A DNA stretch of 64,000 nucleotides from Planctomycetota bacterium (lineage in GTDB: Bacteria; Planctomycetota; UBA11346). Where the stretch lies: positions 77,988 through 141,987 of the forward strand of contig JACDEI010000003.1 of assembly GCA_013816485.1 (NCBI GenBank), given 5' to 3'. The first letter of the stretch is position 1, and the number at the start of each line of letters is the position of its first letter. The position numbers and the translations under genes are program-made. The notes beneath the pieces were generated by a model, which did not search any database, was not told where the DNA came from, and saw only the letters and a list, made by a program, of their open reading frames with translations. Shown in pieces: positions 1-64,000 of the stretch.

Positions 1-1
1 G

Positions 2-940
2 ATATGGGTTCCGGTACTCGCCGTCGGACTCATCGTACTGGCGTTTATCGTGAACATCGCTGGCAACAAAATCATCGGCACGGTGTCCAACATCAGCGCG
101 GTGCTCAAGATCGGCGGGTTGCTGGTGTTTGCCGCGATCGCTGTGGCCGCCTCTGGGATCAGTCTGAAGGCCAGCATTATTCCGCCGAGTGGTGACCCGT
201 CGCTGGGGGCTTTTGTCGGCGGTGTTGCGCTGGCCATCCTCGCCTTCAAAGGATTCACCACTATTACCAATGCGGGCGACGAGGTCGCGGATCCGAAAAA
301 AAACGTCGGCCGTGCCATTATTATTTCCTTGGCGGTCTGTCTGGTGGTGTACCTCGCCGTTTGTTACGCAGTGGCATCAAGCCTGACGCTGGATCAGCTC
401 ATTGCGGCAAAAGATTACGCGCTCGCCGAGGCTGCGCGGCCGGCGATGGGTGCATACGGCATGTGGTTCACCGTCGGCATTGCCATCATCGCCACCGCCT
501 CCGGGCTATTGGCCAGCATCTTCGCCGTTTCGCGCATGCTCGCCATGCTCACCGAGATGAAGCTGATCCCACACAGTCACTTCGGCATGCCCGGCAGCAT
601 TCAGCAGCACACCCTAGTCTACACCGTGGTCATCGCCGCTGTCCTCGCGGCAGTGTTCGATCTGTCGCGCATCGCGTCGCTGGGCGCGATCTTTTATTTG
701 CTCATGGACATCACCATTCACTGGGGCGTGCTGCGGCACCTGCACAAAGACGTCGGAGCCAACCGGGCAATTCTCGTCACGGCGATCGGTCTTGATGTCA
801 TCGCGCTGGGCGCATTCCTAGTCGTCAAGGGCTCCTCCGATCCGCTGATCGTCGTGGTCAGCTTGGTATCGATCACTGTGGTCGTGGCGTTTGAACGGTT
901 CTATCTACAAAGACTTCGCACCATGGGAGAGCAGGAATGA
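2..940 (+). CDS. APC-superfamily amino-acid permease, C-terminal part (5' end lies upstream of the window)
   Basis: The frame is open from nt 2, and track ORF 50..940 only begins at an internal GTG. The translation is a run of TM helices (IGGLLVFAAIAVAASG, AIIISLAVCLVVYLAVCYAV, WFTVGIAIIATASGLLASIFAV) with the loop FKGFTTITNAGDEVADPKKNVGRA. About 300 aa is too short for a complete 12-TM permease. Confidence 0.75.
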   Translation: MWVPVLAVGLIVLAFIVNIAGNKIIGTVSNISAVLKIGGLLVFAAIAVAASGISLKASIIPPSGDPSLGAFVGGVALAILAFKGFTTITNAGDEVADPKKNVGRAIIISLAVCLVVYLAVCYAVASSLTLDQLIAAKDYALAEAARPAMGAYGMWFTVGIAIIATASGLLASIFAVSRMLAMLTEMKLIPHSHFGMPGSIQQHTLVYTVVIAAVLAAVFDLSRIASLGAIFYLLMDITIHWGVLRHLHKDVGANRAILVTAIGLDVIALGAFLVVKGSSDPLIVVVSLVSITVVVAFERFYLQRLRTMGEQE

Positions 941-1599
941 TGAGGATAGCGCGAAGACACGAGCATGCCCGAACGCGTGAGTGGCGAGCTCAAAGCCGTG
1001 TTCGCGCGGCACCTGCGGCGATGAGTAGAAACGAGGATCAACGATGAGAACTTCCTGTAGAGGTCGGCCTTTTGAACAGCGAGCGTCACGCGTTGCCTTC
1101 CTTGGTGCTCGACTTCAAGCTGCCGCCAGCGAGCGTGGACATCGCCGCAATCCGTGGGAAGTACCACGAGGCGGTCGGCCGTTCCGTGGCCGAGCAGTGA
1201 ATGCGCAAGGAATGAACCCGGGGAAGCGGGAGGTCCGGATGTCGGTCAGCACCTTGGCTGGCGTGCCATAGGACGCGACTCCGGAGTGGAAGACCGATTG
1301 TAACTGCTCAGGCCTGGGGCCCCATCGCAACCCGATGGGGCGGGCGACCGAGTGGCGGTGGGCGTTAAAATCGGCAAAGCCGATCCGCCCACGGGTGAGG
1401 TGGCGTAGCCGACGAAGCAGAGCCACGACCAAGCCCATGGGGGCAGGCCTGAAAGGCCGCGGGGGCGAAGCCCATGAGCAGATACGACTGATGTACAGCC
1501 AAAAAAACCGTCGTTCGGCTTTCGACCACCAAGCAGGCAATTGGCATGACTTGGACTTGTGTTTTAAGCGTAACGTGAACCACATCTGAAGGAGGAGTC

Positions 1600-1764
1600 A
1601 TGCCTTACGAACAGCCATTTATCCACAAAGCATCAAACGAGCATTTAGCTGACCGCAGAACACCGCGTCCGCATCAATCTTGGTCACCGCTGATCCGAAT
1701 TCTGGCCATCGTCGGCATCGTCGGGTTCATCGTGGCGGTTATCGCAGGCTATTTCTGGTACTAA
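1600..1764 (+). CDS. 54-aa small membrane protein (below the track's length cutoff)
   Basis: ATG at 1600 is preceded by GGAGGAG (1591-1597). Translation: MPYEQPFIHKASNEHLADRRTPRPHQSWSPLIRILAIVGIVGFIVAVIAGYFWY, with a C-terminal TM helix; TAA at 1762-1764. It is the only credible ORF in 941-2183. Confidence 0.45.
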   Translation: MPYEQPFIHKASNEHLADRRTPRPHQSWSPLIRILAIVGIVGFIVAVIAGYFWY

Positions 1765-2134
1765 GGCTCAACTAGCGTCCGTGCAAAAAACACAGGCGGG
1801 GTCCGCGAGCCTTGCAACTCGCACGACGCCGAATGAAAAACGCTCCTTCGGGTGAGCAGTGGGTAGTTGCCGATCAAGGCATGATGTGCAGAAGGCGTCA
1901 TCATAGACACTGACACTGCTGCTACTGCTGCTCGGGGCAAAAGGCGGACGAACGGTGGGCGGGATGTGGGTCGGAACGGTGATTGGATTACTAACATCGT
2001 TTAGCAAAGCGACCAATGGTGGCGTCATCGCTGCAAGCTGGTCGTTTCGAACGCAGACCCGACCGGCGCGCGATGTTCGCACTCGTGGACAACCCGGATG
2101 TGGCCCGGTGGCGGAAGAGTCCCGTACGTGTCCC

Positions 2135-2160
2135 GACAGATGCGACAGATGCGACAGATG
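2135..2160. repeat. Tandem 9-mer GACAGATGC x3 upstream of the eRF1-like gene
   Basis: Read directly: gacagatgc gacagatgc gacagatg. It ends 24 nt before ATG 2184. Confidence 0.85.
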
Positions 2161-2183
2161 ATTACACTACCAAAGGAGAAACG

Positions 2184-3338
2184 ATGACCTCACTCACGAA
2201 AGAATCGCTCACCGAACTTGTGGGCCCTCAATCGGCACCGTGTCTGTCACTGTACCAGCCGACGCATCGACGGCATCCAGAGAACCAGCAGGACCCGATA
2301 CGGTTTCGCAACCTCGTGCAGGAGCTCGAAGCATCGCTCCTACAGGCCTATCCTGAGAGCGCGACGCGATTGCTGCTGAAGCCATTCCACGCACTCGCGA
2401 ACGACCACGACTTCTGGAACCAGACGCTCGACGGACTAGCGCTACTGGGCACGCCGGACCTCTTTCGCGTGTTCCGCCTGCCACGTCCGGTCACCGAATT
2501 GGTGGTCGTGGCGGACAGCTTTCACCTCAAACCGTTGTGGCAGTTCCTCCAGTCGATCGAGCGCTATCACGTGCTCGGGTTGAGTCGCCACAAGATTCAA
2601 CTTTTCGAAGGGAATCGCGACGCCCTGGGAGAGGTCGAGCTGGCAGCCGGGGTGCCGCGCACAATCACCGACGCGCTCGGCTCGGAGCTCACCGAGCCGC
2701 ACCTGACGGTCACATCCCACGGGGGCGTTGGCGGATCGGGCAACGCGACGATGCACCATGGCCACGGCGGAAAGACCGACGAGGTAGACATCGACGCGAA
2801 TAGATTCTTCCGCTCAATTGACCGGGCGGTGCTGGAGCACCACTCGCGTCCCACCGGCCTGCCGCTGATCTTGGCAGCGCTACCGGAGCATCACCATCGT
2901 TTCCGCAGCGTCAGTCAGAATCCATTTCTGCTATCCGAAGGGATCACGGTCAATCCTGATGCCGTGACGAACGAAAAACTGCAAACGCTCGCTTGGCAGG
3001 TTGTCGAGCCGCAGTACGAGGCGCGCATCGCAACGCTGAAGAACGACTTCGAGCAAGCCAGTGCGACCGGGCGCGGCAGCGACAATCTACAGCAGATCGC
3101 CGAAGCCGCTGCCTCAGGGCGCATCGCCACGCTATTCATCGAGGCTGATCGTCCGATCGCTGGTCACCTCGATGAAGGGACCAAGAAGGTCGTCGGCGGT
3201 GCGCTGAGTAACCCACGAGTCGATGACGTGCTCGATGACCTGGGCGATCTAGTTGGCAAGAAGGGTGGCGAGGTCTTCGTCATTCCAGCGGCGAAGATGC
3301 CCACGCGCAAAGGCGCAGCCGCAATCTATCGCTACTGA
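2184..3338 (+). CDS. eRF1/Pelota-like protein (bacterial aeRF1-superfamily, 'baeRF'-type), 384 aa
   Basis: ATG 2184 lies behind AAAGGAGAA and is in frame with track ORF 2016..3338. The C-terminus (SGRIATLFIEAD...GGEVFVIPAAKMPTRKGAAAIYRY) resembles the end of eRF1/Pelota domain 3 (...GIAAILRY). The central HGHGGKTDEVDIDANRFFRSIDRAV resembles the GGQ loop plus following helix, but without the Q. Confidence 0.6.
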   Translation: MTSLTKESLTELVGPQSAPCLSLYQPTHRRHPENQQDPIRFRNLVQELEASLLQAYPESATRLLLKPFHALANDHDFWNQTLDGLALLGTPDLFRVFRLPRPVTELVVVADSFHLKPLWQFLQSIERYHVLGLSRHKIQLFEGNRDALGEVELAAGVPRTITDALGSELTEPHLTVTSHGGVGGSGNATMHHGHGGKTDEVDIDANRFFRSIDRAVLEHHSRPTGLPLILAALPEHHHRFRSVSQNPFLLSEGITVNPDAVTNEKLQTLAWQVVEPQYEARIATLKNDFEQASATGRGSDNLQQIAEAAASGRIATLFIEADRPIAGHLDEGTKKVVGGALSNPRVDDVLDDLGDLVGKKGGEVFVIPAAKMPTRKGAAAIYRY

Positions 3339-3340
3339 CC

Positions 3341-3400
3341 CAGCTCAATTCAACTCAACTCAGCTCAGTTCAGCTCAGCTCAACTCAACTCAACTCAACT
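3341..3400. repeat. Pentamer array (CARYT)x12 followed by A8, in the hpf leader
   Basis: cagct caatt caact caact cagct cagtt cagct cagct caact caact caact caact, then aaaaaaaa (3401-3408), AGGAG (3409-3413) and ATG 3421. Confidence 0.9.
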
Positions 3401-3420
3401 AAAAAAAAGGAGCAAGACTC

Positions 3421-3738
3421 ATGAAAATTCAAGTCAACACCGACAAGAACATTGCAGGGCACGAGGAACTCGTTGCCCAAGTAGAGGCTACGGTCAACAA
3501 ATCACTGAGCCGCTTCAGTGCGCACATCACGCGCGTGGAAGTTCATCTGAGCGACGAAAATGGCGATAAGAATGGCCAGAAGGACAAGCGGTGCGTAATG
3601 GAAGCCCGCCTTGAGGGGCGGCAGCCCACTGCGGTGACGTGCGAGGCGGCGACCCTGGCCCAGGCTGTCGCCGGGGCGGCGGACAAGTTGAAGAGCTCTA
3701 TCGAGAGCACGGTGGAGCAGCTCCGTGAGCATCGCTAG
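3421..3738 (+). CDS. hpf: Ribosome hibernation promoting factor / RaiA family, short form (105 aa)
   Basis: MKIQVNTDKNIAGHEELVAQVEATVNKSLSRFSAHITRVEVHLSDENG... has the length and beta-alpha-beta pattern of S30AE/HPF proteins. A strong SD precedes the ATG. Confidence 0.85.
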   Translation: MKIQVNTDKNIAGHEELVAQVEATVNKSLSRFSAHITRVEVHLSDENGDKNGQKDKRCVMEARLEGRQPTAVTCEAATLAQAVAGAADKLKSSIESTVEQLREHR

Positions 3739-3934
3739 CGTGTTGCGATGCTTTCCAAGAGCCCCCAATGCTCACGAAGAACAAGACCCATATTCGGCAC
3801 CGCTTGTCCGGCGAGCACAGCAGCGAGCGCGCTGTCACTAACAGCAGCCCGCCAGGTTGGGCGCGGCCTCGGTCACGGGACATTTTTAGGCTAGGCGTGG
3901 TCGCAGGAACTTGAAAAAAAAAGAGGACGCCGTT

Positions 3935-5827
3935 ATGGACCCTGATCACGAGCATCTGAGCGAGTGGGCAAGGATGAGCCGTCGCGGTTTCCTGTCTGCG
4001 GCCACGATCGCAGCGCTGACTGGGTGCAGTGGTTTGCGCACGACCCGATCCGGGGCTCCTCCGGTCGCCGGGAACTTCAGTGAGCTCGACGCTACCGGCG
4101 AAGGGGGGATCGATCTGGTACTGGAGCGCGGCCCGCTGCAGATCGGCGGCGGAATCGGGAACGCGATCACCGTCAATGGGTCGGTGCCTGGCCCGGTGAT
4201 TCGCATGACTGAGGGCAAAGAAGCGGTGATCCGCGTCCACAATCGGATGGGCGAATCGACCTCGATCCACTGGCACGGGATCCTGCTGCCATTCACCATG
4301 GATGGTGTGCCTGGGATCAGCTTCGCCGGCATTCCAGCCGGCGAGACTTTCACCTATCGCTTCCGCGTGCGTCAGAACGGGACCTACTGGTATCACAGCC
4401 ACAGTGGCATGCAGGAGCAACTGGGTTTGTACGGCCAATTAATTGTCGTGCCGGCCGGCCCCGATCCGGTTGCGGCCGACGTCGAGCGCACGGTGGTTCT
4501 CTCCGACTGGACTTTCGAGGACCCCCACGCGGTCATGCGCAAGCTCAAGACCATGGAGGGCTACTACAACTTTCAGCGTCCGACCCTCGCCAATCTCGGC
4601 CAGGAGATGGAGATCCGGGGCATGGACCTGGGCGGGGTGCTGGCATCGCGCGTCGCGTGGAACCGGATGCGGATGGATGAGAGCGATATTTCGGATGTCA
4701 CCGGGGCGACCTACAAATATCTGATCAACGGCCGCACGGCGGACGAAAATCCCCACATCCGGGCCGAACCTAGTCAGCGCGTGCGCCTGCGGATAGTCAA
4801 CGCCTCGGCCATGACTTTTTACGATGTTCGCCTTCCTGGACTGCCGATGACGGTGGTCCAGGCCGATGGTCAAAACGTTCGCCCGGTGGAGGTCGACGAG
4901 CTGCGGATCGCGGTCGCTGAAACCTATGATGTGCTGGTGACGATGCCGCCGGATCGTGCGGTCACCCTGTTCGCCGAAGCGATGGACCGCAGCGGCTACG
5001 CCCGTGCCACCCTCGCCCCGACATCGGCCGTTGAGGCAGAGGTCCCCGAACGGCGCCTGCGCCCGCTGCTGACGATGGCCGATATGGGAATGCTCCACGG
5101 CGCTGGTGGCCACGCCGGGATGGCAGGCATGGGCGACCACGATTCCCAGGGTGGAATGGCAGGTATGGCCAAGCACGCCGATCACGCGGGGATGGATCAT
5201 ACTGCAGCTGGAGCAGGTGCCCACGCTGCGCAGGGAGCGACATTGGCGGTGACTGGCCTTCCCGATCGGCGCCAACATGGGCCGGCAGATCATGGTCCGG
5301 GCAGCATCACCATGGGGCACAGCATGGCCTACCGGCGGCTTGATAATCCCGGCCTGGGCCTGGGTGATGATGGTCGTCGGGTCCTGACCTATAAGCACCT
5401 GCGTTGCCTGACGACGCCCGCTGACCGGCGCGCGCCGACGCGTGAAATCGATATGCATCTGACCGGGAATATGCACCAATACATCTGGGGCTTCGACGGC
5501 AAGAAATGGTCCGAAGCGGAGGTGCTGCGCTTCCGCTACGGTGAGCGACTGCGGATCAACTTCATCAACGATACGATGATGAATCATCCGCTGCATCTCC
5601 ACGGGATGTGGATGGATCTGTATGCCGGTCACGCCTACGGCGAGAACCCCCGCAAGCACACCGTCAACATTCAGCCGGCCGAACTGGTCACCGTCGACAT
5701 CAGCGCTGATGCGCCGGGCCAATGGGCCTTCCACTGCCACCTGCTGTACCACATGGAGATGGGGATGTTCCGCACCGTGGCGGTGGTCCGGTCCGTGACC
5801 GAGGGGGTGGCCAATGCGGATCACTGA
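3935..5827 (+). CDS. copA: Copper-resistance multicopper oxidase (CopA/PcoA type), Tat-exported
   Basis: Twin-arginine signal MSRRGFLSAATIAALTG. Copper-site motifs HWHG, HSH, HPLHLHG and HCHLLYHMEMGM are present, plus a Met/His-rich insert (MLHGAGGHAGMAGMGDHDSQGGMAGMAKHADHAGMDH). ATG 3935 lies behind AGAGGA; the track start at 3911 is a TTG. Confidence 0.9.
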   Translation: MDPDHEHLSEWARMSRRGFLSAATIAALTGCSGLRTTRSGAPPVAGNFSELDATGEGGIDLVLERGPLQIGGGIGNAITVNGSVPGPVIRMTEGKEAVIRVHNRMGESTSIHWHGILLPFTMDGVPGISFAGIPAGETFTYRFRVRQNGTYWYHSHSGMQEQLGLYGQLIVVPAGPDPVAADVERTVVLSDWTFEDPHAVMRKLKTMEGYYNFQRPTLANLGQEMEIRGMDLGGVLASRVAWNRMRMDESDISDVTGATYKYLINGRTADENPHIRAEPSQRVRLRIVNASAMTFYDVRLPGLPMTVVQADGQNVRPVEVDELRIAVAETYDVLVTMPPDRAVTLFAEAMDRSGYARATLAPTSAVEAEVPERRLRPLLTMADMGMLHGAGGHAGMAGMGDHDSQGGMAGMAKHADHAGMDHTAAGAGAHAAQGATLAVTGLPDRRQHGPADHGPGSITMGHSMAYRRLDNPGLGLGDDGRRVLTYKHLRCLTTPADRRAPTREIDMHLTGNMHQYIWGFDGKKWSEAEVLRFRYGERLRINFINDTMMNHPLHLHGMWMDLYAGHAYGENPRKHTVNIQPAELVTVDISADAPGQWAFHCHLLYHMEMGMFRTVAVVRSVTEGVANADH

Positions 5828-6701
5828 CGTGTGGCCGACCCACGTGGCCGTGGCTTGGCTGCTGGCCGTTGGGCTTCCGGCTGCGGAAGCCGCGGAAGAA
5901 GGGGTACCGAGGGATCACGCCCATCACCCATCAGGGGCGGAAGAGGCCGAACCGGTCGGTCCAAAGCTGCCGCAGGGTATGACGCTGGACGAGGTGCTCG
6001 ATCGCGCGGCCCAAGCGCCTCCCGACGGCTTCCCCGACGCGATTAATGATAATGCGATCTTCTCCTACGCAGTGCTCGACCAGTTCGAATATCGGGTCCC
6101 CAACCACGGGGACGAGCGCCTCGGGTGGGAAGGAATGGCGTGGATCGGCTACGATTACGACAGGCTCTGGATTAAGCACGAGGGTGAACGGTCGGTGGAA
6201 GGCTCAGAGCACGGCGAGACGGAAACCGATCTGCGCTACTCGCGATTGGTGACCGCCTTCTGGCACGCCCAGGGCGGAGTACGCTACGCCAACGAGTGGG
6301 CGGATGACGTTTACGCGGACACCTGGTCTGCCGTGATCGCACTGCAGGGCGTGGTGCCCTACATGGTCGAGGTCGATACCTCGCTGGCGCTCTCGGAAGA
6401 TGGTGACCTGTGGTTTGAAGCTGAGGGGGAATACGACCTGCGCGTGACGCAGCGCTTGGTTCTCCAGCCTCGGGCAGAGTTTTCCCTGTTCGCCCAGGAC
6501 ATTCCCGAGCGACGGGTGGGCGCTGGGCTCGGGCCTGTCGACGTGGACCTGCGCCTGCGCTACGAGGTCACGCGTCGTTTCGCGCCCTACCTGGGCATAC
6601 GCTACCACGTCACGGTGGGTGAGACCGCCGATCTGGTGGAGGCCGCAGGTGAGGAAACCGAGCAACTGGTTTTCCTTGGTGGTCTGCGGATCGCGTGGTG
6701 A
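5814..6701 (+). CDS. copB: Copper resistance protein B (outer-membrane CopB/PcoB family)
   Basis: It overlaps the copA stop by 14 nt and has a signal peptide. The C-terminal beta-barrel signature is VDVDLRLRYEVTRRFAPYLGIRYH...LGGLRIAW. Confidence 0.85.
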   Translation: MRITDVWPTHVAVAWLLAVGLPAAEAAEEGVPRDHAHHPSGAEEAEPVGPKLPQGMTLDEVLDRAAQAPPDGFPDAINDNAIFSYAVLDQFEYRVPNHGDERLGWEGMAWIGYDYDRLWIKHEGERSVEGSEHGETETDLRYSRLVTAFWHAQGGVRYANEWADDVYADTWSAVIALQGVVPYMVEVDTSLALSEDGDLWFEAEGEYDLRVTQRLVLQPRAEFSLFAQDIPERRVGAGLGPVDVDLRLRYEVTRRFAPYLGIRYHVTVGETADLVEAAGEETEQLVFLGGLRIAW

Positions 6702-6773
6702 GGCGTGGTGAGGTAAGTGTCCGATTCGACGACTGATACCAATCCGCGATCTATGACCCTCTCACGGGGAGAA

Positions 6774-6851
6774 TTAACCGCCGAGGGCACCGAGCACGCC
6801 GAGACGGACCGCACGGTATTTCTCGGTGTGCTCGGTGCCCTCGGCGGTTAA
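6774..6851. repeat. Long perfect hairpin downstream of copB (terminator-like palindrome)
   Basis: TTAACCGCCGAGGGCACCGAGCAC (6774-6797) pairs with GTGCTCGGTGCCCTCGGCGGTTAA (6828-6851), a perfect 24-bp stem. An inner CCGAGA/TCTCGG pairing is also present. Confidence 0.85.
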
Positions 6852-7150
6852 ATTAAATCGCCTTCCTGCATTCGTAGTCTTTTGATCACGTATTGGTATG
6901 ACGTCCGGACAGCGGAAAGGACTGCTCGTCGACCGGACGGAATGGTAATCCAGTAATCCATGGGCCATAGACCCCATGGATCATCATCTTGGTGGTAAGC
7001 ATGCGTCTTGATCGAACATGCATCGCAGCGTCGAATTCATCACCTCGACTGGCTGCCTGACTGGGCTCAAACCAAGAAAGTTTTTCACCCCCGGTGACGA
7101 GGATTTGCAGATTTTAACGTGTGAGTTCGCCTCTTCAGCACGGTTGTGGT

Positions 7151-7648
7151 TCAGTATTGGTTCTCCAAGCGTCGGGCGGTGACAAGATCCTTTTCGATCG
7201 CATCCAAGACTTTGACTGCGAAGGCCTTAATATCGTCATCTGTGCCGCCGTCTCGCAAGTCCTTGAGACGGCTGATAGCGTGCGTGTGGCTCTGAATCCG
7301 ATCTTCTAAGTACTGCTCACTAATTTCAGAATTTGGAGTCGTGAACAGAAAAAACAGCTCTTTCAACTCTTGGTCGGTCAATTTGGAAGGGACGGCGACC
7401 TGTTTGCTTTCGGCCAACTTTTTCAAGATTTCGACTGCCGCACTATGCTCCCGAATCAGTTCCTGGGCATAGGCACGCAGGTCTGAAAGCAGTGAATGTT
7501 CTAGTACCATCTCCGCAGCTTTCACTTCCCGGAGATTGTAAGACATCGCCTGCTTGAGAAAACTGACCTCCTGTTGCGTCAGAGATGTTTCGGATTCAGC
7601 GGCCGATAACGCCATCAGCGGCAAGAGGATCAGGACGGCATAACGCAT
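7151..7648 (-). CDS. DUF4142-like secreted protein (165 aa) in a low-GC islet
   Basis: Start ATG at 7648 lies behind GGAGG. Signal peptide MRYAVLILLPLMALSAAES. The helical pattern EVSFLKQAMSYNLREVKAAEMVLEH...LRAYAQELIREHSAAVEILKKLA fits DUF4142. The 75 upstream codons of the track ORF are not supported. Confidence 0.7.
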   Translation of the reverse strand: MRYAVLILLPLMALSAAESETSLTQQEVSFLKQAMSYNLREVKAAEMVLEHSLLSDLRAYAQELIREHSAAVEILKKLAESKQVAVPSKLTDQELKELFFLFTTPNSEISEQYLEDRIQSHTHAISRLKDLRDGGTDDDIKAFAVKVLDAIEKDLVTARRLENQY

Positions 7649-8404
7649 GGGAGCCTCCAAAGCAGAAAGCAACGGAAAAGCGGTGGATGAGCACTTGTCA
7701 GCACTCACCAGTGGCACGGCTGACATTGATAATTTCAGCGACAAGTGTGCCAGTTGCGCCCTCGCTGGTGTGGGAGAGAGCTTGAGGGACGGCAAATTTC
7801 CGGTCAGGGCCAATACAGGGCATAGTGCGCCGGTAAAAGCCGGCCTGAAACCGGGGTGCAAGTCCCTCGCCACCGCAAGGCGTAGCGAACTACGCTGACC
7901 GCGAGTGATGCGTCAGCAGATGCTGCCCAGCTGCCCGTAACGGTGAGATCCCTGATCATGCAGTATGCATGGTCCCAGGGCACGTGATCCGTTCGTTTGC
8001 ATGGTTCAACATCTACGAAAGCGATGGCTAGCTGAATCCAGGCAGTGGATTACATCTTTATCAGGTGATGAGAACCGACGCTAAGAACGAATAGTCTCTC
8101 GTCATCTGTTGGAGATGTGATCGCATTCGGCCTGGCCGTAGTTGGCATGAATGACGCTCCCAGTCCCCGCCTGACTAGGACGAGCCTTGAACATCCCGCT
8201 CAATGAGAAAAGTCTACGGCACCTGCAGGGGAGAGTTACTTTTGCGGTGAAACCTGCCGCAAGAAGTTCATTGATCAGCCAGCCGGGGAAAAGTTAGGGT
8301 CGGGTGAAACAAGGCTGCTGTCGTTGATCCGGTGCCGGTCAGGAATATCTGAGGAATCATCGTAGCGGTGATTCTTCCACACGTTTAAAACCAACAAGAG
8401 GAGC

Positions 8405-8542
8405 ATGACCATGAACCATGACAGCGGATGGATGAATGGCGGCGGATGGATGGGTGGTGGTGGGATGTGGGTATGGGGGGTGATGGGTATAGCCATCGTC
8501 ATCCTGCTCATCGTCGTGGTGAGCAAGCGATTCAAGAAATGA
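8405..8542 (+). CDS. 45-aa Gly/Trp/Met-rich membrane peptide upstream of the Cu-ATPase
   Basis: ATG 8405 lies behind GAGGAG. Translation: MTMNHDSGWMNGGGWMGGGGMWVWGVMGIAIVILLIVVVSKRFKK; TGA at 8540-8542. The track instead lists antisense ORF 8275..8535. Confidence 0.5.
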   Translation: MTMNHDSGWMNGGGWMGGGGMWVWGVMGIAIVILLIVVVSKRFKK

Positions 8543-8595
8543 GCGTGCGCTCAGGTAAGTCCCACGCAGTGCCAAGCAAAAGATAGGCTAAGCAG

Positions 8596-10556
8596 ATGCC
8601 AGTAATCTCCGACACCGCAGTGGTCGCTCAGACCACCGCGATGAATAACCATGCTCCGGCCGGTCGTATCTATACCTGCCCAATGCATCCCGAGGTGCAG
8701 CAGGATCATCCTGGGGCATGTCCCAAATGTGGCATGGCGCTGGAATTGATAGCGGGAGCGACGAGCCACCCCGAAGACGACAACGCTGAATTACGCGACA
8801 TGACCAGACGCTTCTGGGTGGGTCTGGCCTTGGCCGTACCAGTATTTGTGCTGGCCATGGCCCACGTCATTCCGGCGCTGGCTCGTCAGCCATGGGTTGA
8901 TGGCCTGACCAGCCGTTGGATCCAATTCTTGCTCACAATCCCGGTCGTCGCTTGGGCCGGATGGCCGTTCTTCGTCCGCGGCTGGCAATCGTTGAGGCAC
9001 TGGCACCTGAACATGTTTACCTTGATTGCCATCGGCGTGGGTGCTGCCTTTGGATTCAGCACGGTGGCGATGCTCCTGCCTGATCTGTTCCCGCTCACGA
9101 TGCAACATGATGGAAAAGTCGCGATCTATTTCGAGGCCGCCGCCGTCATCGTGGTGTTGGTGCTGCTCGGTCAGGTACTGGAACTGCGGGCGCGCAGCCG
9201 CACGGGCAGTGCCATCAAGGCACTGCTCAACTTGGCACCACCGACGGCGCGCCAGGTTGCGCCTGATGGTGATAACGTCGTTCCATTGGATCAGGTCAAG
9301 GTCGGTGACTGGTTGCGCGTGGTGCCTGGGGACAAGGTTCCGGTCGATGGAGTGGTGGTGGAGGGCCATTCGAGTGTTGAGGAATCGATGGTCACCGGTG
9401 AGCCGCTGCCGGTGGAGAAATCCATCGGCGAGCACGTGATCGGTGGCACGGTGAATGGCACCGGCAGCTTCGTCATGCGTGCGGAACGCATTGGTGCCGA
9501 CACCTTGCTCGGCCAGATCGTCGATCTGGTTGCCGAAGCCCAGCGCAGTCGCGCGCCCATCCAGGGCTTGGTCGATCGGGTCGCCGGTTGGTTCGTGCCG
9601 GCGGTGCTGGCAATCGCGCTGATCACCTTCGTTGTGTGGATGTGGATCGGACCGGAGCCGCGTCTGGCCCACGCCATCGTCAATGCGGTCGCGGTGCTCA
9701 TCATCGCTTGTCCGTGCGCGCTCGGCCTGGCGACGCCGATGTCGATCATGGTTGGCGTCGGCCGCGGGGCGCAGGATGGCGTGCTGATGAAGAACGCCGA
9801 AGCGCTCGAACGCTTGGAACACATCACCACCCTGGTGGTGGACAAGACCGGTACCCTGACCGAGGGAAAACCGCGGCTGATGGAGGTATTGCCGGCCGAG
9901 GGCATTTCCGCCGATGATCTTCTGCGTTTTGCCGCAGCCCTGGAACAGAACAGCGAACATCCACTGGCCGCTGCGGTCGTGCAGGGTGCGAAGGCGCGCA
10001 ACATCGCGAATACGCCGGTATCCGATTTCCGTTCAGTGACCGCCGGCGGCGTGGCCGGTACCGTGAACGGGCGTGCCGCGCTGATCGGCAAGCCGGCCTT
10101 CCTGCGTCAGGAGCACATCGGCGGATTGGAAACGCTCGAAGCCTCGAACCGGCGGGCAAAGTGGCTCACGTGAAGAAGCTGCGCGCCGCTGGTCAGCAGG
10201 TGGCGATGGCGGGTGATGGCATCAACGATGCGCCCGCCCTAAGCGAAGCCGACGTCGGCATCGCCATGGGCACCGGCACCGACGTGGCCATGCAAAGCGC
10301 GGGCATCACGCTGGTACGTGGGGATCTGCGCGGCATCGCCAAGGCCATCCGCCTCAGCCGCGCGACCATGCGCAACATCCGCCAAAACCTGTTCTTCGCC
10401 TTCGTCTACAACGCGCTGGGCATCCCGGTGGCCGCCGGCGTGTTGTATCCGGTGTTCGGCATGCTGCTCAGCCCGATGATCGCCGGAGCCGCGATGAGCC
10501 TGAGTTCGGTCTCAGTGATCGCCAATGCGTTGCGCTTGCGTCGCACCCGTTTGTAA
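8596..10556 (+). pseudogene. Copper-translocating P1B-type ATPase, disrupted by an internal out-of-frame deletion
   Basis: Track ORFs 8596..10173 and 10161..10556 are the two halves. Motifs present: YTCPMHPEV...CPKCGM, CPC ([13 protein letters not shown]), DKTGTLT and [10 protein letters not shown]. Only about 128 aa separate DKTGT from GDGIND, where about 195 are expected from family knowledge. The TGD hinge is missing, and the frames switch at about 10131-10165 (ctcgaagcctcgaa). Confidence 0.8.
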
Positions 10557-10583
10557 ATTGTGAGCCGGGGCGCGCGCCGGGAA

Positions 10584-10688
10584 GTGAACATAGGAACGGA
10601 GGAATGGAGGAAGGCTGAGAGCTAGGGAGAAGGTGGGATTTGCCGTTCCTCCTCCGTTTCTCCGTTTCTCCGTTCCTCTTGTTCAAGC
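10584..10688. repeat. Tandem-repeat palindrome (GGAACGGAG-type arms)
   Basis: The left arm gtgaacataggaacggaggaatggaggaagg faces the right arm ccgttcctcctccgtttctccgtttctccgttcctcttgttcaagc. The right arm shares CTCCGTTCCTCTTGTTCAA with element 17863-18022. Confidence 0.8.
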
Positions 10689-10731
10689 AGCGGTTTCTAA
10701 AGGGGACATAGCCCCTCGATTTCTTCTCCGA

Positions 10732-10763
10732 TCTCCGCGTCTCCGCGTCTCTGCGTCTTCTGT
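10732..10763. repeat. Tandem 8-mer TCTCCGCG x about 4
   Basis: tctccgcg tctccgcg tctctgcg tcttctg, read directly. I found no complementary arm. Confidence 0.8.
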
Positions 10764-10941
10764 TCGATTTCCTCGGTCAGTCCCACGATCGGATGCGCTC
10801 AAGCCCTGACTGGTTTCCGGTGCAGGTTGGGGTGGCATATCACCATCCGTTCGGGCTATCCCGGGTTTGGGTAAACACGGCCCTGGACGGTGGGTACCAG
10901 TGGTCAGACCATTCGCGCCCCCACGTCACAGGAACCCACCG

Positions 10942-12177
10942 ATGCGCCACCTGCTGTCCTGCTCCCTCATCGCCATCGCGGGCATAGCGTCCGCCGCCGA
11001 CAACTTGGTGCTGCACACCTTTACCAAGCAGCGCCTGAGCGACCAGTTCTTCAGCGAGGGCTCGGCCGTCGGCGACTTCAACAAGGATGGCGTCATGGAC
11101 GTGGCCTCTGGGCCGTATTGGTACGCGGGGCCGGACCTCACCAGCAAACACACCATCTATCCGCCGAAGCCATTCGATCCGAACAGCTACAGCGATGCTT
11201 TCTTGATGTTTGCTCATGACCTGAACGGCGACGGCTTCGATGACGTGGTGGTGGTTGGCTGGCCGGGCAAGGATGGCGTGTGGTTCGAGAATCCAGGCAA
11301 CGACATGCCGTGGCCGCGCCACGTGGTGATGGACGTGGTCGACAACGAATCGGCGATGTACGTCGATCTCACGGGTGACGGCAAGCCGGAGATGTTGTGC
11401 AACCGCGGTGGATTCGTCGGCTACTACGCGGTCGACTGGAGCGATCCCAAGAAGGCGTGGTCCTGGAAGTCGGTGAGCGAGAAGGGGGCGTGGCACAAGT
11501 ACACCCACGGCATCGGTCACGGCGACCTCAATGGCGACGGTCGCAGCGACATCCTGCTGCGCGAAGGCTGGTGGGAGCAGCCCGCGTCGCTCGCCGGCGA
11601 TCCGGTGTGGAAGTTCCACGCACAGGATTTCGCTGATGGCACCGACAAGGGCGGAGGCGCACAGATGCTGGTCGATGATGTCGACGGCGACAAACGCGCG
11701 GATGTCATCACCAGCCTCAAGGCCCACGAGTGGGGCCTGGCGTGGTTCCAACAGCAGGCCGACGGCACCTTCAAGCGCCACCTCATCATCGGACCGAAGC
11801 CCGAGGACAGTCCCTACGGCGTGGCATTTTCGCAACCCCACGCGCTGGCGCTGGCCGACATGGATGGTGACGGCCTGAAGGACATCATCACCGGCAAACG
11901 CTGGTGGGCGCACGGTCCCAAGGGCGATCCCAATCCCAATGATCCGGCGGTGCTCTACTGGTTCCGCCGCGAGCAGACCGCCACCGGCGTGTTGTTCGTG
12001 CCGCACCTGGTCGACGACGATTCGGGCGTCGGCACGCAGGTCACCATCGGCGATGTCACCGGCGACGGAAAAACCGACATCATCGTGGGCAACAAGAAGG
12101 GCACTGCGGTGTTCCGCTCTATGGCCAAGACGGTCGATGATGCGGCGTGGAAGGCCGCGCAGCCGGTGAGGAAGTAG
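10942..12177 (+). CDS. Secreted FG-GAP/VCBS repeat protein (7-bladed beta-propeller type), 411 aa
   Basis: Signal peptide MRHLLSCSLIAIAGIASAA. There are seven Ca-loop motifs: DFNKDGVMDV, DLNGDGFDDVVV, DLTGDGKPEM, DLNGDGRSDILL, DVDGDKRADVIT, DMDGDGLKDIIT, DVTGDGKTDIIV. ATG 10942 is in frame with the track ORF. Confidence 0.85.
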   Translation: MRHLLSCSLIAIAGIASAADNLVLHTFTKQRLSDQFFSEGSAVGDFNKDGVMDVASGPYWYAGPDLTSKHTIYPPKPFDPNSYSDAFLMFAHDLNGDGFDDVVVVGWPGKDGVWFENPGNDMPWPRHVVMDVVDNESAMYVDLTGDGKPEMLCNRGGFVGYYAVDWSDPKKAWSWKSVSEKGAWHKYTHGIGHGDLNGDGRSDILLREGWWEQPASLAGDPVWKFHAQDFADGTDKGGGAQMLVDDVDGDKRADVITSLKAHEWGLAWFQQQADGTFKRHLIIGPKPEDSPYGVAFSQPHALALADMDGDGLKDIITGKRWWAHGPKGDPNPNDPAVLYWFRREQTATGVLFVPHLVDDDSGVGTQVTIGDVTGDGKTDIIVGNKKGTAVFRSMAKTVDDAAWKAAQPVRK

Positions 12178-12182
12178 ACCAC

Positions 12183-12282
12183 GGACTACAGGCTACAGGC
12201 TACAGGCGACAGGGTTGTGGGCTGCGGTTGCGTCGCTGAACTGGCGTGAGCTGCCTGACCTGTGGTCAGTGGCCTGTAGTCC
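12183..12282. repeat. Imperfect palindrome with CTACAGG heptamer arms
   Basis: ggactacaggctacaggctacaggcgacagg (from 12183) faces cctgacctgtggtcagtggcctgtagtcc (ending 12282). Confidence 0.7.
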
Positions 12283-12455
12283 GGGGTCTGCTGACAGGCC
12301 GTGGGTTGTCCGTGAGATCGGCTAATCTGGACAATCGTCGCTCGCATACGCTTGCGGCGCGTGTGAGTGGCGGTCGCCGCCAACGCCCAGCCCGGTGGTT
12401 GGTAAATCAAGCGAACGCGGTCAATCACTGCTCCAAATTGTACGAAGGATCTGCC

Positions 12456-15400
12456 ATGACATCGACTCTGCTCCGTCACCTCGCCTGTCTGATCGTCGCC
12501 TGTGGGTTCGCCTACACGGCTGATCCGTTCGAGATCAAAGCCGGTGATCGGGTCGTGCTGATCGGTGACACCTGGTTCGAGCGCGAGGGCGTCGCGGCGG
12601 CGCTGGAGGCGCGGCTCTATCAACGGTGGGCGCCGCGCGCGTTCAGTGTGCGCAATCTGTCGTTCGCCGCCGATCGCCCGGATGGCGTGTCGCGTGCATC
12701 GTTCGATCCGCCGGGTGCCGGCTTCAAACGGATGCAGGAGCAACTCACCCTGGTGAAACCGAACGTCGCGATCATCGGCTACGGCATGGCTGCGGCGCTG
12801 GAAGAGCTGACCTACAAAACTAATGACTGGACGCTCAATCCCGACGTGGCGCGGTATGGCAACGACTTCACCGCGGCGCGATTCCAGAAGGATCTCAATC
12901 AACTGGTCGACGCGATCACCGCCGCCAACGGCGCACCGGTGCGCCTGGTGTTCGTCGCGCCGATCCGTGCCGAAGATCTGCGCGCGCAGCGTCCGCTGCT
13001 GCCGAATCCGAAGGTGTTGAACGACATCCTCGCTGCGTATCAGGCCGCGATCGCCACGGTGGCCAAGGAGCGTGGCGCGCGTTTCGTCGACACCGCCGCG
13101 CTGACGCCCGCCAAAGAGACGCTGACGTTCAACGGTATCCATCCCACCCCTGCGGGTCTTGAGCGTTGGGCCGATCTGGTCGGTGGTGATCTGGGTTGGA
13201 CCAGCGGCGGAGAGCGCGCTTGGAGTGCGCCGCAGACCACCGCCTTGCGTGCGGCATTGATGCGCAAGAACGACCTGTTCTTCCACCGTTGGCGCCCGGC
13301 TAACCACACCTACATCTTCGGTTTCCGTAAACACGAACAGGGCAAGAACGCCGCGGAAATGCCGCAGTTCGACGAACTGTTGAGCAAGACCGACAGCGCC
13401 ATAGCCACGTTGGTCGCTGGTGGCGATGCGCCCGCCCTGCCGGTGAAGACCGCCGAAAAACCGACCGACAGCGCGGCACCCGATCCCGCCTTCACGCTTG
13501 GCGAGAACATCAGCGCCGACTTGTGGGCCGCGAATCCGCTGATCTCCAAACCGCTGCATTTGAACTGGGACGCACATGGCCGTCTGTGGGTCGCGTCGAC
13601 GCCGATCTATCCGCAGATCGAACCCGGCGCGATCGCCAGTGACCGTATCTTCGTCGTTGAAGATACGGATCACGACGGCAAGGCTGACAAGTCATCGGTG
13701 TTCGCCGACGATCTGCTGATCCCCAGCACCGTTGCGCCGGTCGAACGCGCCGATGGTAAGCTGGAAGCCTACGTGGGCGCGTCGACCGATCTGCTCTTGC
13801 TGACCGACACCGATGGCAACGGCAAGGCCGACAGCAAACGCGCCGTGTTGTCCGGTTTCGGTACCGAAGACACGCACCACACCGTTCATACCTTGTATTG
13901 GGGCCACGATGGCCGCCTCTACTTCAACCAGAGCATTTACATCCACACGCACCTGGAAACTCCCTGGGGTGTCGTGCGACTGAATTCAGGTGGAGCATTT
14001 GCCTATGACCCTGCCAGCGAGCGGGTCGAAATTCTGATCAAGGGCCTGTGCAACACCTGGGGTCACGCGATGGATGACGAAGGCCAGTCGTTCTTCTCGG
14101 ACGGCTGCGGCAACACCGGCATTACTTGGGGTTTCCCAGGTGGCGTATTTGTTCACAGCGAAGGCGCCCGCTCCATTGCTCCCAGCATCAGCAAAGGCAG
14201 CTACCCCAAGTTCTGTGGTCTGGAGCTGATCAAGAGCCCGCTGTTCCCCGCCGATTGGCAGGGTGACGCGATCACCTGTGACTTCCGTGCGCACCGCATC
14301 GTGCGTATGGGCATCACGCCGGTCGCTGGCAAGTCCGGCTACATCAGCAACGACGAACCCGATCTGTTAAAAACCGGCGACGCGTGGTTCCGTCCGATCG
14401 ACGCCAAGCTTGGCCCCGATGGCGCGCTTTACCTTGCCGACTGGACCAATCCGGTGATCAACCATGGTGAGGTCGACTTCCGCGACAGCCGCCGCGACAA
14501 AGTGCACGGTCGCATCTGGCGTGTGGCGCCCAAGGACAGCAAGGCGTTGGCGTGGACGCCGGTGGCGGGCCGTTCGATTCCAGCGCTGTGCCAGGCATTG
14601 TTGTCGGCCAACAGGTGGGAACGCGATAGCGCGCGGCGGGTGCTGGCGCTGCAGCTGGATGCGGCGGGCGAGAAAGCGGTGCAGGGCTGGTACACGGCGT
14701 TGCCTGAGGAGACGAAGACCCTCGCAGCGCGTGAGCTGAACTTTGCCTACCGCTCGACGCGTCGGCCGATCTGGTTCCTGCTGGCTGCTGCTGCCCTCAC
14801 TCCGGATGGCCAGGCATTGATCGCGCGCGCCGGTGGCGCTGAGAGCGCTGACTACAAGTACCTCATCCAGCTGTCCGATCAGGTGAAGACGGGAGCGTTC
14901 AGTTCCCCGCGCAGTGCCTTAGAGGTCATCCGCGCCCTCGCGCGTACACCGACCACCGATCACGCAAAGCGTGTGCTGACCTTCTTGGACAAAGCTCCGC
15001 AGGATGATCCGTATTTCGAATTCACTTTGCGCAGCAGCTTGCAGATCCTCGCCCAGCCGATGACGGCTTTGCTTGAGCAGGCTGGGAATGACCCGACGAA
15101 AGCCGGCATCAGTGAAGCCAATCTGGTGCGGGCGTTGACCTACCTGCCATCCGATCAGGTGGCCACGGTGGCGAACAAGCTGCTGGATGCTGGCGACAAG
15201 AACTTCGCGAGCGACACGTGGGGCGGGCTGATCGCCCACGCCGGCGATGCCAAGGTGGTCGCGCGCCTGTTCGGCTTCCTCGATCCATTGGCGACCAAGA
15301 ACCAGGGTGTCGGACGTGAAGCACAGATTCTGCGCTGGACCTGCGACGCGGCGTCGCGTGGTGTGCGCCTGACCGGCGAACAACCGCCGCTGGCCGGTCT

Positions 15401-16763
15401 GCTGACGCACTCCGATGCCGGCATCCGCAAGGAGGCCATCCGCCTCGCGGGTTTGTGGAAGCGTGCCGATCTGGCGCCCGCTCTCCGTACGGCGGCTGCT
15501 GATGGCGCTGTGCGCAAAGAAGCGCTCGCTGCGCTTCAGTCGATCGGCGGCGATACCGCGCTCAGCGAACTCACCACGTTGCTAGCAGAAGCGACTGCCG
15601 CACCGCAGCGCGCCGAGATCCTCGCCGTGTTCGCCAAGATCGACGGCGGCAAGGCGCTCACCGCCGCTACTCCGCTGCTGCAAGGCGCAGCCACTGAGGC
15701 GGACGCCGCCGCGTTGTGGCGCGTGCTGTGGGCCGGCAATGGTGTGATCGATCGCGTGGTGAAGGACGGCGTCCCTGCCGATCTGCCCGAAGCTGCACTC
15801 AATGCCGGTTTCAATACTGCGCAGGAACTCGGTGGCCGTGGTACGAAGCTGGCGGCAAAGTTCTCCGCCATCCGCCCCGCCCGTCCGACGGCAGTCCACA
15901 GCGGCGACAAACCCGCTGATCTGCCGGCGTGGATGGAGTACACCCAGAAGAACGGCATCGCGAGCAAGGGCGAGGCGCGCTATTTTGGACTCAACTGCCA
16001 GATCTGCCACGCGATCGGTGGCGCTGGCGGCAAACTTGGACCGGATATGACCACGCTCGGCGCCAGCGCTCCGCTGGACTACATCATTGAAAGCGTGCTG
16101 AATCCCCAGGCGAAGGTGAAGGAAGGTTACCACTCGGTGGTCTTCCGCCTCAAGGATGGCGGTATGGTCATGGGCATCCCAGGCACTGAGACCGACAAGG
16201 ACATCACCGTGCGTCTGCCCAACCTCGAACAGGTGGTGGCGAAGGACAACATCGCCGGACGCGACCTGGCTCCGGGCAGTCTGATGCCGCCGGGATTGGT
16301 CGACATTCTACCGGCGGAAGATCAGGCGCATCTCTACGCCTTCCTCGGCCAGCTCGGCAAACCCGGCCCGTTCGATGGCAGCGATGGCAAGGTCGCGCGT
16401 ATTCTGCGTCTATCCGGCAGCCTGCCGGAAGGCACCGCGCCGGATCTGTCGAAGATGCAGGCCGCCTACCCCAACGTTGATGGCCGCATGACGCCACGCG
16501 CGTGGCGCGCACCGATCGCGGCGGTCGAAGGCGACGGTTCAGTGTACGTGATGGCGCAGGTCGACGTGCCCAACGACGGTCTGCTGACCATCACCGTCGA
16601 AGGCACCGAACGCCCATGGCTCGACGGCATCCGCTTCGATCCGCAGGAAACCGGTCGTCAGGTGAAGGCCGGCCGCCACACCATCGCGGTGTCGGTCGGG
16701 CGTGAGAAGCAGCCGAACAATCTGCGCATCAAGGTGAGTGCGGGGCGGTTCGTCACGCCGTGA
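12456..16763 (+). CDS. PVC-type multidomain protein: SGNH-like N-domain, 'membrane-bound dehydrogenase' domain, HEAT repeats, CxxCH heme-binding domain (1,435 aa)
   Basis: ATG 12456 lies behind GAAGGA, with signal peptide MTSTLLRHLACLIVACGFAYTA. The dehydrogenase-domain pattern is PLHLNWDAHGRLWVASTPIYPQ...VVEDTDHDGKADK. The heme motif CQICH is at 15996-16010 within GEARYFGLNCQICHAIGGAGGKLGPDMT, matching the Pirellula/Verrucomicrobium-type domains TIGR02604/TIGR02603 as I recall them. Confidence 0.85.
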   Translation: MTSTLLRHLACLIVACGFAYTADPFEIKAGDRVVLIGDTWFEREGVAAALEARLYQRWAPRAFSVRNLSFAADRPDGVSRASFDPPGAGFKRMQEQLTLVKPNVAIIGYGMAAALEELTYKTNDWTLNPDVARYGNDFTAARFQKDLNQLVDAITAANGAPVRLVFVAPIRAEDLRAQRPLLPNPKVLNDILAAYQAAIATVAKERGARFVDTAALTPAKETLTFNGIHPTPAGLERWADLVGGDLGWTSGGERAWSAPQTTALRAALMRKNDLFFHRWRPANHTYIFGFRKHEQGKNAAEMPQFDELLSKTDSAIATLVAGGDAPALPVKTAEKPTDSAAPDPAFTLGENISADLWAANPLISKPLHLNWDAHGRLWVASTPIYPQIEPGAIASDRIFVVEDTDHDGKADKSSVFADDLLIPSTVAPVERADGKLEAYVGASTDLLLLTDTDGNGKADSKRAVLSGFGTEDTHHTVHTLYWGHDGRLYFNQSIYIHTHLETPWGVVRLNSGGAFAYDPASERVEILIKGLCNTWGHAMDDEGQSFFSDGCGNTGITWGFPGGVFVHSEGARSIAPSISKGSYPKFCGLELIKSPLFPADWQGDAITCDFRAHRIVRMGITPVAGKSGYISNDEPDLLKTGDAWFRPIDAKLGPDGALYLADWTNPVINHGEVDFRDSRRDKVHGRIWRVAPKDSKALAWTPVAGRSIPALCQALLSANRWERDSARRVLALQLDAAGEKAVQGWYTALPEETKTLAARELNFAYRSTRRPIWFLLAAAALTPDGQALIARAGGAESADYKYLIQLSDQVKTGAFSSPRSALEVIRALARTPTTDHAKRVLTFLDKAPQDDPYFEFTLRSSLQILAQPMTALLEQAGNDPTKAGISEANLVRALTYLPSDQVATVANKLLDAGDKNFASDTWGGLIAHAGDAKVVARLFGFLDPLATKNQGVGREAQILRWTCDAASRGVRLTGEQPPLAGLLTHSDAGIRKEAIRLAGLWKRADLAPALRTAAADGAVRKEALAALQSIGGDTALSELTTLLAEATAAPQRAEILAVFAKIDGGKALTAATPLLQGAATEADAAALWRVLWAGNGVIDRVVKDGVPADLPEAALNAGFNTAQELGGRGTKLAAKFSAIRPARPTAVHSGDKPADLPAWMEYTQKNGIASKGEARYFGLNCQICHAIGGAGGKLGPDMTTLGASAPLDYIIESVLNPQAKVKEGYHSVVFRLKDGGMVMGIPGTETDKDITVRLPNLEQVVAKDNIAGRDLAPGSLMPPGLVDILPAEDQAHLYAFLGQLGKPGPFDGSDGKVARILRLSGSLPEGTAPDLSKMQAAYPNVDGRMTPRAWRAPIAAVEGDGSVYVMAQVDVPNDGLLTITVEGTERPWLDGIRFDPQETGRQVKAGRHTIAVSVGREKQPNNLRIKVSAGRFVTP

Positions 16764-16766
16764 TGA

Positions 16767-16792
16767 GCAGGCGGCTATTTTCAGCCGCCTGC
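16767..16792 (+). terminator. Stem-loop immediately after the megaprotein stop
   Basis: GCAGGCGGC tattttca GCCGCCTGC is a 9-bp perfect stem starting 4 nt after TGA 16761-16763. It is followed by TT. Confidence 0.6.
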
Positions 16793-16826
16793 TTCATATC
16801 CGATCGTTTTGTTCAGACAGCTTCTG

Positions 16827-16996
16827 ATACCAATCCTCCATCGGATGAAACGGGAGGAAAGGCAGATCATACCGCAGAGGTCGCAGAGCCCGCAGAGCCC
16901 GCAGAGGGGAGATTTCCGCTCTGCGCTCGCTGCGCCCTCTGCGGTTAGATTGGCTGTCGGTTGTCGGTTGTCGGTTGAGTGATGGAGAATTGGTAT
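16827..16996. repeat. Composite palindrome: 16-bp outer inverted repeat enclosing a CGCAGAGCC tandem-repeat hairpin and GGTTGTC x3
   Basis: The outer ATACCAATCCTCCATC (16827-16842) faces GATGGAGAATTGGTAT (16981-16996). The inner accgcagaggtcgcagagcccgcagagcccgcagagggg faces ccgctctgcgctcgctgcgccctctgcggt. ggctgtcggttgtcggttgtcggttg is at 16952-16977. Confidence 0.8.
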
Positions 16997-17014
16997 GAAA
17001 GATAACCGCGTTGC

Positions 17015-17788
17015 TCAATTCGCCCGACGCTGCCCGAACAACCACGGCAACAGTTCCGGTTCCTTGTACGCTTGATTCCACGAGTCGTGGCCGACGCCCG
17101 GGTACTCGGTGTACTTCACCACGGTGCTGCCGGCATTCTTCAACGCCTCGTTCATCAGTTGGGAGCGCACGGTCTTGACTACTCCATCGTTGCCACCGTG
17201 GAAGATCCAGATCGGCATCTTCGCCAGCGCGGCGGCGGCGGTGACGTCGCCACCGCCACACACTGGGACCGCTGCGGCGAACTGGCCGGGACGGCGGGTG
17301 ATCAGATCCCAGGTGCCGAAGCCGCCCATCGACAGGCCGGTGACATAGAGACGTGCTTGATCGATGTTTGGACGTTGGCGGAACTCGTCGATCAACTCCA
17401 GCAACAGGCCCATCGGCACGCTCGGTTGGGCGGGCGTCTGGTGCGGCTTGGGATCGCCCCAGTCGACTTCGCACCACTTCTTGCCGTCCGGGCACTGCGG
17501 CGCGATGACGAAGCAGGGGTACTTGGCGCGCACCTCGGGTTTGGCGAATAGTCCGGCACCATGTTTGAGCTGGTTCTGATTGTCGGTGCCGCGTTCGCCT
17601 GCGCCGTGCAGGAAGATCACCAGCGGGTAGCGTTTGCCGGCCTCGGGTTTCTCGGGCGAGAGCAGGCGGTACGGCAGCACGGCGCCGTCCTTGCCGGTGT
17701 GCGTGTGTGCCGCGTAAGGTTCCGCACCGCGAACCGGGATCAGTAGGCACAGCAGCAGGACGATGGTGAGGCAGGACACGGTGGGCAT
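17015..17788 (-). CDS. Secreted alpha/beta-hydrolase (esterase / carbohydrate-esterase-like), 257 aa
   Basis: Signal peptide MPTVSCLTIVLLLCLLIPVRGAEP. Motifs: nucleophile elbow GLSMGGFGTW, HGGNDGVV, GHDSW and LHGAGERGTDN. Start 17788 was verified in frame. Confidence 0.8.
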   Translation of the reverse strand: MPTVSCLTIVLLLCLLIPVRGAEPYAAHTHTGKDGAVLPYRLLSPEKPEAGKRYPLVIFLHGAGERGTDNQNQLKHGAGLFAKPEVRAKYPCFVIAPQCPDGKKWCEVDWGDPKPHQTPAQPSVPMGLLLELIDEFRQRPNIDQARLYVTGLSMGGFGTWDLITRRPGQFAAAVPVCGGGDVTAAAALAKMPIWIFHGGNDGVVKTVRSQLMNEALKNAGSTVVKYTEYPGVGHDSWNQAYKEPELLPWLFGQRRAN

Positions 17789-17862
17789 GGGATCTCCGGC
17801 GTCGCGTACGCTAGCAAGGTGTTGAAAAAGCACACTGCGTGGGGGTGACAGGGGGGGCGACT

Positions 17863-18022
17863 GCCCAATGGTGTAAAGCTAAGCCTTTTGAGACAGCACC
17901 TTGAACAAGAGAAAACGGAGGAACGGAGGTGAAGGCAGGAAAAATGCCCATCGATCCCTGTTTTTCTCCGTTCCTCCGTTCCTCTTGTTCAATCTGATTG
18001 GCTTGGCTTTACGCCATTGGGC
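17863..18022. repeat. MITE-like palindromic element with conserved 22-bp inverted termini and GGAACGGAG tandem-repeat inner arms
   Basis: The termini are GCCCAATGGTGTAAAGCTAAGC (17863-17884) and GCTTGGCTTTACGCCATTGGGC (18001-18022). The inner arms are ttgaacaagagaaaacggaggaacggagg and ctccgttcctccgttcctcttgttcaa. The same termini bound element 45570-45779. Confidence 0.8.
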
Positions 18023-18185
18023 ATCTGCTCCCTGGACAAAGCCTTCCGTGGTCCCCGGCCACGTCGTCGCGAAGGTCAACGTCCCGGCAACGGTCGCGTG
18101 CCTGTCCATCCGCACGCGGTGCGCCCTTCCCCCGTGTGCGGTGGACACCAGACTCCCGACCCGACGAACGGGACGAGGAGCAGCG

Positions 18186-19352
18186 ATGCGCAACAGCGTG
18201 ATGCCGATGATACTGGTGATGGTGGTGGGTCTGCTGGCGTGGGGTGCGCTGCGTTCGGACAATCAACCCGGCATCCACGGCCCCGACATCCACCCCAACA
18301 TCTTCCGCCTGCCGAAGAAGGACAAGTTCCACGTCGACTCCGCCGTGCTGCAATCGACCAATCAGGTGCAGGTCGCGGGACAGATACCGGCGAATCTCGG
18401 CGAATCGTGGCGGGTGGTGTTGGTGGTGGCGAAGGATCGTCACGCGCTCACGCGTTCGACTGTGCTCGGCCTGGGCGAACGTCTCACCGCTCATGGGTGC
18501 ATCGCGATCTTCGCGCCACTCGATGCGCCGGCGTTTCCGATGGGCGTCAGCCGCGTGATCACCATCGCCACCGACGAGACGGCGAAGATCCCGACCGTGC
18601 TCGGGGGCGAGGCGCAGGCCACGGTACACGTCAACGCTCATCTCGCGCGTCTGCCGCAGGACCATCCGGCGGCGCCGTTGCTGCCGCATCCCGAAGGCGC
18701 GCTGGCCGCGGACCTCACCATCACCCATCACACCGCGGCACAGGGTGAGGTCGCCGGCTGGGCCAACTGGTGGGCGGCCCTGGGACGTGGTCTGGCTGAT
18801 ACGGCGATTACGCATCTGGCGCCGGGCGGACTGCCGCCGGTGGTCGATGCCGCGACCCGCAAATGGCTGCCGACCATGAGGCCATTGGCCGACTGGGGCG
18901 CGGCGCTGCCGCCGCCGCCAACCACCGAGCGTCTGCGCTGGGATTTCGCTTTCCAGGAACCGCTCGTGCGTGGCTGGATCGGACATGTCACCGGTCTGAC
19001 CTCGCCGGATCGCAGCGGAGTGGAGAAACCTACGCTCGATCAACTGATCGAACGCATGAACGCCGGTAAATGGGAAGCGGTGGGAGCCACGGGTGTGCGG
19101 GTGTTCTCGCGCAAACAGAGTCCTGAGGCGCTCAGCGAATGGTTCAGCATCACCAGCACTGAGCATGGTTGGTCGGTGGCGTGGTGGCAGGAACGTAGTG
19201 GTGCACCGGCGCTGCTCGCCGACTGGGCCACAGCCGCGGCGACTGGTGATCAGTCCGCTGCACATCTGCTGCATGCCCATCGTGACTGCCCCGTGCTGCC
19301 GGCGGAACTACGTGACGCGGCGCGCACGGCGTTGGATGGCGTGAAAAAATGA
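18186..19352 (+). CDS. Hypothetical membrane-anchored protein (388 aa), translationally coupled to the U32 peptidase gene
   Basis: ATG 18186 lies behind GAGGAG, with N-terminal TM MRNSVMPMILVMVVGLLAWGAL. Its stop overlaps the next start (ATGA at 19349-19352). I recognise no motif. Confidence 0.6.
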   Translation: MRNSVMPMILVMVVGLLAWGALRSDNQPGIHGPDIHPNIFRLPKKDKFHVDSAVLQSTNQVQVAGQIPANLGESWRVVLVVAKDRHALTRSTVLGLGERLTAHGCIAIFAPLDAPAFPMGVSRVITIATDETAKIPTVLGGEAQATVHVNAHLARLPQDHPAAPLLPHPEGALAADLTITHHTAAQGEVAGWANWWAALGRGLADTAITHLAPGGLPPVVDAATRKWLPTMRPLADWGAALPPPPTTERLRWDFAFQEPLVRGWIGHVTGLTSPDRSGVEKPTLDQLIERMNAGKWEAVGATGVRVFSRKQSPEALSEWFSITSTEHGWSVAWWQERSGAPALLADWATAAATGDQSAAHLLHAHRDCPVLPAELRDAARTALDGVKK

Positions 19353-21844
19353 AAGCGCGTCGCCGGCCCGAGGTGCTTGCTCCGGTCGGTTCTCCGGACT
19401 GTCTGCCAGCGGCGGTAGCCGGTGGGGCCGATGCGGTGTTCCTGGGCTTGCGTCATTTCAATGCCCGCGGTCGGGCAGAAAACTTCCGCAAAGCCGAACT
19501 CGCGCATCACGTCGCCTATTTGCATCATCACCACGTGAAGTGCTACGTGGTGATGAACACGCTGGTCCATGACGACGAGTATCCCAAGGCGCTCGATCTC
19601 GCCGCCGCGGCCCACGCGGCGAACGTCGACGCGGTGATCATCCAGGATCTTGGCTTGTGGCGTGCGTTGGCGCGTGAACTGCCGGGACTCAAGCGCCACG
19701 CGTCGACTCAGATGACCATCCATCATCCGAGTCAAGTGGCGGTGCTCGCCGCGCTCGGTGCGGAGCGCGTGATCCTGGCGCGTGAGTTATCGTTGGCGGA
19801 GGTCGCCGCCTGCACCCGTGAAGCTGAGCGTCTGGGCATCGAGACCGAACACTTCGTGCATGGCGCACTGTGTTACGCCTTCAGCGGCCAATGCCTGATG
19901 TCGAACTTCGCGGGATGTCGTTCGGCCAATCGCGGGACGTGTGCGCAAAACTGCCGCTTCGATTATACGAGTTCGGAGTCCGGGGTCCGGGGTCCGGAGT
20001 CGGTTGACCCTGGACCCCGGACTCCGGACTCCGGACGCATCGAGACCGAGATCTCGATGAAGGACTTCTCGCTCATCGCACGTATCGGAGAACTCGCGGA
20101 TACCGGCGTCGCCTCGCTCAAGATCGAAGGCCGGCTCAAGGGTGCGGACTACGTCTACACCACCAGCCGCGTCTACCGCGCGGCGACTGAGGCGTGGGCC
20201 GCGGGCAAGAAGTTCGATCCGACCTGGGCGCGCGAACTGCTGAAGGATGTCTTCGCCCGGGCGCAGACCGAGGCGCCGCTGGATGGTGTCTATGGATCCG
20301 CGTCGCGTCTGCATCGCTATGAACCGGAACAGGACCGCGCGCCGGATGCGACGCTGGTGTCCGCTGATCGTCGTCGTGGTGAAGTGGTGGTGCAGAGCCG
20401 CGTGCCCATCACCGCCGGTCAGGGCTTCAGCTTCAGCGTCGGTTTCTTCAATGGTGGATTCCTGGTCATCGGTGCGGATGCGTTGGGTGGTGATCGTTGG
20501 CGGCTCAAGGTGCGTATCGCCGAACACGGGCCACGTCTGCCAGCAGAGACGCCGTTGTTCCGAAACGCCAATCACGAGCGCAAACGTGAGGCCGCCACCG
20601 CGATGGCAGAAGTTCCCGTGCAGGTGGTGGCGGAACCGACCATTGCCTTGGCGCTCCAAGTCAGTGCCCATGTTGGCGCGCCATTGTCGGTCAGCGCGCG
20701 TGCTGCGGATGGTCGTTCAGTGGAGGTCGCCAGCGATACGGCGTTGACCGTCGCTACCGGTCGTCCGGCGGATGAAACCCTGATGCGGGAGAAACTCGGC
20801 GCGTTCGGTGGCACGCCGTGGCATCTCGGTGAGCTGGTGGTGAGCACGGATGGCCGCGCGTTCGCTCCAGCGTCGTTGCTCAAGGATTTGCGCCGTCGTC
20901 TGGTCGACGGTTTGGCGGCGTTGCCCGCCCCCACGATCGCTCCGACCTGGACCCCACCGGAACCTGGGACACCACGCCGGCGAACCACAGCGGTCTGGGT
21001 TGCGGTCGGCAGCATCGCTGCGGGCGAAGCCGCGCTCGCGCACGGTGCGTCAGCGGTGTGGCTGGATGATCCGACCATCGACTGGTGGGGGACCTCGGCT
21101 CCGGCGATGCCAGCCCCTGATGCGCGCTGGTGGTTGCGTCAGGCCGCCACCGCACCGGTCTCGCCGCATCTCGCCCGCTGTGGCTGGGGTGTGGTCGCCG
21201 GACATCTGGGAGTATTGGCGGCGGCGCGCACCGCCGGACTGCCCGCGATCGCGGACTTGTTTTGTAACACCTACTCGACCGAGACCCTGCTCTCCCTGCG
21301 TGACCTGGGGGCGCAGGCGGCGGTCATCAGTCTGGAATGCAGCGGTCGTGAGATCGCGCGCCTCGCCGCACGCTGCGCCACGCTGGCGGATGCCGGAGTC
21401 GCGGTTCCCGCTCTAGCGCTGATCGCGCATGGGCGTCTGCCGGCGATGCTCACGCGTCAGGACCACGGCCTCGCGGTCGGCGCCACACGCACCATCACCG
21501 CTGTGGCACGTGATGGTGGTCTGCCCTATGACCTGCAACGTCGTCGCCATGGCGACACGGTGGTCTGGGAAGGACGTCGCCTGTGCGCGCCGGAACACGT
21601 CGCGCCGACGGCCGGACTGGTGGACGCATGGGTGTTGGAATTGGCGGATCTGGAACCGGCACAGGTGGCAGAGATGACCGCGGCGTATGTCGCGCTCGCT
21701 GGTGGCGGAGGAGACGCGGCAACGATCACCGCGTTAGCTGCCGCACGGTCACCGCACGGATTGTTCACCGGGCATCTGGCGCAGGGCAGTCGTGAACTCG
21801 ACTTGGTGGTCGAACGCATGGAAGCGGGCGAAACAGTGGGCTGA
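19349..21844 (+). CDS. Peptidase U32 family protein, long form (831 aa)
   Basis: The U32 signature EHFVHGALCYAFSGQCLMS and SLKIEGRLKGADYV are present. The N-terminus PEVLAPVGSPDCLPAAVAGGADAVFLG is typical of the family. A long C-terminal extension is present. Confidence 0.85.
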   Translation: MKARRRPEVLAPVGSPDCLPAAVAGGADAVFLGLRHFNARGRAENFRKAELAHHVAYLHHHHVKCYVVMNTLVHDDEYPKALDLAAAAHAANVDAVIIQDLGLWRALARELPGLKRHASTQMTIHHPSQVAVLAALGAERVILARELSLAEVAACTREAERLGIETEHFVHGALCYAFSGQCLMSNFAGCRSANRGTCAQNCRFDYTSSESGVRGPESVDPGPRTPDSGRIETEISMKDFSLIARIGELADTGVASLKIEGRLKGADYVYTTSRVYRAATEAWAAGKKFDPTWARELLKDVFARAQTEAPLDGVYGSASRLHRYEPEQDRAPDATLVSADRRRGEVVVQSRVPITAGQGFSFSVGFFNGGFLVIGADALGGDRWRLKVRIAEHGPRLPAETPLFRNANHERKREAATAMAEVPVQVVAEPTIALALQVSAHVGAPLSVSARAADGRSVEVASDTALTVATGRPADETLMREKLGAFGGTPWHLGELVVSTDGRAFAPASLLKDLRRRLVDGLAALPAPTIAPTWTPPEPGTPRRRTTAVWVAVGSIAAGEAALAHGASAVWLDDPTIDWWGTSAPAMPAPDARWWLRQAATAPVSPHLARCGWGVVAGHLGVLAAARTAGLPAIADLFCNTYSTETLLSLRDLGAQAAVISLECSGREIARLAARCATLADAGVAVPALALIAHGRLPAMLTRQDHGLAVGATRTITAVARDGGLPYDLQRRRHGDTVVWEGRRLCAPEHVAPTAGLVDAWVLELADLEPAQVAEMTAAYVALAGGGGDAATITALAAARSPHGLFTGHLAQGSRELDLVVERMEAGETVG
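19974..20033. repeat. 60-nt near-perfect palindrome of GTCCGGRG units lying in frame inside the U32 peptidase CDS
   Basis: The left arm cggagtccggggtccggggtccggagtc (19974-20001), loop ggtt and right arm gaccctggaccccggactccggactccg (20006-20033) pair at 25/28 positions. The segment encodes ...SESGVRGPESVDPGPRTPDSG... Confidence 0.85.
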
Positions 21845-21866
21845 AGGCGTTGTCTGGCGGCGGAAA

Positions 21867-22292
21867 TCAGTGCCGCGAGAACATGTTCATCAGAATCCAC
21901 AGGACCAGCAGACCGTTGAGTCCGAGCCCGATGCCGGCCACTGCCTTTTGCGAATTCTTCATCACCACGCCGATGATGCCGAGCACCACGCCGATGATCG
22001 GCATGACGAAGGAGAACAGTCCGAGACGGGCGGAGGCCACCAGGCGATTTCCGTCCTCCTGCACCAACGCAGTCATCGCGGAGTTCGCCGCCAGCAGGAG
22101 GAAGAGCCAGAACAGGCCGAAGGCCACCAGGGACAGGATACCGAGCACCAAGCTCTGCTTGCGCGGGCGTTTACCGCTGGCCAGTCCACGTGGTTGCAGA
22201 CGCGACGTGCTCCGTCCGGGGCCGGCGAGGCGTTGAGTCGATTTCCGTTGGGTGCCGGTGGGACGTTGCACACGTCGGGTGGTGGTACGCAT
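21867..22292 (-). CDS. Small membrane protein (141 aa from the first ATG)
   Basis: A basic N-terminus (MRTTTRRVQRPTGTQRKS...) is followed by 3-4 TM helices (LVLGILSLVAFGLFWLFLLLAA, FSFVMPIIGVVLGIIGVV, GIGLGLNGLLVLWILM). It is on the same strand as dnaA and directly downstream of it. Confidence 0.5.
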   Translation of the reverse strand: MRTTTRRVQRPTGTQRKSTQRLAGPGRSTSRLQPRGLASGKRPRKQSLVLGILSLVAFGLFWLFLLLAANSAMTALVQEDGNRLVASARLGLFSFVMPIIGVVLGIIGVVMKNSQKAVAGIGLGLNGLLVLWILMNMFSRH

Positions 22293-22373
22293 AGCCGCAT
22301 TACGCTGGTGATTCTGCGCGACATGCAAGACCGCGGATGTGCCGACTGTGGGAAGATGCCCTGGGCTGACGGG

Positions 22374-23603
22374 TCAGTCGTCCTGATCGCGATCGAGGAT
22401 GCGCTGGGTCATCTCCGCTAAGTCGCGCTGCAGATCCTTGTCCTTGGCCACCCGCTCTTCGGCCTGGCGGATGCTGTAGAGCACTGTCGAGTGGTCGCGT
22501 CCGCCGATCATGCCACCGAGTGCGTCGAGGCTGTGACCAGTGAGGCGGCGGCCGAGCAACAACGCCAATTGACGTGCCTGGGCGACTTCGCGATGGCGGC
22601 GTTTGCTCGACAGGTCGCCTGGGCGCAGATCGTAACGTTCGGCGACCACCTGCACGATGCGATCGAAGCTGGCGTAGTCGGCGCCGACGCCAGGACGTTC
22701 GCCTTCGCGCAGACGGTCGGCGAGTTTCACCACCTGATGCATGTCGGGCGCGAAGGTGTCGACCAACCGCGCGAGTTCGTCCGCCGGGATGTCGTTGGCC
22801 GCCTGGTCGCCCAGGCGACGTAACAACGCGAGGCGGGTTTCCGCGTGCGGCGGTTCGAGCGACACCGCCAGGCCCCAGGCCAGCCGCGTGACCAGCCGAT
22901 CCTCGATCCCGGGCAACTTGCGCGGTGCGGCCGAGCCGGCGATGACGATCTGTTGGCCACGTTCGAGACCGCTGTTGATCAGGTGGAATAGTTCTTCCTG
23001 CGCGAGCGCGCGGTTGGCCAGGGCGTCGATGCCATCGATCACCAGCAGTGCGGCTTTTTCCAGGCGTTGGCGCAGCGGTGAACTGCCGCGTTCAGCCAGA
23101 CGTTGCGCTTCACGGGCGACGAAGTCCGGGCCACTGAAGGCGACCACCGCGTGGTCGTCGAGCATCGCGCGGTATTCCGCTGCGATCGCGTTGACGAGGT
23201 GGGTCTTGCCGCTGCCGGTGGGTCCGTGCAGGTAGAGCGGATTGTGCTCCAGGCCCGGTGCCTCCACCGCGCGGCGGCAAGCGGTGAGCGCCAACTGGTT
23301 GCCGGGATCCTGCAGGAAGGTGGTGAAACGCTGCTCGCTGGCGGTCGGACGATCAGCAACGTCGAGGCGGCAGATCACCTGCAGGCTGAGACCCTTGGGC
23401 TTGAGCAGCGTACGCAGCCGTTCAGCGGCGAGATCGTGGAACACATCACGCCACACCGGATTCGGCACCATCACCACCAGCCGGCTGGCATTGGCGCGCA
23501 GGCGTAGCGAGGGCAGCAGGACCTCGGCGATCTCTGGCGGCAACGCCTGGGCCAGCGCCTTGAGGAAGGGCGCGGCGACCACATCGGTGTCGGTGGGGGC
23601 CAT
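22374..23603 (-). CDS. dnaA: Chromosomal replication initiator DnaA (409 aa, short linker)
   Basis: Motifs: Walker A LHGPTGSGKTHL, Walker B LLVIDGID, RLAWGLAVSLEPP, and the domain IV signature REVAQARQLALLLGRRLTGHSLDALGGMIGGRDHSTVLYSIRQ. Confidence 0.8.
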   Translation of the reverse strand: MAPTDTDVVAAPFLKALAQALPPEIAEVLLPSLRLRANASRLVVMVPNPVWRDVFHDLAAERLRTLLKPKGLSLQVICRLDVADRPTASEQRFTTFLQDPGNQLALTACRRAVEAPGLEHNPLYLHGPTGSGKTHLVNAIAAEYRAMLDDHAVVAFSGPDFVAREAQRLAERGSSPLRQRLEKAALLVIDGIDALANRALAQEELFHLINSGLERGQQIVIAGSAAPRKLPGIEDRLVTRLAWGLAVSLEPPHAETRLALLRRLGDQAANDIPADELARLVDTFAPDMHQVVKLADRLREGERPGVGADYASFDRIVQVVAERYDLRPGDLSSKRRHREVAQARQLALLLGRRLTGHSLDALGGMIGGRDHSTVLYSIRQAEERVAKDKDLQRDLAEMTQRILDRDQDD

Positions 23604-23622
23604 GACGCGGTGGTCGCAGCGA

Positions 23623-25350
23623 TCAGTTCTTGAACGGGATCTGCACTGACTGGGGTTTCGACCCAGGGCGGGCGACCTGGACCGTCACCGAATCTTGGTC
23701 GGTGCGTGCGCGCAGGGCGGCGACGCGTGCTGCGCCTTCTGCCTCCACACCGTTGGGCACCGTCAGGTCGATGGTCAGTGGTTTGCCGGTGGAGACCTTG
23801 GCCTCGGCCGGCTGATCGCTGATGGTCAGCACATAGTGGAACTGCTGCCGGCTGCTGTCGATCGGCTGCGGCCGCTGTTTGATCGCCACGATCGGTGGGT
23901 AGCGCTTGATCAGTCCGCGTTCGAAGGTGTGCAGCACGTGGTCGGTGGCGAACTTGCCGGTGCCTTCGGCGTGACCTTGGATCTCCACCGTCACCAGACC
24001 GGGCTGGCGCGTGACCTTGTAGGATTGCAGGAACACCGGGCAGTCGGTGGGGTTGCTCTGGGAGCCGATGGCGCCGAGCAGTTCGAGCGCGACGCGTCCA
24101 GGGCGGCGCTCGCCATCGATCCACGCCAGGCGCGAGGTATCGAGGCCCTTGGTGGTGCTCAGCTCGTCGAGCTTCTTGCGCTTCGCTTTGGCCACGGGGA
24201 CCAGCCCTGGGGCGTCTGGCGTGCCGTTGAGCGTGGCGATCGATGCCTGGGCTCCAGCGATGTTGAGTTCCTGACGTACCAGCGCGAGTACGAACAACGC
24301 GGCGACGACGGCGGCGGCGACACGCAGGGCGCCCTTGCTCTGCCAGAACTCGCGCGTGCGGCTGCGTTCATCCGCCAACGCGTCGAGCGTGACGTCCTTG
24401 GCGCGCGCCATGCCGATGGCCACCGCCCACGGGCTCGGCAACGCGCTGTGACGGTCGAGCCGGTCGCCCGCGCTGCTCACGCGGATGCCCGAGAACGGAT
24501 TGAGCGGCTTAACCGTCATGCCCATGCGTTCGCCCAACGCGCCGATGAAACCATGCACCTGCGCTCCAGCACCGGTGAGCCAGATGGTCTTGGGATCAAG
24601 CGCGTCGAACTTGAGCTGGGCCTTGGCGAAACGCACGTTGGCGTTGAGCACGCCAGCGATCTGGCTGACTTGGCGTTTGATCGCCTCATGCAGATCACTG
24701 GGCGCACCCTTGCCGAGTTTGGCCACTAGCGCGGCAGCGTCGTTTTCCGGCAGCGTGCGCAGTTCGGCGACACCACGCACCAGTTCGTCCATCCCTGGAG
24801 TCTGCGTGCGCACGAACACCAGGTTGCCGTCATGCACCAGCGCGAGGTGCACGTGTGTCCCGCCGATATCGGCGAGGATCGCGCTGCCGCTCTCCACCCC
24901 GACGGTGGCGCGGTAGGTCTCGTACAGGCCGATCGCCGGATGGGTGAGGGCGGCGAGTTTGCCACCATGTTTGGCCAACGCGCGCTTGAGCTGATCGATC
25001 AGCTTCTGCTTGATGGTCATGGTCAGCAAACGCAGGTCGTCGGCGCCTGGGACCTCGGCGCTGAACCAGCTCACCGCGACGGGTTCATCACCATTCTGCA
25101 ATTCGAAGTGCACCAGCCTGTCGAGTCGTTCCGGCGAGGTCGGCGATTGCAGCATGGTGCGCAGCAGCATGTCATCGTGCGACATGACCACGCGGACCTT
25201 GCCCAGGGGGCTCGGCAGGGGGGCGTTCTCCAGCGCCTGGAGCGGATCGCTGCCAGCCGGTACCGGGAAATGCTCGAAGTCCTGCACCCCGGTGGCATCG
25301 GTGCGGATCAGGCGGATGGCGCGGCTGGAGACCTCGACGGTGGTGAGCAT
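23623..25350 (-). CDS. PilM-like actin-fold ATPase fused to a TM segment and a PilN/O-like periplasmic part (about 575 aa)
   Basis: ILADIGGTHVHLALVHDGNLVFVRT and IWLTGAGAQVHGF are sugar-kinase/actin-fold motifs. The TM helix is ALRVAAAVVAALFVLALV. Start ATG 25350 was chosen over 25404; both are possible. Confidence 0.65.
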   Translation of the reverse strand: MLTTVEVSSRAIRLIRTDATGVQDFEHFPVPAGSDPLQALENAPLPSPLGKVRVVMSHDDMLLRTMLQSPTSPERLDRLVHFELQNGDEPVAVSWFSAEVPGADDLRLLTMTIKQKLIDQLKRALAKHGGKLAALTHPAIGLYETYRATVGVESGSAILADIGGTHVHLALVHDGNLVFVRTQTPGMDELVRGVAELRTLPENDAAALVAKLGKGAPSDLHEAIKRQVSQIAGVLNANVRFAKAQLKFDALDPKTIWLTGAGAQVHGFIGALGERMGMTVKPLNPFSGIRVSSAGDRLDRHSALPSPWAVAIGMARAKDVTLDALADERSRTREFWQSKGALRVAAAVVAALFVLALVRQELNIAGAQASIATLNGTPDAPGLVPVAKAKRKKLDELSTTKGLDTSRLAWIDGERRPGRVALELLGAIGSQSNPTDCPVFLQSYKVTRQPGLVTVEIQGHAEGTGKFATDHVLHTFERGLIKRYPPIVAIKQRPQPIDSSRQQFHYVLTISDQPAEAKVSTGKPLTIDLTVPNGVEAEGAARVAALRARTDQDSVTVQVARPGSKPQSVQIPFKN

Positions 25351-25532
25351 GGCGCTGTGGTAGTCCCTCCCGGACTGGATTCCACCAAGGACGCGAGGGG
25401 GCATCGGTGGTCGCTGATGCGCCGTGGCGCGCGGCGCTACGGATCCCTGCGGATGATGTTGTCCGCCGGCTTGCGCCCCTGCGATGGGGTCCTAGGGTTC
25501 GACGGCACTGCGTTCAAGGCAGGAGGGCAAAG

Positions 25533-26483
25533 ATGCGCGTGAAACTCTGGGGTGTGCGAGGTTCGTTGGCCACGCCGATGACCTCCGCGCAGTTGCGCGA
25601 CAAGGCCCGGGCCCTGTTGGCGGAAGCCAAGCCGGCCGACCTCGCCAACCCCCAAGCGATCGAGGCGTATCTTGACCGCACGCCGCACAGTTGGACCTAC
25701 GGCGGCAACACCTCGTGTGTCGAGGTCGAACTCGACAACCAGACCTGCATCCTCGATGCCGGTACCGGACTGCGCAGCCTGGGACTGAACCTCAAGAACG
25801 ATGGGCGCGATCAGAAACACGCTCTGCACTTCTTCTTCACCCACTTCCACTGGGACCACATCTGCGGGTTCCCCTACTTCGGTCCGATCTACATGCCCGG
25901 TCGGCAGATCGACGTGTGGTCCGGGCGCAGTGACGCCCAGCGCCTGCTGACCACGCAGATGGACGACGCGCACTTCCCGGTGAAGTGGAACATGCTGAAA
26001 AGCGTCATCACCTGCCATCAACTGCCGGAGGACCAGGCGACCACGGTCGGCGAAGCCACCGTGCGCATCATGCCGCTGATCCACCCGGACAAGGCCTACG
26101 GTTACCGCATCGACCACAAAGGCCGTTCGGTATGCTACCTGACCGACACCGAGGTGTCGAAGAATCCCAACAAGGTCGCCGAGCACTACGCGCAGTTTGT
26201 TGATGGTGCCGACGTGGTGATCGTCGATGCGATGTACGGTTTCCTCGACTACCACGACCACATCAACTTCGGCCACTCGACGATCTTCAACTTCATCGAC
26301 TTCTTCCGCGACGCCGACATCGGCGAACTGGTGATCTTCCACCACGACCCGATGGCCAGCGACCCGCAGGTCACGCGCCTGTTCACCGACGCCAAACGTT
26401 ACACCGAACTGGTCGCGCCGACGGCGAAATGGAAGCTCTCAGCCGCCAGCGAAGGGCAGCACTGGGATCTGCCGGGACGCTGA
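25533..26483 (+). CDS. MBL-fold metallo-hydrolase (316 aa)
   Basis: ATG 25533 lies behind AGGAGGG. The HxHxDH motif is FFFTHFHWDHICGFPYF. The track start at 25407 adds an unsupported Arg-rich extension. Confidence 0.8.
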   Translation: MRVKLWGVRGSLATPMTSAQLRDKARALLAEAKPADLANPQAIEAYLDRTPHSWTYGGNTSCVEVELDNQTCILDAGTGLRSLGLNLKNDGRDQKHALHFFFTHFHWDHICGFPYFGPIYMPGRQIDVWSGRSDAQRLLTTQMDDAHFPVKWNMLKSVITCHQLPEDQATTVGEATVRIMPLIHPDKAYGYRIDHKGRSVCYLTDTEVSKNPNKVAEHYAQFVDGADVVIVDAMYGFLDYHDHINFGHSTIFNFIDFFRDADIGELVIFHHDPMASDPQVTRLFTDAKRYTELVAPTAKWKLSAASEGQHWDLPGR

Positions 26484-26492
26484 AATCAGGTA

Positions 26493-26692
26493 GGTCCGAG
26501 CGGTCCGAAGGGTCCGAAGGGTCCGAAGGGTCCGAAAAGTCCTGAAGACACCGGTGTATTGGACCGTTCGTACCCTTCGTACCCTTCGTACCCTTCGTAC
26601 CCTTCGTACCCTTCGTACCCTTCGTACCCTTCGTACCCTTCGTACCCTTCGTACCCTTCGACCCTTCGTACCCTTCGACCCTTCGTACCCCC
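26493..26692. repeat. Asymmetric tandem-repeat palindrome: GGTCCGAAG x5 facing CCCTTCGTA x about 13
   Basis: The left array is 26493-26537 and the right array 26573-26687 (10 perfect 9-mers plus 8-mer variants). The units are reverse complements except for one base. The element starts 10 nt after the MBL stop. Confidence 0.9.
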
Positions 26693-26849
26693 GCACCCAG
26701 GTGGCCATCCATCCCGCTACCAGGGCTTAGGTTCAGGGATTCCCTACCCGCGATCAGCCGTTATCACCCCAGGCCTGCGCAAACCCGCGCAACTGCACCA
26801 GGAAGGCACGGACGTCCGTCCCGGTCGCAGGTGTCCAAGGAGAGTTTCG

Positions 26850-27536
26850 GTGAGTCCCGCGAACGACGATTCCACCCCCAGTCTCGCTCAGCTCGTGGCC
26901 GACACCATCGTGCGTGGTGGCACCAGCGTCGCGTCCTTCGCCCGTGGCTACGACATCCCGTACGTCAGCCTGATGAGGCTGATCAACTCGGGTCAGCCGC
27001 CGCGGCGCAAGGCGGTGCTCGATCCCTTGATCAAGGCGCTCGGCATCGACGAGGCGACCTTCAATGCCGCGTTGGCTAAGTCGAAGGCCAACCCGTTGCC
27101 GGCCGAGGCGCCGCGCCAGAGCGACAACGCGGTCAATCCCTTCCATGCCGCTCTGCTGCGGCTGGTCGAGGAACGCAGCTTCACCACCAAGGCCTTCGCT
27201 GAGGCGGCGGACCTCAGCGTGCTGACCGCGGCCAAGCTACTCAAGCGCGGCGAGCTGCCCGGTCGCCAGACCACCCATGAGAAGCTCAAGGCCCTGCTGG
27301 GGTTGACCGAGATCGCCTACAAGGACCTGCTCGCCTCGTCGCGCACGGTCGAGGCCTCCACCAATCCCGATGGCGAGACCTCGGCGATCGAGCGTAAGAA
27401 TCGCGACGGCTACGTCCCCACCAGCAGCGGCGCGGCGCCGGCGAACACCACCAAGGGCGAGTTGTTCGAACTGATCGACCGGCTGTCGCCGGCGCAGCTC
27501 GTCGCACTCAAGAATTTCCTGCTTTCGGTTCTCTGA
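26850..27536 (+). CDS. Hypothetical protein with two HTH-like segments (228 aa)
   Basis: GTG 26850 lies 5 nt behind AAGGAGAG and is in frame with track ORF 26559..27536. The upstream part of that ORF is only the translated 9-mer repeat (YPSYPSYPS). The HTH-like segments are FARGYDIPYVSLMRLINSGQPP and FAEAADLSVLTAAKLLKRGELP. Confidence 0.55.
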   Translation: MSPANDDSTPSLAQLVADTIVRGGTSVASFARGYDIPYVSLMRLINSGQPPRRKAVLDPLIKALGIDEATFNAALAKSKANPLPAEAPRQSDNAVNPFHAALLRLVEERSFTTKAFAEAADLSVLTAAKLLKRGELPGRQTTHEKLKALLGLTEIAYKDLLASSRTVEASTNPDGETSAIERKNRDGYVPTSSGAAPANTTKGELFELIDRLSPAQLVALKNFLLSVL

Positions 27537-27632
27537 GTTTTCGGTTCTCTGACTTTCGCTTCTCTGACCTTCGCCGCTGCGCGGCGACCGCCCTTCGGGC
27601 GGTGACGGCTGCGCCGTCAGGATCAGAGAACC
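27523..27632. repeat. Tandem 15-16-mers (TTTCGGTTCTCTGAS x3) plus a GC-rich UUCG stem-loop closed by GGTTCTCTGA/TCAGAGAACC
   Basis: tttcggttctctgag ttttcggttctctgac tttcgcttctctgac overlaps the CDS end. CCGCCCTTCGGGCGG is at 27588-27602 and gtcaggatcagagaacc at 27616-27632. The layout is terminator-like, between convergent genes. Confidence 0.75.
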
Positions 27633-27640
27633 TGTGTCCA

Positions 27641-28411
27641 TCAGGGGGTCTGGCGACCCCCCGACAACGCGGCTGCGCCGCTGCCCCCCGTGTGGTCAGG
27701 GATGTTTTTCTTTGTTGTTGTCGCGTATTCGCCCGGGCCCGGTGTGCGCGCGAGGCACACCAGATCCACGCGTTTTGCTCCGGCTTGGCGCAGTGCAGCG
27801 GCGGCGGCGCTGGCGGTCGCGCCGGTGGTGATGAGGTCGTCGACCAGCACCACGTAGGCGGGCGCGGGTTTCACGCAGCGGAAGAGGCCGACGACGTTGG
27901 CGCGGCGTTCGGCGGGTGAGAGGCGGTGCTGCTCGGCGCCGAGGCGGGTGGTGGTCAGGAGGTGGCGCAGGGGCAGGTGCCAGCGGCGTGCGCCGGCTCG
28001 GGCGAGGGCACTGCCGAGATGTGGTCCCGGGCGGCGTCCCGGAGATGCTGGTACCGGCACCACCACGCCGCCGTTCGGTGCGTCGTCAGGTGGATCGGGC
28101 AGCAGATCGCCGAGTGCACGCACCGCTGCCGGTCGGCCCACCGTCTTCGCCAGACCGACGAGGTGGGCGATACCGCCGTGGTACGGGTGATCGACACGCA
28201 CCTGCTGGAGATGCGCCAGTCCGGCACCATCGCAGGCGCCACAACGCGCGTCGAGGTCACGGCGGGCCGCACCGCACCATGGACATGGATGTTCGAGGCG
28301 TGGCAGCGCGTGGATGCAGGTGGGGCACAGGCCTGGTCCGCCCGCGATCTGGCAGCCTGGGCACAACGACGGCAGCAGCAGATCGAGCACCGCGCTGACC
28401 AGCGTACGCAC
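27641..28411 (-). CDS. comF: ComF-family phosphoribosyltransferase-like protein (256 aa)
   Basis: N-terminal Cys pairs are CPGC...CPTC and CPWC...CGAC. The PRTase motif is VVLVDDLITTGATASAAAAAL. GTG 28411 lies 2 nt after the ABC gene's stop codon (...TGAACGTG...). The longer track ORF would overlap that gene by about 200 nt. Confidence 0.7.
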   Translation of the reverse strand: MRTLVSAVLDLLLPSLCPGCQIAGGPGLCPTCIHALPRLEHPCPWCGAARRDLDARCGACDGAGLAHLQQVRVDHPYHGGIAHLVGLAKTVGRPAAVRALGDLLPDPPDDAPNGGVVVPVPASPGRRPGPHLGSALARAGARRWHLPLRHLLTTTRLGAEQHRLSPAERRANVVGLFRCVKPAPAYVVLVDDLITTGATASAAAAALRQAGAKRVDLVCLARTPGPGEYATTTKKNIPDHTGGSGAAALSGGRQTP

Positions 28412-28413
28412 GT

Positions 28414-29331
28414 TCAGTTGCCGATCAGATCGCGGAACACGTCTTCCAGGCTGCGACGTTCTTCGATCAGTTCGCGTACGCCGCCGTGTTGTTCCGCAAG
28501 CGCCACCAGATCGCCCCGGCGCTCGGCATCGGCTTCGATCGTCAGGGTGTCCACGTGGCTGTTGAGGATGTTCGCCCACGGATGGGTAGCGAGCGCGGTG
28601 CGCAGCCAAGTGGCATCACCGCTGCGCAGACGCAGCGCGACGCGGGTGACCTGCGCGGCCCGGCGACGCAAGGCGTCGATCGGTTCGGCGGCGACGGTGC
28701 GTCCGCGATGGACCACCACCACACGGCTGCAACTGGCTTCGACCTCGCTCAGGATGTGGGTCGAGAGCAGGATGGTGTGGCGTTCGGACAGGCGTTTGAG
28801 CAGGTCGCGGAAGTTCGCCACCTGCGACGGATCCAGACCGGAGGTCGGTTCATCGAGGATCAGGATCGGCGGCGAGCCGATCAGCGCCTGCGCCACGCCG
28901 ACGCGCTGGCGGTTGCCCTTCGACAGTTTGCGGATGTGCCGGTTGGCGTTCTCGCCGAGCCACGCCGCGTCGATGGCGTCGACCACTTCTTTGCGCCGGG
29001 CGGTGGCGTTCACGCCCTTGAGGCGCGCGACGTGGTCGAGGTAACCGCTCACCGTCATGTCGAGGTAGAGCGGCAGTTCCTCCGGCAGGTAACCGATCGA
29101 GCGGCGGCAACCGAGCGGATCGGCGAGCAAGTCGTGTCCGGCGATGGTCGCCGATCCGCCGCTCGGCGCGATGAAGCCGGTGAGGATCTTCATGGTCGTC
29201 GACTTCCCCGCGCCGTTGGGCCCGAGGAAGCCGACCACTTCACCACGTTCGAGGCTGAGGCTCACCCCATGCAGGGCCTGGAAGGGACCGTAATGTTTTG
29301 TCAGGCCCTGCGCGTCGAGGATCGCCACCAT
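28414..29331 (-). CDS. ABC transporter ATP-binding protein (ABC-2/GldA-like)
   Basis: Motifs: Walker A GPNGAGKSTT, signature LSKGNRQRVGVAQAL, Walker B ILILDEPTSGLD. No permease gene is adjacent. Confidence 0.9.
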   Translation of the reverse strand: MVAILDAQGLTKHYGPFQALHGVSLSLERGEVVGFLGPNGAGKSTTMKILTGFIAPSGGSATIAGHDLLADPLGCRRSIGYLPEELPLYLDMTVSGYLDHVARLKGVNATARRKEVVDAIDAAWLGENANRHIRKLSKGNRQRVGVAQALIGSPPILILDEPTSGLDPSQVANFRDLLKRLSERHTILLSTHILSEVEASCSRVVVVHRGRTVAAEPIDALRRRAAQVTRVALRLRSGDATWLRTALATHPWANILNSHVDTLTIEADAERRGDLVALAEQHGGVRELIEERRSLEDVFRDLIGN

Positions 29332-29362
29332 GTTGGCACCTTAGCGGAAGAAGGATGCCGGC

Positions 29363-29950
29363 TCAACGATGACGGAAGACCGGGACGGGGATCGGCACCG
29401 GCAGGCGGTGACCTCCGACCCGCACGGTGGGGAAGGCGATCGACGGACGTGGCAGGCGGACGTGGACCGCCGGGCGATGCACCACTGGCGGCGGGCAGTG
29501 GACCACCGGGCGCGGCGGCGGGCAGTGGACCACCGGCGGCGGGCAGTAGCCGCTGTTGTAGCCGTAGCTGTGCTGGTAGCCGTGCTGGTAGCCGTAGCCG
29601 TAGCCGGTACCTACCACCACGGTGGTGGTAGGGCGCGGTTGCTGCACCACCACGACCTGCTGCTGTGGCGGGCACGGCGGCGGCGCAATCGCGACCTGTT
29701 CGTAGTGGCCCTCGACCCACACCATGCCGTTGGCACCCTGGGCCCAGCGGCCTTCAACCCAGGTGGTGGTGGTAGCCGGAGCATGCTGCACCACCGTGGT
29801 GGTGGTCTGCCAGTAACCCTGGCGCCACTGATACTGGCCACTGCTGTTTTCCCAGCGGCCTTCGATCCAGATGGAGCCGTCGGCCGCACCGGCCGTGGCG
29901 ATGGCGGTGGCGAGCAGGGTGGCGCAGGCGAGCAGGAGGGGGAAGCGCAT
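29363..29950 (-). CDS. Secreted WxxGxW-repeat protein with a Gly/Tyr- and Pro-rich tail (195 aa)
   Basis: ATG 29950 with signal peptide MRFPLLLACATLLATAIATAGA. The repeats are WIEGRWENSSGQYQWRQGYW and WVEGRWAQGANGMVWVEGHY. The tail is GYGYGYQHGYQHSYGY followed by VVHCPPP x3. Confidence 0.6.
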   Translation of the reverse strand: MRFPLLLACATLLATAIATAGAADGSIWIEGRWENSSGQYQWRQGYWQTTTTVVQHAPATTTTWVEGRWAQGANGMVWVEGHYEQVAIAPPPCPPQQQVVVVQQPRPTTTVVVGTGYGYGYQHGYQHSYGYNSGYCPPPVVHCPPPRPVVHCPPPVVHRPAVHVRLPRPSIAFPTVRVGGHRLPVPIPVPVFRHR

Positions 29951-30118
29951 GGTCGGGTCCTCGGAAGGAGGGAGGGATGACGCTGACGCTGGTGATAGGT
30001 TGCACCCCCTCGGCCTTGTTCCAGCAATGTTCTCATCCGCTATCAACAAGCCGTCTTCTTGAGTGCAACCAGTAGAAAGGTCAACGACTTGCGCCTGACG
30101 ACGTATTCCTCCGCCAAG

Positions 30119-32164
30119 ATGTCTCGCCACCTCGTCCTGAACTGCTGTCTGGGTCTGGGCGCGGTGTCGCAGGTTGTGGCTGCCGAGGCCGAGCAGGTGG
30201 TGGTCACCAGCACCGCGGGCGACGCGCGCGATCCTCTGACTACACCGGTGGCGGTCCACGTCATCGATCAGGCGCAGGCGGAGTCCAACCGTGGAGCGTG
30301 GATCGGTGATTCGCTCAATCAGTTGCCGGGTGTCTACCAAGCACGTTTGCGTGGTGTGGTCGATGTGCCGACCATCCGCATGCCGCAGAGTTTCAAGAAT
30401 CATTATCTGTTTTTGCAGGATGGCGTGCCGCTGCAGTCGACGGTGATGTTCAACAGCAAGGCGTTGCTCTACAGCGCTGCGAGCACCTCACCCGGCGGCA
30501 TCGAAGTGCTCAAAGGTCCTGGGACTGCGCTCTACGGTTCCGATGCCATGGCGGCGGTGATCGATGTGCACAGTCGTGCGCCGCGAGCGGAACCCGGTGT
30601 GCAGGCGCGCGTGGGTGGCGGCATGTATGGCGGCCGTTCGTTGCGCGCTGAGGTCACCGGGGCCATCACGGATCAGCAACAGACGAGCGTCGCGATCGGT
30701 TACGATGGCGAGGACGGTTGGCGCGATCACAGCGCGTGGGATCGTCTGCAAGGTCTGGCGCGTCATCGCCTGCTGCTCGGTGACGCTACCATCGACACCA
30801 GTCTGCTCATCACCGGCTTCCGCTCCGAGATGACCGGGCAACTGTCGCCGACGGTTTACGCCAACGATCCGCAGGACGATGGCTTGGCCCCGGCAGTTCC
30901 GCTCGACGAGGCGACGGATGACGCGACCTACGTACGCTTGGCGAGCGCCATCCGCGCGCCGCTTGCTGAGGACGTGTGGCTGGAGGTCACGCCGTACCTA
31001 CGCGCGATCGACAACACCTACCTGGAGGTCTTCAATCCCGCGACCACGCCGCAGGATCGTGAGAAGACGGCGTCAGCCGGTTCGCTCAACCGGGTGCGGC
31101 TGCGTCCATGGCAGGACGGCGAGCTGCTCATCGGCACGGATGTGGAATGGACGCGCCTGGATTTTTCCGTCGATCAGAGCCGGCCCACCGCGGTTGTTGG
31201 TGGTTTCACCTCGTACCAGGGACCGCACTACGATTTCACCGTCGATCATCTGACGGTGGCACCGTGGTTGCAGCTCACGCAGCGTCTTGGCCAACGTTGG
31301 ATCGTCGACCTCGGCCTGCGCTTCGATTGGGCACGCTACGACTACGACGAACGCTTGGGACCTACCAGTGATCCGCAGGATCTGGTGTGGCGTCCACCCG
31401 ATCGCGTCGACATCTTTCATCAGCTCAGTCCCAAGGCCGGTGTGACGTATCTGCTGACGCCGGAACAGGCGTTGTTCGCGCGTTATGCCCACGGCTTCCG
31501 TCTGCCAGCAGCGGATGCGCTGTACGTGCTCGGCAATGGCCAGCAGGCATTCGCACTCGATCCCGAACAGGTCGACGCCTACGAGGTCGGTTGGAAGGGG
31601 CGCACGCCGACCGTGACCTGGGAAGTCGACGCCTATTGGTCGGATGCCTACGACGGCATCGTCGAAGACGTGGTCACCACCGGAGGGACCATCAGCACCA
31701 ATGGTGGACGTCGCTGGTATCGTGGCGTCGAAGTCGGCGGCACCTGGCAGATCATCGCTCCGCTCGATCTCGGCGTCGCGTATGCCCACACCTGGCACCA
31801 CATCGTGCGCTACCGCAGTGACGGCAACAGTCCGCAGGATGGTCAGGTACCGGCCAAGGCGCCGGCGGACCTGGCGAATCTACGACTTGGGGTCGAGCTG
31901 CTCAGCAACCTGCGCCTGGAAGCGGAACTCCAATGGCTCGGGCGCTGGTGGATGGATGATACCAATACCGCGCGCACACCCGACGAATGGTTGCTCAACC
32001 TGCGTGGTGTGTGGGCGATCACGCGTCAGTGGTCGGTTGATGCCACGGTAGTGAATTTGTTCGACGAGGCCTACGCCAGCACGGCAGAACGTTTCAGCTT
32101 CGGTGATCGCTACCGTCCTGGTCAGCCGTTCACGGTCAGTGCCGGAGTGACGTGGAATCATTGA
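30119..32164 (+). CDS. TonB-dependent outer-membrane receptor (681 aa)
   Basis: Signal peptide MSRHLVLNCCLGLGAVSQVVAAEA. The plug motifs are PVAVHVIDQAQ and IEVLKGPGTALYGSDAMAAVIDV. A long beta-barrel follows, ending FTVSAGVTWNH. Confidence 0.85.
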   Translation: MSRHLVLNCCLGLGAVSQVVAAEAEQVVVTSTAGDARDPLTTPVAVHVIDQAQAESNRGAWIGDSLNQLPGVYQARLRGVVDVPTIRMPQSFKNHYLFLQDGVPLQSTVMFNSKALLYSAASTSPGGIEVLKGPGTALYGSDAMAAVIDVHSRAPRAEPGVQARVGGGMYGGRSLRAEVTGAITDQQQTSVAIGYDGEDGWRDHSAWDRLQGLARHRLLLGDATIDTSLLITGFRSEMTGQLSPTVYANDPQDDGLAPAVPLDEATDDATYVRLASAIRAPLAEDVWLEVTPYLRAIDNTYLEVFNPATTPQDREKTASAGSLNRVRLRPWQDGELLIGTDVEWTRLDFSVDQSRPTAVVGGFTSYQGPHYDFTVDHLTVAPWLQLTQRLGQRWIVDLGLRFDWARYDYDERLGPTSDPQDLVWRPPDRVDIFHQLSPKAGVTYLLTPEQALFARYAHGFRLPAADALYVLGNGQQAFALDPEQVDAYEVGWKGRTPTVTWEVDAYWSDAYDGIVEDVVTTGGTISTNGGRRWYRGVEVGGTWQIIAPLDLGVAYAHTWHHIVRYRSDGNSPQDGQVPAKAPADLANLRLGVELLSNLRLEAELQWLGRWWMDDTNTARTPDEWLLNLRGVWAITRQWSVDATVVNLFDEAYASTAERFSFGDRYRPGQPFTVSAGVTWNH

Positions 32165-32179
32165 CGAGTTGTTGGCCGG

Positions 32180-32211
32180 TTCAGTGCCAGTTCAGTGCCA
32201 GCTCAGTGCCG
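32180..32211. repeat. Tandem 11-mer TTCAGTGCCAG x3 between convergent genes
   Basis: ttcagtgccag ttcagtgccag ctcagtgccg. The third unit supplies the stop codon of the minus-strand gene 32203..32760. Confidence 0.85.
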
Positions 32212-32760
32212 TTGTCCCAGCAAGTGATTGAGCCGCTCACCTAGACGATGCATGCGCTCGGGCCGGCTGAGGTCCGCCATCGCCACGGTGAAACTATTGT
32301 CACGCTGTTCGACGATCAGGCCTTCTTCCGGTAGGAAGGGCCACGGCTCGGCCGGTTGCCCAGGCACCGTCACCACGATGGTCCAGGGGCGACCGAAGCG
32401 ACCGGCTTCATGGCCGATGCTCTTGCGCACTTTCAAGACCACGCCCTTCCACGCACCGTCCGCCTGCCAACCGTTGGGGATGGGATTGATCTTGAAGCCC
32501 GCCTCTTTGAGCGTCGAGAGCAGGGGGCCGTCACCGAACGCGGGTTTCTGCGGCGCGCGTCGCAGCAGCAACAGACCGACCACGGCGAGCACCACACCAA
32601 GCGGGATGCCCCAGGCGGTGATCACGCTGGGCAACGGCAGTTGGGCGATCGCCGGCAACCATGCATAGGCAGCCAGCCACGCGCCGACGATGATTAAGCC
32701 AAGGGCGATCAGGGTTCGCACGATGCCCACCGTCGGCACCGCAGGCGGGGAATCAGCCAT
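32203..32760 (-). CDS. Hypothetical membrane protein (185 aa)
   Basis: ATG 32760 (MADSPPAVPT...). Two TM helices are present (IVRTLIALGLIIVGAWLAAYAWL, WGIPLGVVLAVVGLLLL), followed by a soluble C-domain. I recognise no motif. Confidence 0.5.
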   Translation of the reverse strand: MADSPPAVPTVGIVRTLIALGLIIVGAWLAAYAWLPAIAQLPLPSVITAWGIPLGVVLAVVGLLLLRRAPQKPAFGDGPLLSTLKEAGFKINPIPNGWQADGAWKGVVLKVRKSIGHEAGRFGRPWTIVVTVPGQPAEPWPFLPEEGLIVEQRDNSFTVAMADLSRPERMHRLGERLNHLLGQRH

Positions 32761-32810
32761 CTTTTTTCCCCGCTGTCGGCAGCGTGTGAGCAGGGCGCGA
32801 TGGCGCTGCA

Positions 32811-32877
32811 TCCGCCGATGTCCGCCGATGTCCGCCGATGTCCGCCGATGTCCGCCGATGTCCGCCGATGTCTGCCG
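32811..32877. repeat. Tandem 10-mer TCCGCCGATG x5 plus 2 variants in a divergent promoter region
   Basis: There are five perfect units (32811-32860), then tctgccgatg and tctgccg. The array lies between the start of 32203..32760 (-) and kinase start 32988 (+). Confidence 0.9.
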
Positions 32878-32987
32878 ATGTCTGCCGTCATATCGCGCGT
32901 GTGATGAGCAGCGTTAGGCCCGACCTGCCACAGCCTCGAAATCAGGGTAGCCAAGCAGGCTGGGCAGCGCACGATTACCGCCAACCC

Positions 32988-34094
32988 ATGGCGACCTCAA
33001 CCGTTCTGCGCTGTACTAGTTGCGATCTGGTGATCACTGGTGAGCCGCCTCCTGGAGGGAAATCTGCTCCCTGCCCCAGATGTGGGAAACCGCTGTCGGC
33101 CAAGCCGCCGGATCCCCTGGTTGGTCGCACCATCGGTGGTTGCCGCCTGATCAAACGCATCGGCATGGGCGCGATGGCAGTGGTCTACGAGGCGGAACAG
33201 CTCAGCAGCAAGCAACCGGTCGCGGTGAAGATGCTCACCGGCGAGGCCTCCAAAGACGAGGAGAACGGTCGCCGTTTCGCCCGTGAGGCCGAACTGTGCA
33301 TGGGTATCAACCATCCCAACGTGGTGGCGGTGCAGTCGCATGGCTGCGAGAACAAAATCTTCTTCATGATCATGGAACTGGTCGAAGGCTCGACCATGGA
33401 GGCGGTGATCGACCAGGATGGTGCGCGGCCCTGGCGTCAAGTCGCATCGTTCATCCTCCAGATCGCGCAGGCGCTCGACCACATCAGCAAGCTCGGGATC
33501 ATCCACCGCGATATCAAACCCGGCAACATCCTGCTAGCCCCGGGTGGCGTCGCGAAACTGCTCGACCTGGGTTTCGCCAAACGCGTCGGCGATGGCGACA
33601 GCGATCGCATGCGTGCACAACAGGGCGAACTGACCATGCAGGGCGTGTCGATGGGTTCACCCGCCTACATGCCACCGGAGCAGGTGCTCGACGCCAAGAA
33701 TGCCGACACCACCGCTGACATCTATTCGCTCGGCGCGACGTTCTTCCACGCGATCACCGGCCAGACGCCGTTCAACGGCAAAACCGCCTACGAGATCATG
33801 GAGAAAGTCCTGCGTCAGCCGCCACCACCGGCGAACAAACTGGTGCCGAACGTGCCCAAGGCCATCAGCCAGCTCATCGAGTGGACGATGCAAAAGGATC
33901 CCATTCTTCGCCCGGCCAGCGCCGGTGATTTCATCCGCGAGTTGGAAGTGGCGATGTTCGCACCCGACGACAGCAAACGGATCAAGAAGCTGCGCAGTTC
34001 GCAGAAGGGCACCATGGCCACCACGGTGATCATCGTGGGTGTGGCAGTGGTGGTGGTGGTGCTGGTCGCGGCGGTGTGGTTCTTCACCAAGTGA
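32988..34094 (+). CDS. Hanks-type Ser/Thr protein kinase with N-terminal zinc ribbon and C-terminal TM anchor (368 aa)
   Basis: The zinc ribbon is CTSC...CPRC. Kinase motifs are VAVKML, HRDIKPGNILL, DLGFAK and SPAYMPPEQ. The C-terminal TM is ATTVIIVGVAVVVVVLVAAVWFF. The track start at 32838 is a translation of the 10-mer repeat. Confidence 0.85.
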   Translation: MATSTVLRCTSCDLVITGEPPPGGKSAPCPRCGKPLSAKPPDPLVGRTIGGCRLIKRIGMGAMAVVYEAEQLSSKQPVAVKMLTGEASKDEENGRRFAREAELCMGINHPNVVAVQSHGCENKIFFMIMELVEGSTMEAVIDQDGARPWRQVASFILQIAQALDHISKLGIIHRDIKPGNILLAPGGVAKLLDLGFAKRVGDGDSDRMRAQQGELTMQGVSMGSPAYMPPEQVLDAKNADTTADIYSLGATFFHAITGQTPFNGKTAYEIMEKVLRQPPPPANKLVPNVPKAISQLIEWTMQKDPILRPASAGDFIRELEVAMFAPDDSKRIKKLRSSQKGTMATTVIIVGVAVVVVVLVAAVWFFTK

Positions 34095-34144
34095 TGGCCA
34101 CGAGCTACGGACCACAGGTCCGTTGGCTGACGTCGATTGCGAAC

Positions 34145-34200
34145 CTGTAGTCTGAGTCTGTAGCCCGTAGCCAGTAGCGAGTAGCGAGTAGCCCGTAGCC
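34145..34200. repeat. Degenerate heptamer array (GTAGCSN)n between convergent genes
   Basis: ctgtagtctgagtctgtagcccgtagccagtagcgagtagcgagtagcccgtagcc, read directly. Confidence 0.75.
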
Positions 34201-35405
34201 TATCCCAGCAGTGCCTGCGTCCGCTTCTTGAGCGTCGACTCGAACGATACCTGTTTGATCGCAATGAGCTTACGCAGCTCGGTGTCTTTCAGTGCTTTGA
34301 CCGCAGCACCGGGCAGGTGTTTGGCCAACACGTCCAGATTGCCAACGGCGTCCTGCAAGCCGGCCATCGCGCGGTAGTAACCGAGTTGGCCGGGAACCTT
34401 GCGGCAGCCGTTGACCAGCGCGGTGAGCAGTTCGCCGCGTGAGGCCATGCTGAAATCGGGATGGGTTCCGAGCTTCCGTCCCCAGTCGTCGAAACACGGA
34501 CCGAGTGGCAGCAGGAATTCTGCCGACGCACGCAGCGCGCGGACTTCGCGCAGTGGGTAGTGGCGGTGTCCTTCAGCGGCGAGCAGTTCCTTGTAGAGCC
34601 GCGCAGCGACCTGGTAGATCCCGTCGTAGGGCTGGGCGTTCTCGTGCGCCAGACGACGCAGGCGTTCAGCATAGGGATGACGTTCCTGCTCGCGCCACGA
34701 GCGCAGACCCTGATCCACGTCGCCGACGTTGTGCGTCAGGATCGCGGCCAGACGCAACAGGTCGATCTCGCCGTCCTTCACCTGGCGTTGCGCGCGGAAG
34801 GCGGCGACTTCACGTGCCAGTTCCGCGTCGACGGCGGCGAACAGACGCTCTGCACGTGCGGTGTCGTTCAGGCGCAGGAAGCAGCCGAGCGCACCGACGG
34901 CGACACCCAGCCATTCACCGTCGTGACCGCCGACCGGTTCGTGGCCGGGGGCGGCGATCCAGCGGGCGGAATAGACGCGCTGGTCCCAGTTTTTCGCGGC
35001 GAACACGGCGTCAGCCATGCGTTCGAGCGCAGCACGATCGGTGTCGGGGTGCCACAACGCGTCGCGGATCTTGGTGTCGACATCGGTCGGAACGAAGGTC
35101 GCCACACTCGCCATGTGGCAGGCGAGGCAGAGCGCGAAGTAGTCGACGTGCGCCTCGGGGGTCTTCGGCGATTCGTCGGCAAGGCGTCGTCCGTGGCGCA
35201 GGATCTGCAACCAGCCGTGCGGGGTGTCGACCAGATCGATCAGCCGCGCGGGTTCCGGCGCTTCCGCGATCAGGCGGCGGCCGTGTCCACCGAACCAGTA
35301 CGGCGCGGTGTTGCGCACCAGGGACAGCAGGTTCTCTGGCCCGATGAAGCCGCCGAAATCACGCAGCGGATCGCTGCTGCCGCTGCCGCTGCTGCCGCTG
35401 CTCAC
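34200..35405 (-). CDS. Hypothetical all-alpha-looking protein (401 aa), translationally coupled to the LRR kinase
   Basis: The GTG start at 35405 overlaps the kinase stop (GTGA). The N-terminus is a Ser/Gly tract (SSGSSGSGSS). GC3-rich codon usage continues throughout. I recognise no motif. Confidence 0.6.
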   Translation of the reverse strand: MSSGSSGSGSSDPLRDFGGFIGPENLLSLVRNTAPYWFGGHGRRLIAEAPEPARLIDLVDTPHGWLQILRHGRRLADESPKTPEAHVDYFALCLACHMASVATFVPTDVDTKIRDALWHPDTDRAALERMADAVFAAKNWDQRVYSARWIAAPGHEPVGGHDGEWLGVAVGALGCFLRLNDTARAERLFAAVDAELAREVAAFRAQRQVKDGEIDLLRLAAILTHNVGDVDQGLRSWREQERHPYAERLRRLAHENAQPYDGIYQVAARLYKELLAAEGHRHYPLREVRALRASAEFLLPLGPCFDDWGRKLGTHPDFSMASRGELLTALVNGCRKVPGQLGYYRAMAGLQDAVGNLDVLAKHLPGAAVKALKDTELRKLIAIKQVSFESTLKKRTQALLG

Positions 35406-38269
35406 TTTCCGGCCTCGGCGGCCTTCCAGAAAGCGGCTGGCAACTGGCCACGGGCGTCGGGATCGTAGCCGATTTCACGTAGGGTGCGCAGCTCTTTCAA
35501 GGCGTCGACGCCCTTCACGCCCATCTTGGGCAACACCAGACGTTCGAGCGGCATGTCCTTGAGCATGCTGACATCACGCACCTCGGTGCCGGAGAGCACC
35601 AGCCAGGTGAGCGGCATCGACAGGATCGGGCGCAGGTCGGACACCGGTACGCGATCGAGTTGCAGCATGGTCAGACGCATCGACTTCAGCGGTGAGAGAT
35701 CCTTCACCTGGACGCGGTTGAGCGTCAGGCGTTCGAGCGGCATGCCGGCGAGACCGGCGAGGTGGGTGACCTTGGTGTTGCTGAGATCCAGTTCGACCAG
35801 CGGCACGCCGAGCAGCGCGGTGAGGTCGGCGATCGGCGTCGCATCGATCGCCAGCGAGCGCAGTTGCAGGCCCTGGAGCGGCTTGGCGTCAAAGACCTTG
35901 GAATTGCTGAGCACCAGCCTCTCCAAGGGCATGCCTTTGAGCGGAGCGAGATCCGACACCCCGGTGGTGGCGAGCGACAGGCTGGTGAGTTTCAGGCCCT
36001 TGAGCGGCGTCAAATCGGAGATCGGTACACGGTTGAGCGACAGGCTGGTGAGCGGGAGCAGCTTCAGATCGTTGAAATTTTCGACCTTGGTACCGGAGAG
36101 GTCGAGGCTCTTCAGCGGCATCTTTTTCAGCGGCGAGAGATCGACCACCGGCGAATCCGAGAGGTCGAGCTGGATCAGCGGCATGTCCTTGAGCGGAGTC
36201 AGATCGGCGACCTCGGAGCGCGAGATGGTGAGGTGGGTGATCAGTTTTCCGGAGAGCGGCGCGACTCCGCGCAGGCGGGTGTCGATCAACAGGACCTTCA
36301 CCAGCGGCATCGGTGCCAGGACATTGATGTCGAGCACCTTCGAGCCGATCAACTCGATGCGGCTGATCGGCATGCCCGCCAGCGGGGTGAGGTCGGCCAG
36401 TTGGCGACCGTTGATGCTGAGCGCGAGCGAGCCGTCCTTTTCCAGCGTCAGGCCACTGCCGCTGCCGGGCCAGGCTTGTTCCAGGCGTTGCCGGTAGATG
36501 CGCAGGCGGCTGTCGGACGAGGCATCGAGCTGGCGCGCCAGCGAGGTGTCGCCCATCTGGATGAAGAGGTCGGTGAGCTGCGGCTTGATCTCATTGGTGC
36601 CTTTGTTGGCACACAGGTCGCGCAGCGCCGTGATGTTGCGGTCGTCGGGTTGGATTTTCAGGTAGGCGTCGAGATCCGCCAGCCCCTGGGCGTATTCCTG
36701 TCCGACGATGTAGAGCTTGCCGCGCAACAGGCGGGCGATCGTCAGGTCTGGATCGAACGCCAACGCCTGATCGACGTCCAGCAGCGCACTGTCGGTGTCC
36801 TGGTGGTCGATGCTGCGCAGGGCCTTCTCCACCCAGGCGGGAGCGGACTGCTTCTGATCGGCGCGCCGGCGTTCCTGCTCGTCGGTGAACTCCTGGAGAT
36901 TGGCTTCCGCTTGCAACCGTTCCGCGCGGTTGAGCGAATACCCGACGATCATCAGGCAGATCATCGCCATCATCGCCCCGCCGAGCACCACCGTTGCCGC
37001 TCGGTTGCGCTTGGCGAGTTTCAGCACGACCTCCCATGGGGTGTCGTCCTTGGCCGACACCGTGCGGCCTTCGCGGTACAGGTCGATGTCGCGAATGAGT
37101 TCTTCCGCGGTCTGGTAGCGGTGTTTTGGTTTGGTCGACAGCGCCTTCATTGCGATCGCCGCCAGTTCTGGCGGGACATGGCGTTTGCCGCCGTAACTCA
37201 GCGGATCCTTGATCTGGCCGGCGCGCACCTTCTTGAGGATCTCTTCGACATCCTTGCCGCGCACCGGCTGGTGCAGCGTCAGCAGCTCATAGAGGATTGC
37301 GCCGAGCGAGTAGACGTCGCTGCGCGCGTCGATCGCGCTGACCTCGCCGCGCGCCTGTTCGGGCGACATGTAGGCGGGTGTGCCGGCGATGACACCTTCG
37401 ATGGTGCGTTCGGCTTCGGAATCGTTGCGGAAACTGGAGATGGTGTCTTCGACCTCCTGTGACGGGATGCGCACCGCTTCGGCTTCCACCGTGCTGTCAC
37501 CCAGGTCGGGGCGGCGGCCGATGCCGACCTTGGCCAGGCCCCAGTCCATCAGCATGACCTCGCCGAAATCGCCGAGCATGATGTTGGCCGGTTTCAGGTC
37601 GCGGTGCACCACGCCCTTGCTGTGGGCGAAGGCCACGGCGTTGCACACCGACAGGAACGACGACAGCAGGTGACCGAGCGAATAAGAGCGTTCGCGCAGG
37701 TTCCCATCCTTGCGCATGTCGTCGAGCACTTGCAGCAGGCTGCGGCCCTTCACCAGTTTCATGGTGAAGTACATGCGCGCCTTGGCGTCGACGCCGATTT
37801 CGTGGATCGGCACGATGTTCGGATGTTCGAGCTGGCCGGTGACCTGGGCTTCTTCGAGGAACCGTGCGCGTTGCACCGCATTGGTGTCGTGGCGCATGAC
37901 CTTCATCGCCACATCGCGGCGCACCATGCGGTCGGTGGTGCGCAGGATGACGCCCATGCCGCCGCGGCCGATCTCCTTGGCGTCGGCGTATTTCTCCTGC
38001 ACGTTCGCCAGCTTAAGAATGTCGTCGACCGTCTGCGGCACCACACCAGGGACCGAGGCCCGTGGCACCTGGACACCACCGCCCAGCGCCTCACGCGCGA
38101 CGCGCGGATGTTTGTCGGTCTCTTTGTTCAGCGGCGCGAGCGTGAAGGTGTTGCTGCACACTTTGCAGGTCAGGCGCGTACCGGCGGCGAGGTTGCCCGT
38201 GCGGTACCGTTTGCCGCAGGTCGGACAGGGAGTGACGTCGGGGACTGTTGGCTGGTCGGGAGTGGTCAC
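35402..38269 (-). CDS. Ser/Thr protein kinase with zinc ribbon, TM segment, TPR-like region and about 14 leucine-rich repeats (955 aa)
   Basis: The zinc ribbon is CPTC...CKVC. Kinase motifs are VAMKVM, HRDLKPANIML, DWGLAK and GTPAYMSPEQ. The TM helix is AATVVLGGAMMAMICLMIVGY. The C-terminal 22-aa LRR units look like LTPLKGMPLERLVLSNSKVFDA. Confidence 0.9.
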   Translation of the reverse strand: MTTPDQPTVPDVTPCPTCGKRYRTGNLAAGTRLTCKVCSNTFTLAPLNKETDKHPRVAREALGGGVQVPRASVPGVVPQTVDDILKLANVQEKYADAKEIGRGGMGVILRTTDRMVRRDVAMKVMRHDTNAVQRARFLEEAQVTGQLEHPNIVPIHEIGVDAKARMYFTMKLVKGRSLLQVLDDMRKDGNLRERSYSLGHLLSSFLSVCNAVAFAHSKGVVHRDLKPANIMLGDFGEVMLMDWGLAKVGIGRRPDLGDSTVEAEAVRIPSQEVEDTISSFRNDSEAERTIEGVIAGTPAYMSPEQARGEVSAIDARSDVYSLGAILYELLTLHQPVRGKDVEEILKKVRAGQIKDPLSYGGKRHVPPELAAIAMKALSTKPKHRYQTAEELIRDIDLYREGRTVSAKDDTPWEVVLKLAKRNRAATVVLGGAMMAMICLMIVGYSLNRAERLQAEANLQEFTDEQERRRADQKQSAPAWVEKALRSIDHQDTDSALLDVDQALAFDPDLTIARLLRGKLYIVGQEYAQGLADLDAYLKIQPDDRNITALRDLCANKGTNEIKPQLTDLFIQMGDTSLARQLDASSDSRLRIYRQRLEQAWPGSGSGLTLEKDGSLALSINGRQLADLTPLAGMPISRIELIGSKVLDINVLAPMPLVKVLLIDTRLRGVAPLSGKLITHLTISRSEVADLTPLKDMPLIQLDLSDSPVVDLSPLKKMPLKSLDLSGTKVENFNDLKLLPLTSLSLNRVPISDLTPLKGLKLTSLSLATTGVSDLAPLKGMPLERLVLSNSKVFDAKPLQGLQLRSLAIDATPIADLTALLGVPLVELDLSNTKVTHLAGLAGMPLERLTLNRVQVKDLSPLKSMRLTMLQLDRVPVSDLRPILSMPLTWLVLSGTEVRDVSMLKDMPLERLVLPKMGVKGVDALKELRTLREIGYDPDARGQLPAAFWKAAEAGK
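35480..36450 (-). repeat. Coding leucine-rich-repeat array (about 66-nt period) within the kinase gene
   Basis: The motif L.PL.GMPL..L.L..T.V.DL recurs in the translation. Boundaries are approximate. Confidence 0.7.
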
Positions 38270-38361
38270 GGCGGCTCGGCGCTAATCGTTGGGCGTCGAG
38301 GGGGAGGCGCAAGCAGACCTCACGGAAGGCTTCGAGCCTTCCGTGACTGCCTCGCTTGGGG

Positions 38362-38631
38362 TCAGCAGCAGCGCGAGCCGCCGGCGCGGTGATCCAGGTA
38401 GCGTTTGTAGAATTCCCTACGATTCAGCAGCTCGTGGCCATGGCCCTGGTGCTCGGCCAAGTAGCGCTCATAGGCGTCGTCGCCCGACCAGCGGCGCAAG
38501 TAGGCGACCACCTGACGCCACCACGCCTGCGGTGGTTTCCCGACCGGCGGGCACACGCTGGTCGGCACAGGTCGCAACGGTGCTGGTACTTGGTCGCAGC
38601 CGTGCATGCAGGTGTGGTCGTGCGCCGTCAT
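38362..38631 (-). CDS. YbdD/YjiX (DUF466) family small protein, CstA partner (89 aa)
   Basis: Its start overlaps the cstA stop (ATGA). The C-terminus is WSGDDAYERYLAEHQGHGHELLNRREFYKRYLDHRAGGSRCC, with the family-typical ...RCC end. It corresponds to the tail of track ORF 38362..39525. Confidence 0.75.
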   Translation of the reverse strand: MTAHDHTCMHGCDQVPAPLRPVPTSVCPPVGKPPQAWWRQVVAYLRRWSGDDAYERYLAEHQGHGHELLNRREFYKRYLDHRAGGSRCC

Positions 38632-40787
38632 GCGGGACCACCCGGCACGGTGCCATCCGGCATGGGCGAGGTCTCGGTGTTCACCAGCGGTTTGCGCCCA
38701 CTCAGCAGCGCCCACGACTGCCACGCGCACAACACCAGCATCAGCGTGATCACGCTCATGAAGATCGCGCAGAGCGTGCAATTGAGGTATTGATTGAAGC
38801 GCAGGTGCTTGAGCTTGCCGAGCTGCACGTCGCTCAGCACCACAGCCGGTACGGCGGTGGCAGCAGACGAAGCGGTAGCAGCGGAAGCCGCGGAAGCCGC
38901 CTCGATCTGCTGGGTGATCTCCGCCGCTCGTGCGAGGAACCCGACCTTCGGACTGGGATCGTTGATCTTGATCCAGCCGGCGGACAGGGTGACCGTCGCC
39001 AACCACACCAGCGGCAGCAAGGTCATCCACGCCCAGCGCGCCTTGCCCATGCGGATGATCATCACCGTGCCGACCGCCAGGGCGATGGTGGCGAGCAACT
39101 GGTTGGCGATGCCGAACAATGGCAGCAGCGCGCGTACGCCGCCGTCGGTGTCGGCGATCGAGGCGAGCACGAAGTAGCCCCAGCCCAGCACCACGATGGC
39201 GCTGGCGCCGATCACCGCCGGCCACCAGTTCAGACGTCCGAACGGCTTGTACACGTGGCCGAGCAGATCCTGCAACAGGAAGCGTCCGACGCGGGTACCG
39301 GCATCGACGGTGGTGAGGATGAACAGCGCCTCGAACATGATGGCGAAATGGTACCAGGTCGCCATCAGCGCCTTGCCGCCCAGCACTTGGCTGAAGATGT
39401 GCGCCATGCCAACCGCCAGCGTCGCCGCACCACCTACGCGTGCGACGATGGTCTTCTCCTCCACATCCGTGGCGGCCTGTTGCAGGTCCTCCGGTGTGAT
39501 GGTCATGTTGAGCGGTTCGATCCACCCATTGACCTTGGCGGCGACCGCCACGAGGTCGCCGCCGAGCGCTCCCAGGCTGCCGGCATTCATCGCGTAATAG
39601 ATGCCGGGATGCAGCGCACAGGCGGCGATCAGCGCCAGAATAGCTACCAGGCTCTCGGTCAGCATGCCGCCGTAACCGATGATCGGCGCATCGCTTTCAC
39701 GCGCGATCATCTTCGGCGTGGTGCCGCTCGACACGAGCGCATGAAAGCCGCTGATCGCCCCGCAGGCGATAGTGATGAAGCAGAAAGGGAAGAGCTGACC
39801 AGAGACCACCGGTCCGCTGCCGTCAGCCCATGCGCCGTCACCGACCACCAGCGGATTGACCATCGGCATGTTGAGCGTCGGCAGCACGATCAGGATGCCG
39901 GCCGCCAGCATCAGGATGGTGCCGACCTTGACGAAGGCGCTGAGGTAGTCGCGCGGCGCGAGCAGCATCCACACCGGCAGCACCGCGGCGATGAAGCCGT
40001 AGACGATGATGCCCCAGGCCACGTAGGTGGGTTCGAAGGTGAAGGTTTCGGCCAGGGTCGGGTGGACGCTCACCACGTGGCCGAGCCACAGCGCTACTCC
40101 TAGCAGCACCAAGCCGATGGCGCTGGCTTCGAGCACCTTGCCCGGACGGATGATGCGCATCCAGAAACCCATCAGCAGTGCGATCGGGATGGTCGCCAGC
40201 ACCGTGACGGTGGCCCATGGCGATTCCGCCATGGCGTACACCACCACTAGGCTGAGGAAGGCGATGAGGATGAGGATGATGCCGAACACCGCGATGAGCG
40301 CCAACACGCCAGCGACGGGCCCCGCCTCTTCTTTGGCCAGTTGGCCGAGCGACTTGCCGTCGCGCCGCATCGAGCCGCAGAGGATCACCAGATCCTGCAC
40401 CGCGCCGCCCAGCACCACGCCGATGATGATCCACAGCGCTCCTGGCAGCACACCGAACTGCGCGGCGAGGATTGGTCCGACCAGCGGACCGGCGCCAGCG
40501 ATGGCGGCGAAGTGATGGCCGAACAGGACCCACTTGCCGGTCGGCACGTAGTCATGGCCATCATTCAGGCGGATCGCCGGGGTGCTGCGGCGGTCATCCA
40601 GGGCGAAGATCCGCTGGCTGACGAAACGGCTGTAGAAGCGGTAACCCACCGCGTAGCAGCACAACGCCGCGACCAGCAGCCAGGCGGCATTGATATGTTC
40701 GCCACGGTTGAGGGCCATGCCAGCGAGGGCGCCGGCACCCAGGAGCGAAATCAGGCTCCAGAGGATGATCGAACCGATGGATTTCAT
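38628..40787 (-). CDS. cstA: Carbon starvation protein A (pyruvate/peptide transporter family), 719 aa
   Basis: Starts MKSIGSIILWSLISLLGAGALAG...GYRFYSRF and contains HHFAAIAGAGPLVGPILAAQFG, with many TM helices. The 358 upstream codons of track ORF 38628..41861 are not CstA-like. Confidence 0.9.
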   Translation of the reverse strand: MKSIGSIILWSLISLLGAGALAGMALNRGEHINAAWLLVAALCCYAVGYRFYSRFVSQRIFALDDRRSTPAIRLNDGHDYVPTGKWVLFGHHFAAIAGAGPLVGPILAAQFGVLPGALWIIIGVVLGGAVQDLVILCGSMRRDGKSLGQLAKEEAGPVAGVLALIAVFGIILILIAFLSLVVVYAMAESPWATVTVLATIPIALLMGFWMRIIRPGKVLEASAIGLVLLGVALWLGHVVSVHPTLAETFTFEPTYVAWGIIVYGFIAAVLPVWMLLAPRDYLSAFVKVGTILMLAAGILIVLPTLNMPMVNPLVVGDGAWADGSGPVVSGQLFPFCFITIACGAISGFHALVSSGTTPKMIARESDAPIIGYGGMLTESLVAILALIAACALHPGIYYAMNAGSLGALGGDLVAVAAKVNGWIEPLNMTITPEDLQQAATDVEEKTIVARVGGAATLAVGMAHIFSQVLGGKALMATWYHFAIMFEALFILTTVDAGTRVGRFLLQDLLGHVYKPFGRLNWWPAVIGASAIVVLGWGYFVLASIADTDGGVRALLPLFGIANQLLATIALAVGTVMIIRMGKARWAWMTLLPLVWLATVTLSAGWIKINDPSPKVGFLARAAEITQQIEAASAASAATASSAATAVPAVVLSDVQLGKLKHLRFNQYLNCTLCAIFMSVITLMLVLCAWQSWALLSGRKPLVNTETSPMPDGTVPGGPA

Positions 40788-41003
40788 CCGCACCTCGGGA
40801 AAAAGCGGCGTCGGCGAGAACGCCGGAGCCGCGCGTGGACGCGGGAAGGTAGAGGGCATGCCGGCATCTCCAACTGCCGGGATGGGTAGCTGGCAGCGCC
40901 GCCTGCCACATTCCCGCCGGAGGCTGCCAAGCGTCCATACGGCGGTGACGGCGCACATCCGAGCATGGACGACGCGCATCCGGCCCGCTATTCCATGAGC
41001 GCG

Positions 41004-42422
41004 ATGCGGCATCCCATGAACCTCCTGGTCCCCATGCTGCTGGCGCTGGCTGCCCCAGGCACCGCCGCGGTCTATGGTCTGCCGGAACCGCCGACGCCCG
41101 CGCCGACACCACAACTGTGGTTCAACTTCTCCGACGACTTCCTGGGCATGGCGGTGCTCAACACCGACGATTATCGCACCGTCAACATCACCATCGGTGG
41201 GCGCTGGGACGGTTGGCGCTTCGCCGCTGACGCCAGCATGCTGACCAACCGCGGACGTGATGGCACCACGCCGAGCCGCACCGATGAGCTGACCTACAGC
41301 CTGGGCTACGCCGTGCTCGACCGTGAGCGCGAAGAGACTTGGAAGGCGTTGCTGACGCTGGGCATCGGCGGTCGCACCTATGGCGATCTCGGCGGCGAGT
41401 CGGTGCAGAACCACATCCACGAGACCTTCGGTTACAAGACCGTGTACCTGCCCTACGACTCGGAAGAGGGCACTGACGGATTCGCCTTCTTCCACACCCG
41501 CATGACTGGCGTGCCAGCGTGGGAATACCAGTTCAGTGGTCCGTTCGGAAAATGGGCGGCGCAGATCGAGGGTGGAGGGCTGGTCAGCACCGGCGAGGAA
41601 ATCCAATTGTATGGCGGTGCCAACCTGGTGTCGCTGGGCACCGATAGCATGGCGTGGATCGGTGCGCGTTATCAGTGGCACAACGACACCTACCTGACGC
41701 GTACCTCGCAGATCGTTGGCGAGAAGGAAACCGGCTGGTGGTTGGTGGTCGGCCTCAGCCGCACGCCCGGCGTCCTGGTCACGGCGAGTCTGAATCCGGA
41801 TCGCGAAACGGTTGCCGGCACGCTTGGCCTGACGTTCGACACGGCAGCCAAGCCCAATCACGAGGGCGCAGGATATCGCGTCGATAATTCGCTGAAATTT
41901 TTCCCAGGCGGCGGCAACACTGGCCTCGACATCCGTTGGCAGCCCGGGTGGTTGGCGGAGATGTCCCTCAGTCCACGCGACGTGCTGGTGCTCTGTTACG
42001 ACTTCGGTGCGGTCACGGCCTACGAGGACTGGCAGGATTGTTACGTCGGTTTCGATCAGTTGGTGATGGGTTGGGCACCGACCTGGGAGATCAAAACACT
42101 CAAACGTCTACACTGGAGTATCGCCGGGTATCTCGCTGGCGGTGTGCGGTTGGAGCGCATCCACGAGGAAGACGGCACACCACGTTTTGTCGAAGATGAC
42201 GTGCAGGTCGCGGCGGTAGCACAAGGTGAGCTCGCGATGCGCTTCGGCTGGCGATTCAGCGATAAAGGTGACACGTGGCTGGATCAACTTCGCCTCGGCG
42301 TTGGCGTCGACGGTTGGTTGCCCTGGCCCAGCGCGACAGCACGTAACGGCGCGGATGTCGACGAGTACATGGAACCGGGAGTCTCCGCTCACTTGTCCTT
42401 CGGCCTAACCGTCGATTGGTGA
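41004..42422 (+). CDS. Secreted beta-barrel-like hypothetical protein (possible LpxR/DUF2219-like N-terminal motif)
   Basis: The signal-like N-terminus is MRHPMNLLVPMLLALAAPGTAAV. FNFSDDFLGMAVLNTDDYRT recalls the LpxR-family N-terminus. Alternating-residue strands are present and the protein ends in W. The start is uncertain (40995, 41004 or 41016). Confidence 0.45.
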   Translation: MRHPMNLLVPMLLALAAPGTAAVYGLPEPPTPAPTPQLWFNFSDDFLGMAVLNTDDYRTVNITIGGRWDGWRFAADASMLTNRGRDGTTPSRTDELTYSLGYAVLDREREETWKALLTLGIGGRTYGDLGGESVQNHIHETFGYKTVYLPYDSEEGTDGFAFFHTRMTGVPAWEYQFSGPFGKWAAQIEGGGLVSTGEEIQLYGGANLVSLGTDSMAWIGARYQWHNDTYLTRTSQIVGEKETGWWLVVGLSRTPGVLVTASLNPDRETVAGTLGLTFDTAAKPNHEGAGYRVDNSLKFFPGGGNTGLDIRWQPGWLAEMSLSPRDVLVLCYDFGAVTAYEDWQDCYVGFDQLVMGWAPTWEIKTLKRLHWSIAGYLAGGVRLERIHEEDGTPRFVEDDVQVAAVAQGELAMRFGWRFSDKGDTWLDQLRLGVGVDGWLPWPSATARNGADVDEYMEPGVSAHLSFGLTVDW

Positions 42423-42520
42423 GCAGACGGTGAGCAGACGGTGACCAGACGGCGCGCGCGAGCGGGGTCTTGAGCCGCTGCCTGCGCCCACCACCGTGTG
42501 TGCTGCGTAGGAGCCCAACC

Positions 42521-43507
42521 ATGACCTTTGCCGCCAATCGATATGATCGCATGACCTACCGCCGCTGCGGCCATTCCGGTCTGCTGCTACCAGCGGTGAG
42601 CCTGGGTGGCTGGCAGGCGATCGGCAGCTACCGCGACGACAGCGCGGCCAAGGCGATCTTCACCACCGCCTTCGATGCCGGCATCACCCACTTCGACTTC
42701 GCCAACAACTACGGCAAACCCTCGGGCGCGAGCGAGGAGGTCTTCGGCCGCATCGTCGCCGACTTCCCACGTGAGGAACTGGTCATCAGCTCCAAGGCCG
42801 GCTACCGCATGTGGCCCGGCCCCTATGGCGAATGGGGCTCGCGCAAATACCTCATCGAATCGTGCGAGCAGTCGCTGAAGCGTTTGCAGGTCGATCACCT
42901 CGACATCTTCTATTCGCACCGTCCCGATCCCAACACGCCGCTCGATGAGACCATCGGTGCGCTCGACCAGCTCGTGCGTCAAGGCAAGGCACTCTACGCC
43001 GGCATCAGCAACTACACCGACCCCGCTTTCACCCGCGCGGTCGAACTGACTAAACAACGTGCGTGGGCCCCGCTGACCATCCATCAGCCGCGTTACCATT
43101 TATTTGAACGCGACGTCGAACACACCGTACTGCCGACCGCCGGGCGCGAGGGGGTGGGCGTGATCATCTTTAGTCCGTTGGCGCAGGGTATTTTGACTGA
43201 TCGTTACCTCGACGGCATCCCCGCCGGCTCACGCGCCGCCACTGACCCAGGCAACGGCGGCATCGGCCGTGACGCCGTTAAACCCGAGGTCATCGCCCGC
43301 GTGCGCAAGCTCAGCGAGGTCGCCAAACGCCGCGGCCAGACCATGGCGCAGATGGCCCTCGCCTGGGTGCTGAAGGACCCGCGTGTGACTTCGGTGCTGA
43401 TTGGTGCCAGTTCGCCCGAACAAGTGCTGCAAAACGTCGCCTGCCTGGGCAACCTGTCGTTCAGCGGCCACGAACTGGATGAAATCGACCGCATCTGCGC
43501 GGGATGA
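42521..43507 (+). CDS. Aldo/keto reductase (YghZ/Tas-like), 328 aa
   Basis: ATG 42521 lies behind AGGAG. Motifs present: GITHFDFANNYG, LDIFYSHRPD and IFSPLAQGILT. Confidence 0.9.
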   Translation: MTFAANRYDRMTYRRCGHSGLLLPAVSLGGWQAIGSYRDDSAAKAIFTTAFDAGITHFDFANNYGKPSGASEEVFGRIVADFPREELVISSKAGYRMWPGPYGEWGSRKYLIESCEQSLKRLQVDHLDIFYSHRPDPNTPLDETIGALDQLVRQGKALYAGISNYTDPAFTRAVELTKQRAWAPLTIHQPRYHLFERDVEHTVLPTAGREGVGVIIFSPLAQGILTDRYLDGIPAGSRAATDPGNGGIGRDAVKPEVIARVRKLSEVAKRRGQTMAQMALAWVLKDPRVTSVLIGASSPEQVLQNVACLGNLSFSGHELDEIDRICAG

Positions 43508-43511
43508 AAGA

Positions 43512-43598
43512 TGGTGCCGGGACCGGGAATCGAACCCGGACGGCCTTGCGGCCGGGGGATTTTAAGTCCCCTGCGTCTGCCAATTCCGCCATCCCGGC
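43512..43598 (-). tRNA. tRNA-Leu (anticodon UAA), type II with long variable arm, CCA encoded
   Basis: The reverse complement reads GCCGGGA-UG-GCGGAAUUGGCAGACGC-A-GGGGA CUUAAAA UCCCC-CGGCCGCAAGGCCGU-CCGGG UUCGAUU CCCGG-UCCCGGC-A-CCA. All four stems pair. Length 87 nt. Confidence 0.9.
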
Positions 43599-43643
43599 TG
43601 CGTGTGGCGGCTGCATGATGTGGCGGCGGCCCGCCCGACCAAG

Positions 43644-45221
43644 TCAGTTCGCCGCGTCGCCTTGCGGTTCCGCTTGCGGGACCGGAACCGGTGTTGGCGC
43701 GGTACCCGGTTTCTTGCTGTCGCCGTCGCTCTTGGCACCCGGTAACGAGCTGGCGTCGGGGATGATCACCTGGCTGAAGAGGGCATTGAGCTGGTTGGTC
43801 ACCGCTTCGGCCTCGGTGTCGGCACCGTTGGCGTCCAGACGCAGGGCGGAGTTCGCGGCGGGATTCACCGCGACGACCAGGGCGGCCATACGCTGGTAGC
43901 GGCCTTCGCGGTAGGAATAGCGCAGAATCTTCGCCTGGCCCTTCGCCAGCGTGAGCTTCTCCTCAGCGATGCTCATGAAGTCCGCCTTGCCCTGCGCCGA
44001 GCTGACCTGGCTGGCCCAGATGCCGGCGAAATCGTTGAGGTCGGTCTGATTGCGCAGGATCTTGGCGGTGATGTAGGCGGTGTCGCTGGTGGGATCGATC
44101 CAGGTGGCGTCGCCGCCGATCGGATCAGCGCGGTTCCATCCGGGCGGCGTCGGGATGGAAATGCCGGAGAGGGTGTCCTTGAACTCGCCTTGCAACGAAC
44201 CGGCGCCGCTGCCTGCCTTCGCCGGCTCCATGCCGAGTTCGCGACGGATGCCGTTGTGGTTGTTGTCGGCGCGGAAGCCGGCCTGGTAGGCGCGGTAGCT
44301 CAGCTCGCGTGAACGTGGTAGCACTTCAGCGTTGGCGTCGGCCCAGCGGCCGAGCTTGTAATACCCTTCGGCATCGCGCCAGCCGATCGCGGCGAAACGA
44401 TCCTGGAACTCTTGCCCCAGCGCTTCGCCGCGCGGTCGCCACTGGCCGCCGTAGAATTCGAGATCCCAGCGACGCATGTATTTTGCCACGTCCTCGGCGC
44501 CGGCACCGCCGACCTGACGGATCCATGCGGCGCTGCCGATGCGGGCCGCGCGCGGGATGTCGCGCAGCAGGTCCTGGCACCAGCCCATGGCTTTGAGGAT
44601 CAACGCGACGTCTTTGCCGGCCTCGGCCTTGGCCACCACGTCGTCGACCACCTGCGAGATGATGTTGTCGGCCGCCACCAACCAGAACTCGCGGTTGCCC
44701 TGCACCATACCCATCTCGCGTGCCCAGTTCGCGGCGGCGAGCCGGGCGTCGAAATTCTCAGCGGGGATGCCGGCGATCTTCTTGTCGATGATCTGCTGGT
44801 CGGACGGCGCGGTCTCGGCAGCACTGATGGCGAAGCGCTGCACGTTGTTGGCGACGGTGAAACGTCCGAAGACGTAGAGGTTGTCGCCGTCGATGCGCGT
44901 GCGCCAGAGTTCCATCGGTCCGCTGGCGACCACCTTCGGCATGTTGTAAAACGACACCACGCCGTTGGCGACGCGACCGAGCTTGGCCGCCACCACCACG
45001 TCCTTGTCGTGCAGGAAGCCGGGGTCAGAGAGATCTTCCGGCTGTGCCAGCAGGTAGCTGTTGTCCTGGTAGACCACATAGGTGCGTTCTTTGCCCTGCA
45101 GCGTCATGCCAAAGGTCTCTTTCCACGGCTTGTCGTGGACCGGCGCATGCTGGATCGGGTCGACGGCAGCCAGGCCACCGACGAAAAGAAGCGAGGTGAC
45201 GAGCAGGCGGTATGAACGCAT
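43644..45221 (-). CDS. Secreted hypothetical protein (525 aa)
   Basis: ATG 45221 with signal peptide MRSYRLLVTSLLFVGGLAAV. The C-terminal tail is low-complexity (PGAKSDGDSKKPGTAPTPVPVPQAEPQGDAAN). I recognise no motif. Confidence 0.6.
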   Translation of the reverse strand: MRSYRLLVTSLLFVGGLAAVDPIQHAPVHDKPWKETFGMTLQGKERTYVVYQDNSYLLAQPEDLSDPGFLHDKDVVVAAKLGRVANGVVSFYNMPKVVASGPMELWRTRIDGDNLYVFGRFTVANNVQRFAISAAETAPSDQQIIDKKIAGIPAENFDARLAAANWAREMGMVQGNREFWLVAADNIISQVVDDVVAKAEAGKDVALILKAMGWCQDLLRDIPRAARIGSAAWIRQVGGAGAEDVAKYMRRWDLEFYGGQWRPRGEALGQEFQDRFAAIGWRDAEGYYKLGRWADANAEVLPRSRELSYRAYQAGFRADNNHNGIRRELGMEPAKAGSGAGSLQGEFKDTLSGISIPTPPGWNRADPIGGDATWIDPTSDTAYITAKILRNQTDLNDFAGIWASQVSSAQGKADFMSIAEEKLTLAKGQAKILRYSYREGRYQRMAALVVAVNPAANSALRLDANGADTEAEAVTNQLNALFSQVIIPDASSLPGAKSDGDSKKPGTAPTPVPVPQAEPQGDAAN

Positions 45222-45432
45222 CCGTGGACTCCAGAACGGGATGATCGCTGGCAAGATATAGCCGTGCCGACGCGGTGACACAAGCCAGGATCGACCGCAT
45301 GGTTGTGACGCATTGATGGGGGCCGTGACTTTGTCCTTGCCCCCCTGGGGGTGCTCCATACTTTCCCGCCCTCGCAACGCGGACCATGCTCGCGCGGCGA
45401 CCAACGGTCGCGATCTGACCGCTACCGATGCT

Positions 45433-45508
45433 GGGGGTATAGCTCAGTTGGTAGAGCGTCTGCATGGCATGCAGAAGGTCAGGAGTTCGAATCTCCTTAC
45501 CTCCACCA
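45433..45508 (+). tRNA. tRNA-Ala (anticodon GGC), CCA encoded
   Basis: GGGGGTA acceptor stem with a G3:U70 pair. The anticodon stem-loop is TCTGC ATGGCAT GCAGA and the T-loop is GGTTCGAATCC-like (AGGAGTTCGAATCTCCT). Length 76 nt. Confidence 0.92.
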
Positions 45509-45569
45509 GACGACGGACCCTCGGCTCGCATAGCGCCGGGGGTCTTTCGTTTCTGGTTGTTCGGGGTTC

Positions 45570-45779
45570 GCCCAATGGCGTAAAGCCAAGCTCGATTCGA
45601 AAGGCAAGACAGCTTGCCACAGAGGCCACAGACCCCACAGAGGCCACAGAGGCCACAGAGCGGAAAGCGGAAAAACAGAGGGCTTGCTGGCTTAGCTCTG
45701 TGCTCTGTGGGGTCTGTGGGCTCTGTGGCTAGGTTTTCTGCCTTTTAGTTTTTCTTCGCTTGGCTTTTTGCCATTGGGC
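45570..45779. repeat. Second MITE-like palindromic element: the same 22-bp inverted termini, with CCACAGAGG tandem-repeat inner arms
   Basis: The termini are GCCCAATGGCGTAAAGCCAAGC (45570-45591) and GCTTGGCTTTTTGCCATTGGGC (45758-45779). The inner arms are ccacagaggccacagaccccacagaggccacagaggccacagag and ctctgtgctctgtggggtctgtgggctctgtgg. TTC is found on both flanks. Confidence 0.8.
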
Positions 45780-45868
45780 TTCCCACCGCCACTCGGTCCA
45801 GCGCTTTGCGTTGGGTGAGCCATGACTCCGGACTTTTGTTTCTCCGGTAGCGCCACACGGTCGCGGGC

Positions 45869-46321
45869 ATGCGAGCGGTCATTCAACGAGTGCGGGAAGC
45901 GGCGGTGGTCATCGCCGGGCGGGAACACGCTCGCATCGGCCCCGGGCTGCTGGTGCTGGTGGCGGCGGAGGTCGACGACAGCGCTGACGATGTGGTCTGG
46001 CTCAGCGGCAAGATCGCCCGTCTGCGCATCTTCGCCGATGACACCGGCAAGATGAACCGCGCGGTCGGCGACGTTGGCGGCGAGGTCCTGGTGGTCAGCC
46101 AGTTCACCTTGTTTGCGAGCACCGAGCAGGGCAATCGCCCATCCTTCTTACGTGCAGCGCGACCGGAGCAGGCAGTGCCATTGTACGAAGCTTTTGTCGC
46201 CCGCTTGTCAGCGGATCTGGAGAAACCGGTTCAGACCGGGGTCTTCGCCGCCGACATGCAGGTGTCGTTGCTGAACGACGGCCCGGTGACGGTCATCATC
46301 GACAGCCGCCGACGGGAATAG
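45869..46321 (+). CDS. dtd: D-aminoacyl-tRNA deacylase
   Basis: Starts MRAVIQRV and contains [23 protein letters not shown] (the SQFTL and GNRPSF motifs). 150 aa. Confidence 0.9.
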
Positions 46322-46392
46322 GGCCTTCGCCCTGGCGCGTGTGTGTCTGCGCAGTGTTAGGCGGCGGGAGTGAGAACATCCCGTCGGAGCAC

Positions 46393-47433
46393 TCAGCGTC
46401 GGCGTCGCCTGACGCGCGGGCGGCGCGCGCTCGCACGCGACGACTCGCCCTGCGGTTGCGCCGGCAGCTCGGTCGCGCTGATGTCGCCTTCGGTCTCGGC
46501 GTCCTCGAAATCCTCATCGCCGTCGCCGAGATCGGTGGTGCCGCCGTCGTTGAAACCGTCGGGATGCAGGGACGGCTGCCGCCCTTCGGCCAAGCCCTTG
46601 AGCGCCTCCACCACCGCATCGCCGTCGTACAGGCGATCGGCCGGACGTTTGGCCAGCATCAGGTCGAGCAGCTTCCGGCAATCTGACGGCACGCCGTTGG
46701 GATACGACAGTTGTTCGGTGGCGACGCGCACGATCAGGTCGATCACCGTGTCGCCGACGAAGGGCGGGCGGCCGGCGAAAAGGAAGAACAGCGTTGCGCC
46801 CAGGCTGTAGACGTCGCTTGCGGGCACCGCCTGCTTGGGATCGCGGTGTTGTTCCGGTGCCGAGTACTCCGGCGTGCCGACGATCGACAACACGCGTGAA
46901 CCGGTTTCCGCCGACTGCTCGAAACGATCGCGTACCAGTCCCAGGTCGAGCAGCTTGGCCGAGCCGTTCTGCGTCACCAGGATGTTGTCCGGTTTGATGT
47001 CGCGGTGGACCATGCCGTGACGGTGTGCATGCCCGAGCGCCTTGGCTACCTGATAGATCAGGTGCAAGGCCTGCGAACGCTTGAGCACGCCTTGGGTCTG
47101 CACCAGCCGGCTGGCGGTGATGCCCTGCACGTACTCCATCGAATAGCAGTAGAGTTTGCGCTCAGGGTCGGCCTGCACGTCGTGGACCGCGACGAGATTG
47201 GCGTGGCCGAGTTGCGCGGCGGCGCGGGCCTCGCGCAGGAAGCTGTCGACCGCGGCGGGATTGCGCAGGCGTTGTGGATGCAGGACCTTGAGCGCCACTT
47301 GGCGATCGAGCGACTTCTGCTTGGCGAGGTAGACATTACCCATGCCGCCGCGACCGAGCAGGCGTTCGATCTCGTAGCCGAAGATCTCGGTGCCCGGTGG
47401 TATTCCGTCCTTGCTGTGGATCTCAGTGCTCAT
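46393..47433 (-). CDS. Hanks-type Ser/Thr protein kinase (346 aa) with an acidic then poly-Arg tail
   Basis: Kinase motifs: GRGGMGNVYLA, VALKVL, HRDIKPDNILV, DLGLVR and GTPEYSAPEQ. The tail is DLGDGDEDFEDAETEGD...RRPRVRRRRR. Confidence 0.85.
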   Translation of the reverse strand: MSTEIHSKDGIPPGTEIFGYEIERLLGRGGMGNVYLAKQKSLDRQVALKVLHPQRLRNPAAVDSFLREARAAAQLGHANLVAVHDVQADPERKLYCYSMEYVQGITASRLVQTQGVLKRSQALHLIYQVAKALGHAHRHGMVHRDIKPDNILVTQNGSAKLLDLGLVRDRFEQSAETGSRVLSIVGTPEYSAPEQHRDPKQAVPASDVYSLGATLFFLFAGRPPFVGDTVIDLIVRVATEQLSYPNGVPSDCRKLLDLMLAKRPADRLYDGDAVVEALKGLAEGRQPSLHPDGFNDGGTTDLGDGDEDFEDAETEGDISATELPAQPQGESSRASARRPRVRRRRR

Positions 47434-47591
47434 GGCTTACGGATACGCCTATGGCCTGGCCGACGTTGGCGCAATCGCGATCAGGGTGCGGTGCAGCACC
47501 CTGATGCCACGCAGCCCAGGCACGATTGGCACGACTCCCTGTCTTGGCAGGCAACGATGGGGGACCAGCATGCCCGCAGGCGAGGATGACC

Positions 47592-48374
47592 ATGGGCAGC
47601 ATACCGGCGATGTATTTGGAATTGCGCACCGTGGCAATGACAGCGGCCGAGGCCGGTGGTCGTGCGGCGTTGCGTTATTTCCGTCGCCCGGATCTGCGGG
47701 TCGAGTGGAAGGCCGACGAGAGCCCGGTGACGGTCGCCGATCGCGAAGCCGAGGCCGCGTGTCAGCAGGTCATCGCCGCAGCGTTCCCGCACGACGCGTG
47801 GCTTGGCGAGGAGACCGGCGAGACCGGTGGCGCCAGTGGTCGGCGTTGGATCGTCGATCCGATCGATGGCACGCGTAATTTCGTCCGCGGGGTGCCGTTG
47901 TGGGCGACGCTGGTCGCGTGCGAAGAAAACGACCGGGTGGTCGCCGCCGCAGTGGTGATCCCCGCGCTTGCCGAGGCGTACGATGCCGTTCTTGGGGGTG
48001 GCGCACGCTGCAATGGTGCCGCGATCCAGGTGTCGGCCATCGCCCAGTTGGATCAGGCGTTGTTCTGCTACGAGTCGCCGTCGTGGTTCCACAAGAACGG
48101 CATGACCGCGGTGTTCGACGAGTTGAACCGCAGCACTGGGTTGCAACGCGGACTGTGTGATGCCTACGGCCACATGCTGGTCGCCAGTGGCCGCGCTGAG
48201 GTGGTGGTCGAACCGCAATTATCGGTGTGGGATGTCGCCGCCACCAGCCTGGTGGTGAGCGAAGCCGGTGGCCGCTTCAGCGACCTGCGCGGCACGCCCT
48301 CGATCCGTTCCGGCAACGCACTGCTGACCAACGGCCTGCTGCACGATGTGGTGTTGGCGCGTCTACGCGGCTGA
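47592..48374 (+). CDS. Inositol monophosphatase family protein (HisN/SuhB-like)
   Basis: Motifs: WLGEETG, WIVDPIDGTRNF and WDVAATSLVV. ATG 47592 has better SD spacing (GAGG) than 47586. The track start at 47526 is unsupported. Confidence 0.8.
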   Translation: MGSIPAMYLELRTVAMTAAEAGGRAALRYFRRPDLRVEWKADESPVTVADREAEAACQQVIAAAFPHDAWLGEETGETGGASGRRWIVDPIDGTRNFVRGVPLWATLVACEENDRVVAAAVVIPALAEAYDAVLGGGARCNGAAIQVSAIAQLDQALFCYESPSWFHKNGMTAVFDELNRSTGLQRGLCDAYGHMLVASGRAEVVVEPQLSVWDVAATSLVVSEAGGRFSDLRGTPSIRSGNALLTNGLLHDVVLARLRG

Positions 48375-48392
48375 AAGAGCAGCAAGACAGTT

Positions 48393-49262
48393 TCAGGTGC
48401 CGGCGATCACCAATTGCCAACGCATGCCGCCGAATCGCAATTCATGTTCGTAGAGCACGGTCAGGCCGGCATTGCGCAACAAATAGGGATAGGGATGAGA
48501 CCAAGTGGTCTCGGAGCCATACAGACGCGACGTGGTATCCGACGATAGATCGTGGGCCGGATCGAGTGGCTCGACCATGACCCAGCGCAGCGGAGCACAA
48601 CGCGTGGCGGTATCGGCAATCAACCGCTCCAAGGCCATGCGGGGAAAATATTCCAGCACGCCACCGCAGCAGAAGATGATCCATCCGGGACGGGCGTTCG
48701 CGGGGATCCAGGCGGTCGCATCGCCAGCGACGAAGCGGCAGGCGGGAAAACGCGCCGCGTCAGCCTGCACCTGCGCGGCACTGAGATCCAGGCCGATGCA
48801 GGTGCTGATGCCATGCACGGCCAGCCGGCGTTGCAGGTAATCGAGTGTCACACCGGAGCCGGTGCCGATTTCGCACAAGGTATGCAAACACCCGGGCGCC
48901 AGCGCCGCCAGATCCCGCTCCAACGCATCGATCACCACCGCGTGGTGCGGCAGGAACCAGGTGGTGAAGCGGTCCTCGACCGCGGCGTGATAGCCGATGA
49001 TAGTGTCGCTCTGCCACATGTTGCGATGCAGGTAGGCGAGATGATCAAGCGACTCGCCGCGGCGGGTGGCCCGGTGCACCATGGCGGCGATGATCGCGCG
49101 GTCGACGCGTGTGAACGGTTCCTGGGCTTTTCCTTCGCGGATCTGACGTACGCGCCCTGGTAACAGCGTGGCGAAGACGTAGCCGAGCGCGATCTTCACC
49201 CGTTGACGCAAGCCGCCACCACCAACGGCAAGCAGCGCGCGGAGGTTGGGTCCCTTGGTCAC
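48393..49262 (-). CDS. Class I SAM-dependent methyltransferase (289 aa)
   Basis: Motif I is LCEIGTGSGVTLDYL, followed by GLDLS and FVAGDATAW. Confidence 0.65.
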   Translation of the reverse strand: MTKGPNLRALLAVGGGGLRQRVKIALGYVFATLLPGRVRQIREGKAQEPFTRVDRAIIAAMVHRATRRGESLDHLAYLHRNMWQSDTIIGYHAAVEDRFTTWFLPHHAVVIDALERDLAALAPGCLHTLCEIGTGSGVTLDYLQRRLAVHGISTCIGLDLSAAQVQADAARFPACRFVAGDATAWIPANARPGWIIFCCGGVLEYFPRMALERLIADTATRCAPLRWVMVEPLDPAHDLSSDTTSRLYGSETTWSHPYPYLLRNAGLTVLYEHELRFGGMRWQLVIAGT

Positions 49263-49329
49263 GGCGGACCTCCTCGTCTGTGGTGCGGTGTACGCCCGGC
49301 GACCCGCGAGTCGACGGTGCAGGCAGGAT

Positions 49330-51951
49330 CTATCCGCGTCCGCCCTTCGCCTTCGGCTCGGTCTCGACCGTACGTTCGACCTCTAGCTCCAGGCCGGCGT
49401 CGCTGTCCGGCTTGAGCACCACCGTGCTGCGATCCAGCAGTTCACCGGCGATCAGTTTGCGGCTAAGCGCGTTGGTGAGTTGCCGTTCGAGGTAACGCTT
49501 GAGCGGCCGCGCACCGTACTGCGGATCGTAAGATTCCTTGAGGATGCGGTCGAGCGCTTCATCGGTGAGCACGAGTTGGATCTTGCGATCCTTTAGACGT
49601 TCGGCGATGCGGCTGATCTGGAGCGTCACGATGCCCTTGAGCTGGGTCTTGGTCAGCGGCGTGAACACCACGATGTCGCTCAGGCGGTTGAGGAACTCTG
49701 GGCGGAAGTGCGCGCGCACCGCGGTCATCACCGCTTCCTTGGTGCCTTCCATGAACTCGCCGCCAGCGGTGACACCTTTGAGCAGGAACTCCGCACCGAG
49801 GTTGCTGGTCATGATCACCACGGTGTTCTTGAAGTTCACCGTGCGGCCTTGCCCGTCGGTCAGGTGGCCTTCGTCCAGCACCTGGAGCAAGGCGTTGAAC
49901 ACCTGCGGATGGGCTTTCTCGACCTCGTCGAACAACACCACGGTGTACGGGCGACGACGCACCGCCTCGGTGAGCTGACCACCTTCATCGTAGCCGACGT
50001 ATCCTGGGGGCGCGCCGATCAGGCGCGAGACGCTGTGGCTCTCCATGTATTCCGACATGTCGATGCGCACGATATGATGTTCATCGTCGAACAACTCAGA
50101 GGCGAGCGCCTTGGCCAGTTCGGTTTTTCCGACACCGGTCGGTCCCAGAAACAGGAACGAACCCAGCGGCTGGTTCTGATCGGCAAGGCCGGCGCGTGAA
50201 CGCAGTACCGCGTCGGCCACGGTATCGACCGCTTCCTCCTGACCGATGACACGATCATGCAGGCGATCGCCGAGTTTCAGCAGCCGTTCACGATCCCCTT
50301 CGGTGAGTTTGTTCGCCGGGATGCCGGTCCAACGGCTGACCACATCGGCGATGTCTTCCGGGCCGACCGATTCGCTGGTGAGGGTCTGGCCCTGATCGTT
50401 GGCCTGGGCGGCGATGCGCTTCTCCAGGTCGGGGATCACGCCGTAGCGCAGTTCGGCGACCTTGCCCAGGTTGTAGGCGCGTTCCGCCTGCTCGATGGCG
50501 GCCTTGGCTTCTTCGAGCTGCTGACGCAGCTTGCGGCCATCATCGACGCGGGATTTTTCCGCCTGATGGCGGGCGGTGAGGACCGACAGCTCCTCCTTGG
50601 CCTTGGCGAGGTCGGTGCGCACTTTCTCCAGGCGATCCCTGCTCGCTTGATCGGGTTCGCGTTTCAGTGCGGTGGCCTCCACTTCGAGCTGCAGCGTGCG
50701 GCGGTTGAGCTGATCGATCTCTGCGGGCGACGAATCAAGTTCGACGCGCGCGTTGGCGCACGCCTCGTCGACCAGATCAATGGCCTTGTCGGGCAGAAAG
50801 CGATCGGCGACGTAGCGGTCGCTGAGCATCGCGGCAGCCACCAGCGCAGCGTCGGCGATACGCACGCCGTGGTGCGTCTCGTAGCGTTCACGCAAGCCGC
50901 GCAGGATTGAGATGGTGTCCTCCACCGAAGGTTCACCGACCAGCACCGGCTGGAAACGCCGTTCGAAGGCGGCGTCCTTCTCGACGTGTTTGCGGTATTC
51001 ATCAAGGGTGGTCGCACCGATGCAGTGCAGTTCGCCGCGCGCGAGCAGCGGCTTCAGCAGATTCGCGGCATCCATCGCGCCATCGCTCTTGCCCGCACCC
51101 ATGAGCTGGTGCATCTCGTCGATGAAGAGGATGATCTTGCCGTCGGATGACTTCACCTCGTCGAGCACACCTTTGAGGCGCTCCTCGAACTCGCCGCGGA
51201 ACTTGGCGCCCGCGACCAAGGAACCCAGGTCGAGCGAGATCACCGTTTTGTCCTTGAGCCCTTCCGGCACGTCGCCTTTGACGATGCGATTGGCGAGCCC
51301 TTCGACGATGGCGGTTTTACCCACGCCCGGTTCACCGATCAGCACCGGGTTGTTCTTGGTGCGGCGCGACAACACCCGCACCACCCGACGGATTTCTTCA
51401 TCACGACCGATGACCGGATCGAGTTTGCCTTTGCGCGCATCAGCGACGAGGTCGCGACCGTACTTGGCCAGGGCGTCGTAGGTGTTCTCTGCTTGGTCGC
51501 TCTGCACCGTGCGGCCCTTGCGCACCTCATCGATGGCCTTGGCGAGGTTGCTGCGACCGAGGCCCTGTTCGTTGAGCACGCCACCGACCTTGCGGTCGCC
51601 GGTCAGCGCCAACAGCAGGTGTTCGATCGCCAGGTGCGAATCACCGCGGTTCTTCTGCTCCTTCTGGCCCGCCTGGATGATCTTCATCAGGTCGTTGCCG
51701 AAGCCGACCTGCGGCGGTGCCGGATGCTGCGTCGGCAGCTCGCCGAGCACCCGGCGCAGCGCAGTCTCGATGGTGTTGGTCTTGACCCCGACCTTGTCGG
51801 CGAGGCGGCGAGCGAGACCGCTGTCGTCAGCAAAGAGGGCGACCGCGAGGTGGATCGGTTCCACCTGCGCGTGGTCGTGACTGACCGCCTGTTCCTGCGC
51901 CCCGACCAGGGCAAGGCGGGATTTCTCAGTGAGCGTGTTGGGGTCGAGCAT
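49330..51951 (-). CDS. clpB: ATP-dependent chaperone ClpB (873 aa)
   Basis: Two AAA+ modules are present ([15 protein letters not shown] and [15 protein letters not shown]) with a coiled-coil middle domain between them. An N-terminal Clp repeat domain is present. Confidence 0.95.
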
Positions 51952-52271
51952 GGCGTCCTGTCCTTACGGCCGGCGAACCAGTGTCGGCCATGCGAAAGAA
52001 TACAGCAGTCATCATGCCAAGAAACCAAGGTGGGATTGGGTCAAATAGACCAGGAATCCCCGGCTCGGACTCATGATCTGCGGTCGAACCGACAGCCGCC
52101 CCGACCTGAACACCGGCCAGTGGCCCGCGGACGATCGATGATCGGGGGGAAGAACGATATCTGACGTGGTTCGACGCGTAGTCGGATAACGCCCTTGCAG
52201 AAGCGGATCGGACGGCAGCATGCCGACCCCGTCCTATGATATCGTGGCGGGGTCGCCCTCAGGAGTCCGTC

Positions 52272-55200
52272 ATGTCGCTTGTCCTCCGTCAGCTCCGCTC
52301 CGTCCTCCTCGTTCTCGCCGTGGGCGTGGGATTGTTTGCCGGTGAAGGCACCGGTACTGGGCTGTCCGCCCGGTACTATGCGAACGAGACGCTGAGCGGA
52401 TCACCAGCCGTGAGCCGGATCGATGCGCAGGTGAACTTCGCGTGGTCCGGTGGCGCACCTGCCTCGGCCCTGCCGGTGGATTCCTTCAGCGCTCGCTGGG
52501 ATGGCGAGGTCGAGGCGCGGTTTACCCAGAACCTGACGTTCATCGCGCGTACGGATGACGGTGTGCGGCTGTGGATCGACAACCAGTTGGTGATCGATGC
52601 CTGGTACTTGCGCGGAGCCGCTGATTCATCGTACACCTTCGCGGCGGAAGCCGGGCGCAAGTACCGCGTGCGGATGGAATATTATGAGCACTTCGGGTCG
52701 GCGGTGGCGCAGCTCCTGTGGCAGAGCACCAGTATTCCTCGCGCAGCCATCCCATCTGCCTACCTGTATCCAACTCCGGCGATCGAACTGCCATCAGGTT
52801 CCGGCACTGGTTTGCTCGCTCGCTACTATGCGAATGAAACCCTCTCGGGCATTCCAGTCCACGTCCGTACCGACGCCCGCGTCGACTTCGGGTGGGGCGG
52901 CGGCTCGCCTGATGGCAGCGTGCCAGTCGAGTCGTTCAGCGCCCGTTGGGACGGCGAGATCGAAGCCCGCGTCAGCGAACCGCTGACCCTCATCGCGCGC
53001 ACCGATGACGGCGTGCGCGTGTGGCTCAATGGCCAAGTGGTGATCGATTCCTGGATCCTGCGCAGTGCCGCCGATTCGACCTACACCTTCACTGCCGAAG
53101 CCGGGCGGAAGTACCGCATCCGCATGGAATACTACGAGCACACCGGTGCGGCGGTCGCACGGCTGTGGTGGCAGAGCGCCAACGAACCGAAGGGTCCGAT
53201 CCCCACCAGCCAGCTGTATCCGACGGATCCCAGCGATCCGCCGAACGGCACCGGTACCGGTCTGTTGGCGAGCTACTTCGCCAATGAGACGCTCTCCGGC
53301 ACTCCGGTGCTGAATCGCACGGAAGCGCGTGTCGATCACGCGTGGGGCAGCGGCTCCCCAGGGACTGGCGTCCCGGTCGATGTGTTCAGCGCGCGCTGGC
53401 TGGGTGAGATCGAACCGCGCACCAGCGAACCGCTGACCCTCATCGCTCGCACGGACGACGGTGTGCGCCTGTGGATCGACGGACAGTTGGTAATCGACCA
53501 GTGGATCCTGCGTGGTGCTGCCGACTCGACCTACACCTTCTCCGCCGAGGCCGGTCGCAAATACCGTATCCAATTGGAATACTTCGAGCACCTCGGCTCG
53601 GCCGTTGCCAAATTGTGGTGGCAGAGTGCCTCCGAACCCAGGGCGCCGATCCCGACTAGCCAGCTCTATCCCACGCCGCCGCCGTTCCCGCCGGCGGGCA
53701 CCGGCACCGGCTTGACCGGAACCTATTTCGCCAACGAGACGCTGACGGGCGAACCCGCGCTCACCCGCCTCGACCCGCGAGTTGATTTCTCGTGGGGCAG
53801 CGGCTCGCCGGGATCGCCGCTGCCGGTCGATGTTTTCAGCGTCCGTTGGCAAGGTGAGATCGAACCGCGCGTGAGCGAGCCGCTGACGCTGATCGCCCGC
53901 ACCGACGACGGTGTGCGGGTGTGGATCGACGATGTCCAGGTGATCAATGCGTGGATTCTGCGCGGTGCCGCCGACTCGACCCACACGTTCACGGCGCAAG
54001 CTGGCCACAAATATCGCATCCGCATGGAGTACTTCGAGCACCTCGGCTCGGCCGTGGCTAAGCTGTGGTGGCAGAGTGCCAACGAGCCGAAGGGCCCGAT
54101 TCCCACCAGCCAACTCTATCCGATCACCAGCACACCCACGACGCCGAGCATCGCCTTTGCCAACGCGGGAACGACCGTCGGCGAAACCGTCGGCAGCAGC
54201 ACCGTAACCGTGAACCTGTCCCAACCAGCCGCCATCGCGGTGACAGTTGCCATCCAGAGTACTGGCAGCGGTGCCACTGCTCCGGCCACCATCACCATTC
54301 CGGCAGGCGACACGACTGCGTCCGTTCCGGTGACCATCAGCGATGATCCGCGTTTCGGACCTGATCGTCAGGCCACGTTGTCGTTGGTAAGTCCGGTGGG
54401 TGCCGATCTGGGACCGATCACCAGCCACGTCCTGACGATCCAGAACACCGACCCGGCTCCGACCATCGCGTTCACCGCGCTCACGTCGTTCAACCTCGAA
54501 CAGAGCGGCACCGCTTCGGTGCCGGTGCGGCTCAGCGCGGTCTCGGCCCAGACGACCACCGTCACGGTGAGCCTGTCCGGATCAGCGAGCCCTGGCATCG
54601 ACTACCAGGCACCGTCGGCCACCCTCCAGATCCCGGCCGACACGTTCGAGGGCACCATCTTCATCCCGTTGTTCGCCGACAGCGTTCCGGAGCAGGATGA
54701 AACGATCATCCTGACCTTGTCCGCCCCCGTCGGTGCCACCCTTGGCAGCCCCAGCGTCCACACCATCACGCTGAGCGACGGCAACCAGTCGCCGGTGATC
54801 GCGAATGGCCCGACGCCAGCGGTCAACCCGGTGACCGGTACCGCCGTCAGCTTGTCCTTCTCGGCCACCGATGACGGGGGAGCCGACAACCTCACCTTCA
54901 CGTGGTCGACGGTCGGCACCGTGCCGGCCCCCGTTTCCTTCGCGCCAGCCACCGGCTCGGTGGGAACGTCGAGCACCACGACGGCGACGTTCACCGCCCC
55001 AGGCACCTATCCCATCCAGATCCAAGTGCGCGATGCCTATGAGGTGACGGCCATCGCCCAAGCCATCATCACTGTGCAATCGACGCCAGCGTTGATCACC
55101 GTTGTTCCGGCAATGGCGACTATCGCGCTCAACGGAACCCAGGCCTTCACCGCAGCCGGCACCAATCAGTTCGGCACCGCTCTTCCCCAGCCATTGTCAG

Positions 55201-58200
55201 TCACCTGGAGCGTCTCTGGTGGCGGAACCATCGCGGCGAACGGCGTGTTCACCTCCGGCACCACTGCCGGAGGTCCGTTCACCGTCCTGGCCTCGCTGCC
55301 GACTGCGCAGGGCAATGCGTCGATCACCGTGATCGATCAGGCTCCGATTCTGACCCAAGGCCCCACCGCCACGGTCGACGCCTCGGCCACTGGGTTGATC
55401 CTGTCGGCCGTGGCAGCCGATGACGGCGGCGAAGCCGCACTCACGTACCAGTGGTCGGTCGAAGGCACGGCCCCAGGCACGGTCCAGTTCGCCGCCAACG
55501 GCAGCAACGCCGCCAAGTCCACAACCGCCACGCTGAGCGCTGTCGGCACCTACGTCCTGCGCCTGACCGCCACCGATGCTGCCAACCAGGCCGTGAGTGC
55601 GACCACCAGCATCACCGTGGCGCAGCGGCTCACCACGTTGGCCATCGCTCCCGACACGGTGTCCCTGACGACCGGAGCCGAGTTCGACGTCACCCTGACC
55701 AGCAGGGATCAGTTCGGTGCGCTGATGACCGGCATTCCCAGCCCCATGTGGTCGATCATCGGTGGTGGCACCATCACCCCGACCGTGACCGGAGCGCATC
55801 TGGTGGCGGGCAGCGAGGTGGGCGGGCCGTTCACCCTCACGGCGGTGAGTGGAGCGATCCAGGCCACTGCCGCGGTGACCATCGTGCCGACGACGGGACA
55901 GGCGCAGACCATCACCTTTGCTCCGCTGCCGGCCAAGACCTATGGCGATGCAGCCTTCACGCTCACCGCATCCGCCACATCAGGACTCCTGGTGTCGTTC
56001 AGCAGCTCCGACACCTCAGTCGCCACGGTCAGCGGCACCACGGTGACCATCGTCGGCGCTGGCACGACCAACATCACTGCCGCACAGGATGGTAATGCGA
56101 CTTGGGAACCGGCCGCGCCGGTGGTTCAGCCCCTCGCCGTGGCCAAGGCACCGCAGATCATCACCTTCGCCGCGCTCACTGCGCGCACCATCGGGGATGC
56201 GCCATTTGCGTTGACCGCGACCGCGTCATCCGGCCTGCCGGTGTCGTACACCAGTTCCCATCCCGACGTGGCCACCGTCACGGGTGATCAGGTCACGATC
56301 GTCGCAGCAGGCACCACCACCATCACGGCGATCCAGACCGGTGGAGCGAATCACCTGCCGGCCGAGTCGGTGCCGCAGGTGCTGACGGTCTCCAAGGCAC
56401 CCCAGACCATCACCTTCGCTGCGTTGTCAGCGAAGACCTACGGCGACGCCCCGTTCCCAGTCACAGCAACCGCGTCATCGGGACTGCCAGTGGAGCTCGC
56501 CAGTTCGGATACTGCGGTGGCGACCATTCTTGACGGAACGGTCACCATCCATGCCGCCGGCACGACGATCATCACCGCGACCCAACCCGGCGATGCCACG
56601 TGGGATGCCGCCGCCTCAGTGCCGCAGACCCTGACCGTCAATAAAGCAGCGCAGACCATCACGTTCGCTGCGCTCTCTTCCCGCAACCTTGGTGATCTGC
56701 CCTTCACCATCACCGCCACGGCATCGTCCGGCTTGCCGGTGACGTTCACCAGCTCCGTCCCGTCGGTCGCTACCGTGAGCGGCGACATGGTGACCATCGT
56801 TGCTGCGGGCACGACCGCCATCACGGCGGAACAGGCCGGTAATGGAAACTATTTGGCGGCAGCGTCAGTGGCACAGCCGTTGATGATTGCTGCGCCGGCC
56901 AAGCAGACGCAAACCATCACCTTCGCTCCGCTGCCGGCCAAGACCTATGGCGATGCGCCGTTCGCGCTCACGGCCACGGCGTCGTCCAGTCTGCCGGTCA
57001 GCTACACCAGTTCAGATCCTGCGATCGCCTCCATCACCGGAGCGACCGTGACCATCTTGAAGGGTGGAACGGTGACCATCACGGCGGCCCAGGCAGGCGA
57101 TGCGCAGTGGGATCCGGCCGTGTCGGTCCCCCAGGAACTGACCATCAACAAGGCCGCGCAGACCATCACCTTTGCGGCCTTGTCCATGAAATCGGTCGGC
57201 GAGCAGGTCGCTTTGTCAGCCTCGACCACGTCTGGCCTGTCAGTGACGTATGCGAATTCCAACGCCGCGGTTGCCACGATCAGCAGCAGCGGCTCGACGC
57301 TGTATCTCATCGGCGTGGGCACCACTCTCGTCACCGCTAGCCAAGCAGGGGATGACAGGTACTTGCCGGCTCAGGCGGTCATCCGGGAGCAGGTGGTCGA
57401 ACCAGCCAAGCAGGAACAGTACATCTCGTTCTATTTGAATCCCTACAACCTGAAAGCCGGCGATCCGCCGTATGAGCTGAGTGCCTACGCCTACATCTAT
57501 GTCACCGTGTATGTCGATGACGCATATAACTCGTACTCATATCAGATTGAAGAACAGATCAACCTGCCGATCACCTTCACCAGTTCCGATCCGACGATCG
57601 CCAGCATCAGCGGGAATATGCTCACGCCCCACACGATGGGGATTGTCACCATCACGGCATCACAACCAGGCGATTCGACGTACAGGGCGGCCCAACCAGT
57701 TTCGCAGCAAATCAGGATCAAGAGCAAGGGAACGACCCCGCAGACCATCACCTTCCCGGCGTTCCCGCCAGTGATGTATGGCCAGGACGTGTTCCTTCCC
57801 TTGACCGCTACGGCGAGCTCGGGACTCCCCGTTACCTACATCAACAACTCGCCATGGGCGATGACGATCGAAGGCAATTCGCTCCGCATCTTGAATGCAG
57901 GGTACGTGTCCCTGAGAGCCATCCAGTTGGGTGATGACCAATACCAGGAGGCGAATGATGTGACTCAGTATTTCCAGATCGCCCAGGCACCGCAGGCCAT
58001 CACCTTCCCCACGCTGCCGAACAAGCCAGCGAACGCTCAACCATTCCCCTTGACGGCCACATCGTCCGCCGGGCTCGTCGTCAGCTATGTCAGCTCCGAC
58101 CCGACGGTTGCCAGTGTCAGTGGCAACATCGTCACTGTGCTGAAGAGCGGGACGACCACCATCACTGCACGGCAGTTCGGCAATGGGAACTACCTCGCTG

Positions 58201-61200
58201 CAACACCGGTCGCGCAGACTTTGACAGTCGAACGCCTGGAGCAGACCATCGATTTCACGACGGTCCCAGCGCTGACGCTCGGATCAGCCCCCGTTACGCT
58301 CCAGGCGACGACGGATTCCGGGCTGCCCATCACCATCACCTCCTCTGATCCATCGGTGGCGGTGGTGCGCGGCACGACACTGTACCTCATCCGTGCTGGG
58401 AGCGCAGTGCTCACCGCCGCGCAGGCAGGTGACGACATCCATGCACCGGCGCAGGCCACGCAATCGATCACCATCCAAGCGCCGACGGCGCCGGAACCGG
58501 GAACCCCGGTCGATTGGCAGGCAGACCTGGCGATCGATCTCGACTTCTCTCCCAGTCAAACCGGCTCAGATCCGGAGGTCCTGGAGGACGTCAAATACCA
58601 CTACAGCAAGGACGACACCATCCAGGTCTTCATCGCCGGACGTTCCGCTTCCGGAGCTTACATCGACCGGATTGTCGTCACCCTCGGCGATCAGCAGGAC
58701 GAGATCACCGGTCCGTCGGGAATGGCGGAGTTCCCCGGCCTCGCCGAAGGCGAACACGACCTGAGCGTGCACATCAGCGCCCATCATGGTGAGGATGCTG
58801 GGTCGAAATCCTTCGAGCGCTTTGGTCAGGCGGACGAGCCGAACCGGATGTCGGTCGATCGGACGAAACCCGTATTGACCCTGTTGCTGCCCAAGCGTTT
58901 CTGGCTCGATGCCGGGGATCGTGAACCCGGGGTCAGCGAATTCCCGTTGGTGCGCAACGATCCACCGCGTTTCTGGGTGAACAAAGAAGTGGAAAGCTGG
59001 AACAAATCGCTGCGTACCAAATACAGCCGTGAGACCTTTGGTCAGACCGATCTCGGGAATGGTGTGATCGCTGCAGTCGCTGATGTCACCGGCGTTGACA
59101 AACGCATCGCCGCCCAGGTCGCCACGGGCCGGACCATCGCGGGGAATGGAACCTCCCGCCCATTGACGCTGAGTGTCCTCGACAAGGACAGCACCGATGC
59201 GGATCGACCGGATCCCGAAGAAGCATCCACCGAGCAACGTCTGCTCATCAAAGGCATGGCCGTGCTTCCAGATAACAACTACCGCATGCGTCTGTCGGTG
59301 AAGGACAAGGCCGGTAATGAAGTCGATGATGTCGAGTTCATCATGATCACCGTCGACACGAGATCACCCGGCCTGCATGATGTGACGTCATTTACGTCGC
59401 CATTCCGGATTTTCGACGGAGCTGACGAGGATTGCCAACTGGCGTGGCAGGGAACGGAGGCAACAGACCAGACGTTGATGCGTTCTCGGTGGTCGCAACC
59501 AATCGGGACGGGCAGGTCACTGGGAGGCTGGCGTCTGAATCAGCCCATCCCCACGGCTGCCCCATCACTCTTCAAAGTGGGGTATCCGTATGCATGGGCC
59601 TCGGCGACTGGCAACTTCATTATCGCTGATGTCGCGGGAAACCGCACCTCAGGTCAGGTGACTTTTAATGCAATGACTTCGGGAGCGAATTTTGCCAGTT
59701 ATGTTACTCCTATGCCCTCGGGCTCCTTTGATCGCGCTCGCGCCCAGGGGGACACGTTCGTCGATTACCGTCCCGAACAAGAAGACCCGATCGATCAGCA
59801 AGCATTTCCATGGTCGGACGACGACGACGATGGGCCTCGCGCTTATACCTTTCCGACGCAATCCGGTATCTGGGCTTTGCTCGGCCGTATAGAAGACACG
59901 GGCCCAATAGAAGAGGGAGAAGAACGGACCTACTCTTGGGATTGGAGTTTCCGGCGATTTGCCAGCGCCAAGGCTTTCCGGGAGGAGATTCTGGAAGTGA
60001 CAGATCCTGATAGCGATGACTATCCAAATCCCCTCGATCGTCTGGGCGCCACCAGCGTCACGCCCTTGGATCCGCAAGTCAGTCCAGGCAATGCCGACGA
60101 CTTGTACATGCGCCCGGCAATCATCACCATTGCTCCGTCCTGGAAGCCCAAGGCCAGTCTCGGGGACAGTGATCGCGTGCGTATCGCGGTGACCGAAAAG
60201 CCGGATGGCTACCCATTCAGCACGGGTCTGATCACGGTCGGTGCGACCAATGATCCCGCTGATGCGCCGGCGGCGGAGTCCTACTCCAACGGTTTATCCC
60301 GCATGTTCCTGCCGGCGCGAGAAAACGTGACGTCAGGCTTCTCCAATGTCGGGTATGCCTATCTCGCGAGTGGTGAGGGATCGGGTTCGTCCGGTGGTGC
60401 GGCACCTGCCCCGTTGTTTTATGATCAGGAGCCGGTGACTATCAGTCCGTATTCACTCTTGGGGGGAGCGCTCCATGGTGATGTGGATTATGGCAATCTC
60501 ACCGCCTATTGGCTCAACGCTATCCGCCTGTCACCCGACGTGGTGGCGACTGGCGGCGTACGCACCATTCGTATCTCGGCGGGATTCTTCACCGATCAGT
60601 TGCGCGCGGATCTGTTCTCGAAGACCGGCGACTACGTGCACTTCCGTACGCAGGATGACCAGGATCTGACGATCCCGGTGTCGGAGTACGCGGGCAAGAC
60701 TGCGGACGAACTCAAGGACAAGATCGCCATCGTATCGCAGCGAATGGTTTATCCGGATGGGAATGTGTGGCAGCGGCAGCAGTTGGAGTTGCAGGTGGCG
60801 CTCGGCCCCGAGGTGCCGGCGGCGCTCTACCATGTCGACGTCAAACTGGGTGCGGTGAAGGCTTACTCGGACACGTTGAGCCAGACGCACGCTGGGGCCA
60901 ATGGATCACATCGTATGAAGGAGGCGTTGGCGGTGGTTGGGCTCGACCTCATGTACGGCAAGGTCGACGCGGAGACTGGTCGCGGCATGGTTGGCGGGGC
61001 GGATGATGTGCTGATCAATAGCCGGGAGGACGAGCAGCCTTTGCCGAAGAGTAATCCGCGACCGATGGTGAAAATCACTTCTGTTGCGGTATCTGGTATC
61101 ACTGCCACGACCGCTAGCGCGATATCTGGCGACGTCAGGATCGAGGGTGAAGTTTCGTTCGCACTGGCTGATATCATTGCCGATGGATCTGCGGATCCGA

Positions 61201-64000
61201 CGAGCGTGGTTATCGAAATACCAGGATGCGACCCACGAAGCATCAGCCTGCAAAAACACGTGGAGACCGCGAGTCTCCTGCGGCCCTACGCCAAGACCTT
61301 CAGCTTCTCTACGGACATTCCTTACGTGGGACTCATGCCGTTCGGATTCAATGGAATACGCGTTTCCTGCAAGGATCCAGTCCTTGGGAATCGCACCTAT
61401 GCGACGGCCAACATCCAGATCACATCCTCGCATGGTGAGACCTCACTGTCGGGCCAGGGCGCTATCTTGAGCATGCCCATGCTGGTCCTGGCGACGTTCC
61501 CACCAGGAAAAGACATCGACCAGATCATTGTCGGCGGCGAACACATCACCGTCATGATCAAGGATCCCTTCGCCACCTCCGAAACGCCCCGATCTTACAT
61601 GTGCCGAGTCGACCGGTTGACGGATGGTCGAATTGCGATCTACGACCCCCTTTACGAGTGCAATCTGTTCGCCCCGGTGGAGTTCAATCCCACACAGCAG
61701 GGCAGCGCTGTGATGCAGGGTTTCTTCCCGAAGAGCCGGCCCTATTCCATTCCACTGACGGTGGCGAGAGATGGAGGGACATCCTCCTGGATGAATGAGC
61801 TGATTTGGAGCGACATCGCCCTCGCTGAAGGTTACCAGCACGGACAGGCGTCTGGTCTACAAGCGAAGATCTCCAGGGAGACCATGGCAGGAATCACGGT
61901 CATCTGTCAAGGCGATGTAACGAGCGCAGCAAGCGATCCAGATCGTTTCGCCTATCCTGGCATTGGCGCGATTCTGATTGAGAGCATCAGGCCGCCTACC
62001 GCATCGGTGCGTGGTTCGATGACCGTTAAATTGGAGTTGAGCTCCGTCCTTGAGGGCGATCGAACCCAGGGATTGGTTTTGGTTAGTGCATCGCGCTTCT
62101 CGAATCAGCTGTCCGACATGGCCGCTAGTACGGTCAAGGTGCCGCTGGGTTCGGTATCAGGCCCGTGGAACGCCTCGGTTATAATTCACCCCGTCGGAGA
62201 TCCGGGACCATACACGCCCATTATGATGAGGGTCAGACCTCCATCTCCGGAATTTATGCACGAATGGATCTCCACCCAAGGTCTCCGGTGCGAAATCATG
62301 GGATACGAGCATGACATCATTGAGCGCGATGGGGTCTTTTGGTGTGCAGGTAGCCCGGATCCAGGCGTCTATACTTTTGCCGTTCCGGAAGACGGGGATG
62401 AATTTGGTGCCGGTCATGTGACCAATGGGAAATTCGTGTTTGGTCGACTCAAAAGCACCAATGGAAATGACCACGCCTTGGCTGACTTGAAGACGAATCG
62501 GAAGGACACGGTGGAGACATCCGAGAAGCTCAGGGATCTGTTGATAAAATTGGGCCGGAAGTTGCGGGATAAACGCCTCTCGGCGGGCGATCCGTCAGGG
62601 ACATACTTCGCTGCTGACTTCGGAAATTCGATGTACGCCACCCGATACCAGAACGACGCACTATTCACCGCAGGACGGCCAGCGGATCCGGCCCTGCGTA
62701 TGGCAAATTTGATCTCCATGTTCAATCAATTTGTCATGAGGCAGGAGGTGGCGCAGCGTGGCCCTGGATTCGTAAGCAACGACAATGACGTACGTGAGCT
62801 GGCCAAGAGGATCCGCAGCTGGATGAATCTCGCGACCGACGCGAACCCGATCGCCAACGGCCCGGACCTGCTTTACCGGGCGGCGGTACAGGGCCGCGTT
62901 GTCAAGTCTCGCGATGCCACGGGAAAGGTGACGTACGGACCGACTGGATCCGGAGAGGTGCTCTTCCATCCGACATCACCTGAGACGGTTCCCATCTTTT
63001 CAACCGGATCAAAATTCCTTCTAGGGGCATGGAGACCTGCCGAGGTTGGAAACTCCGAAACCGATTTCATTTCGAACAGTCAGAACGAGACGCAGATCCT
63101 TCATTTCAATACCGGGCTAGGTTGGTCGATGATCCAGGAAAAAGCAATCGCGGCCATCATTGCCCTCGACAAATACAACAAGGGGGAGGTGGGGGCAGAC
63201 GAGGCGGTGGAGACGATCATCGATGCGTATGGGGAAAACATGGACGCGGACACCCTTGCTAGACTCAGGTCATACCCTGCTTCCCTTGCGATCTCGGCCA
63301 TCACCTCGGGACTGGCCGGCGAGGTGGTTCGGCATCGCTTCGAGGAAATGCTGATGATCGGTAAGCTGGCGATGTCTTATAAGCAGAATGCGGCGGCGAC
63401 TCCAAGCCTGATGGACCTGTTTATCGCCTACGACATCGCCAGTGGCGAAGGCTTCCATCTCTTCGGCATTGATGCGTTCAATGATATCATCGCAACCCAT
63501 GCGGGCGCGCTTTTTGGGGCGGATGCCAATTTCCTCTCCCCGAACTTCATCTTCGCAGGCGATCAGAAGCTCAAGCAGAACATTGAAGGGCACTTCAAGG
63601 CGGCGAGGTCGGAGTACCTCGCACACCAGGTTATGCAGAACCGCGCTTCAATTATGAACGCGTTCTTTTCCTTGATGATGTCAACGGAGACAACCTTGTC
63701 CGGACTGCCAAAGTCCCGGAAGCGGAATTGGGAATTCGTTCCAGTCAAGATCGAGCTCGACGTGCAAAAGAGGGACGCGAACGGCCAACGCATGTTCGAA
63801 ATGAACTCGGATGGTACTCCAAAAAAGAACGACAGCGGACATCTGATTCCCGTTATTGAGAAAAAGGCTTTCAAGCTCTGGGGAGAAACCATCGGAACCA
63901 TCGTGCAGAGGCAGATCGATGGTCAGATCATCACCAAATCCTCGAACTCCCGGGAGATAGATCCTGGTAAAGAGAGGGAATTCCTGGCGAAGGTGGAAGC
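52272..64000 (+). CDS. Giant secreted repeat protein, 3' end beyond the window (at least 3,909 aa): signal peptide, 4x PA14, 2x Calx-beta, PKD/Ig-like modules, about 10 tandem Ig-like modules, large unassigned C-terminal region
   Basis: The frame with codon starts divisible by 3 is open from ATG 52272 (AGGAG at 52261-52265) to nt 64000. It is absent from the ORF track because it has no stop. The frame was hand-checked at several points, including the low-GC parts. The PA14 pattern GTGL.ARYYANETLSG...FSARWDGEIEAR...ARTDDGVR.W....VID.W...AGRKYRIRMEY.EH.G.AVA.LWWQS occurs 4 times. Confidence 0.85.
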   Translation, partial: MSLVLRQLRSVLLVLAVGVGLFAGEGTGTGLSARYYANETLSGSPAVSRIDAQVNFAWSGGAPASALPVDSFSARWDGEVEARFTQNLTFIARTDDGVRLWIDNQLVIDAWYLRGAADSSYTFAAEAGRKYRVRMEYYEHFGSAVAQLLWQSTSIPRAAIPSAYLYPTPAIELPSGSGTGLLARYYANETLSGIPVHVRTDARVDFGWGGGSPDGSVPVESFSARWDGEIEARVSEPLTLIARTDDGVRVWLNGQVVIDSWILRSAADSTYTFTAEAGRKYRIRMEYYEHTGAAVARLWWQSANEPKGPIPTSQLYPTDPSDPPNGTGTGLLASYFANETLSGTPVLNRTEARVDHAWGSGSPGTGVPVDVFSARWLGEIEPRTSEPLTLIARTDDGVRLWIDGQLVIDQWILRGAADSTYTFSAEAGRKYRIQLEYFEHLGSAVAKLWWQSASEPRAPIPTSQLYPTPPPFPPAGTGTGLTGTYFANETLTGEPALTRLDPRVDFSWGSGSPGSPLPVDVFSVRWQGEIEPRVSEPLTLIARTDDGVRVWIDDVQVINAWILRGAADSTHTFTAQAGHKYRIRMEYFEHLGSAVAKLWWQSANEPKGPIPTSQLYPITSTPTTPSIAFANAGTTVGETVGSSTVTVNLSQPAAIAVTVAIQSTGSGATAPATITIPAGDTTASVPVTISDDPRFGPDRQATLSLVSPVGADLGPITSHVLTIQNTDPAPTIAFTALTSFNLEQSGTASVPVRLSAVSAQTTTVTVSLSGSASPGIDYQAPSATLQIPADTFEGTIFIPLFADSVPEQDETIILTLSAPVGATLGSPSVHTITLSDGNQSPVIANGPTPAVNPVTGTAVSLSFSATDDGGADNLTFTWSTVGTVPAPVSFAPATGSVGTSSTTTATFTAPGTYPIQIQVRDAYEVTAIAQAIITVQSTPALITVVPAMATIALNGTQAFTAAGTNQFGTALPQPLSVTWSVSGGGTIAANGVFTSGTTAGGPFTVLASLPTAQGNASITVIDQAPILTQGPTATVDASATGLILSAVAADDGGEAALTYQWSVEGTAPGTVQFAANGSNAAKSTTATLSAVGTYVLRLTATDAANQAVSATTSITVAQRLTTLAIAPDTVSLTTGAEFDVTLTSRDQFGALMTGIPSPMWSIIGGGTITPTVTGAHLVAGSEVGGPFTLTAVSGAIQATAAVTIVPTTGQAQTITFAPLPAKTYGDAAFTLTASATSGLLVSFSSSDTSVATVSGTTVTIVGAGTTNITAAQDGNATWEPAAPVVQPLAVAKAPQIITFAALTARTIGDAPFALTATASSGLPVSYTSSHPDVATVTGDQVTIVAAGTTTITAIQTGGANHLPAESVPQVLTVSKAPQTITFAALSAKTYGDAPFPVTATASSGLPVELASSDTAVATILDGTVTIHAAGTTIITATQPGDATWDAAASVPQTLTVNKAAQTITFAALSSRNLGDLPFTITATASSGLPVTFTSSVPSVATVSGDMVTIVAAGTTAITAEQAGNGNYLAAASVAQPLMIAAPAKQTQTITFAPLPAKTYGDAPFALTATASSSLPVSYTSSDPAIASITGATVTILKGGTVTITAAQAGDAQWDPAVSVPQELTINKAAQTITFAALSMKSVGEQVALSASTTSGLSVTYANSNAAVATISSSGSTLYLIGVGTTLVTASQAGDDRYLPAQAVIREQVVEPAKQEQYISFYLNPYNLKAGDPPYELSAYAYIYVTVYVDDAYNSYSYQIEEQINLPITFTSSDPTIASISGNMLTPHTMGIVTITASQPGDSTYRAAQPVSQQIRIKSKGTTPQTITFPAFPPVMYGQDVFLPLTATASSGLPVTYINNSPWAMTIEGNSLRILNAGYVSLRAIQLGDDQYQEANDVTQYFQIAQAPQAITFPTLPNKPANAQPFPLTATSSAGLVVSYVSSDPTVASVSGNIVTVLKSGTTTITARQFGNGNYLAATPVAQTLTVERLEQTIDFTTVPALTLGSAPVTLQATTDSGLPITITSSDPSVAVVRGTTLYLIRAGSAVLTAAQAGDDIHAPAQATQSITIQAPTAPEPGTPVDWQADLAIDLDFSPSQTGSDPEVLEDVKYHYSKDDTIQVFIAGRSASGAYIDRIVVTLGDQQDEITGPSGMAEFPGLAEGEHDLSVHISAHHGEDAGSKSFERFGQADEPNRMSVDRTKPVLTLLLPKRFWLDAGDREPGVSEFPLVRNDPPRFWVNKEVESWNKSLRTKYSRETFGQTDLGNGVIAAVADVTGVDKRIAAQVATGRTIAGNGTSRPLTLSVLDKDSTDADRPDPEEASTEQRLLIKGMAVLPDNNYRMRLSVKDKAGNEVDDVEFIMITVDTRSPGLHDVTSFTSPFRIFDGADEDCQLAWQGTEATDQTLMRSRWSQPIGTGRSLGGWRLNQPIPTAAPSLFKVGYPYAWASATGNFIIADVAGNRTSGQVTFNAMTSGANFASYVTPMPSGSFDRARAQGDTFVDYRPEQEDPIDQQAFPWSDDDDDGPRAYTFPTQSGIWALLGRIEDTGPIEEGEERTYSWDWSFRRFASAKAFREEILEVTDPDSDDYPNPLDRLGATSVTPLDPQVSPGNADDLYMRPAIITIAPSWKPKASLGDSDRVRIAVTEKPDGYPFSTGLITVGATNDPADAPAAESYSNGLSRMFLPARENVTSGFSNVGYAYLASGEGSGSSGGAAPAPLFYDQEPVTISPYSLLGGALHGDVDYGNLTAYWLNAIRLSPDVVATGGVRTIRISAGFFTDQLRADLFSKTGDYVHFRTQDDQDLTIPVSEYAGKTADELKDKIAIVSQRMVYPDGNVWQRQQLELQVALGPEVPAALYHVDVKLGAVKAYSDTLSQTHAGANGSHRMKEALAVVGLDLMYGKVDAETGRGMVGGADDVLINSREDEQPLPKSNPRPMVKITSVAVSGITATTASAISGDVRIEGEVSFALADIIADGSADPTSVVIEIPGCDPRSISLQKHVETASLLRPYAKTFSFSTDIPYVGLMPFGFNGIRVSCKDPVLGNRTYATANIQITSSHGETSLSGQGAILSMPMLVLATFPPGKDIDQIIVGGEHITVMIKDPFATSETPRSYMCRVDRLTDGRIAIYDPLYECNLFAPVEFNPTQQGSAVMQGFFPKSRPYSIPLTVARDGGTSSWMNELIWSDIALAEGYQHGQASGLQAKISRETMAGITVICQGDVTSAASDPDRFAYPGIGAILIESIRPPTASVRGSMTVKLELSSVLEGDRTQGLVLVSASRFSNQLSDMAASTVKVPLGSVSGPWNASVIIHPVGDPGPYTPIMMRVRPPSPEFMHEWISTQGLRCEIMGYEHDIIERDGVFWCAGSPDPGVYTFAVPEDGDEFGAGHVTNGKFVFGRLKSTNGNDHALADLKTNRKDTVETSEKLRDLLIKLGRKLRDKRLSAGDPSGTYFAADFGNSMYATRYQNDALFTAGRPADPALRMANLISMFNQFVMRQEVAQRGPGFVSNDNDVRELAKRIRSWMNLATDANPIANGPDLLYRAAVQGRVVKSRDATGKVTYGPTGSGEVLFHPTSPETVPIFSTGSKFLLGAWRPAEVGNSETDFISNSQNETQILHFNTGLGWSMIQEKAIAAIIALDKYNKGEVGADEAVETIIDAYGENMDADTLARLRSYPASLAISAITSGLAGEVVRHRFEEMLMIGKLAMSYKQNAAATPSLMDLFIAYDIASGEGFHLFGIDAFNDIIATHAGALFGADANFLSPNFIFAGDQKLKQNIEGHFKAARSEYLAHQVMQNRASIMNAFFSLMMSTETTLSGLPKSRKRNWEFVPVKIELDVQKRDANGQRMFEMNSDGTPKKNDSGHLIPVIEKKAFKLWGETIGTIVQRQIDGQIITKSSNSREIDPGKEREFLAKVE
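52346..54120 (+). repeat. Four tandem PA14-domain coding repeats (about 450-nt period)
   Basis: Units start near 52346, 52803, 53248 and 53698. Some stretches are nearly identical, for example tacttcgagcacctcggctcggccgt.gc.aa..tgtggtggcagagtgcc in units 3 and 4. Confidence 0.85.
55897..58480 (+). repeat. About 10 tandem Ig-like coding repeats (about 250-nt period)
   Basis: The marker cagaccatcacctt(c/t)gc (QTITFA) recurs near 55909, 56155, 56403, 56652, 56905, 57160, 57738, 57993 and 58245. The unit consensus is QTITFA.L..KTYGDAPF.LTATASSGLPV.Y.SS...VATVSG..VTI..AGT..ITA.Q.G. The unit near 57410-57600 is degenerate and Tyr-rich. Confidence 0.8.

Follow-up and report, generated by a model that had tools for sequence, protein, structure and literature searches.

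In this study, we analysed the short tandem repeats and hairpins of a 64,000-nucleotide stretch (the window) of an uncultured Planctomycetota genome. Arrays were called with Tandem Repeats Finder (TRF), and inverted partners were sought with a repeat search and a partner score of our own. All 15 sites listed in the original prediction carried a TRF array. The window held 20 arrays (TRF score ≥45, period 5-16), compared with a mean of 0.75 and a maximum of 3 in first-order random sequences matching its composition, and with 0 per 50 kb in the E. coli control. In a separate count, 15 of 19 arrays fell in the 10.9% of the window outside gene calls (binomial p ∼1e-11), which bears out the claim that they are real and mostly intergenic; gene borders are approximate because the gene map comes from our own codon-usage model. 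The same loci were recovered in independent assemblies from several studies. Two arrays of the same kind, at 6693-6713 and 42418-42452, are additional to those listed before.

Each site was folded as single-stranded DNA and compared with 200 dinucleotide shuffles (Table 1). Long hairpins formed at nine sites (z −5 to −11.5; 0/200 shuffles equally stable); five sites were plain direct or lone-arm arrays without a hairpin, and one further site was barely palindromic. Hairpins were absent at 2135-2160, 3341-3400, 32180-32211 and 32811-32877 (z +0.5 to +1.8 or about −0.8).

Table 1. Repeat features of the window, folding scores and whole-unit differences among same-species assemblies
Position	Strand	Feature	Hairpin (z)	Difference (assemblies)
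2134..2160	.	Plain direct array CGACAGATG x3, no inverted partner	+1.4	
3344..3400	.	Plain pentamer array (CTCAA/CTCAG) x11	not hairpin	
6693..6713	+	GCGTGGTGAG x2, spans copB TGA stop		+10 nt (one unit) at 6693 (3/6)
6736..6899	.	Type 2 MITE, ends TACCAATCCGCGATC / GATCACGTATTGGTA, TGA at both flanks	6774-6851 (−11.5)	
10584..10688	.	AACGGAGG-family copy, left end degenerate, right arm three units	10584-10688 (−5.0)	
10730..10767	.	Lone right arm of related ACGCGGAG family, CTCCGCGT x3 + CTTCTGTTCGA		
12173..12292	.	Inverted heptamer arrays (CTACAGG)n ... (CCTGTRG)n, 6 nt past stop codon	12173-12292 (−5.5)	
16827..16996	.	Type 2 MITE, ends TACCAATCCTCCATC / GATGGAGAATTGGTA, TGA at both flanks	16866-16950 (−6.0)	−9 nt (one unit, left arm) at 16890 (7/9)
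17863..18022	.	MITE of IS4-family IS, 22-bp ends GCCCAATGGYGTAAAGCYAAGC, encloses complete AACGGAGG palindrome 17901-17992	17895-17995 (−7.2); additional outer 22-bp arms at 17863 and 18022	
19969..20036	+	In-frame GRGTCCG-heptamer palindrome within U32 peptidase gene	19969-20036 (−6.6)	
26493..26690	.	Inverted arrays GGTCCGAAG x5 vs ACCCTTCGT x14, C.T mismatch once per unit	26493-26620 (−6.2)	−54 nt in 26563 array (one NCBI assembly; could be assembly collapse)
27522..27632	+	Triplication of gene's last four codons and stop (CTTTCGGTTCTCTGA)	27522-27632 (−5.0)	
32175..32210	−	11-mer x3.3, repeats minus-strand gene end including TGA	not hairpin	−11 nt (one unit) at 32189 (1/8)
32811..32887	.	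Plain 10-mer array TCCGCCGATG x7.7, between divergent genes	not hairpin	−10 nt (one unit) at 32860 (1/8)
34105..34200	.	GTAGCCN heptamer array, CTACAGG family, short left partner CTACGGACCACAGG	weak self-complementarity (−0.7)	+7 nt twice (two heptamers) at 34144 and 34172 (6/8)
42418..42452	+	GGTGAGCAGAC x3.2, spans TGA stop of gene 40965-42422		
45570..45779	.	MITE of IS4-family IS, 22-bp ends, TTC duplication, core of CCACAGAGG units	45600-45745 (−8.8)	

Judged by their ends, the elements at 17863-18022 and 45570-45779 are MITEs of one IS4-family insertion sequence (IS). Four occurrences of the 22-bp ends were counted in the window, where 0 would be expected; at locus L019 identical ends bound a 1.46-kb IS encoding a 448-aa IS4-family transposase (NF033592, 165 bits; cut-off 115), and MITEs from bog, mat and soil metagenomes carry them as well. 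The IS and its MITEs occupy the loops of small GGGGC-N3-4-GCCCC hairpins, a target specificity derived from eight insertion sites only, and 3-4-bp direct duplications (AAC, GGCG, TCC, GGGA, AGAC, TTC) accompany insertion inside these GC palindromes. The ends of 17863-18022 reached a depth of 276 vs 14 in the source metagenomes, and the orthologous spacer in L102 is free of this element. The other copy begins 62 nt past tRNA-Ala and is high-copy, with a homologue (L023) in another metagenome; its central loop is covered by no Logan contig. The transposase may mobilise the MITEs in trans, and loop targeting probably causes the nesting of elements described below.

The elements at 6736-6899 and 16827-16996 are a second MITE type with TGA duplication: TACCAAT...ATTGGTA ends are flanked by TGA in both, and both are multi-copy. 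The former (depth 40-85 vs 12; matches to 5-7 other contigs) has a core hairpin with 38-bp arms made of ..CCGAG 9-mers, and the core hairpin of the latter is built from CCGCAGAGN units, with GGTTGTC x3 coming next. Among the fetched loci, none held an IS with TACCAAT ends.

In addition, AACGGAGG, ACGCGGAG and CACCAGAG define free-standing palindrome families, which share with the four MITE cores an arm plan of a short terminus and then an 8-9-mer, ending in C[ACG]GAG, in 2-5 copies. The AACGGAGG arm was found at 74 loci in GTDB genomes, nearly all within five related MAGs; the loci fetched from these MAGs, which belong to other species and were chosen by one repeat, contained ∼70 occurrences of the palindrome, with two units per arm in 59 of the 66 full copies. 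At L032 and L066 the loop of a AACGGAGG element contains a ACGCGGAG element, and one shell can hold different cores because elements nest in each other's loops. An autonomous partner, a target duplication and an empty site were looked for in the AACGGAGG-type families and none was found.

The GTCCG-type and CTACAGG-type inverted arrays occur at many loci with neither conserved ends nor conserved loops; these array-only families have no terminal repeats, and therefore calling them mobile elements is an assumption. The site orthologous to 12173-12292 in a MAG with 80% nucleotide identity carries the same kind of array at another copy number, and the family of 26493-26690 has six or more further loci, the copy number within 26563-26690 being unreliable, as Logan contigs break inside it and one NCBI assembly is 54 nt shorter. 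The in-frame palindrome at 19969-20036, whose arms are multi-copy elsewhere (depth 150-390 vs 10-17), extends a variable loop by 18 residues; three U32 peptidase orthologues have a short loop there. Among the plain arrays, 2134-2160 lies 24 nt upstream of ATG 2184, or else forms an in-frame part of an N-terminal extension, and 3344-3400 sits between the stop of a baeRF-family gene and the start of a hibernation-factor-like gene.

It had been proposed that the units are locus-specific and that no fixed sequence has spread. Our results contradict both claims. The arms of nearly all palindromic loci recur in near-identical form at many sites elsewhere, as members of dispersed multi-copy families, and the units cluster into a few related vocabularies across families and species (..C[ACG]GAG, GTCCG.. 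and CCTGTAG). Five regions (6736-6899, 16919-16973, 19971-20036, 26561-26665 and 45570-45779) match many other contigs of the same metagenomes at 3- to 60-fold excess depth, a figure inflated within arrays by multiple mapping; the widespread AACGGAGG arm and the two pairs of shared transposon ends likewise speak for dispersal.

At six arrays, assemblies from the same species that were separated by only 0-4 substitutions per 2.4-6.7 kb differed by exact whole units, and each change was confined to one arm (Table 1). Left and right arm copy numbers were only weakly correlated (r = 0.26). A repeat-expansion process, as originally suggested, does act on these loci, and slippage is its probable mechanism, while the compensatory slippage or arm co-variation suggested alongside it finds support in neither observation.

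Taken together, these features are probably best explained by selfish palindromic DNA combined with replication slippage. Most intergenic hairpins would be copies of several small selfish palindrome families with tandem-repeat arms, and the array-only families would form a second component beside these structured mobile palindromes. Slipped-strand events would frequently add or remove whole 7-15-nt units in each arm independently, and may also duplicate native sequence where this is harmless, as in spacers and across stop codons. The elements themselves are presumably neutral; purifying selection would restrict them to the spaces between genes, apart from the single in-frame insertion that a protein loop tolerates. 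Among the points that run counter to this combination, slippage alone does not explain iterated arms in so many independent families, and the two-unit state in the AACGGAGG family is inherited rather than made anew.

The strongest competitor, though an unlikely one, is a local mutational process (hairpin-templated expansion, fold-back template switching or compensatory slippage) that builds each palindrome in place, so that the shared architecture reflects process and not descent. Such a process is suggested by 27522-27632, where the triplication (27522-27573) pairs with a single inverted 10-nt copy, TCAGAGAACC, at 27623-27632; both are missing from the L103 orthologue. Because each repeat consists of the closing four codons of the gene itself together with its stop, this array arose in place; the downstream inverted copy of native sequence is not a product of simple slippage. 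Four gene ends are tandemly duplicated across the stop codon here vs 3/396 in related MAGs, the variant unit CCACAGACC appears as a mirrored pair in the two arms of 45600-45745, and unit polymorphism is pervasive. Against construction in place stand the near-identical arms elsewhere, the transposon ends and target duplications at four loci, the one-armed polymorphisms and the nearly uncorrelated arm copy numbers.

It is more doubtful still that selection maintains the hairpins as RNA elements (factor-independent terminators or 3'-end stabilisers), whose repeat arms would be tolerated because pairing survives in any register. Many loci do lie 3-60 nt from stop codons or between convergent genes, the stems are very stable, and the MAG site orthologous to 12173-12292 still has a hairpin built from the same type of unit. 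However, across 38 copies in tandem context, G:T vs A:C mismatches showed no strand bias with respect to the flanking gene (19 vs 20; 21 vs 15), the genomic context was near baseline (median spacing 65 nt on the stop-codon side and 73 nt on the side of the next start), terminator-like sites were not in excess and overlapped two loci only, and no canonical terminators were found, so that the proposed transcript-level role found no support. Copies also occur between divergent genes and within a CDS, and orthologous sites in closely related species are without the elements.

We give slightly less credence again to the idea that a transposase, recombinase or nucleoid protein binds the units as iterons and that selection for this binding keeps them. 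The few conserved unit vocabularies across families and species, the predominance of exactly two units per arm in the AACGGAGG family and the orthologous copies L047 and L052, whose arms flank a GxxExxY (PD-(D/E)XK) nuclease gene in both, would fit this idea. Yet that nuclease locus is the one case of a linked candidate binding protein, unit numbers in other families vary freely (2 to 14), also between strains, and the IS4-family IS has no such arrays beside its ends. Creation or inflation of the arrays by short-read assemblers, to which the Logan contig breaks at several arrays and the 54-nt difference between assemblies might point, is hardly credible given identical flanks and arrays in at least four NCBI assemblies and ∼10 runs from different studies, and single contigs spanning short arrays with zero mismatches.

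Among bacterial repeat classes already known, the palindromes with repeat arms of varying unit number count as an unusual variant and not as a new kind of system; as first noted, they match no REP/BIME, ERIC or CRISPR, and no family was matched in an Rfam search. First, MITEs are non-autonomous IS derivatives, and BrickBuilt of Porphyromonas gingivalis carries an internal minisatellite, one direct 23-nt array as opposed to the inverted arrays here (PMC4596501). Like MITEs, our elements are small, non-coding, intergenic, multi-copy and present or absent at orthologous sites, with terminal inverted repeats that match a complete IS4-family IS exactly, 3-4-bp target duplications and, as in minisatellite-bearing MITEs, internal tandem repeats of varying number. 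Unlike MITEs, they nest in each other's loops, and their interior is not IS-derived but a palindrome of iterated 7-9-mers that differs among copies of the same shell.

Second, intergenic GGGGAYT heptamer arrays occur in Nostoc (cyanobacterial STRR sequences). Intergenic TAACTGA heptamer arrays were described in Beggiatoaceae (PMC4679880), and in Xanthomonas 70-75 convergent pairs of inverted GGGAATC heptamer SSRs can form stem-loops, 89-93% of the SSRs being intergenic and their mechanism of spread not known (Rehm et al. 2015, PMC4692102). Like the Xanthomonas pairs, the arrays here repeat one short unit at many intergenic loci and vary in length among close relatives. Unlike them, several unit families coexist (GTCCG-type 7-9-mers, CTACAGG and ..CNGAG 8-9-mers), the units do not form G4 structures, many arrays lie within bona fide MITE shells, and strain-level unit polymorphism is directly documented.

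Third, REP/BIME and REPIN elements are associated with RAYT transposases, and GTAG- and CGTC-tagged REPs have been reported in Planctomycetes (PMC3733652, PMC3116915). Our elements resemble them as abundant extragenic palindromes, often in inverted pairs, and GTAG stands in every 3'-arm unit of the CTACAGG family. A REP, in contrast, is one imperfect palindrome of 20-40 bp carrying a single unpaired tag, whereas the elements here are tandemly iterated, with arms up to 50 nt and variable loops, and no RAYT gene was seen in the window. Some ISs target REPs or hairpin loops, such as IS1397/ISKpn1 in enterobacterial palindromic units and ISPpu9/ISPpu10 in Pseudomonas putida REPs. Like these, the IS4-family element and its MITEs sit within a hairpin loop and duplicate loop bases, but they belong to another IS family, and their targets, eight sites only, are not a characterised REP family. 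Separately, 27642-27660 holds a short, REP-like GC hairpin that is present in multiple copies.

The palindromes of this stretch are best read as selfish elements, several of them MITEs, whose iterated arms are prone to slippage; they belong to known kinds of element and take a new form in an uncultured lineage of Planctomycetota. The window has a G+C content of 55-68% (2-kb windows) and encodes typical Planctomycetota proteins, including DUF7133/HEAT proteins, Ser/Thr kinases, CstA, ClpB, a TonB-dependent receptor and a copper-resistance cluster. The nearest GTDB genomes are uncultured Planctomycetota MAGs with protein identities of 74-88%, and the source species was also found in metagenomes from desert soil, hypoliths and salt lakes, as well as in the four NCBI metagenome assemblies GCA_020063705, GCA_020063985, GCA_020064105 and GCA_020064125.

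The original prediction had described at least 15 intergenic palindromes with locus-specific tandem-repeat arms and had proposed a local process for them; its observation was partly confirmed and its interpretation partly supported. Tandem Repeats Finder called an array at all 15 sites, and 20 arrays scoring ≥45 were present in the window, compared with 0.75 in composition-matched random sequence and none in 50 kb of E. coli. The palindromic architecture held at nine sites with long hairpins, but four of the other sites (see the table) proved to be plain direct arrays, the one at 10732 was a lone arm, and the array at 34105-34200 was barely self-complementary. Folding gave z-scores of -5 to -11.5 for the nine long hairpins, none of 200 dinucleotide shuffles being equally stable; whole spacers with array sites reached -12.6, whereas those without them scattered about 0. 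Counted separately, 15 of 19 arrays of this kind fell outside our own gene calls, which leave 10.9% of the window (p ~1e-11). Since most loci were spanned without mismatch by single contigs of independent assemblies, the array loci are not assembly artefacts; the unit number of the longest array, 26563-26690, is unreliable.

Repeat elements, variable arrays and other features of the window (length differences are relative to the window)
Position	Feature	Length difference	Assemblies
2016-3738	baeRF family 3 gene, pentamer array, hibernation factor-like gene		
2135	plain direct array or lone arm		
3341	plain direct array or lone arm		
6693	variable array	+10 nt	3/6
6693-6713	gene's last codons with TGA stop in tandem copies		
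6736-6899	TACCAAT-ended MITE		
8596-10556	copper P-type ATPase, ORFs 8596-10173 and 10161-10556		
10584-10688	AACGGAGG element		
10730-10767	ACGCGGAG family member		
10732	plain direct array or lone arm		
12173-12292	array-only pair		
16827-16996	TACCAAT-ended MITE		
16890	variable array	-9 nt	7/9
17863-18022	IS4-type MITE, 160 bp, with AACGGAGG core		
19969-20036	array-only pair within U32 peptidase gene		
25533-26483	metallo-beta-lactamase-fold gene		
26493-26690	array-only pair		
26563	variable array	-54 nt	
27522-27573	gene's last codons with TGA stop in tandem copies		
27642-27660	short GC hairpin CAGGGGGTCTGGCGACCCC		
32175-32210	gene's last codons with TGA stop in tandem copies		
32180	plain direct array or lone arm		
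32189	variable array	-11 nt	
32811	plain direct array or lone arm		
32860	variable array	-10 nt	
34105-34200	array-only pair		
34144 and 34172	variable array	+7 and +7 nt	6/8
42418-42452	gene's last codons with TGA stop in tandem copies		
45570-45779	IS4-type MITE, 210 bp		
52272-63998	giant ORF with tandem array 52918-54121		

Judged by their ends, a transposase partner, target duplication and copy number, the 160-bp and 210-bp elements are MITEs of an IS4-family IS. Both carry GCCCAATGGYGTAAAGCYAAGC at each end as common outer 22-bp arms. This end was present in 23 metagenome contigs; a search of the GTDB genomes, whose representatives do not include the source species, gave one unrelated match only. 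The same 21-22 bp bounded a 1.46-kb IS in the metagenome-derived locus L019 (196-1652), whose 448-aa ORF matched PF01609 (DDE_Tnp_1, E = 9e-18) and the NCBIfam IS4 family NF033592 (165 bits, cut-off 115), and likewise an IS in L006; five further loci (L012, L014, L018, L022 and L023) held non-coding elements of 150-250 bp with the 22-bp ends. Direct target duplications of 3-4 bp (AAC, GGCG, TCC, GGGA, AGAC and TTC) were found in six of the eight copies read, being imperfect at the 160-bp element and the L019 IS. These duplications sit within GGGGC-N3-4-GCCCC palindromes, small GC hairpins whose loop bases the IS4-type element duplicates. The IS4-family element appears to target such loops in bog, mat and soil metagenomes. 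Metagenome depth was 276 versus 14 for the end of the 160-bp element and 600-800 versus 10 for the arm of the 210-bp element. In addition, the former is missing from the orthologous spacer of L102, a related locus (85 bp versus 281 bp in the window).

Several side observations concern this IS. In the source metagenomes, many copies exist of the short GC hairpin CAGGGGGTCTGGCGACCCC (depth 110-139 versus 9-15), which, being similar to the palindromes that host the IS4-type element, may be a REP-like target family. On two low-GC contigs of Ga0099364 (L005, 2189-2210; L025, 1647-1668), the IS4-type 22-mer directly overlaps what by eye resembles a tRNA 3' end, and the 210-bp MITE lies 62 nt past a tRNA-Ala; either an association with the 3' regions of tRNA genes or the independent reuse of a sequence could lie behind this. 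In the bog metagenome contig L006 (143-2828), the complete IS4-family IS adjoins an ISL3-family transposase gene, forming a small IS cluster.

A second type of MITE is represented by the two TACCAAT-ended elements, with terminal inverted repeats of 15-16 bp (TACCAATNC..../....ATTGGTA) and a TGA target duplication on either side of both copies. Each of the two occurs in many copies in the source metagenomes, and no IS or other element with TACCAAT ends was found among the other fetched loci. By the MITE tests, four loci of the window belong to this class. An internal minisatellite has been described in a MITE of Porphyromonas (PMC4596501).

The proposal that each locus has its own unit was not borne out, in view of the shared MITE ends, of arrays present in many copies and of a dispersed palindrome arm. 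This arm, TTGAACAAGAG(RAACGGAG)2, which occurs in the AACGGAGG element at 10584-10688 and in the core of the 160-bp MITE, matched at 74 loci, nearly all of them in five related MAGs, and 66 of these loci were complete palindromes of 72-234 bp with loop-sequence subfamilies. Families built alike included TCGAACAGGAG(ACGCGGAG)n, TCGAACACAGAG(CACCAGAG)n and TGACATGGAG(GACCGGAG)n. Many other contigs with unrelated flanks matched each of the arrays at 19971-20036, 26561-26665 and 45600-45745, with a large excess of depth. Across 620 kb surveyed from the clade, 207 of 515 arrays had an inverted partner, and the 41 canonical units of the paired arrays fell into few vocabularies, namely C[ACG]GAG-ended 8-9-mers, GTCCG-containing 7-9-mers and CTACAGG.

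These families also nest. A ACGCGGAG element lies inside the loop of a AACGGAGG element at two related loci (L032 and L066), and a AACGGAGG element lies within the 160-bp MITE; the four subfamilies of the IS4-type MITE have four different iterated cores, and the cores of the two TACCAAT-ended MITEs differ as well. Given this nesting, the differing cores and the duplication of loop bases, insertion into hairpin loops would be the simplest explanation for one architecture with different units. A pattern that looks like a process can therefore come from several related selfish palindrome families that nest in loops and then stutter by slippage. A search with joined flanks found no empty sites for AACGGAGG elements. 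The motif AGGCAG was enriched near the arms (15% versus 0.8%) but, not being universal, was rejected as a defining end of these elements. At L047 (1103-1752) and L052 (312-820), AACGGAGG arms exactly flank a gene for a 144-aa GxxExxY / PDDEXK_3 nuclease (TIGR04256, PF13366), which lies between rtcA and rtcB with the GGAGG of the arm 5 nt ahead of its ATG; close by are duplicates of parts of the rtcA 5' end together with the arm. The nuclease was rejected as a general autonomous partner, as it was inside such arms at one orthologous locus only in the 620 kb.

A repeat-changing process was observed directly. Among same-species assemblies from different samples, with 0-4 substitutions per 2.4-6.7 kb relative to the window, six arrays differed by exact whole units. 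Such polymorphism between close strains is the mark of SSR/VNTR loci that evolve by slipped-strand mispairing; it documents strain-level variation in an uncultured Planctomycetota population and is usable as a strain marker. Each observed change was one-armed, arm copy numbers were weakly correlated (r = 0.26, 21 paired arrays), and the rare deviations from two units per arm in the AACGGAGG family were one-sided. These results fit independent slippage and argue against the templated or compensatory co-variation of arms that had been proposed. Array loci also break short-read assemblies, and MAG copy numbers there should not be trusted. Furthermore, the last codons of a gene were duplicated together with the stop in four of 38 genes of the window, compared with three of 396 in related MAG loci; in L103, the orthologue of the gene with the copies at 27522-27573 has the same terminal residues once and no downstream inverted copy.

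For the comparison with known classes, the statement that the elements are neither REP/BIME nor CRISPR stood. A REP is a single imperfect palindrome of 20-40 bp with an unpaired GTAG/CGTC tag, whereas the elements here consist of tandem 7-9-mers in arms of up to 50 nt, and GTAG occurs solely as part of each CCTGTAG unit; no transposase-like Pfam match, which bears on a RAYT, was found among the 27 window proteins scanned. CRISPRs have spaced direct repeats and cas genes, whereas the units here are contiguous without spacers, and the scanned proteins contained no cas domains. A literature search on Planctomycetes repeats turned up no account of such elements.

The array-only pairs are similar to the GGGAATC arrays of Xanthomonas and to heptamer arrays found in Nostoc and in Beggiatoaceae. 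No spreading mechanism is known for those of Nostoc. Inverted GTCCGAT, GTCCGGAA and CTACAGG pairs at MAG loci are of the Xanthomonas type, and the unrelated flanks of the other copies of the 19971-20036 and 26561-26665 arrays are a further likeness. The Xanthomonas unit, however, is G-rich and able to form G-quadruplexes, whereas units here lack in-register runs of three or more G. Of the convergent Xanthomonas arrays, which make up 70-75 pairs and differ in length from one relative to another, 89-93% are intergenic (PMC4692102); for the Beggiatoaceae arrays the mechanism of spreading is not known (PMC4679880). How some bacteria come to have identical short-unit arrays at many intergenic sites is an unsolved question, to which our data add an example with several families; any real novelty would lie in how the array-only families spread. 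One family reached a coding region: the arms at 19969-20036 are members of a multi-copy array family and add 18 in-frame residues to a U32 peptidase loop, which in three orthologues is short and of variable sequence or length; a solved-structure search with this peptidase gave no match.

It is conceivable, though improbable, that the array-only pairs were not transposed as units but laid down at breaks or hairpin tips by a sequence-specific process that adds repeats or copies by folding back. In that case, the same unit would be added to each 3' end before the two ends were joined. Such a process would cover the occurrence of one unit at many loci, the absence of conserved termini, loops and target duplications, the independent copy numbers and always identical polarity of the arms, and the native-sequence palindrome at 27522-27632. 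If true, it would also suggest how the heptamer arrays of Xanthomonas, Nostoc and Beggiatoaceae, so far unexplained, come about.

We found no support for an RNA-level role of the hairpins, although individual ones may act as terminators or stabilisers. In the 38 AACGGAGG copies between co-oriented genes, G:T and A:C mismatches on the sense strand were equal (19 versus 20; 21 versus 15). The contexts of the copies (tandem 38, convergent 9, divergent 6) were near the baseline (176, 60, 64), and distances to stop and start codons were similar to it. Terminator-like sites showed no excess over shuffles (16, 5 and 11 versus 13.5, 10.6 and 7.2) and touched the loci at 10701-10716 and 45705-45728 only; the elements do not match intrinsic terminators, which have a GC-rich stem-loop ahead of a U-run and tolerate G.U on the sense strand only. 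One metatranscriptome covered 5% of words, its contigs came from 92-97% relatives and their ends were uninformative. Rfam gave two tRNAs only at the gathering threshold, and the matches at E<=1, far below threshold and resembling miRNA precursors, reflect a generic long hairpin.

Other genes of the window deserve mention. First, two overlapping ORFs share the coding sequence of the copper P-type ATPase, and because the orthologue in the related locus L002 has ~226 additional nt at their junction, the copy in the window seems to have undergone a frameshifting deletion (pseudogene or assembly error). Second, a giant ORF of >3,900 residues runs past the window end and holds a 450-nt tandem repeat (2.7 copies, 76% identity). 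Third, the metallo-beta-lactamase-fold gene directly upstream of the largest array has a precomputed PF23023 (Anti-Pycsar Apyc1) match in the contig's public annotation. Finally, the baeRF family 3 gene is followed by the pentamer array and then by a gene similar to ribosome hibernation factors (Ribosomal_S30AE), a pairing that suggests a function in ribosome rescue or dormancy.

Follow-up and report, generated by a model that had tools for sequence, protein, structure and literature searches.

A reading frame that opens towards the end of a 64,000-nucleotide stretch of Planctomycetota DNA (the window) and leaves that stretch without meeting a stop codon raises the question of whether it is a gene and, if so, what a protein of such size might do. 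Reading the sequence directly, we found the frame to be open on the plus strand from the ATG at 52272 through base 63998, a run of 3,909 stop-free codons; from the ATG to the window's end there are 11,729 nt, just as the original prediction had it. The nearest upstream stop in the same frame lies at position 52179, and the AGGAG that had been described 6 nt ahead of the ATG is indeed present. A search of positions 51900-52400 for a sigma-70-like promoter, which is a weak guide for an organism of such kind, returned none. The frame had been reported as missing from the ORF track; it is missing because the ORF lister drops ORFs that leave the sequence, and each ORF that the track does contain in the 52.3-64 kb interval uses a different frame or the opposite strand, as had been claimed. 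DUF7133, many Ser/Thr kinases and a GC content of 63% hint at a PVC-type bacterium, which is no more than a guess.

The end of the protein, which had been described as undefined, can be located with the help of a second assembly. Contig JAITZM010000161.1 of GCA_020064105.1 (L004) is 100% identical to window positions 39330-61951 (22.6 kb), and the gene call on that contig has the same start and a length of 3,947 aa. Because this identical contig carries that gene call, we place the stop of the window's gene at the equivalent of positions 64113-64115, so that 38 codons would lie beyond the window. Where a family member can be aligned as far as the end of the window, a further 41-45 residues follow. 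Scans of genome and metagenome contig collections with protein patterns from aa 3001-3909, meant to extend the window, gave no match. The accession numbers of the related assemblies found no mention in the literature searched.

A non-functional frame could have arisen by chance, by decay of a gene into a pseudogene, or by chimeric assembly of repeats. The probability of 3,909 stop-free codons arising by chance is about 1e-52 under a base-composition model, however, and in-frame GC3 remains at 0.61-0.83 along the entire ORF. In all alignable parts of the gene, dN/dS relative to the allele of a sister strain (L001, GCA_020063985.1) is 0.09-0.38, every segment contains Pfam domains or conserved homologues, and the L004 contig is an independent assembly. 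The observations that lean the other way are a premature stop (W76*) in the sister allele, present in two assemblies, contigs from three assemblies that end inside or just past the gene, and a drop in GC from 0.66 to 0.55-0.58 over the 3' third of the ORF. We consider a non-functional frame to be extremely improbable and already close to refuted. The giant ORF is a real, nearly complete gene, with 3,909 of its 3,947 codons inside the window, and, because W76* stops the sister allele, it is a gene that is dispensable in the sister strain. The locus divides into the following features.

52261..52265, plus strand: AGGAG, Shine-Dalgarno-like, 6 nt 5' of the ATG (direct sequence reading)
52272..52349, plus strand: start codon and predicted N-terminal signal peptide, aa 1-26, MSLVLRQLRSVLLVLAVGVGLFAGEG (hydropathy; same start on L004)
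52350..54122, plus strand: four tandem PA14 domains, aa ~27-167, 176-317, 326-467 and 485-617 (Pfam PF07691, E=4.1e-89, four stretches)
54144..54782, plus strand: two Calx-beta domains, aa ~625-725 (weak) and 729-837 (strong) (Pfam PF03160, E=3.5e-13, two stretches, segment scan)
54783..55904, plus strand: duplicated PKD plus Ig-like pair, aa 838-1021 and 1022-1211 (Pfam segment scan)
55905..58487, plus strand: ten tandem 83-aa Ig-like (Big_2-like) repeats, aa 1212-2072 (HMM and Pfam)
58488..60857, plus strand: pre-junction region (aa 2073-2862), which contains a pair of degenerate D(K/V)AGN Ig-like motifs
60858..60932, plus strand: junction motif VKAYSDTLSQTHAGANGSHRMKEAL, aa 2863-2887 (recombination breakpoint; homology to orphan cassettes begins here)
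60933..62606, plus strand: beta-rich part of the cassette (M1-M3), aa 2888-3445 (HMMER relatives; AlphaFold2)
62607..64000, plus strand: helical domain and tail of the cassette, aa 3446-3909, with 38 more codons beyond the window (HMMER family; AlphaFold2)

The first half of the protein resembles a stalk. Its domain order had been derived by hand, and every item was borne out by Pfam (thresholds of E<=0.01 for the whole protein and E<=1 for segments), BLAST and an HMM repeat search. The signal peptide, which is probably cleaved, is the sole segment of the whole protein that exceeds a Kyte-Doolittle value of 1.6 in a 19-aa window. All four of the expected PA14 copies were recovered; they share 63-81% mutual identity in chunked BLAST, and TRF reports a 450-nt period across 52918-54121. 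Likewise, both of the expected Calx-beta copies appear on the segment scan, one of them above threshold in the whole-protein scan, and they are 32-34% identical to each other. The anticipated Big and PKD families were also observed: PKD_4, K319L-like_PKD and PKD each match two stretches in aa 838-1211, where the two PKD plus Ig-like pairs are 39-46% identical, and Big_2 matches the repeat array in five partial stretches (E=3.9e-14). An HMM built from repeat copies 1-5 recovers exactly ten copies of 83 aa, where about ten of ~85 aa had been proposed, and copy 7 has a Tyr-rich insertion. Past aa ~2073, chunked BLAST detects no internal repeats. In NCBIfam the giant protein has a single match, well short of the cut-off, to the PA14 insertion in a xylosidase model.

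Together, aa 1-2072 form a lectin/Ig stalk that would bind carbohydrate and hold the remaining protein away from the cell. The earlier reading of the protein as a glycan-binding surface adhesin stands for this part, which is of the fibrillar-adhesin type, and leaves the rest of the protein uncovered. Its anchoring had been called undefined; using Pfam, we found no LPxTG, SLH, autotransporter/YadA barrel, Por_Secre_tail or LapG plus RTX anchor in the protein, and hydropathy reveals no transmembrane helix or hydrophobic segment beyond the signal peptide. By family alignment, the last 38 aa that lie outside the window form an amphipathic tail helix.

The more than 1,800 aa that had been left undefined (a unique part of 1,870 aa, aa 2073-3947) can be divided into three: the pre-junction region, the junction and a cassette of four domains. 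The pre-junction region gives only faint Pfam matches to Big_13 and Big_3_2. Among 5.8 billion clusters its homologues are P0001 and P0002 only; P0005 shares part of it, and no relatives were found by alignment in 185,579 reference genomes. Its dN/dS relative to the sister allele is 0.15-0.17. The junction motif that follows has the consensus KAYSDxLSQxxAGANGSHRM and is carried by P0003, P0005, P0006, P0039 and the second of two cassettes in a sibling assembly (L013), in which positions 4342-4416 match window positions 60932-60858 at 76%.

Comparison with the sister strain reveals how this part of the gene varies. Between the two strains, the 10 kb of flanking sequence and aa 98-1211 of the gene are ~100% identical (dS 0.002-0.06), and identity extends over the gene's first 4 kb; divergence is strong across aa 1461-2770 (dS 0.4-1.27, dN/dS 0.15-0.29), and near-identity returns at aa 2771-2872 (dS 0.08). 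At the nucleotide level, identity is 97-100% at 60585-60764, 90% to 60884 and random from 60885, past which position, inside the junction motif, the two sequences are unalignable. Divergence between the strains begins ~4 kb 5' of the junction. The giant gene is a strain-level mosaic with a sharp breakpoint at a conserved motif, and it has the conserved N-terminal part and the C-terminus differing between close strains that are looked for in polymorphic toxins. Homologous recombination would be the route by which the distal part was swapped between strains.

The cassette that begins after the breakpoint (window aa 2888-3947, ~1,060 aa) belongs to a rare family, for which HMMER at E<=1e-3 recovers 38 clusters from 1.84 billion representatives. 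A word-indexed search with the helical-domain profile returned just three proteins; exhaustive HMMER and a metagenome scan were of much greater use. The beta-rich part comprises M1 (aa 2888-3060; motifs GRGxxG, ADIxxDxxADPT and LLRPYAxxFxF), M2 (aa 3061-3290), which is variable, and M3 (aa 3291-3445; motifs GPW..PGPYxPxxxR and FGAGHxxK). AlphaFold2 predicts three beta-sandwich domains here, with pLDDT of 80-95 in blocks, and Foldseek returns only generic Ig-like matches (E>=0.03). Within the cassette, conservation is highest in the helical domain. It carries the motifs DFxSQxQNxTQILHFNTGLGW, LDxFxAYDIASGEGFHxFGIDxFNDIIATEAG, ARxxFLxH and IWxxTxGT, and residues D3598, Q3604, H3611, Y3720, S3724, E3726, F3731, D3734, D3738, G3745 and T3873 are invariant in 24 family members. 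Its predicted structure is a nine-helix bundle with a small sheet (pLDDT 78.8, pTM 0.76), for which the best Foldseek match in the PDB has E=0.59 and TM<0.2.

Searches for known counterparts of the cassette were negative throughout. Foldseek with a 1,030-aa cassette model and a 370-aa helical model gave nothing at E<0.001 in the PDB or BFVD; there was no match in Pfam (where the 24 relatives were also searched), NCBIfam, PHROGs or PADLOC, or among PDB sequences by single-sequence phmmer or by profile; and a scan of IMG/VR was likewise negative. No known toxin, processing-protease or pre-toxin domain was detected by Pfam, PDB profile or Foldseek. A colicin-type pore former is ruled out, as the cassette has no hydrophobic helical hairpin, and neither motif spacing, judged by eye, nor Foldseek backs a GxSxG lipase, an HD phosphohydrolase or a Zn-phospholipase C. 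As modelled, the cassette family is a hitherto undescribed one: three predicted beta-sandwich domains are followed by a helical domain in which D, Q, H, Y, S, E, D and D do not vary. Its members are fused to unrelated N-terminal parts, namely acidic DxDxDN repeats, PKD and ASH/HYDIN Ig, and one relative of at least 3,000 aa combines a right-handed beta-helix (NosD-like) with Big_13/Big_7. A paralogue in L006 shares its N-terminal ~190 aa and differs at the C-terminus.

Cassettes also occur without a stalk. In sibling assemblies we observed orphan cassettes that start at the junction motif, have no promoter, signal peptide or stalk of their own, and carry their own partner gene. Two of these, P0003 and the second L013 cassette, are opposed to one another in L013, and their leader-plus-junction segments form a 161-nt inverted repeat of 88% identity, 3.9 kb apart. 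The other, P0006 in L014, has two tyrosine recombinase genes as neighbours, along with an IS200-like gene and one for a PIN toxin. Standalone cassettes of this kind are a second trait of polymorphic toxins, here found in sibling assemblies and not in the window. Such an arrangement brings to mind programmed variation, in which a shufflon-like recombinase inverts DNA between inverted junctions and switches the expressed cassette within a clone. The inverted repeat in L013 and the recombinase genes directly 5' of the L014 cassette would fit, but on the available contig neither L013 cassette is joined to a stalk, and the L014 recombinases, accompanied by a 988-aa gene, the PIN toxin and the IS200-like transposase, have the look of a mobile element. 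The 26 kb upstream of the giant gene, where the neighbours are housekeeping genes, contain no recombinase gene, and a dS of ~1 across the exchanged tract is a sign that alleles were replaced between lineages. We therefore regard programmed switching as highly unlikely.

We also examined what follows the module at 18 related loci. At these loci the module ORF stops 0-10 aa past a conserved tail motif (L-x-Q-M/I-V-E-x-L-x-L-I/L), and in most of them the next ORF overlaps the module or lies just a few nt beyond it and has a signal peptide or lipobox, with the exported-protein or lipoprotein genes beginning at -23 to +143 nt. The partners fall into MORN_2 lipoproteins (six loci), family B (three) and family E/F (three, among them L013 1788-2963 and L006 12533-13924), at times in tandem copies. 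Partner family follows helical-domain subclade, as expected of cognate pairs. One helical-domain family is accompanied by several unrelated partner families. The closest relative of the window's cassette has a partner of family E/F (L013 d391), for which we found no homologues except itself, and the MORN_2 partners give only sub-threshold 'adhesin' matches in NCBIfam. By analogy with these loci, a lipoprotein partner gene probably follows the window's own gene. We found no T5SS, T6SS or T7SS domains or genes at or near the giant gene, whose neighbours are housekeeping genes, and no polysaccharide-utilisation genes near it.

We tentatively favor the explanation that the giant gene encodes a Sec-exported fibrillar protein bearing a polymorphic, toxin-like effector cassette, while granting that it may well be wrong. 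The protein would be exported by Sec, and the cassette of ~1,060 aa, beginning at KAYSDxLSQxxAGANGSHRM, would most likely be a polymorphic toxin-like effector aimed at neighbouring cells, with the exported lipoprotein from the directly downstream gene as its cognate immunity partner. Passage across the outer membrane, toxicity and the immunity role are presumed steps of this scheme. Several observations count against it. No known toxin, protease or pre-toxin domain is detectable, and polymorphic toxin tips are typically several times shorter than this cassette. The window breaks off 115 nt before the stop, and the L013 d391 search found no further homologue. Secretion genes of types 5, 6 and 7 are absent nearby, and divergence from ~4 kb 5' of the junction also fits a diversifying surface antigen. 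In addition, one helical family pairs with several unrelated partner families, the MORN_2-YwqK link is a presumed one, the NCBIfam 'adhesin' matches of the MORN_2 partners are only sub-threshold, and W76* makes the gene dispensable in the sister strain.

The main rival reading is a plain fibrillar adhesin, in which a PA14/Ig stalk carries a swapped distal C-terminal tip for binding a partner surface and the lipoproteins are partners in anchoring or assembly. Exchange of the tip and distal stalk would shift ligand specificity or help to escape phages or grazers for which the protein serves as receptor. The layout of adhesive domain and stalk repeats fits the definition of fibrillar adhesin-like proteins (PMC8286594), variation extends far 5' of the junction among old alleles under purifying selection, three Ig-like sandwiches are predicted in the cassette, and no toxin signature was found. 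However, a conserved helical domain with invariant D/Q/H/Y/S/E/D/D is more like an active site than a variable tip, unrelated partner families that co-vary with tail subtype are ill-suited to a conserved anchoring machine, and silent cassettes are accompanied by their own partner gene. A plain adhesin is a serious possibility, though we doubt it.

The protein could also be a tethered extracellular enzyme, with PA14 and Calx-beta as carbohydrate-binding modules and the helical domain as a nutritional hydrolase or lyase acting on polysaccharide, cell wall or lipid. Strain-level swapping, orphan copies and co-varying exported partners are not obviously needed for nutrition, no glycoside hydrolase, lyase or esterase family was detected, and polysaccharide-utilisation genes are absent nearby; these points make an enzyme unlikely, even though acidic, His and Ser residues are invariant in the helical domain, PA14 is common as a glycosidase insert, the PA14 part of a xylosidase model is the sole NCBIfam match, and the right-handed beta-helix (NosD-like) domains of one relative are typical of polysaccharide-active proteins.

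If the toxin-like effector reading is true, a confidently predicted fold family that is unmatched in Pfam, NCBIfam and the PDB gains a testable function, polymorphic toxin logic reaches Sec-exported adhesin-type stalks in uncultured, high-GC diderm bacteria, and the exported lipoprotein families gain a working hypothesis as immunity proteins. A bolder proposal, which we offer as a speculation that has more chance of failing than of holding, is that the gene is the first example of a new Sec-dependent giant polymorphic effector class with a new fold and junction motif, in which an adhesin-type lectin/Ig rod delivers a swappable cassette of ~1,000 aa, diverse periplasmic lipoproteins, including MORN_2 proteins, confer immunity and the invariant D/Q/H/Y/S/E/D/D reflects a new envelope-targeting toxin activity. 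Under the adhesin reading too, the locus would offer a clean natural case of one segment of a giant surface-protein gene being replaced between genomes that are otherwise identical, where dS rises from ~0 in the flanks to ~1 within the tract.

Among known systems, giant RTX adhesins of Gram-negative bacteria are not known to have a Sec signal and possess C-terminal RTX nonapeptides, a T1SS signal and a LapG-cleaved N-terminal retention module. The window's protein, in contrast, has a Sec signal peptide and none of the RTX repeats, T1SS signal or retention module; Pfam detects no HemolysinCabind repeats in it. It does resemble LapA, MpIBP and the Aeromonas RTX adhesin (PMC12077191) in size, in its long arrays of Ig-like extenders and in having a PA14-type module for sugar binding. 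Fibrillar adhesin-like proteins are closer. PA14 is an adhesive domain that occurs in tandem and Big_2 is a stalk domain, and nearly half of these proteins have no known anchor (PMC8286594). Like them (Monzon et al. 2021, PMC8286594), the window's protein is a long single polypeptide with no recognised anchor, a signal peptide, an adhesive domain (PA14 x4) and tandem stalk repeats (Big_2-like x10, PKD x2, Calx-beta x2). Unlike them, almost half of it (aa 2073-3947) is neither stalk repeat nor known adhesive domain; this part is an exchanged module whose conserved helical domain is enzyme-like and which, in relatives, is linked to a partner gene.

Directly behind the cassette, six related loci have a gene for a protein with MORN_2 repeats, the repeat type of YwqK-family antitoxins. 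This recalls the LXG toxin YwqJ and its antitoxin YwqK in Bacillus subtilis (PMC8321402). The partners here are lipoproteins of diderm bacteria, however, the upstream protein is without an LXG or deaminase domain, and the window's closest relative pairs with the E/F lipoprotein family and not with MORN_2.

Swap points are marked by VENN in CdiA and by PxxxxDPxGL in Rhs, and the junction motif KAYSDxLSQxxAGANGSHRM may have a comparable role with a new sequence. Pfam searches of the protein and 24 family members for the CdiA and Rhs features TPS (Haemagg_act), FHA, VENN, RHS/YD and PxxxxDPxGL found none of them. Whereas polymorphic toxins may have TPS, FHA, RHS, PAAR, LXG or MafB-N parts, here there is only a Sec signal with an adhesin-type stalk, and the ~1,060-aa cassette has four folded domains and no known toxin family or fold. 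A Sec-type route is listed for polymorphic toxins (Zhang et al. 2012, PMC3482391). As in CdiA-CT, Rhs-CT and MafB (PMC3482391), a large exported protein has a conserved front and a strain-variable C-terminal cassette, orphan cassettes bear the junction, the same cassette family occurs on unrelated delivery parts, and, in relatives of the window's gene, a small adjoining downstream gene co-varies with the cassette. Because of the breakpoint, the orphan cassettes, the fusions to unrelated stalks and the co-varying lipoprotein genes, the organisation of this locus appears much like that of polymorphic toxin/effector systems rather than that of a plain adhesin.

From ATG 52272 the reading frame stays open through base 63998, a run of 3,909 codons without a stop. 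The closest in-frame stop upstream lies at 52179, and a Shine-Dalgarno-like AGGAG (52261-52265, + strand) precedes the ATG by six bases. As the original prediction stated, this ORF is absent from the ORF track, which leaves out ORFs running off the source, and those listed between 52.3 and 64 kb are all antisense or in other frames. Because a stretch of 3,909 codons free of stops would arise with a probability of ~1e-52 given the regional base composition, GC3 in this frame stays at 0.61-0.83 over its entire length, like that of neighbouring genes, and dN/dS against the sister-strain allele is 0.09-0.38 in all alignable segments, the open frame cannot be explained by chance.

The end of the protein, formerly regarded as undefined, can now be placed using related, metagenome-derived assemblies. 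The protein encoded by the divergently transcribed ClpB gene (49330-51951, - strand) was found unchanged on two public contigs, and contig L004 (JAITZM010000161.1, GCA_020064105.1) matches window 39330-61951 at 100% identity over 22,622 bases. The gene call on L004 gives the giant gene the start of the window ORF and a length of 3,947 residues; by arithmetic, the gene ends within the contig, ~1.6 kb from the contig end. Thus, all that the window lacks is the last 38 codons plus the stop, the latter expected at window-equivalent 64113-64115. Likewise, relatives that align to the window's final residue have 41-45 residues remaining, and in 18/18 related loci the C-terminal end falls 0-10 residues past a conserved LxQMVEVLxLI-type tail motif. 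We are nearly certain that the gene is real, that 99% of it lies in the window and that it encodes a giant, secreted, modular protein.

Other features of the window are as follows.
2016-3338, + strand: baeRF family 3 protein, 440 aa, archaeo-eukaryotic release-factor-like domain (E=4e-50)
12246-16763, + strand: 1,505-aa protein with a GDSL lipase-like domain, DUF7133 and HEAT repeats
30059-32164: TonB-dependent receptor
32838-34094, + strand: Ser/Thr kinase gene
35402-38269, - strand: Ser/Thr kinase gene
43515-43598, - strand: tRNA gene
43644-45404, - strand: 586-aa ORF between the two tRNA genes, without a Pfam match
45433-45505, + strand: tRNA gene
46393-47433, - strand: Ser/Thr kinase gene
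The TonB-dependent receptor indicates that the organism is diderm. Domains of the baeRF type are often tied to systems of conflict or of ribosome rescue. At 8596-10800, the gene for a heavy-metal P-type ATPase seems broken: the ORF at 8596-10173 ends just after the hydrolase domain begins, and the C-terminal part with GDGINDAP runs on in another frame from about 10150. The break reflects either a frameshift in a pseudogene or a mistake in the assembly.

The stalk (aa 1-2072) is ordinary, and the architecture that had been derived for it by hand proved correct. The predicted N-terminal signal peptide is the sole hydrophobic segment in the 3,909 residues. Pfam recovers four tandem PA14 domains (E=4e-89), which share 63-81% mutual identity and form a 450-nt tandem array, and two PKD domains, both with an Ig-like domain after them; the PKD-Ig pair is a 39-46% duplication. 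Two Calx-beta modules had been expected; two stretches appear in a segment-only Pfam scan, but only one copy is above threshold in the whole-protein scan. The predicted run of about 10 Ig-like modules resolves, with an HMM built from five repeats, into the following feature, whose repeats are partially matched by Pfam Big_2.
aa 1212-2072: array of exactly ten repeats, 83 aa per copy
Copy 7 (window 57400-57560, aa ~1714-1765) is split by a Tyr-rich insertion, YAYIYVTVYVDDAYNSYSYQIEEQ, and the sister allele carries a different Tyr/Trp-rich insertion at this site. The stalk has the adhesive domain and the stalk domain by which fibrillar adhesin-like proteins are recognized, but Pfam scans of the giant protein turned up none of the known types of anchor, the third mark of this class. 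Nearly half of fibrillar adhesin-like proteins are without a known anchor (PMC8286594).

Beyond the stalk, the more than 1,800 residues previously left undefined can now be divided into a pre-junction region (aa 2073-2862), a junction motif and a multi-part cassette (aa 2888-3947). Residues 2073-3909 contain no internal repeats and only faint Ig-like traces by Pfam. NCBIfam, PHROGs and PADLOC gave no match for the unique 1,870-aa region, the PDB sequences held no relative by single-sequence or profile search, and two scans of the reference-genome collection found none either. Among 5.8 billion protein clusters, a word-indexed search returned two relatives only. P0001 is the syntenic orthologue in the sister strain (GCA_020063985.1), with shared ClpB, methyltransferase and kinase genes ahead of it. 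P0002, a 1,262-aa protein from an unrelated sample, is made up of a signal peptide, a single PKD-Ig pair and a segment 41% identical to aa 2056-2899. Over window 57200-64000, GC falls from ~0.66 in the gene's 5' half to 0.55-0.58 in its 3' third, and GC3 from ~0.8 to 0.61-0.73, which fits a foreign origin of the distal part.

Comparison with the sister strain (contig L001) reveals a mosaic allele. The upstream 10 kb and the gene's first ~4 kb are practically identical; identity is 67-88% at about 56.5-60 kb, 97-100% at 60585-60764, 90% up to 60884 and random from 60885. Divergence between the two alleles is as follows.
aa 98-1211: dS 0.002-0.06, dN/dS 0.09-0.38
aa 1461-2770: dS 0.4-1.27, dN/dS 0.15-0.29
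aa 2771-2872: dS 0.08, dN/dS 0.12
aa 2863-2887 (window 60858-60932): 25-residue junction motif VKAYSDTLSQTHAGANGSHRMKEAL, which holds the final breakpoint
These values indicate that the distal stalk and pre-junction region are an old, functional allele imported by recombination; the C-terminus was replaced in a separate event. Past the junction motif, ~1,060 residues in the window stand against ~230 unrelated residues in the sister allele; exchange of the C-terminal cassette through recombination is very probable. The sister orthologue also carries W76* (TGG->TAG) in its first PA14 domain (L001 9935-9937, window 52497-52499), seen in both the NCBI and Logan assemblies of that strain (L001, L002), and gene callers therefore split it into 75-aa and 3,115-aa ORFs. 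In the sister-strain population, the giant gene may be inactive or turned off.

HMMER with aa 2880-3909 against 1.84 billion representative proteins identified 38 relatives at E<=1e-3, of which 15 reach E<=1e-30, and a metagenome scan added 16 further loci. The module common to the family consists of the following five parts.
aa 2888-3060: M1, with GRGxxG, ADIxxDxxADPT and LLRPYAxxFxF
aa 3061-3290: M2, variable
aa 3291-3445: M3, with GPW..PGPYxP and FGAGHxxK
about aa 3446-3810: helical domain, with DFxSQxQNxTQILHFNTGLGW, LDxFxAYDIASGEGFHxFGIDxFNDIIATEAG and ARxxFLxH
aa 3811 to end: tail, with IWxxTxGT and a terminal helix
No Pfam family overlaps the module in any of 24 members. The N-terminal parts of relatives are unrelated to the window stalk (acidic DxDxDN repeats, PKD, ASH/HYDIN-type Ig), and one relative of at least 3,000 aa has a right-handed beta-helix, Big_13 and Big_7 ahead of the module. 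At L006, a 952-aa paralogue (15891-18749) has its first ~190 residues near-identical to those of module protein P0004, which lies 3 kb upstream, and a different C-terminal domain that has a weak palmitoyl-thioesterase-like match; it would represent a second effector on a P0004-type delivery head. All module proteins (L006-L032) end 0-10 residues after the amphipathic LxQ(M/I/V)(V/I)E(V/M/I)L(S/M)L(I/L), with acidic residues usually coming next. This strictly terminal motif packs against the helical domain in the predicted model; alternatively, it could be a sorting signal.

AlphaFold2 modeling of aa 2880-3909 from a 24-sequence alignment (mean pLDDT 71, pTM 0.60) yields, in order, three beta-sandwich domains, a helical domain and a small beta/alpha tail; the helical domain alone, with 30 sequences, reaches pLDDT 78.8 and pTM 0.76. 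Foldseek against the PDB returned generic Ig-like sandwiches only for the whole model (E>=0.03) and nothing significant for the helical domain (best E=0.59, TM<0.2), which is therefore without a detectable counterpart among solved structures. Viral models gave nothing significant for the whole model (best E=0.012). Eleven residues are invariant among 24 sequences (D3598, Q3604, H3611, Y3720, S3724, E3726, F3731, D3734, D3738, G3745 and T3873), and we infer that the polar ones resemble an active site rather than a binding surface. A tethered degradative enzyme is a less likely interpretation than a toxin-like effector or an adhesin.

Detached cassettes that begin at the junction motif occur in sibling assemblies of one project; all of them (two on L013, one on L014) lack a signal peptide and stalk, and the motif is also present in P0005 and P0039. 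Contig L013 (JAITZQ012311773.1) comes from GCA_020064125.1, in which L005 is 99.96% identical to the window. Its two cassettes face each other, and one of them, P0003, is the nearest relative of the window helical domain (52-53% identity). The leader-plus-junction segments of the two cassettes make up an inverted repeat (161 nt, 88%; 281-441 and 4339-4499, 3.9 kb between), one arm of which matches window 60858-60932 at 76%; the second arm extends to the contig end. On L014 (JAITZE010001638.1, GCA_020063865.1), orphan cassette P0006 is directly preceded by a 988-aa gene without a Pfam match, two genes for tyrosine recombinases and a PIN_3 toxin gene, which has a 91-aa partner, and followed by an IS200-like Y1 transposase gene. 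The L013 geometry would allow inversion switching, and a recombinase-driven shufflon is one reading of such loci; we consider it less likely than a toxin-like cassette or an adhesin. L014 319-6041 has the look of a mobile element that entered the locus or landed next to it.

We also read the DNA 3' of the module gene in 18 related loci. In most, the next ORF overlaps the module stop or begins a few bases on (range -23 to +143) and starts with a predicted signal peptide or lipobox. The partner genes group as follows.
Family A: MORN_2-repeat lipoproteins, at or near the Pfam threshold, at L008 (two copies), L011, L015, L017, L021 and L024
Family B: unnamed, at L014, L018 and L023
Family E/F: beta domain plus helical repeats, at L006 (two copies), L013 and L026 (two copies)
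Singletons: unrelated to families A, B and E/F, at several loci
Partner family tracks helical-domain subclade: helical domains of family B loci are mutual nearest neighbours at 50-53% identity, as are those of family A loci at 43-50%. Since the window helical domain is nearest to that of L013 (52%), an E/F-type lipoprotein gene is predicted after the window gene's stop. MORN-variant repeats are a building block of the YwqK-family antitoxins of LXG toxins; NCBIfam gave the MORN_2 partner proteins sub-threshold matches to Leptospira 'adhesin' models only. That the partners are exported would point to a target in the envelope.

The main rival to a toxin-like effector is an adhesin whose distal part is swapped to change binding or escape phages or predators; the lipoproteins would then be partners in its assembly. 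The adhesin interpretation of the original prediction holds for the stalk, with its adhesive and stalk domains, but for the C-terminal cassette we favour a toxin-like effector. Against the latter, no known toxin domain was found in the cassette, the cassette is unusually long, strain variation reaches well 5' of the junction, and no dedicated secretion genes were found near the giant gene, whose neighbours encode ClpB, a methyltransferase, inositol monophosphatase, a Ser/Thr kinase, D-Tyr-tRNA deacylase, an aldo-keto reductase and CstA. Reading the cassette as a toxin-like effector, paired with a lipoprotein that confers immunity, is a tentative assignment, at slightly under an even chance. 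A fibrillar, lectin-bearing protein would present or release the effector, and the periplasmic lipoprotein would protect against it. We found no description of the cassette family, junction motif or partner-gene pattern in the libraries and literature searched. The likeness is to polymorphic toxin systems, which also join a conserved front to C-terminal cassettes that vary by strain, with a junction motif at the boundary; further common features are orphan cassettes, one cassette family on unrelated delivery parts and, in the relatives, a closely linked, co-varying gene for an exported protein. Given these shared defining features, and given that export by a signal peptide alone is accepted as a polymorphic toxin delivery route (PMC3482391), the toxin-like effector is the reading we favour.
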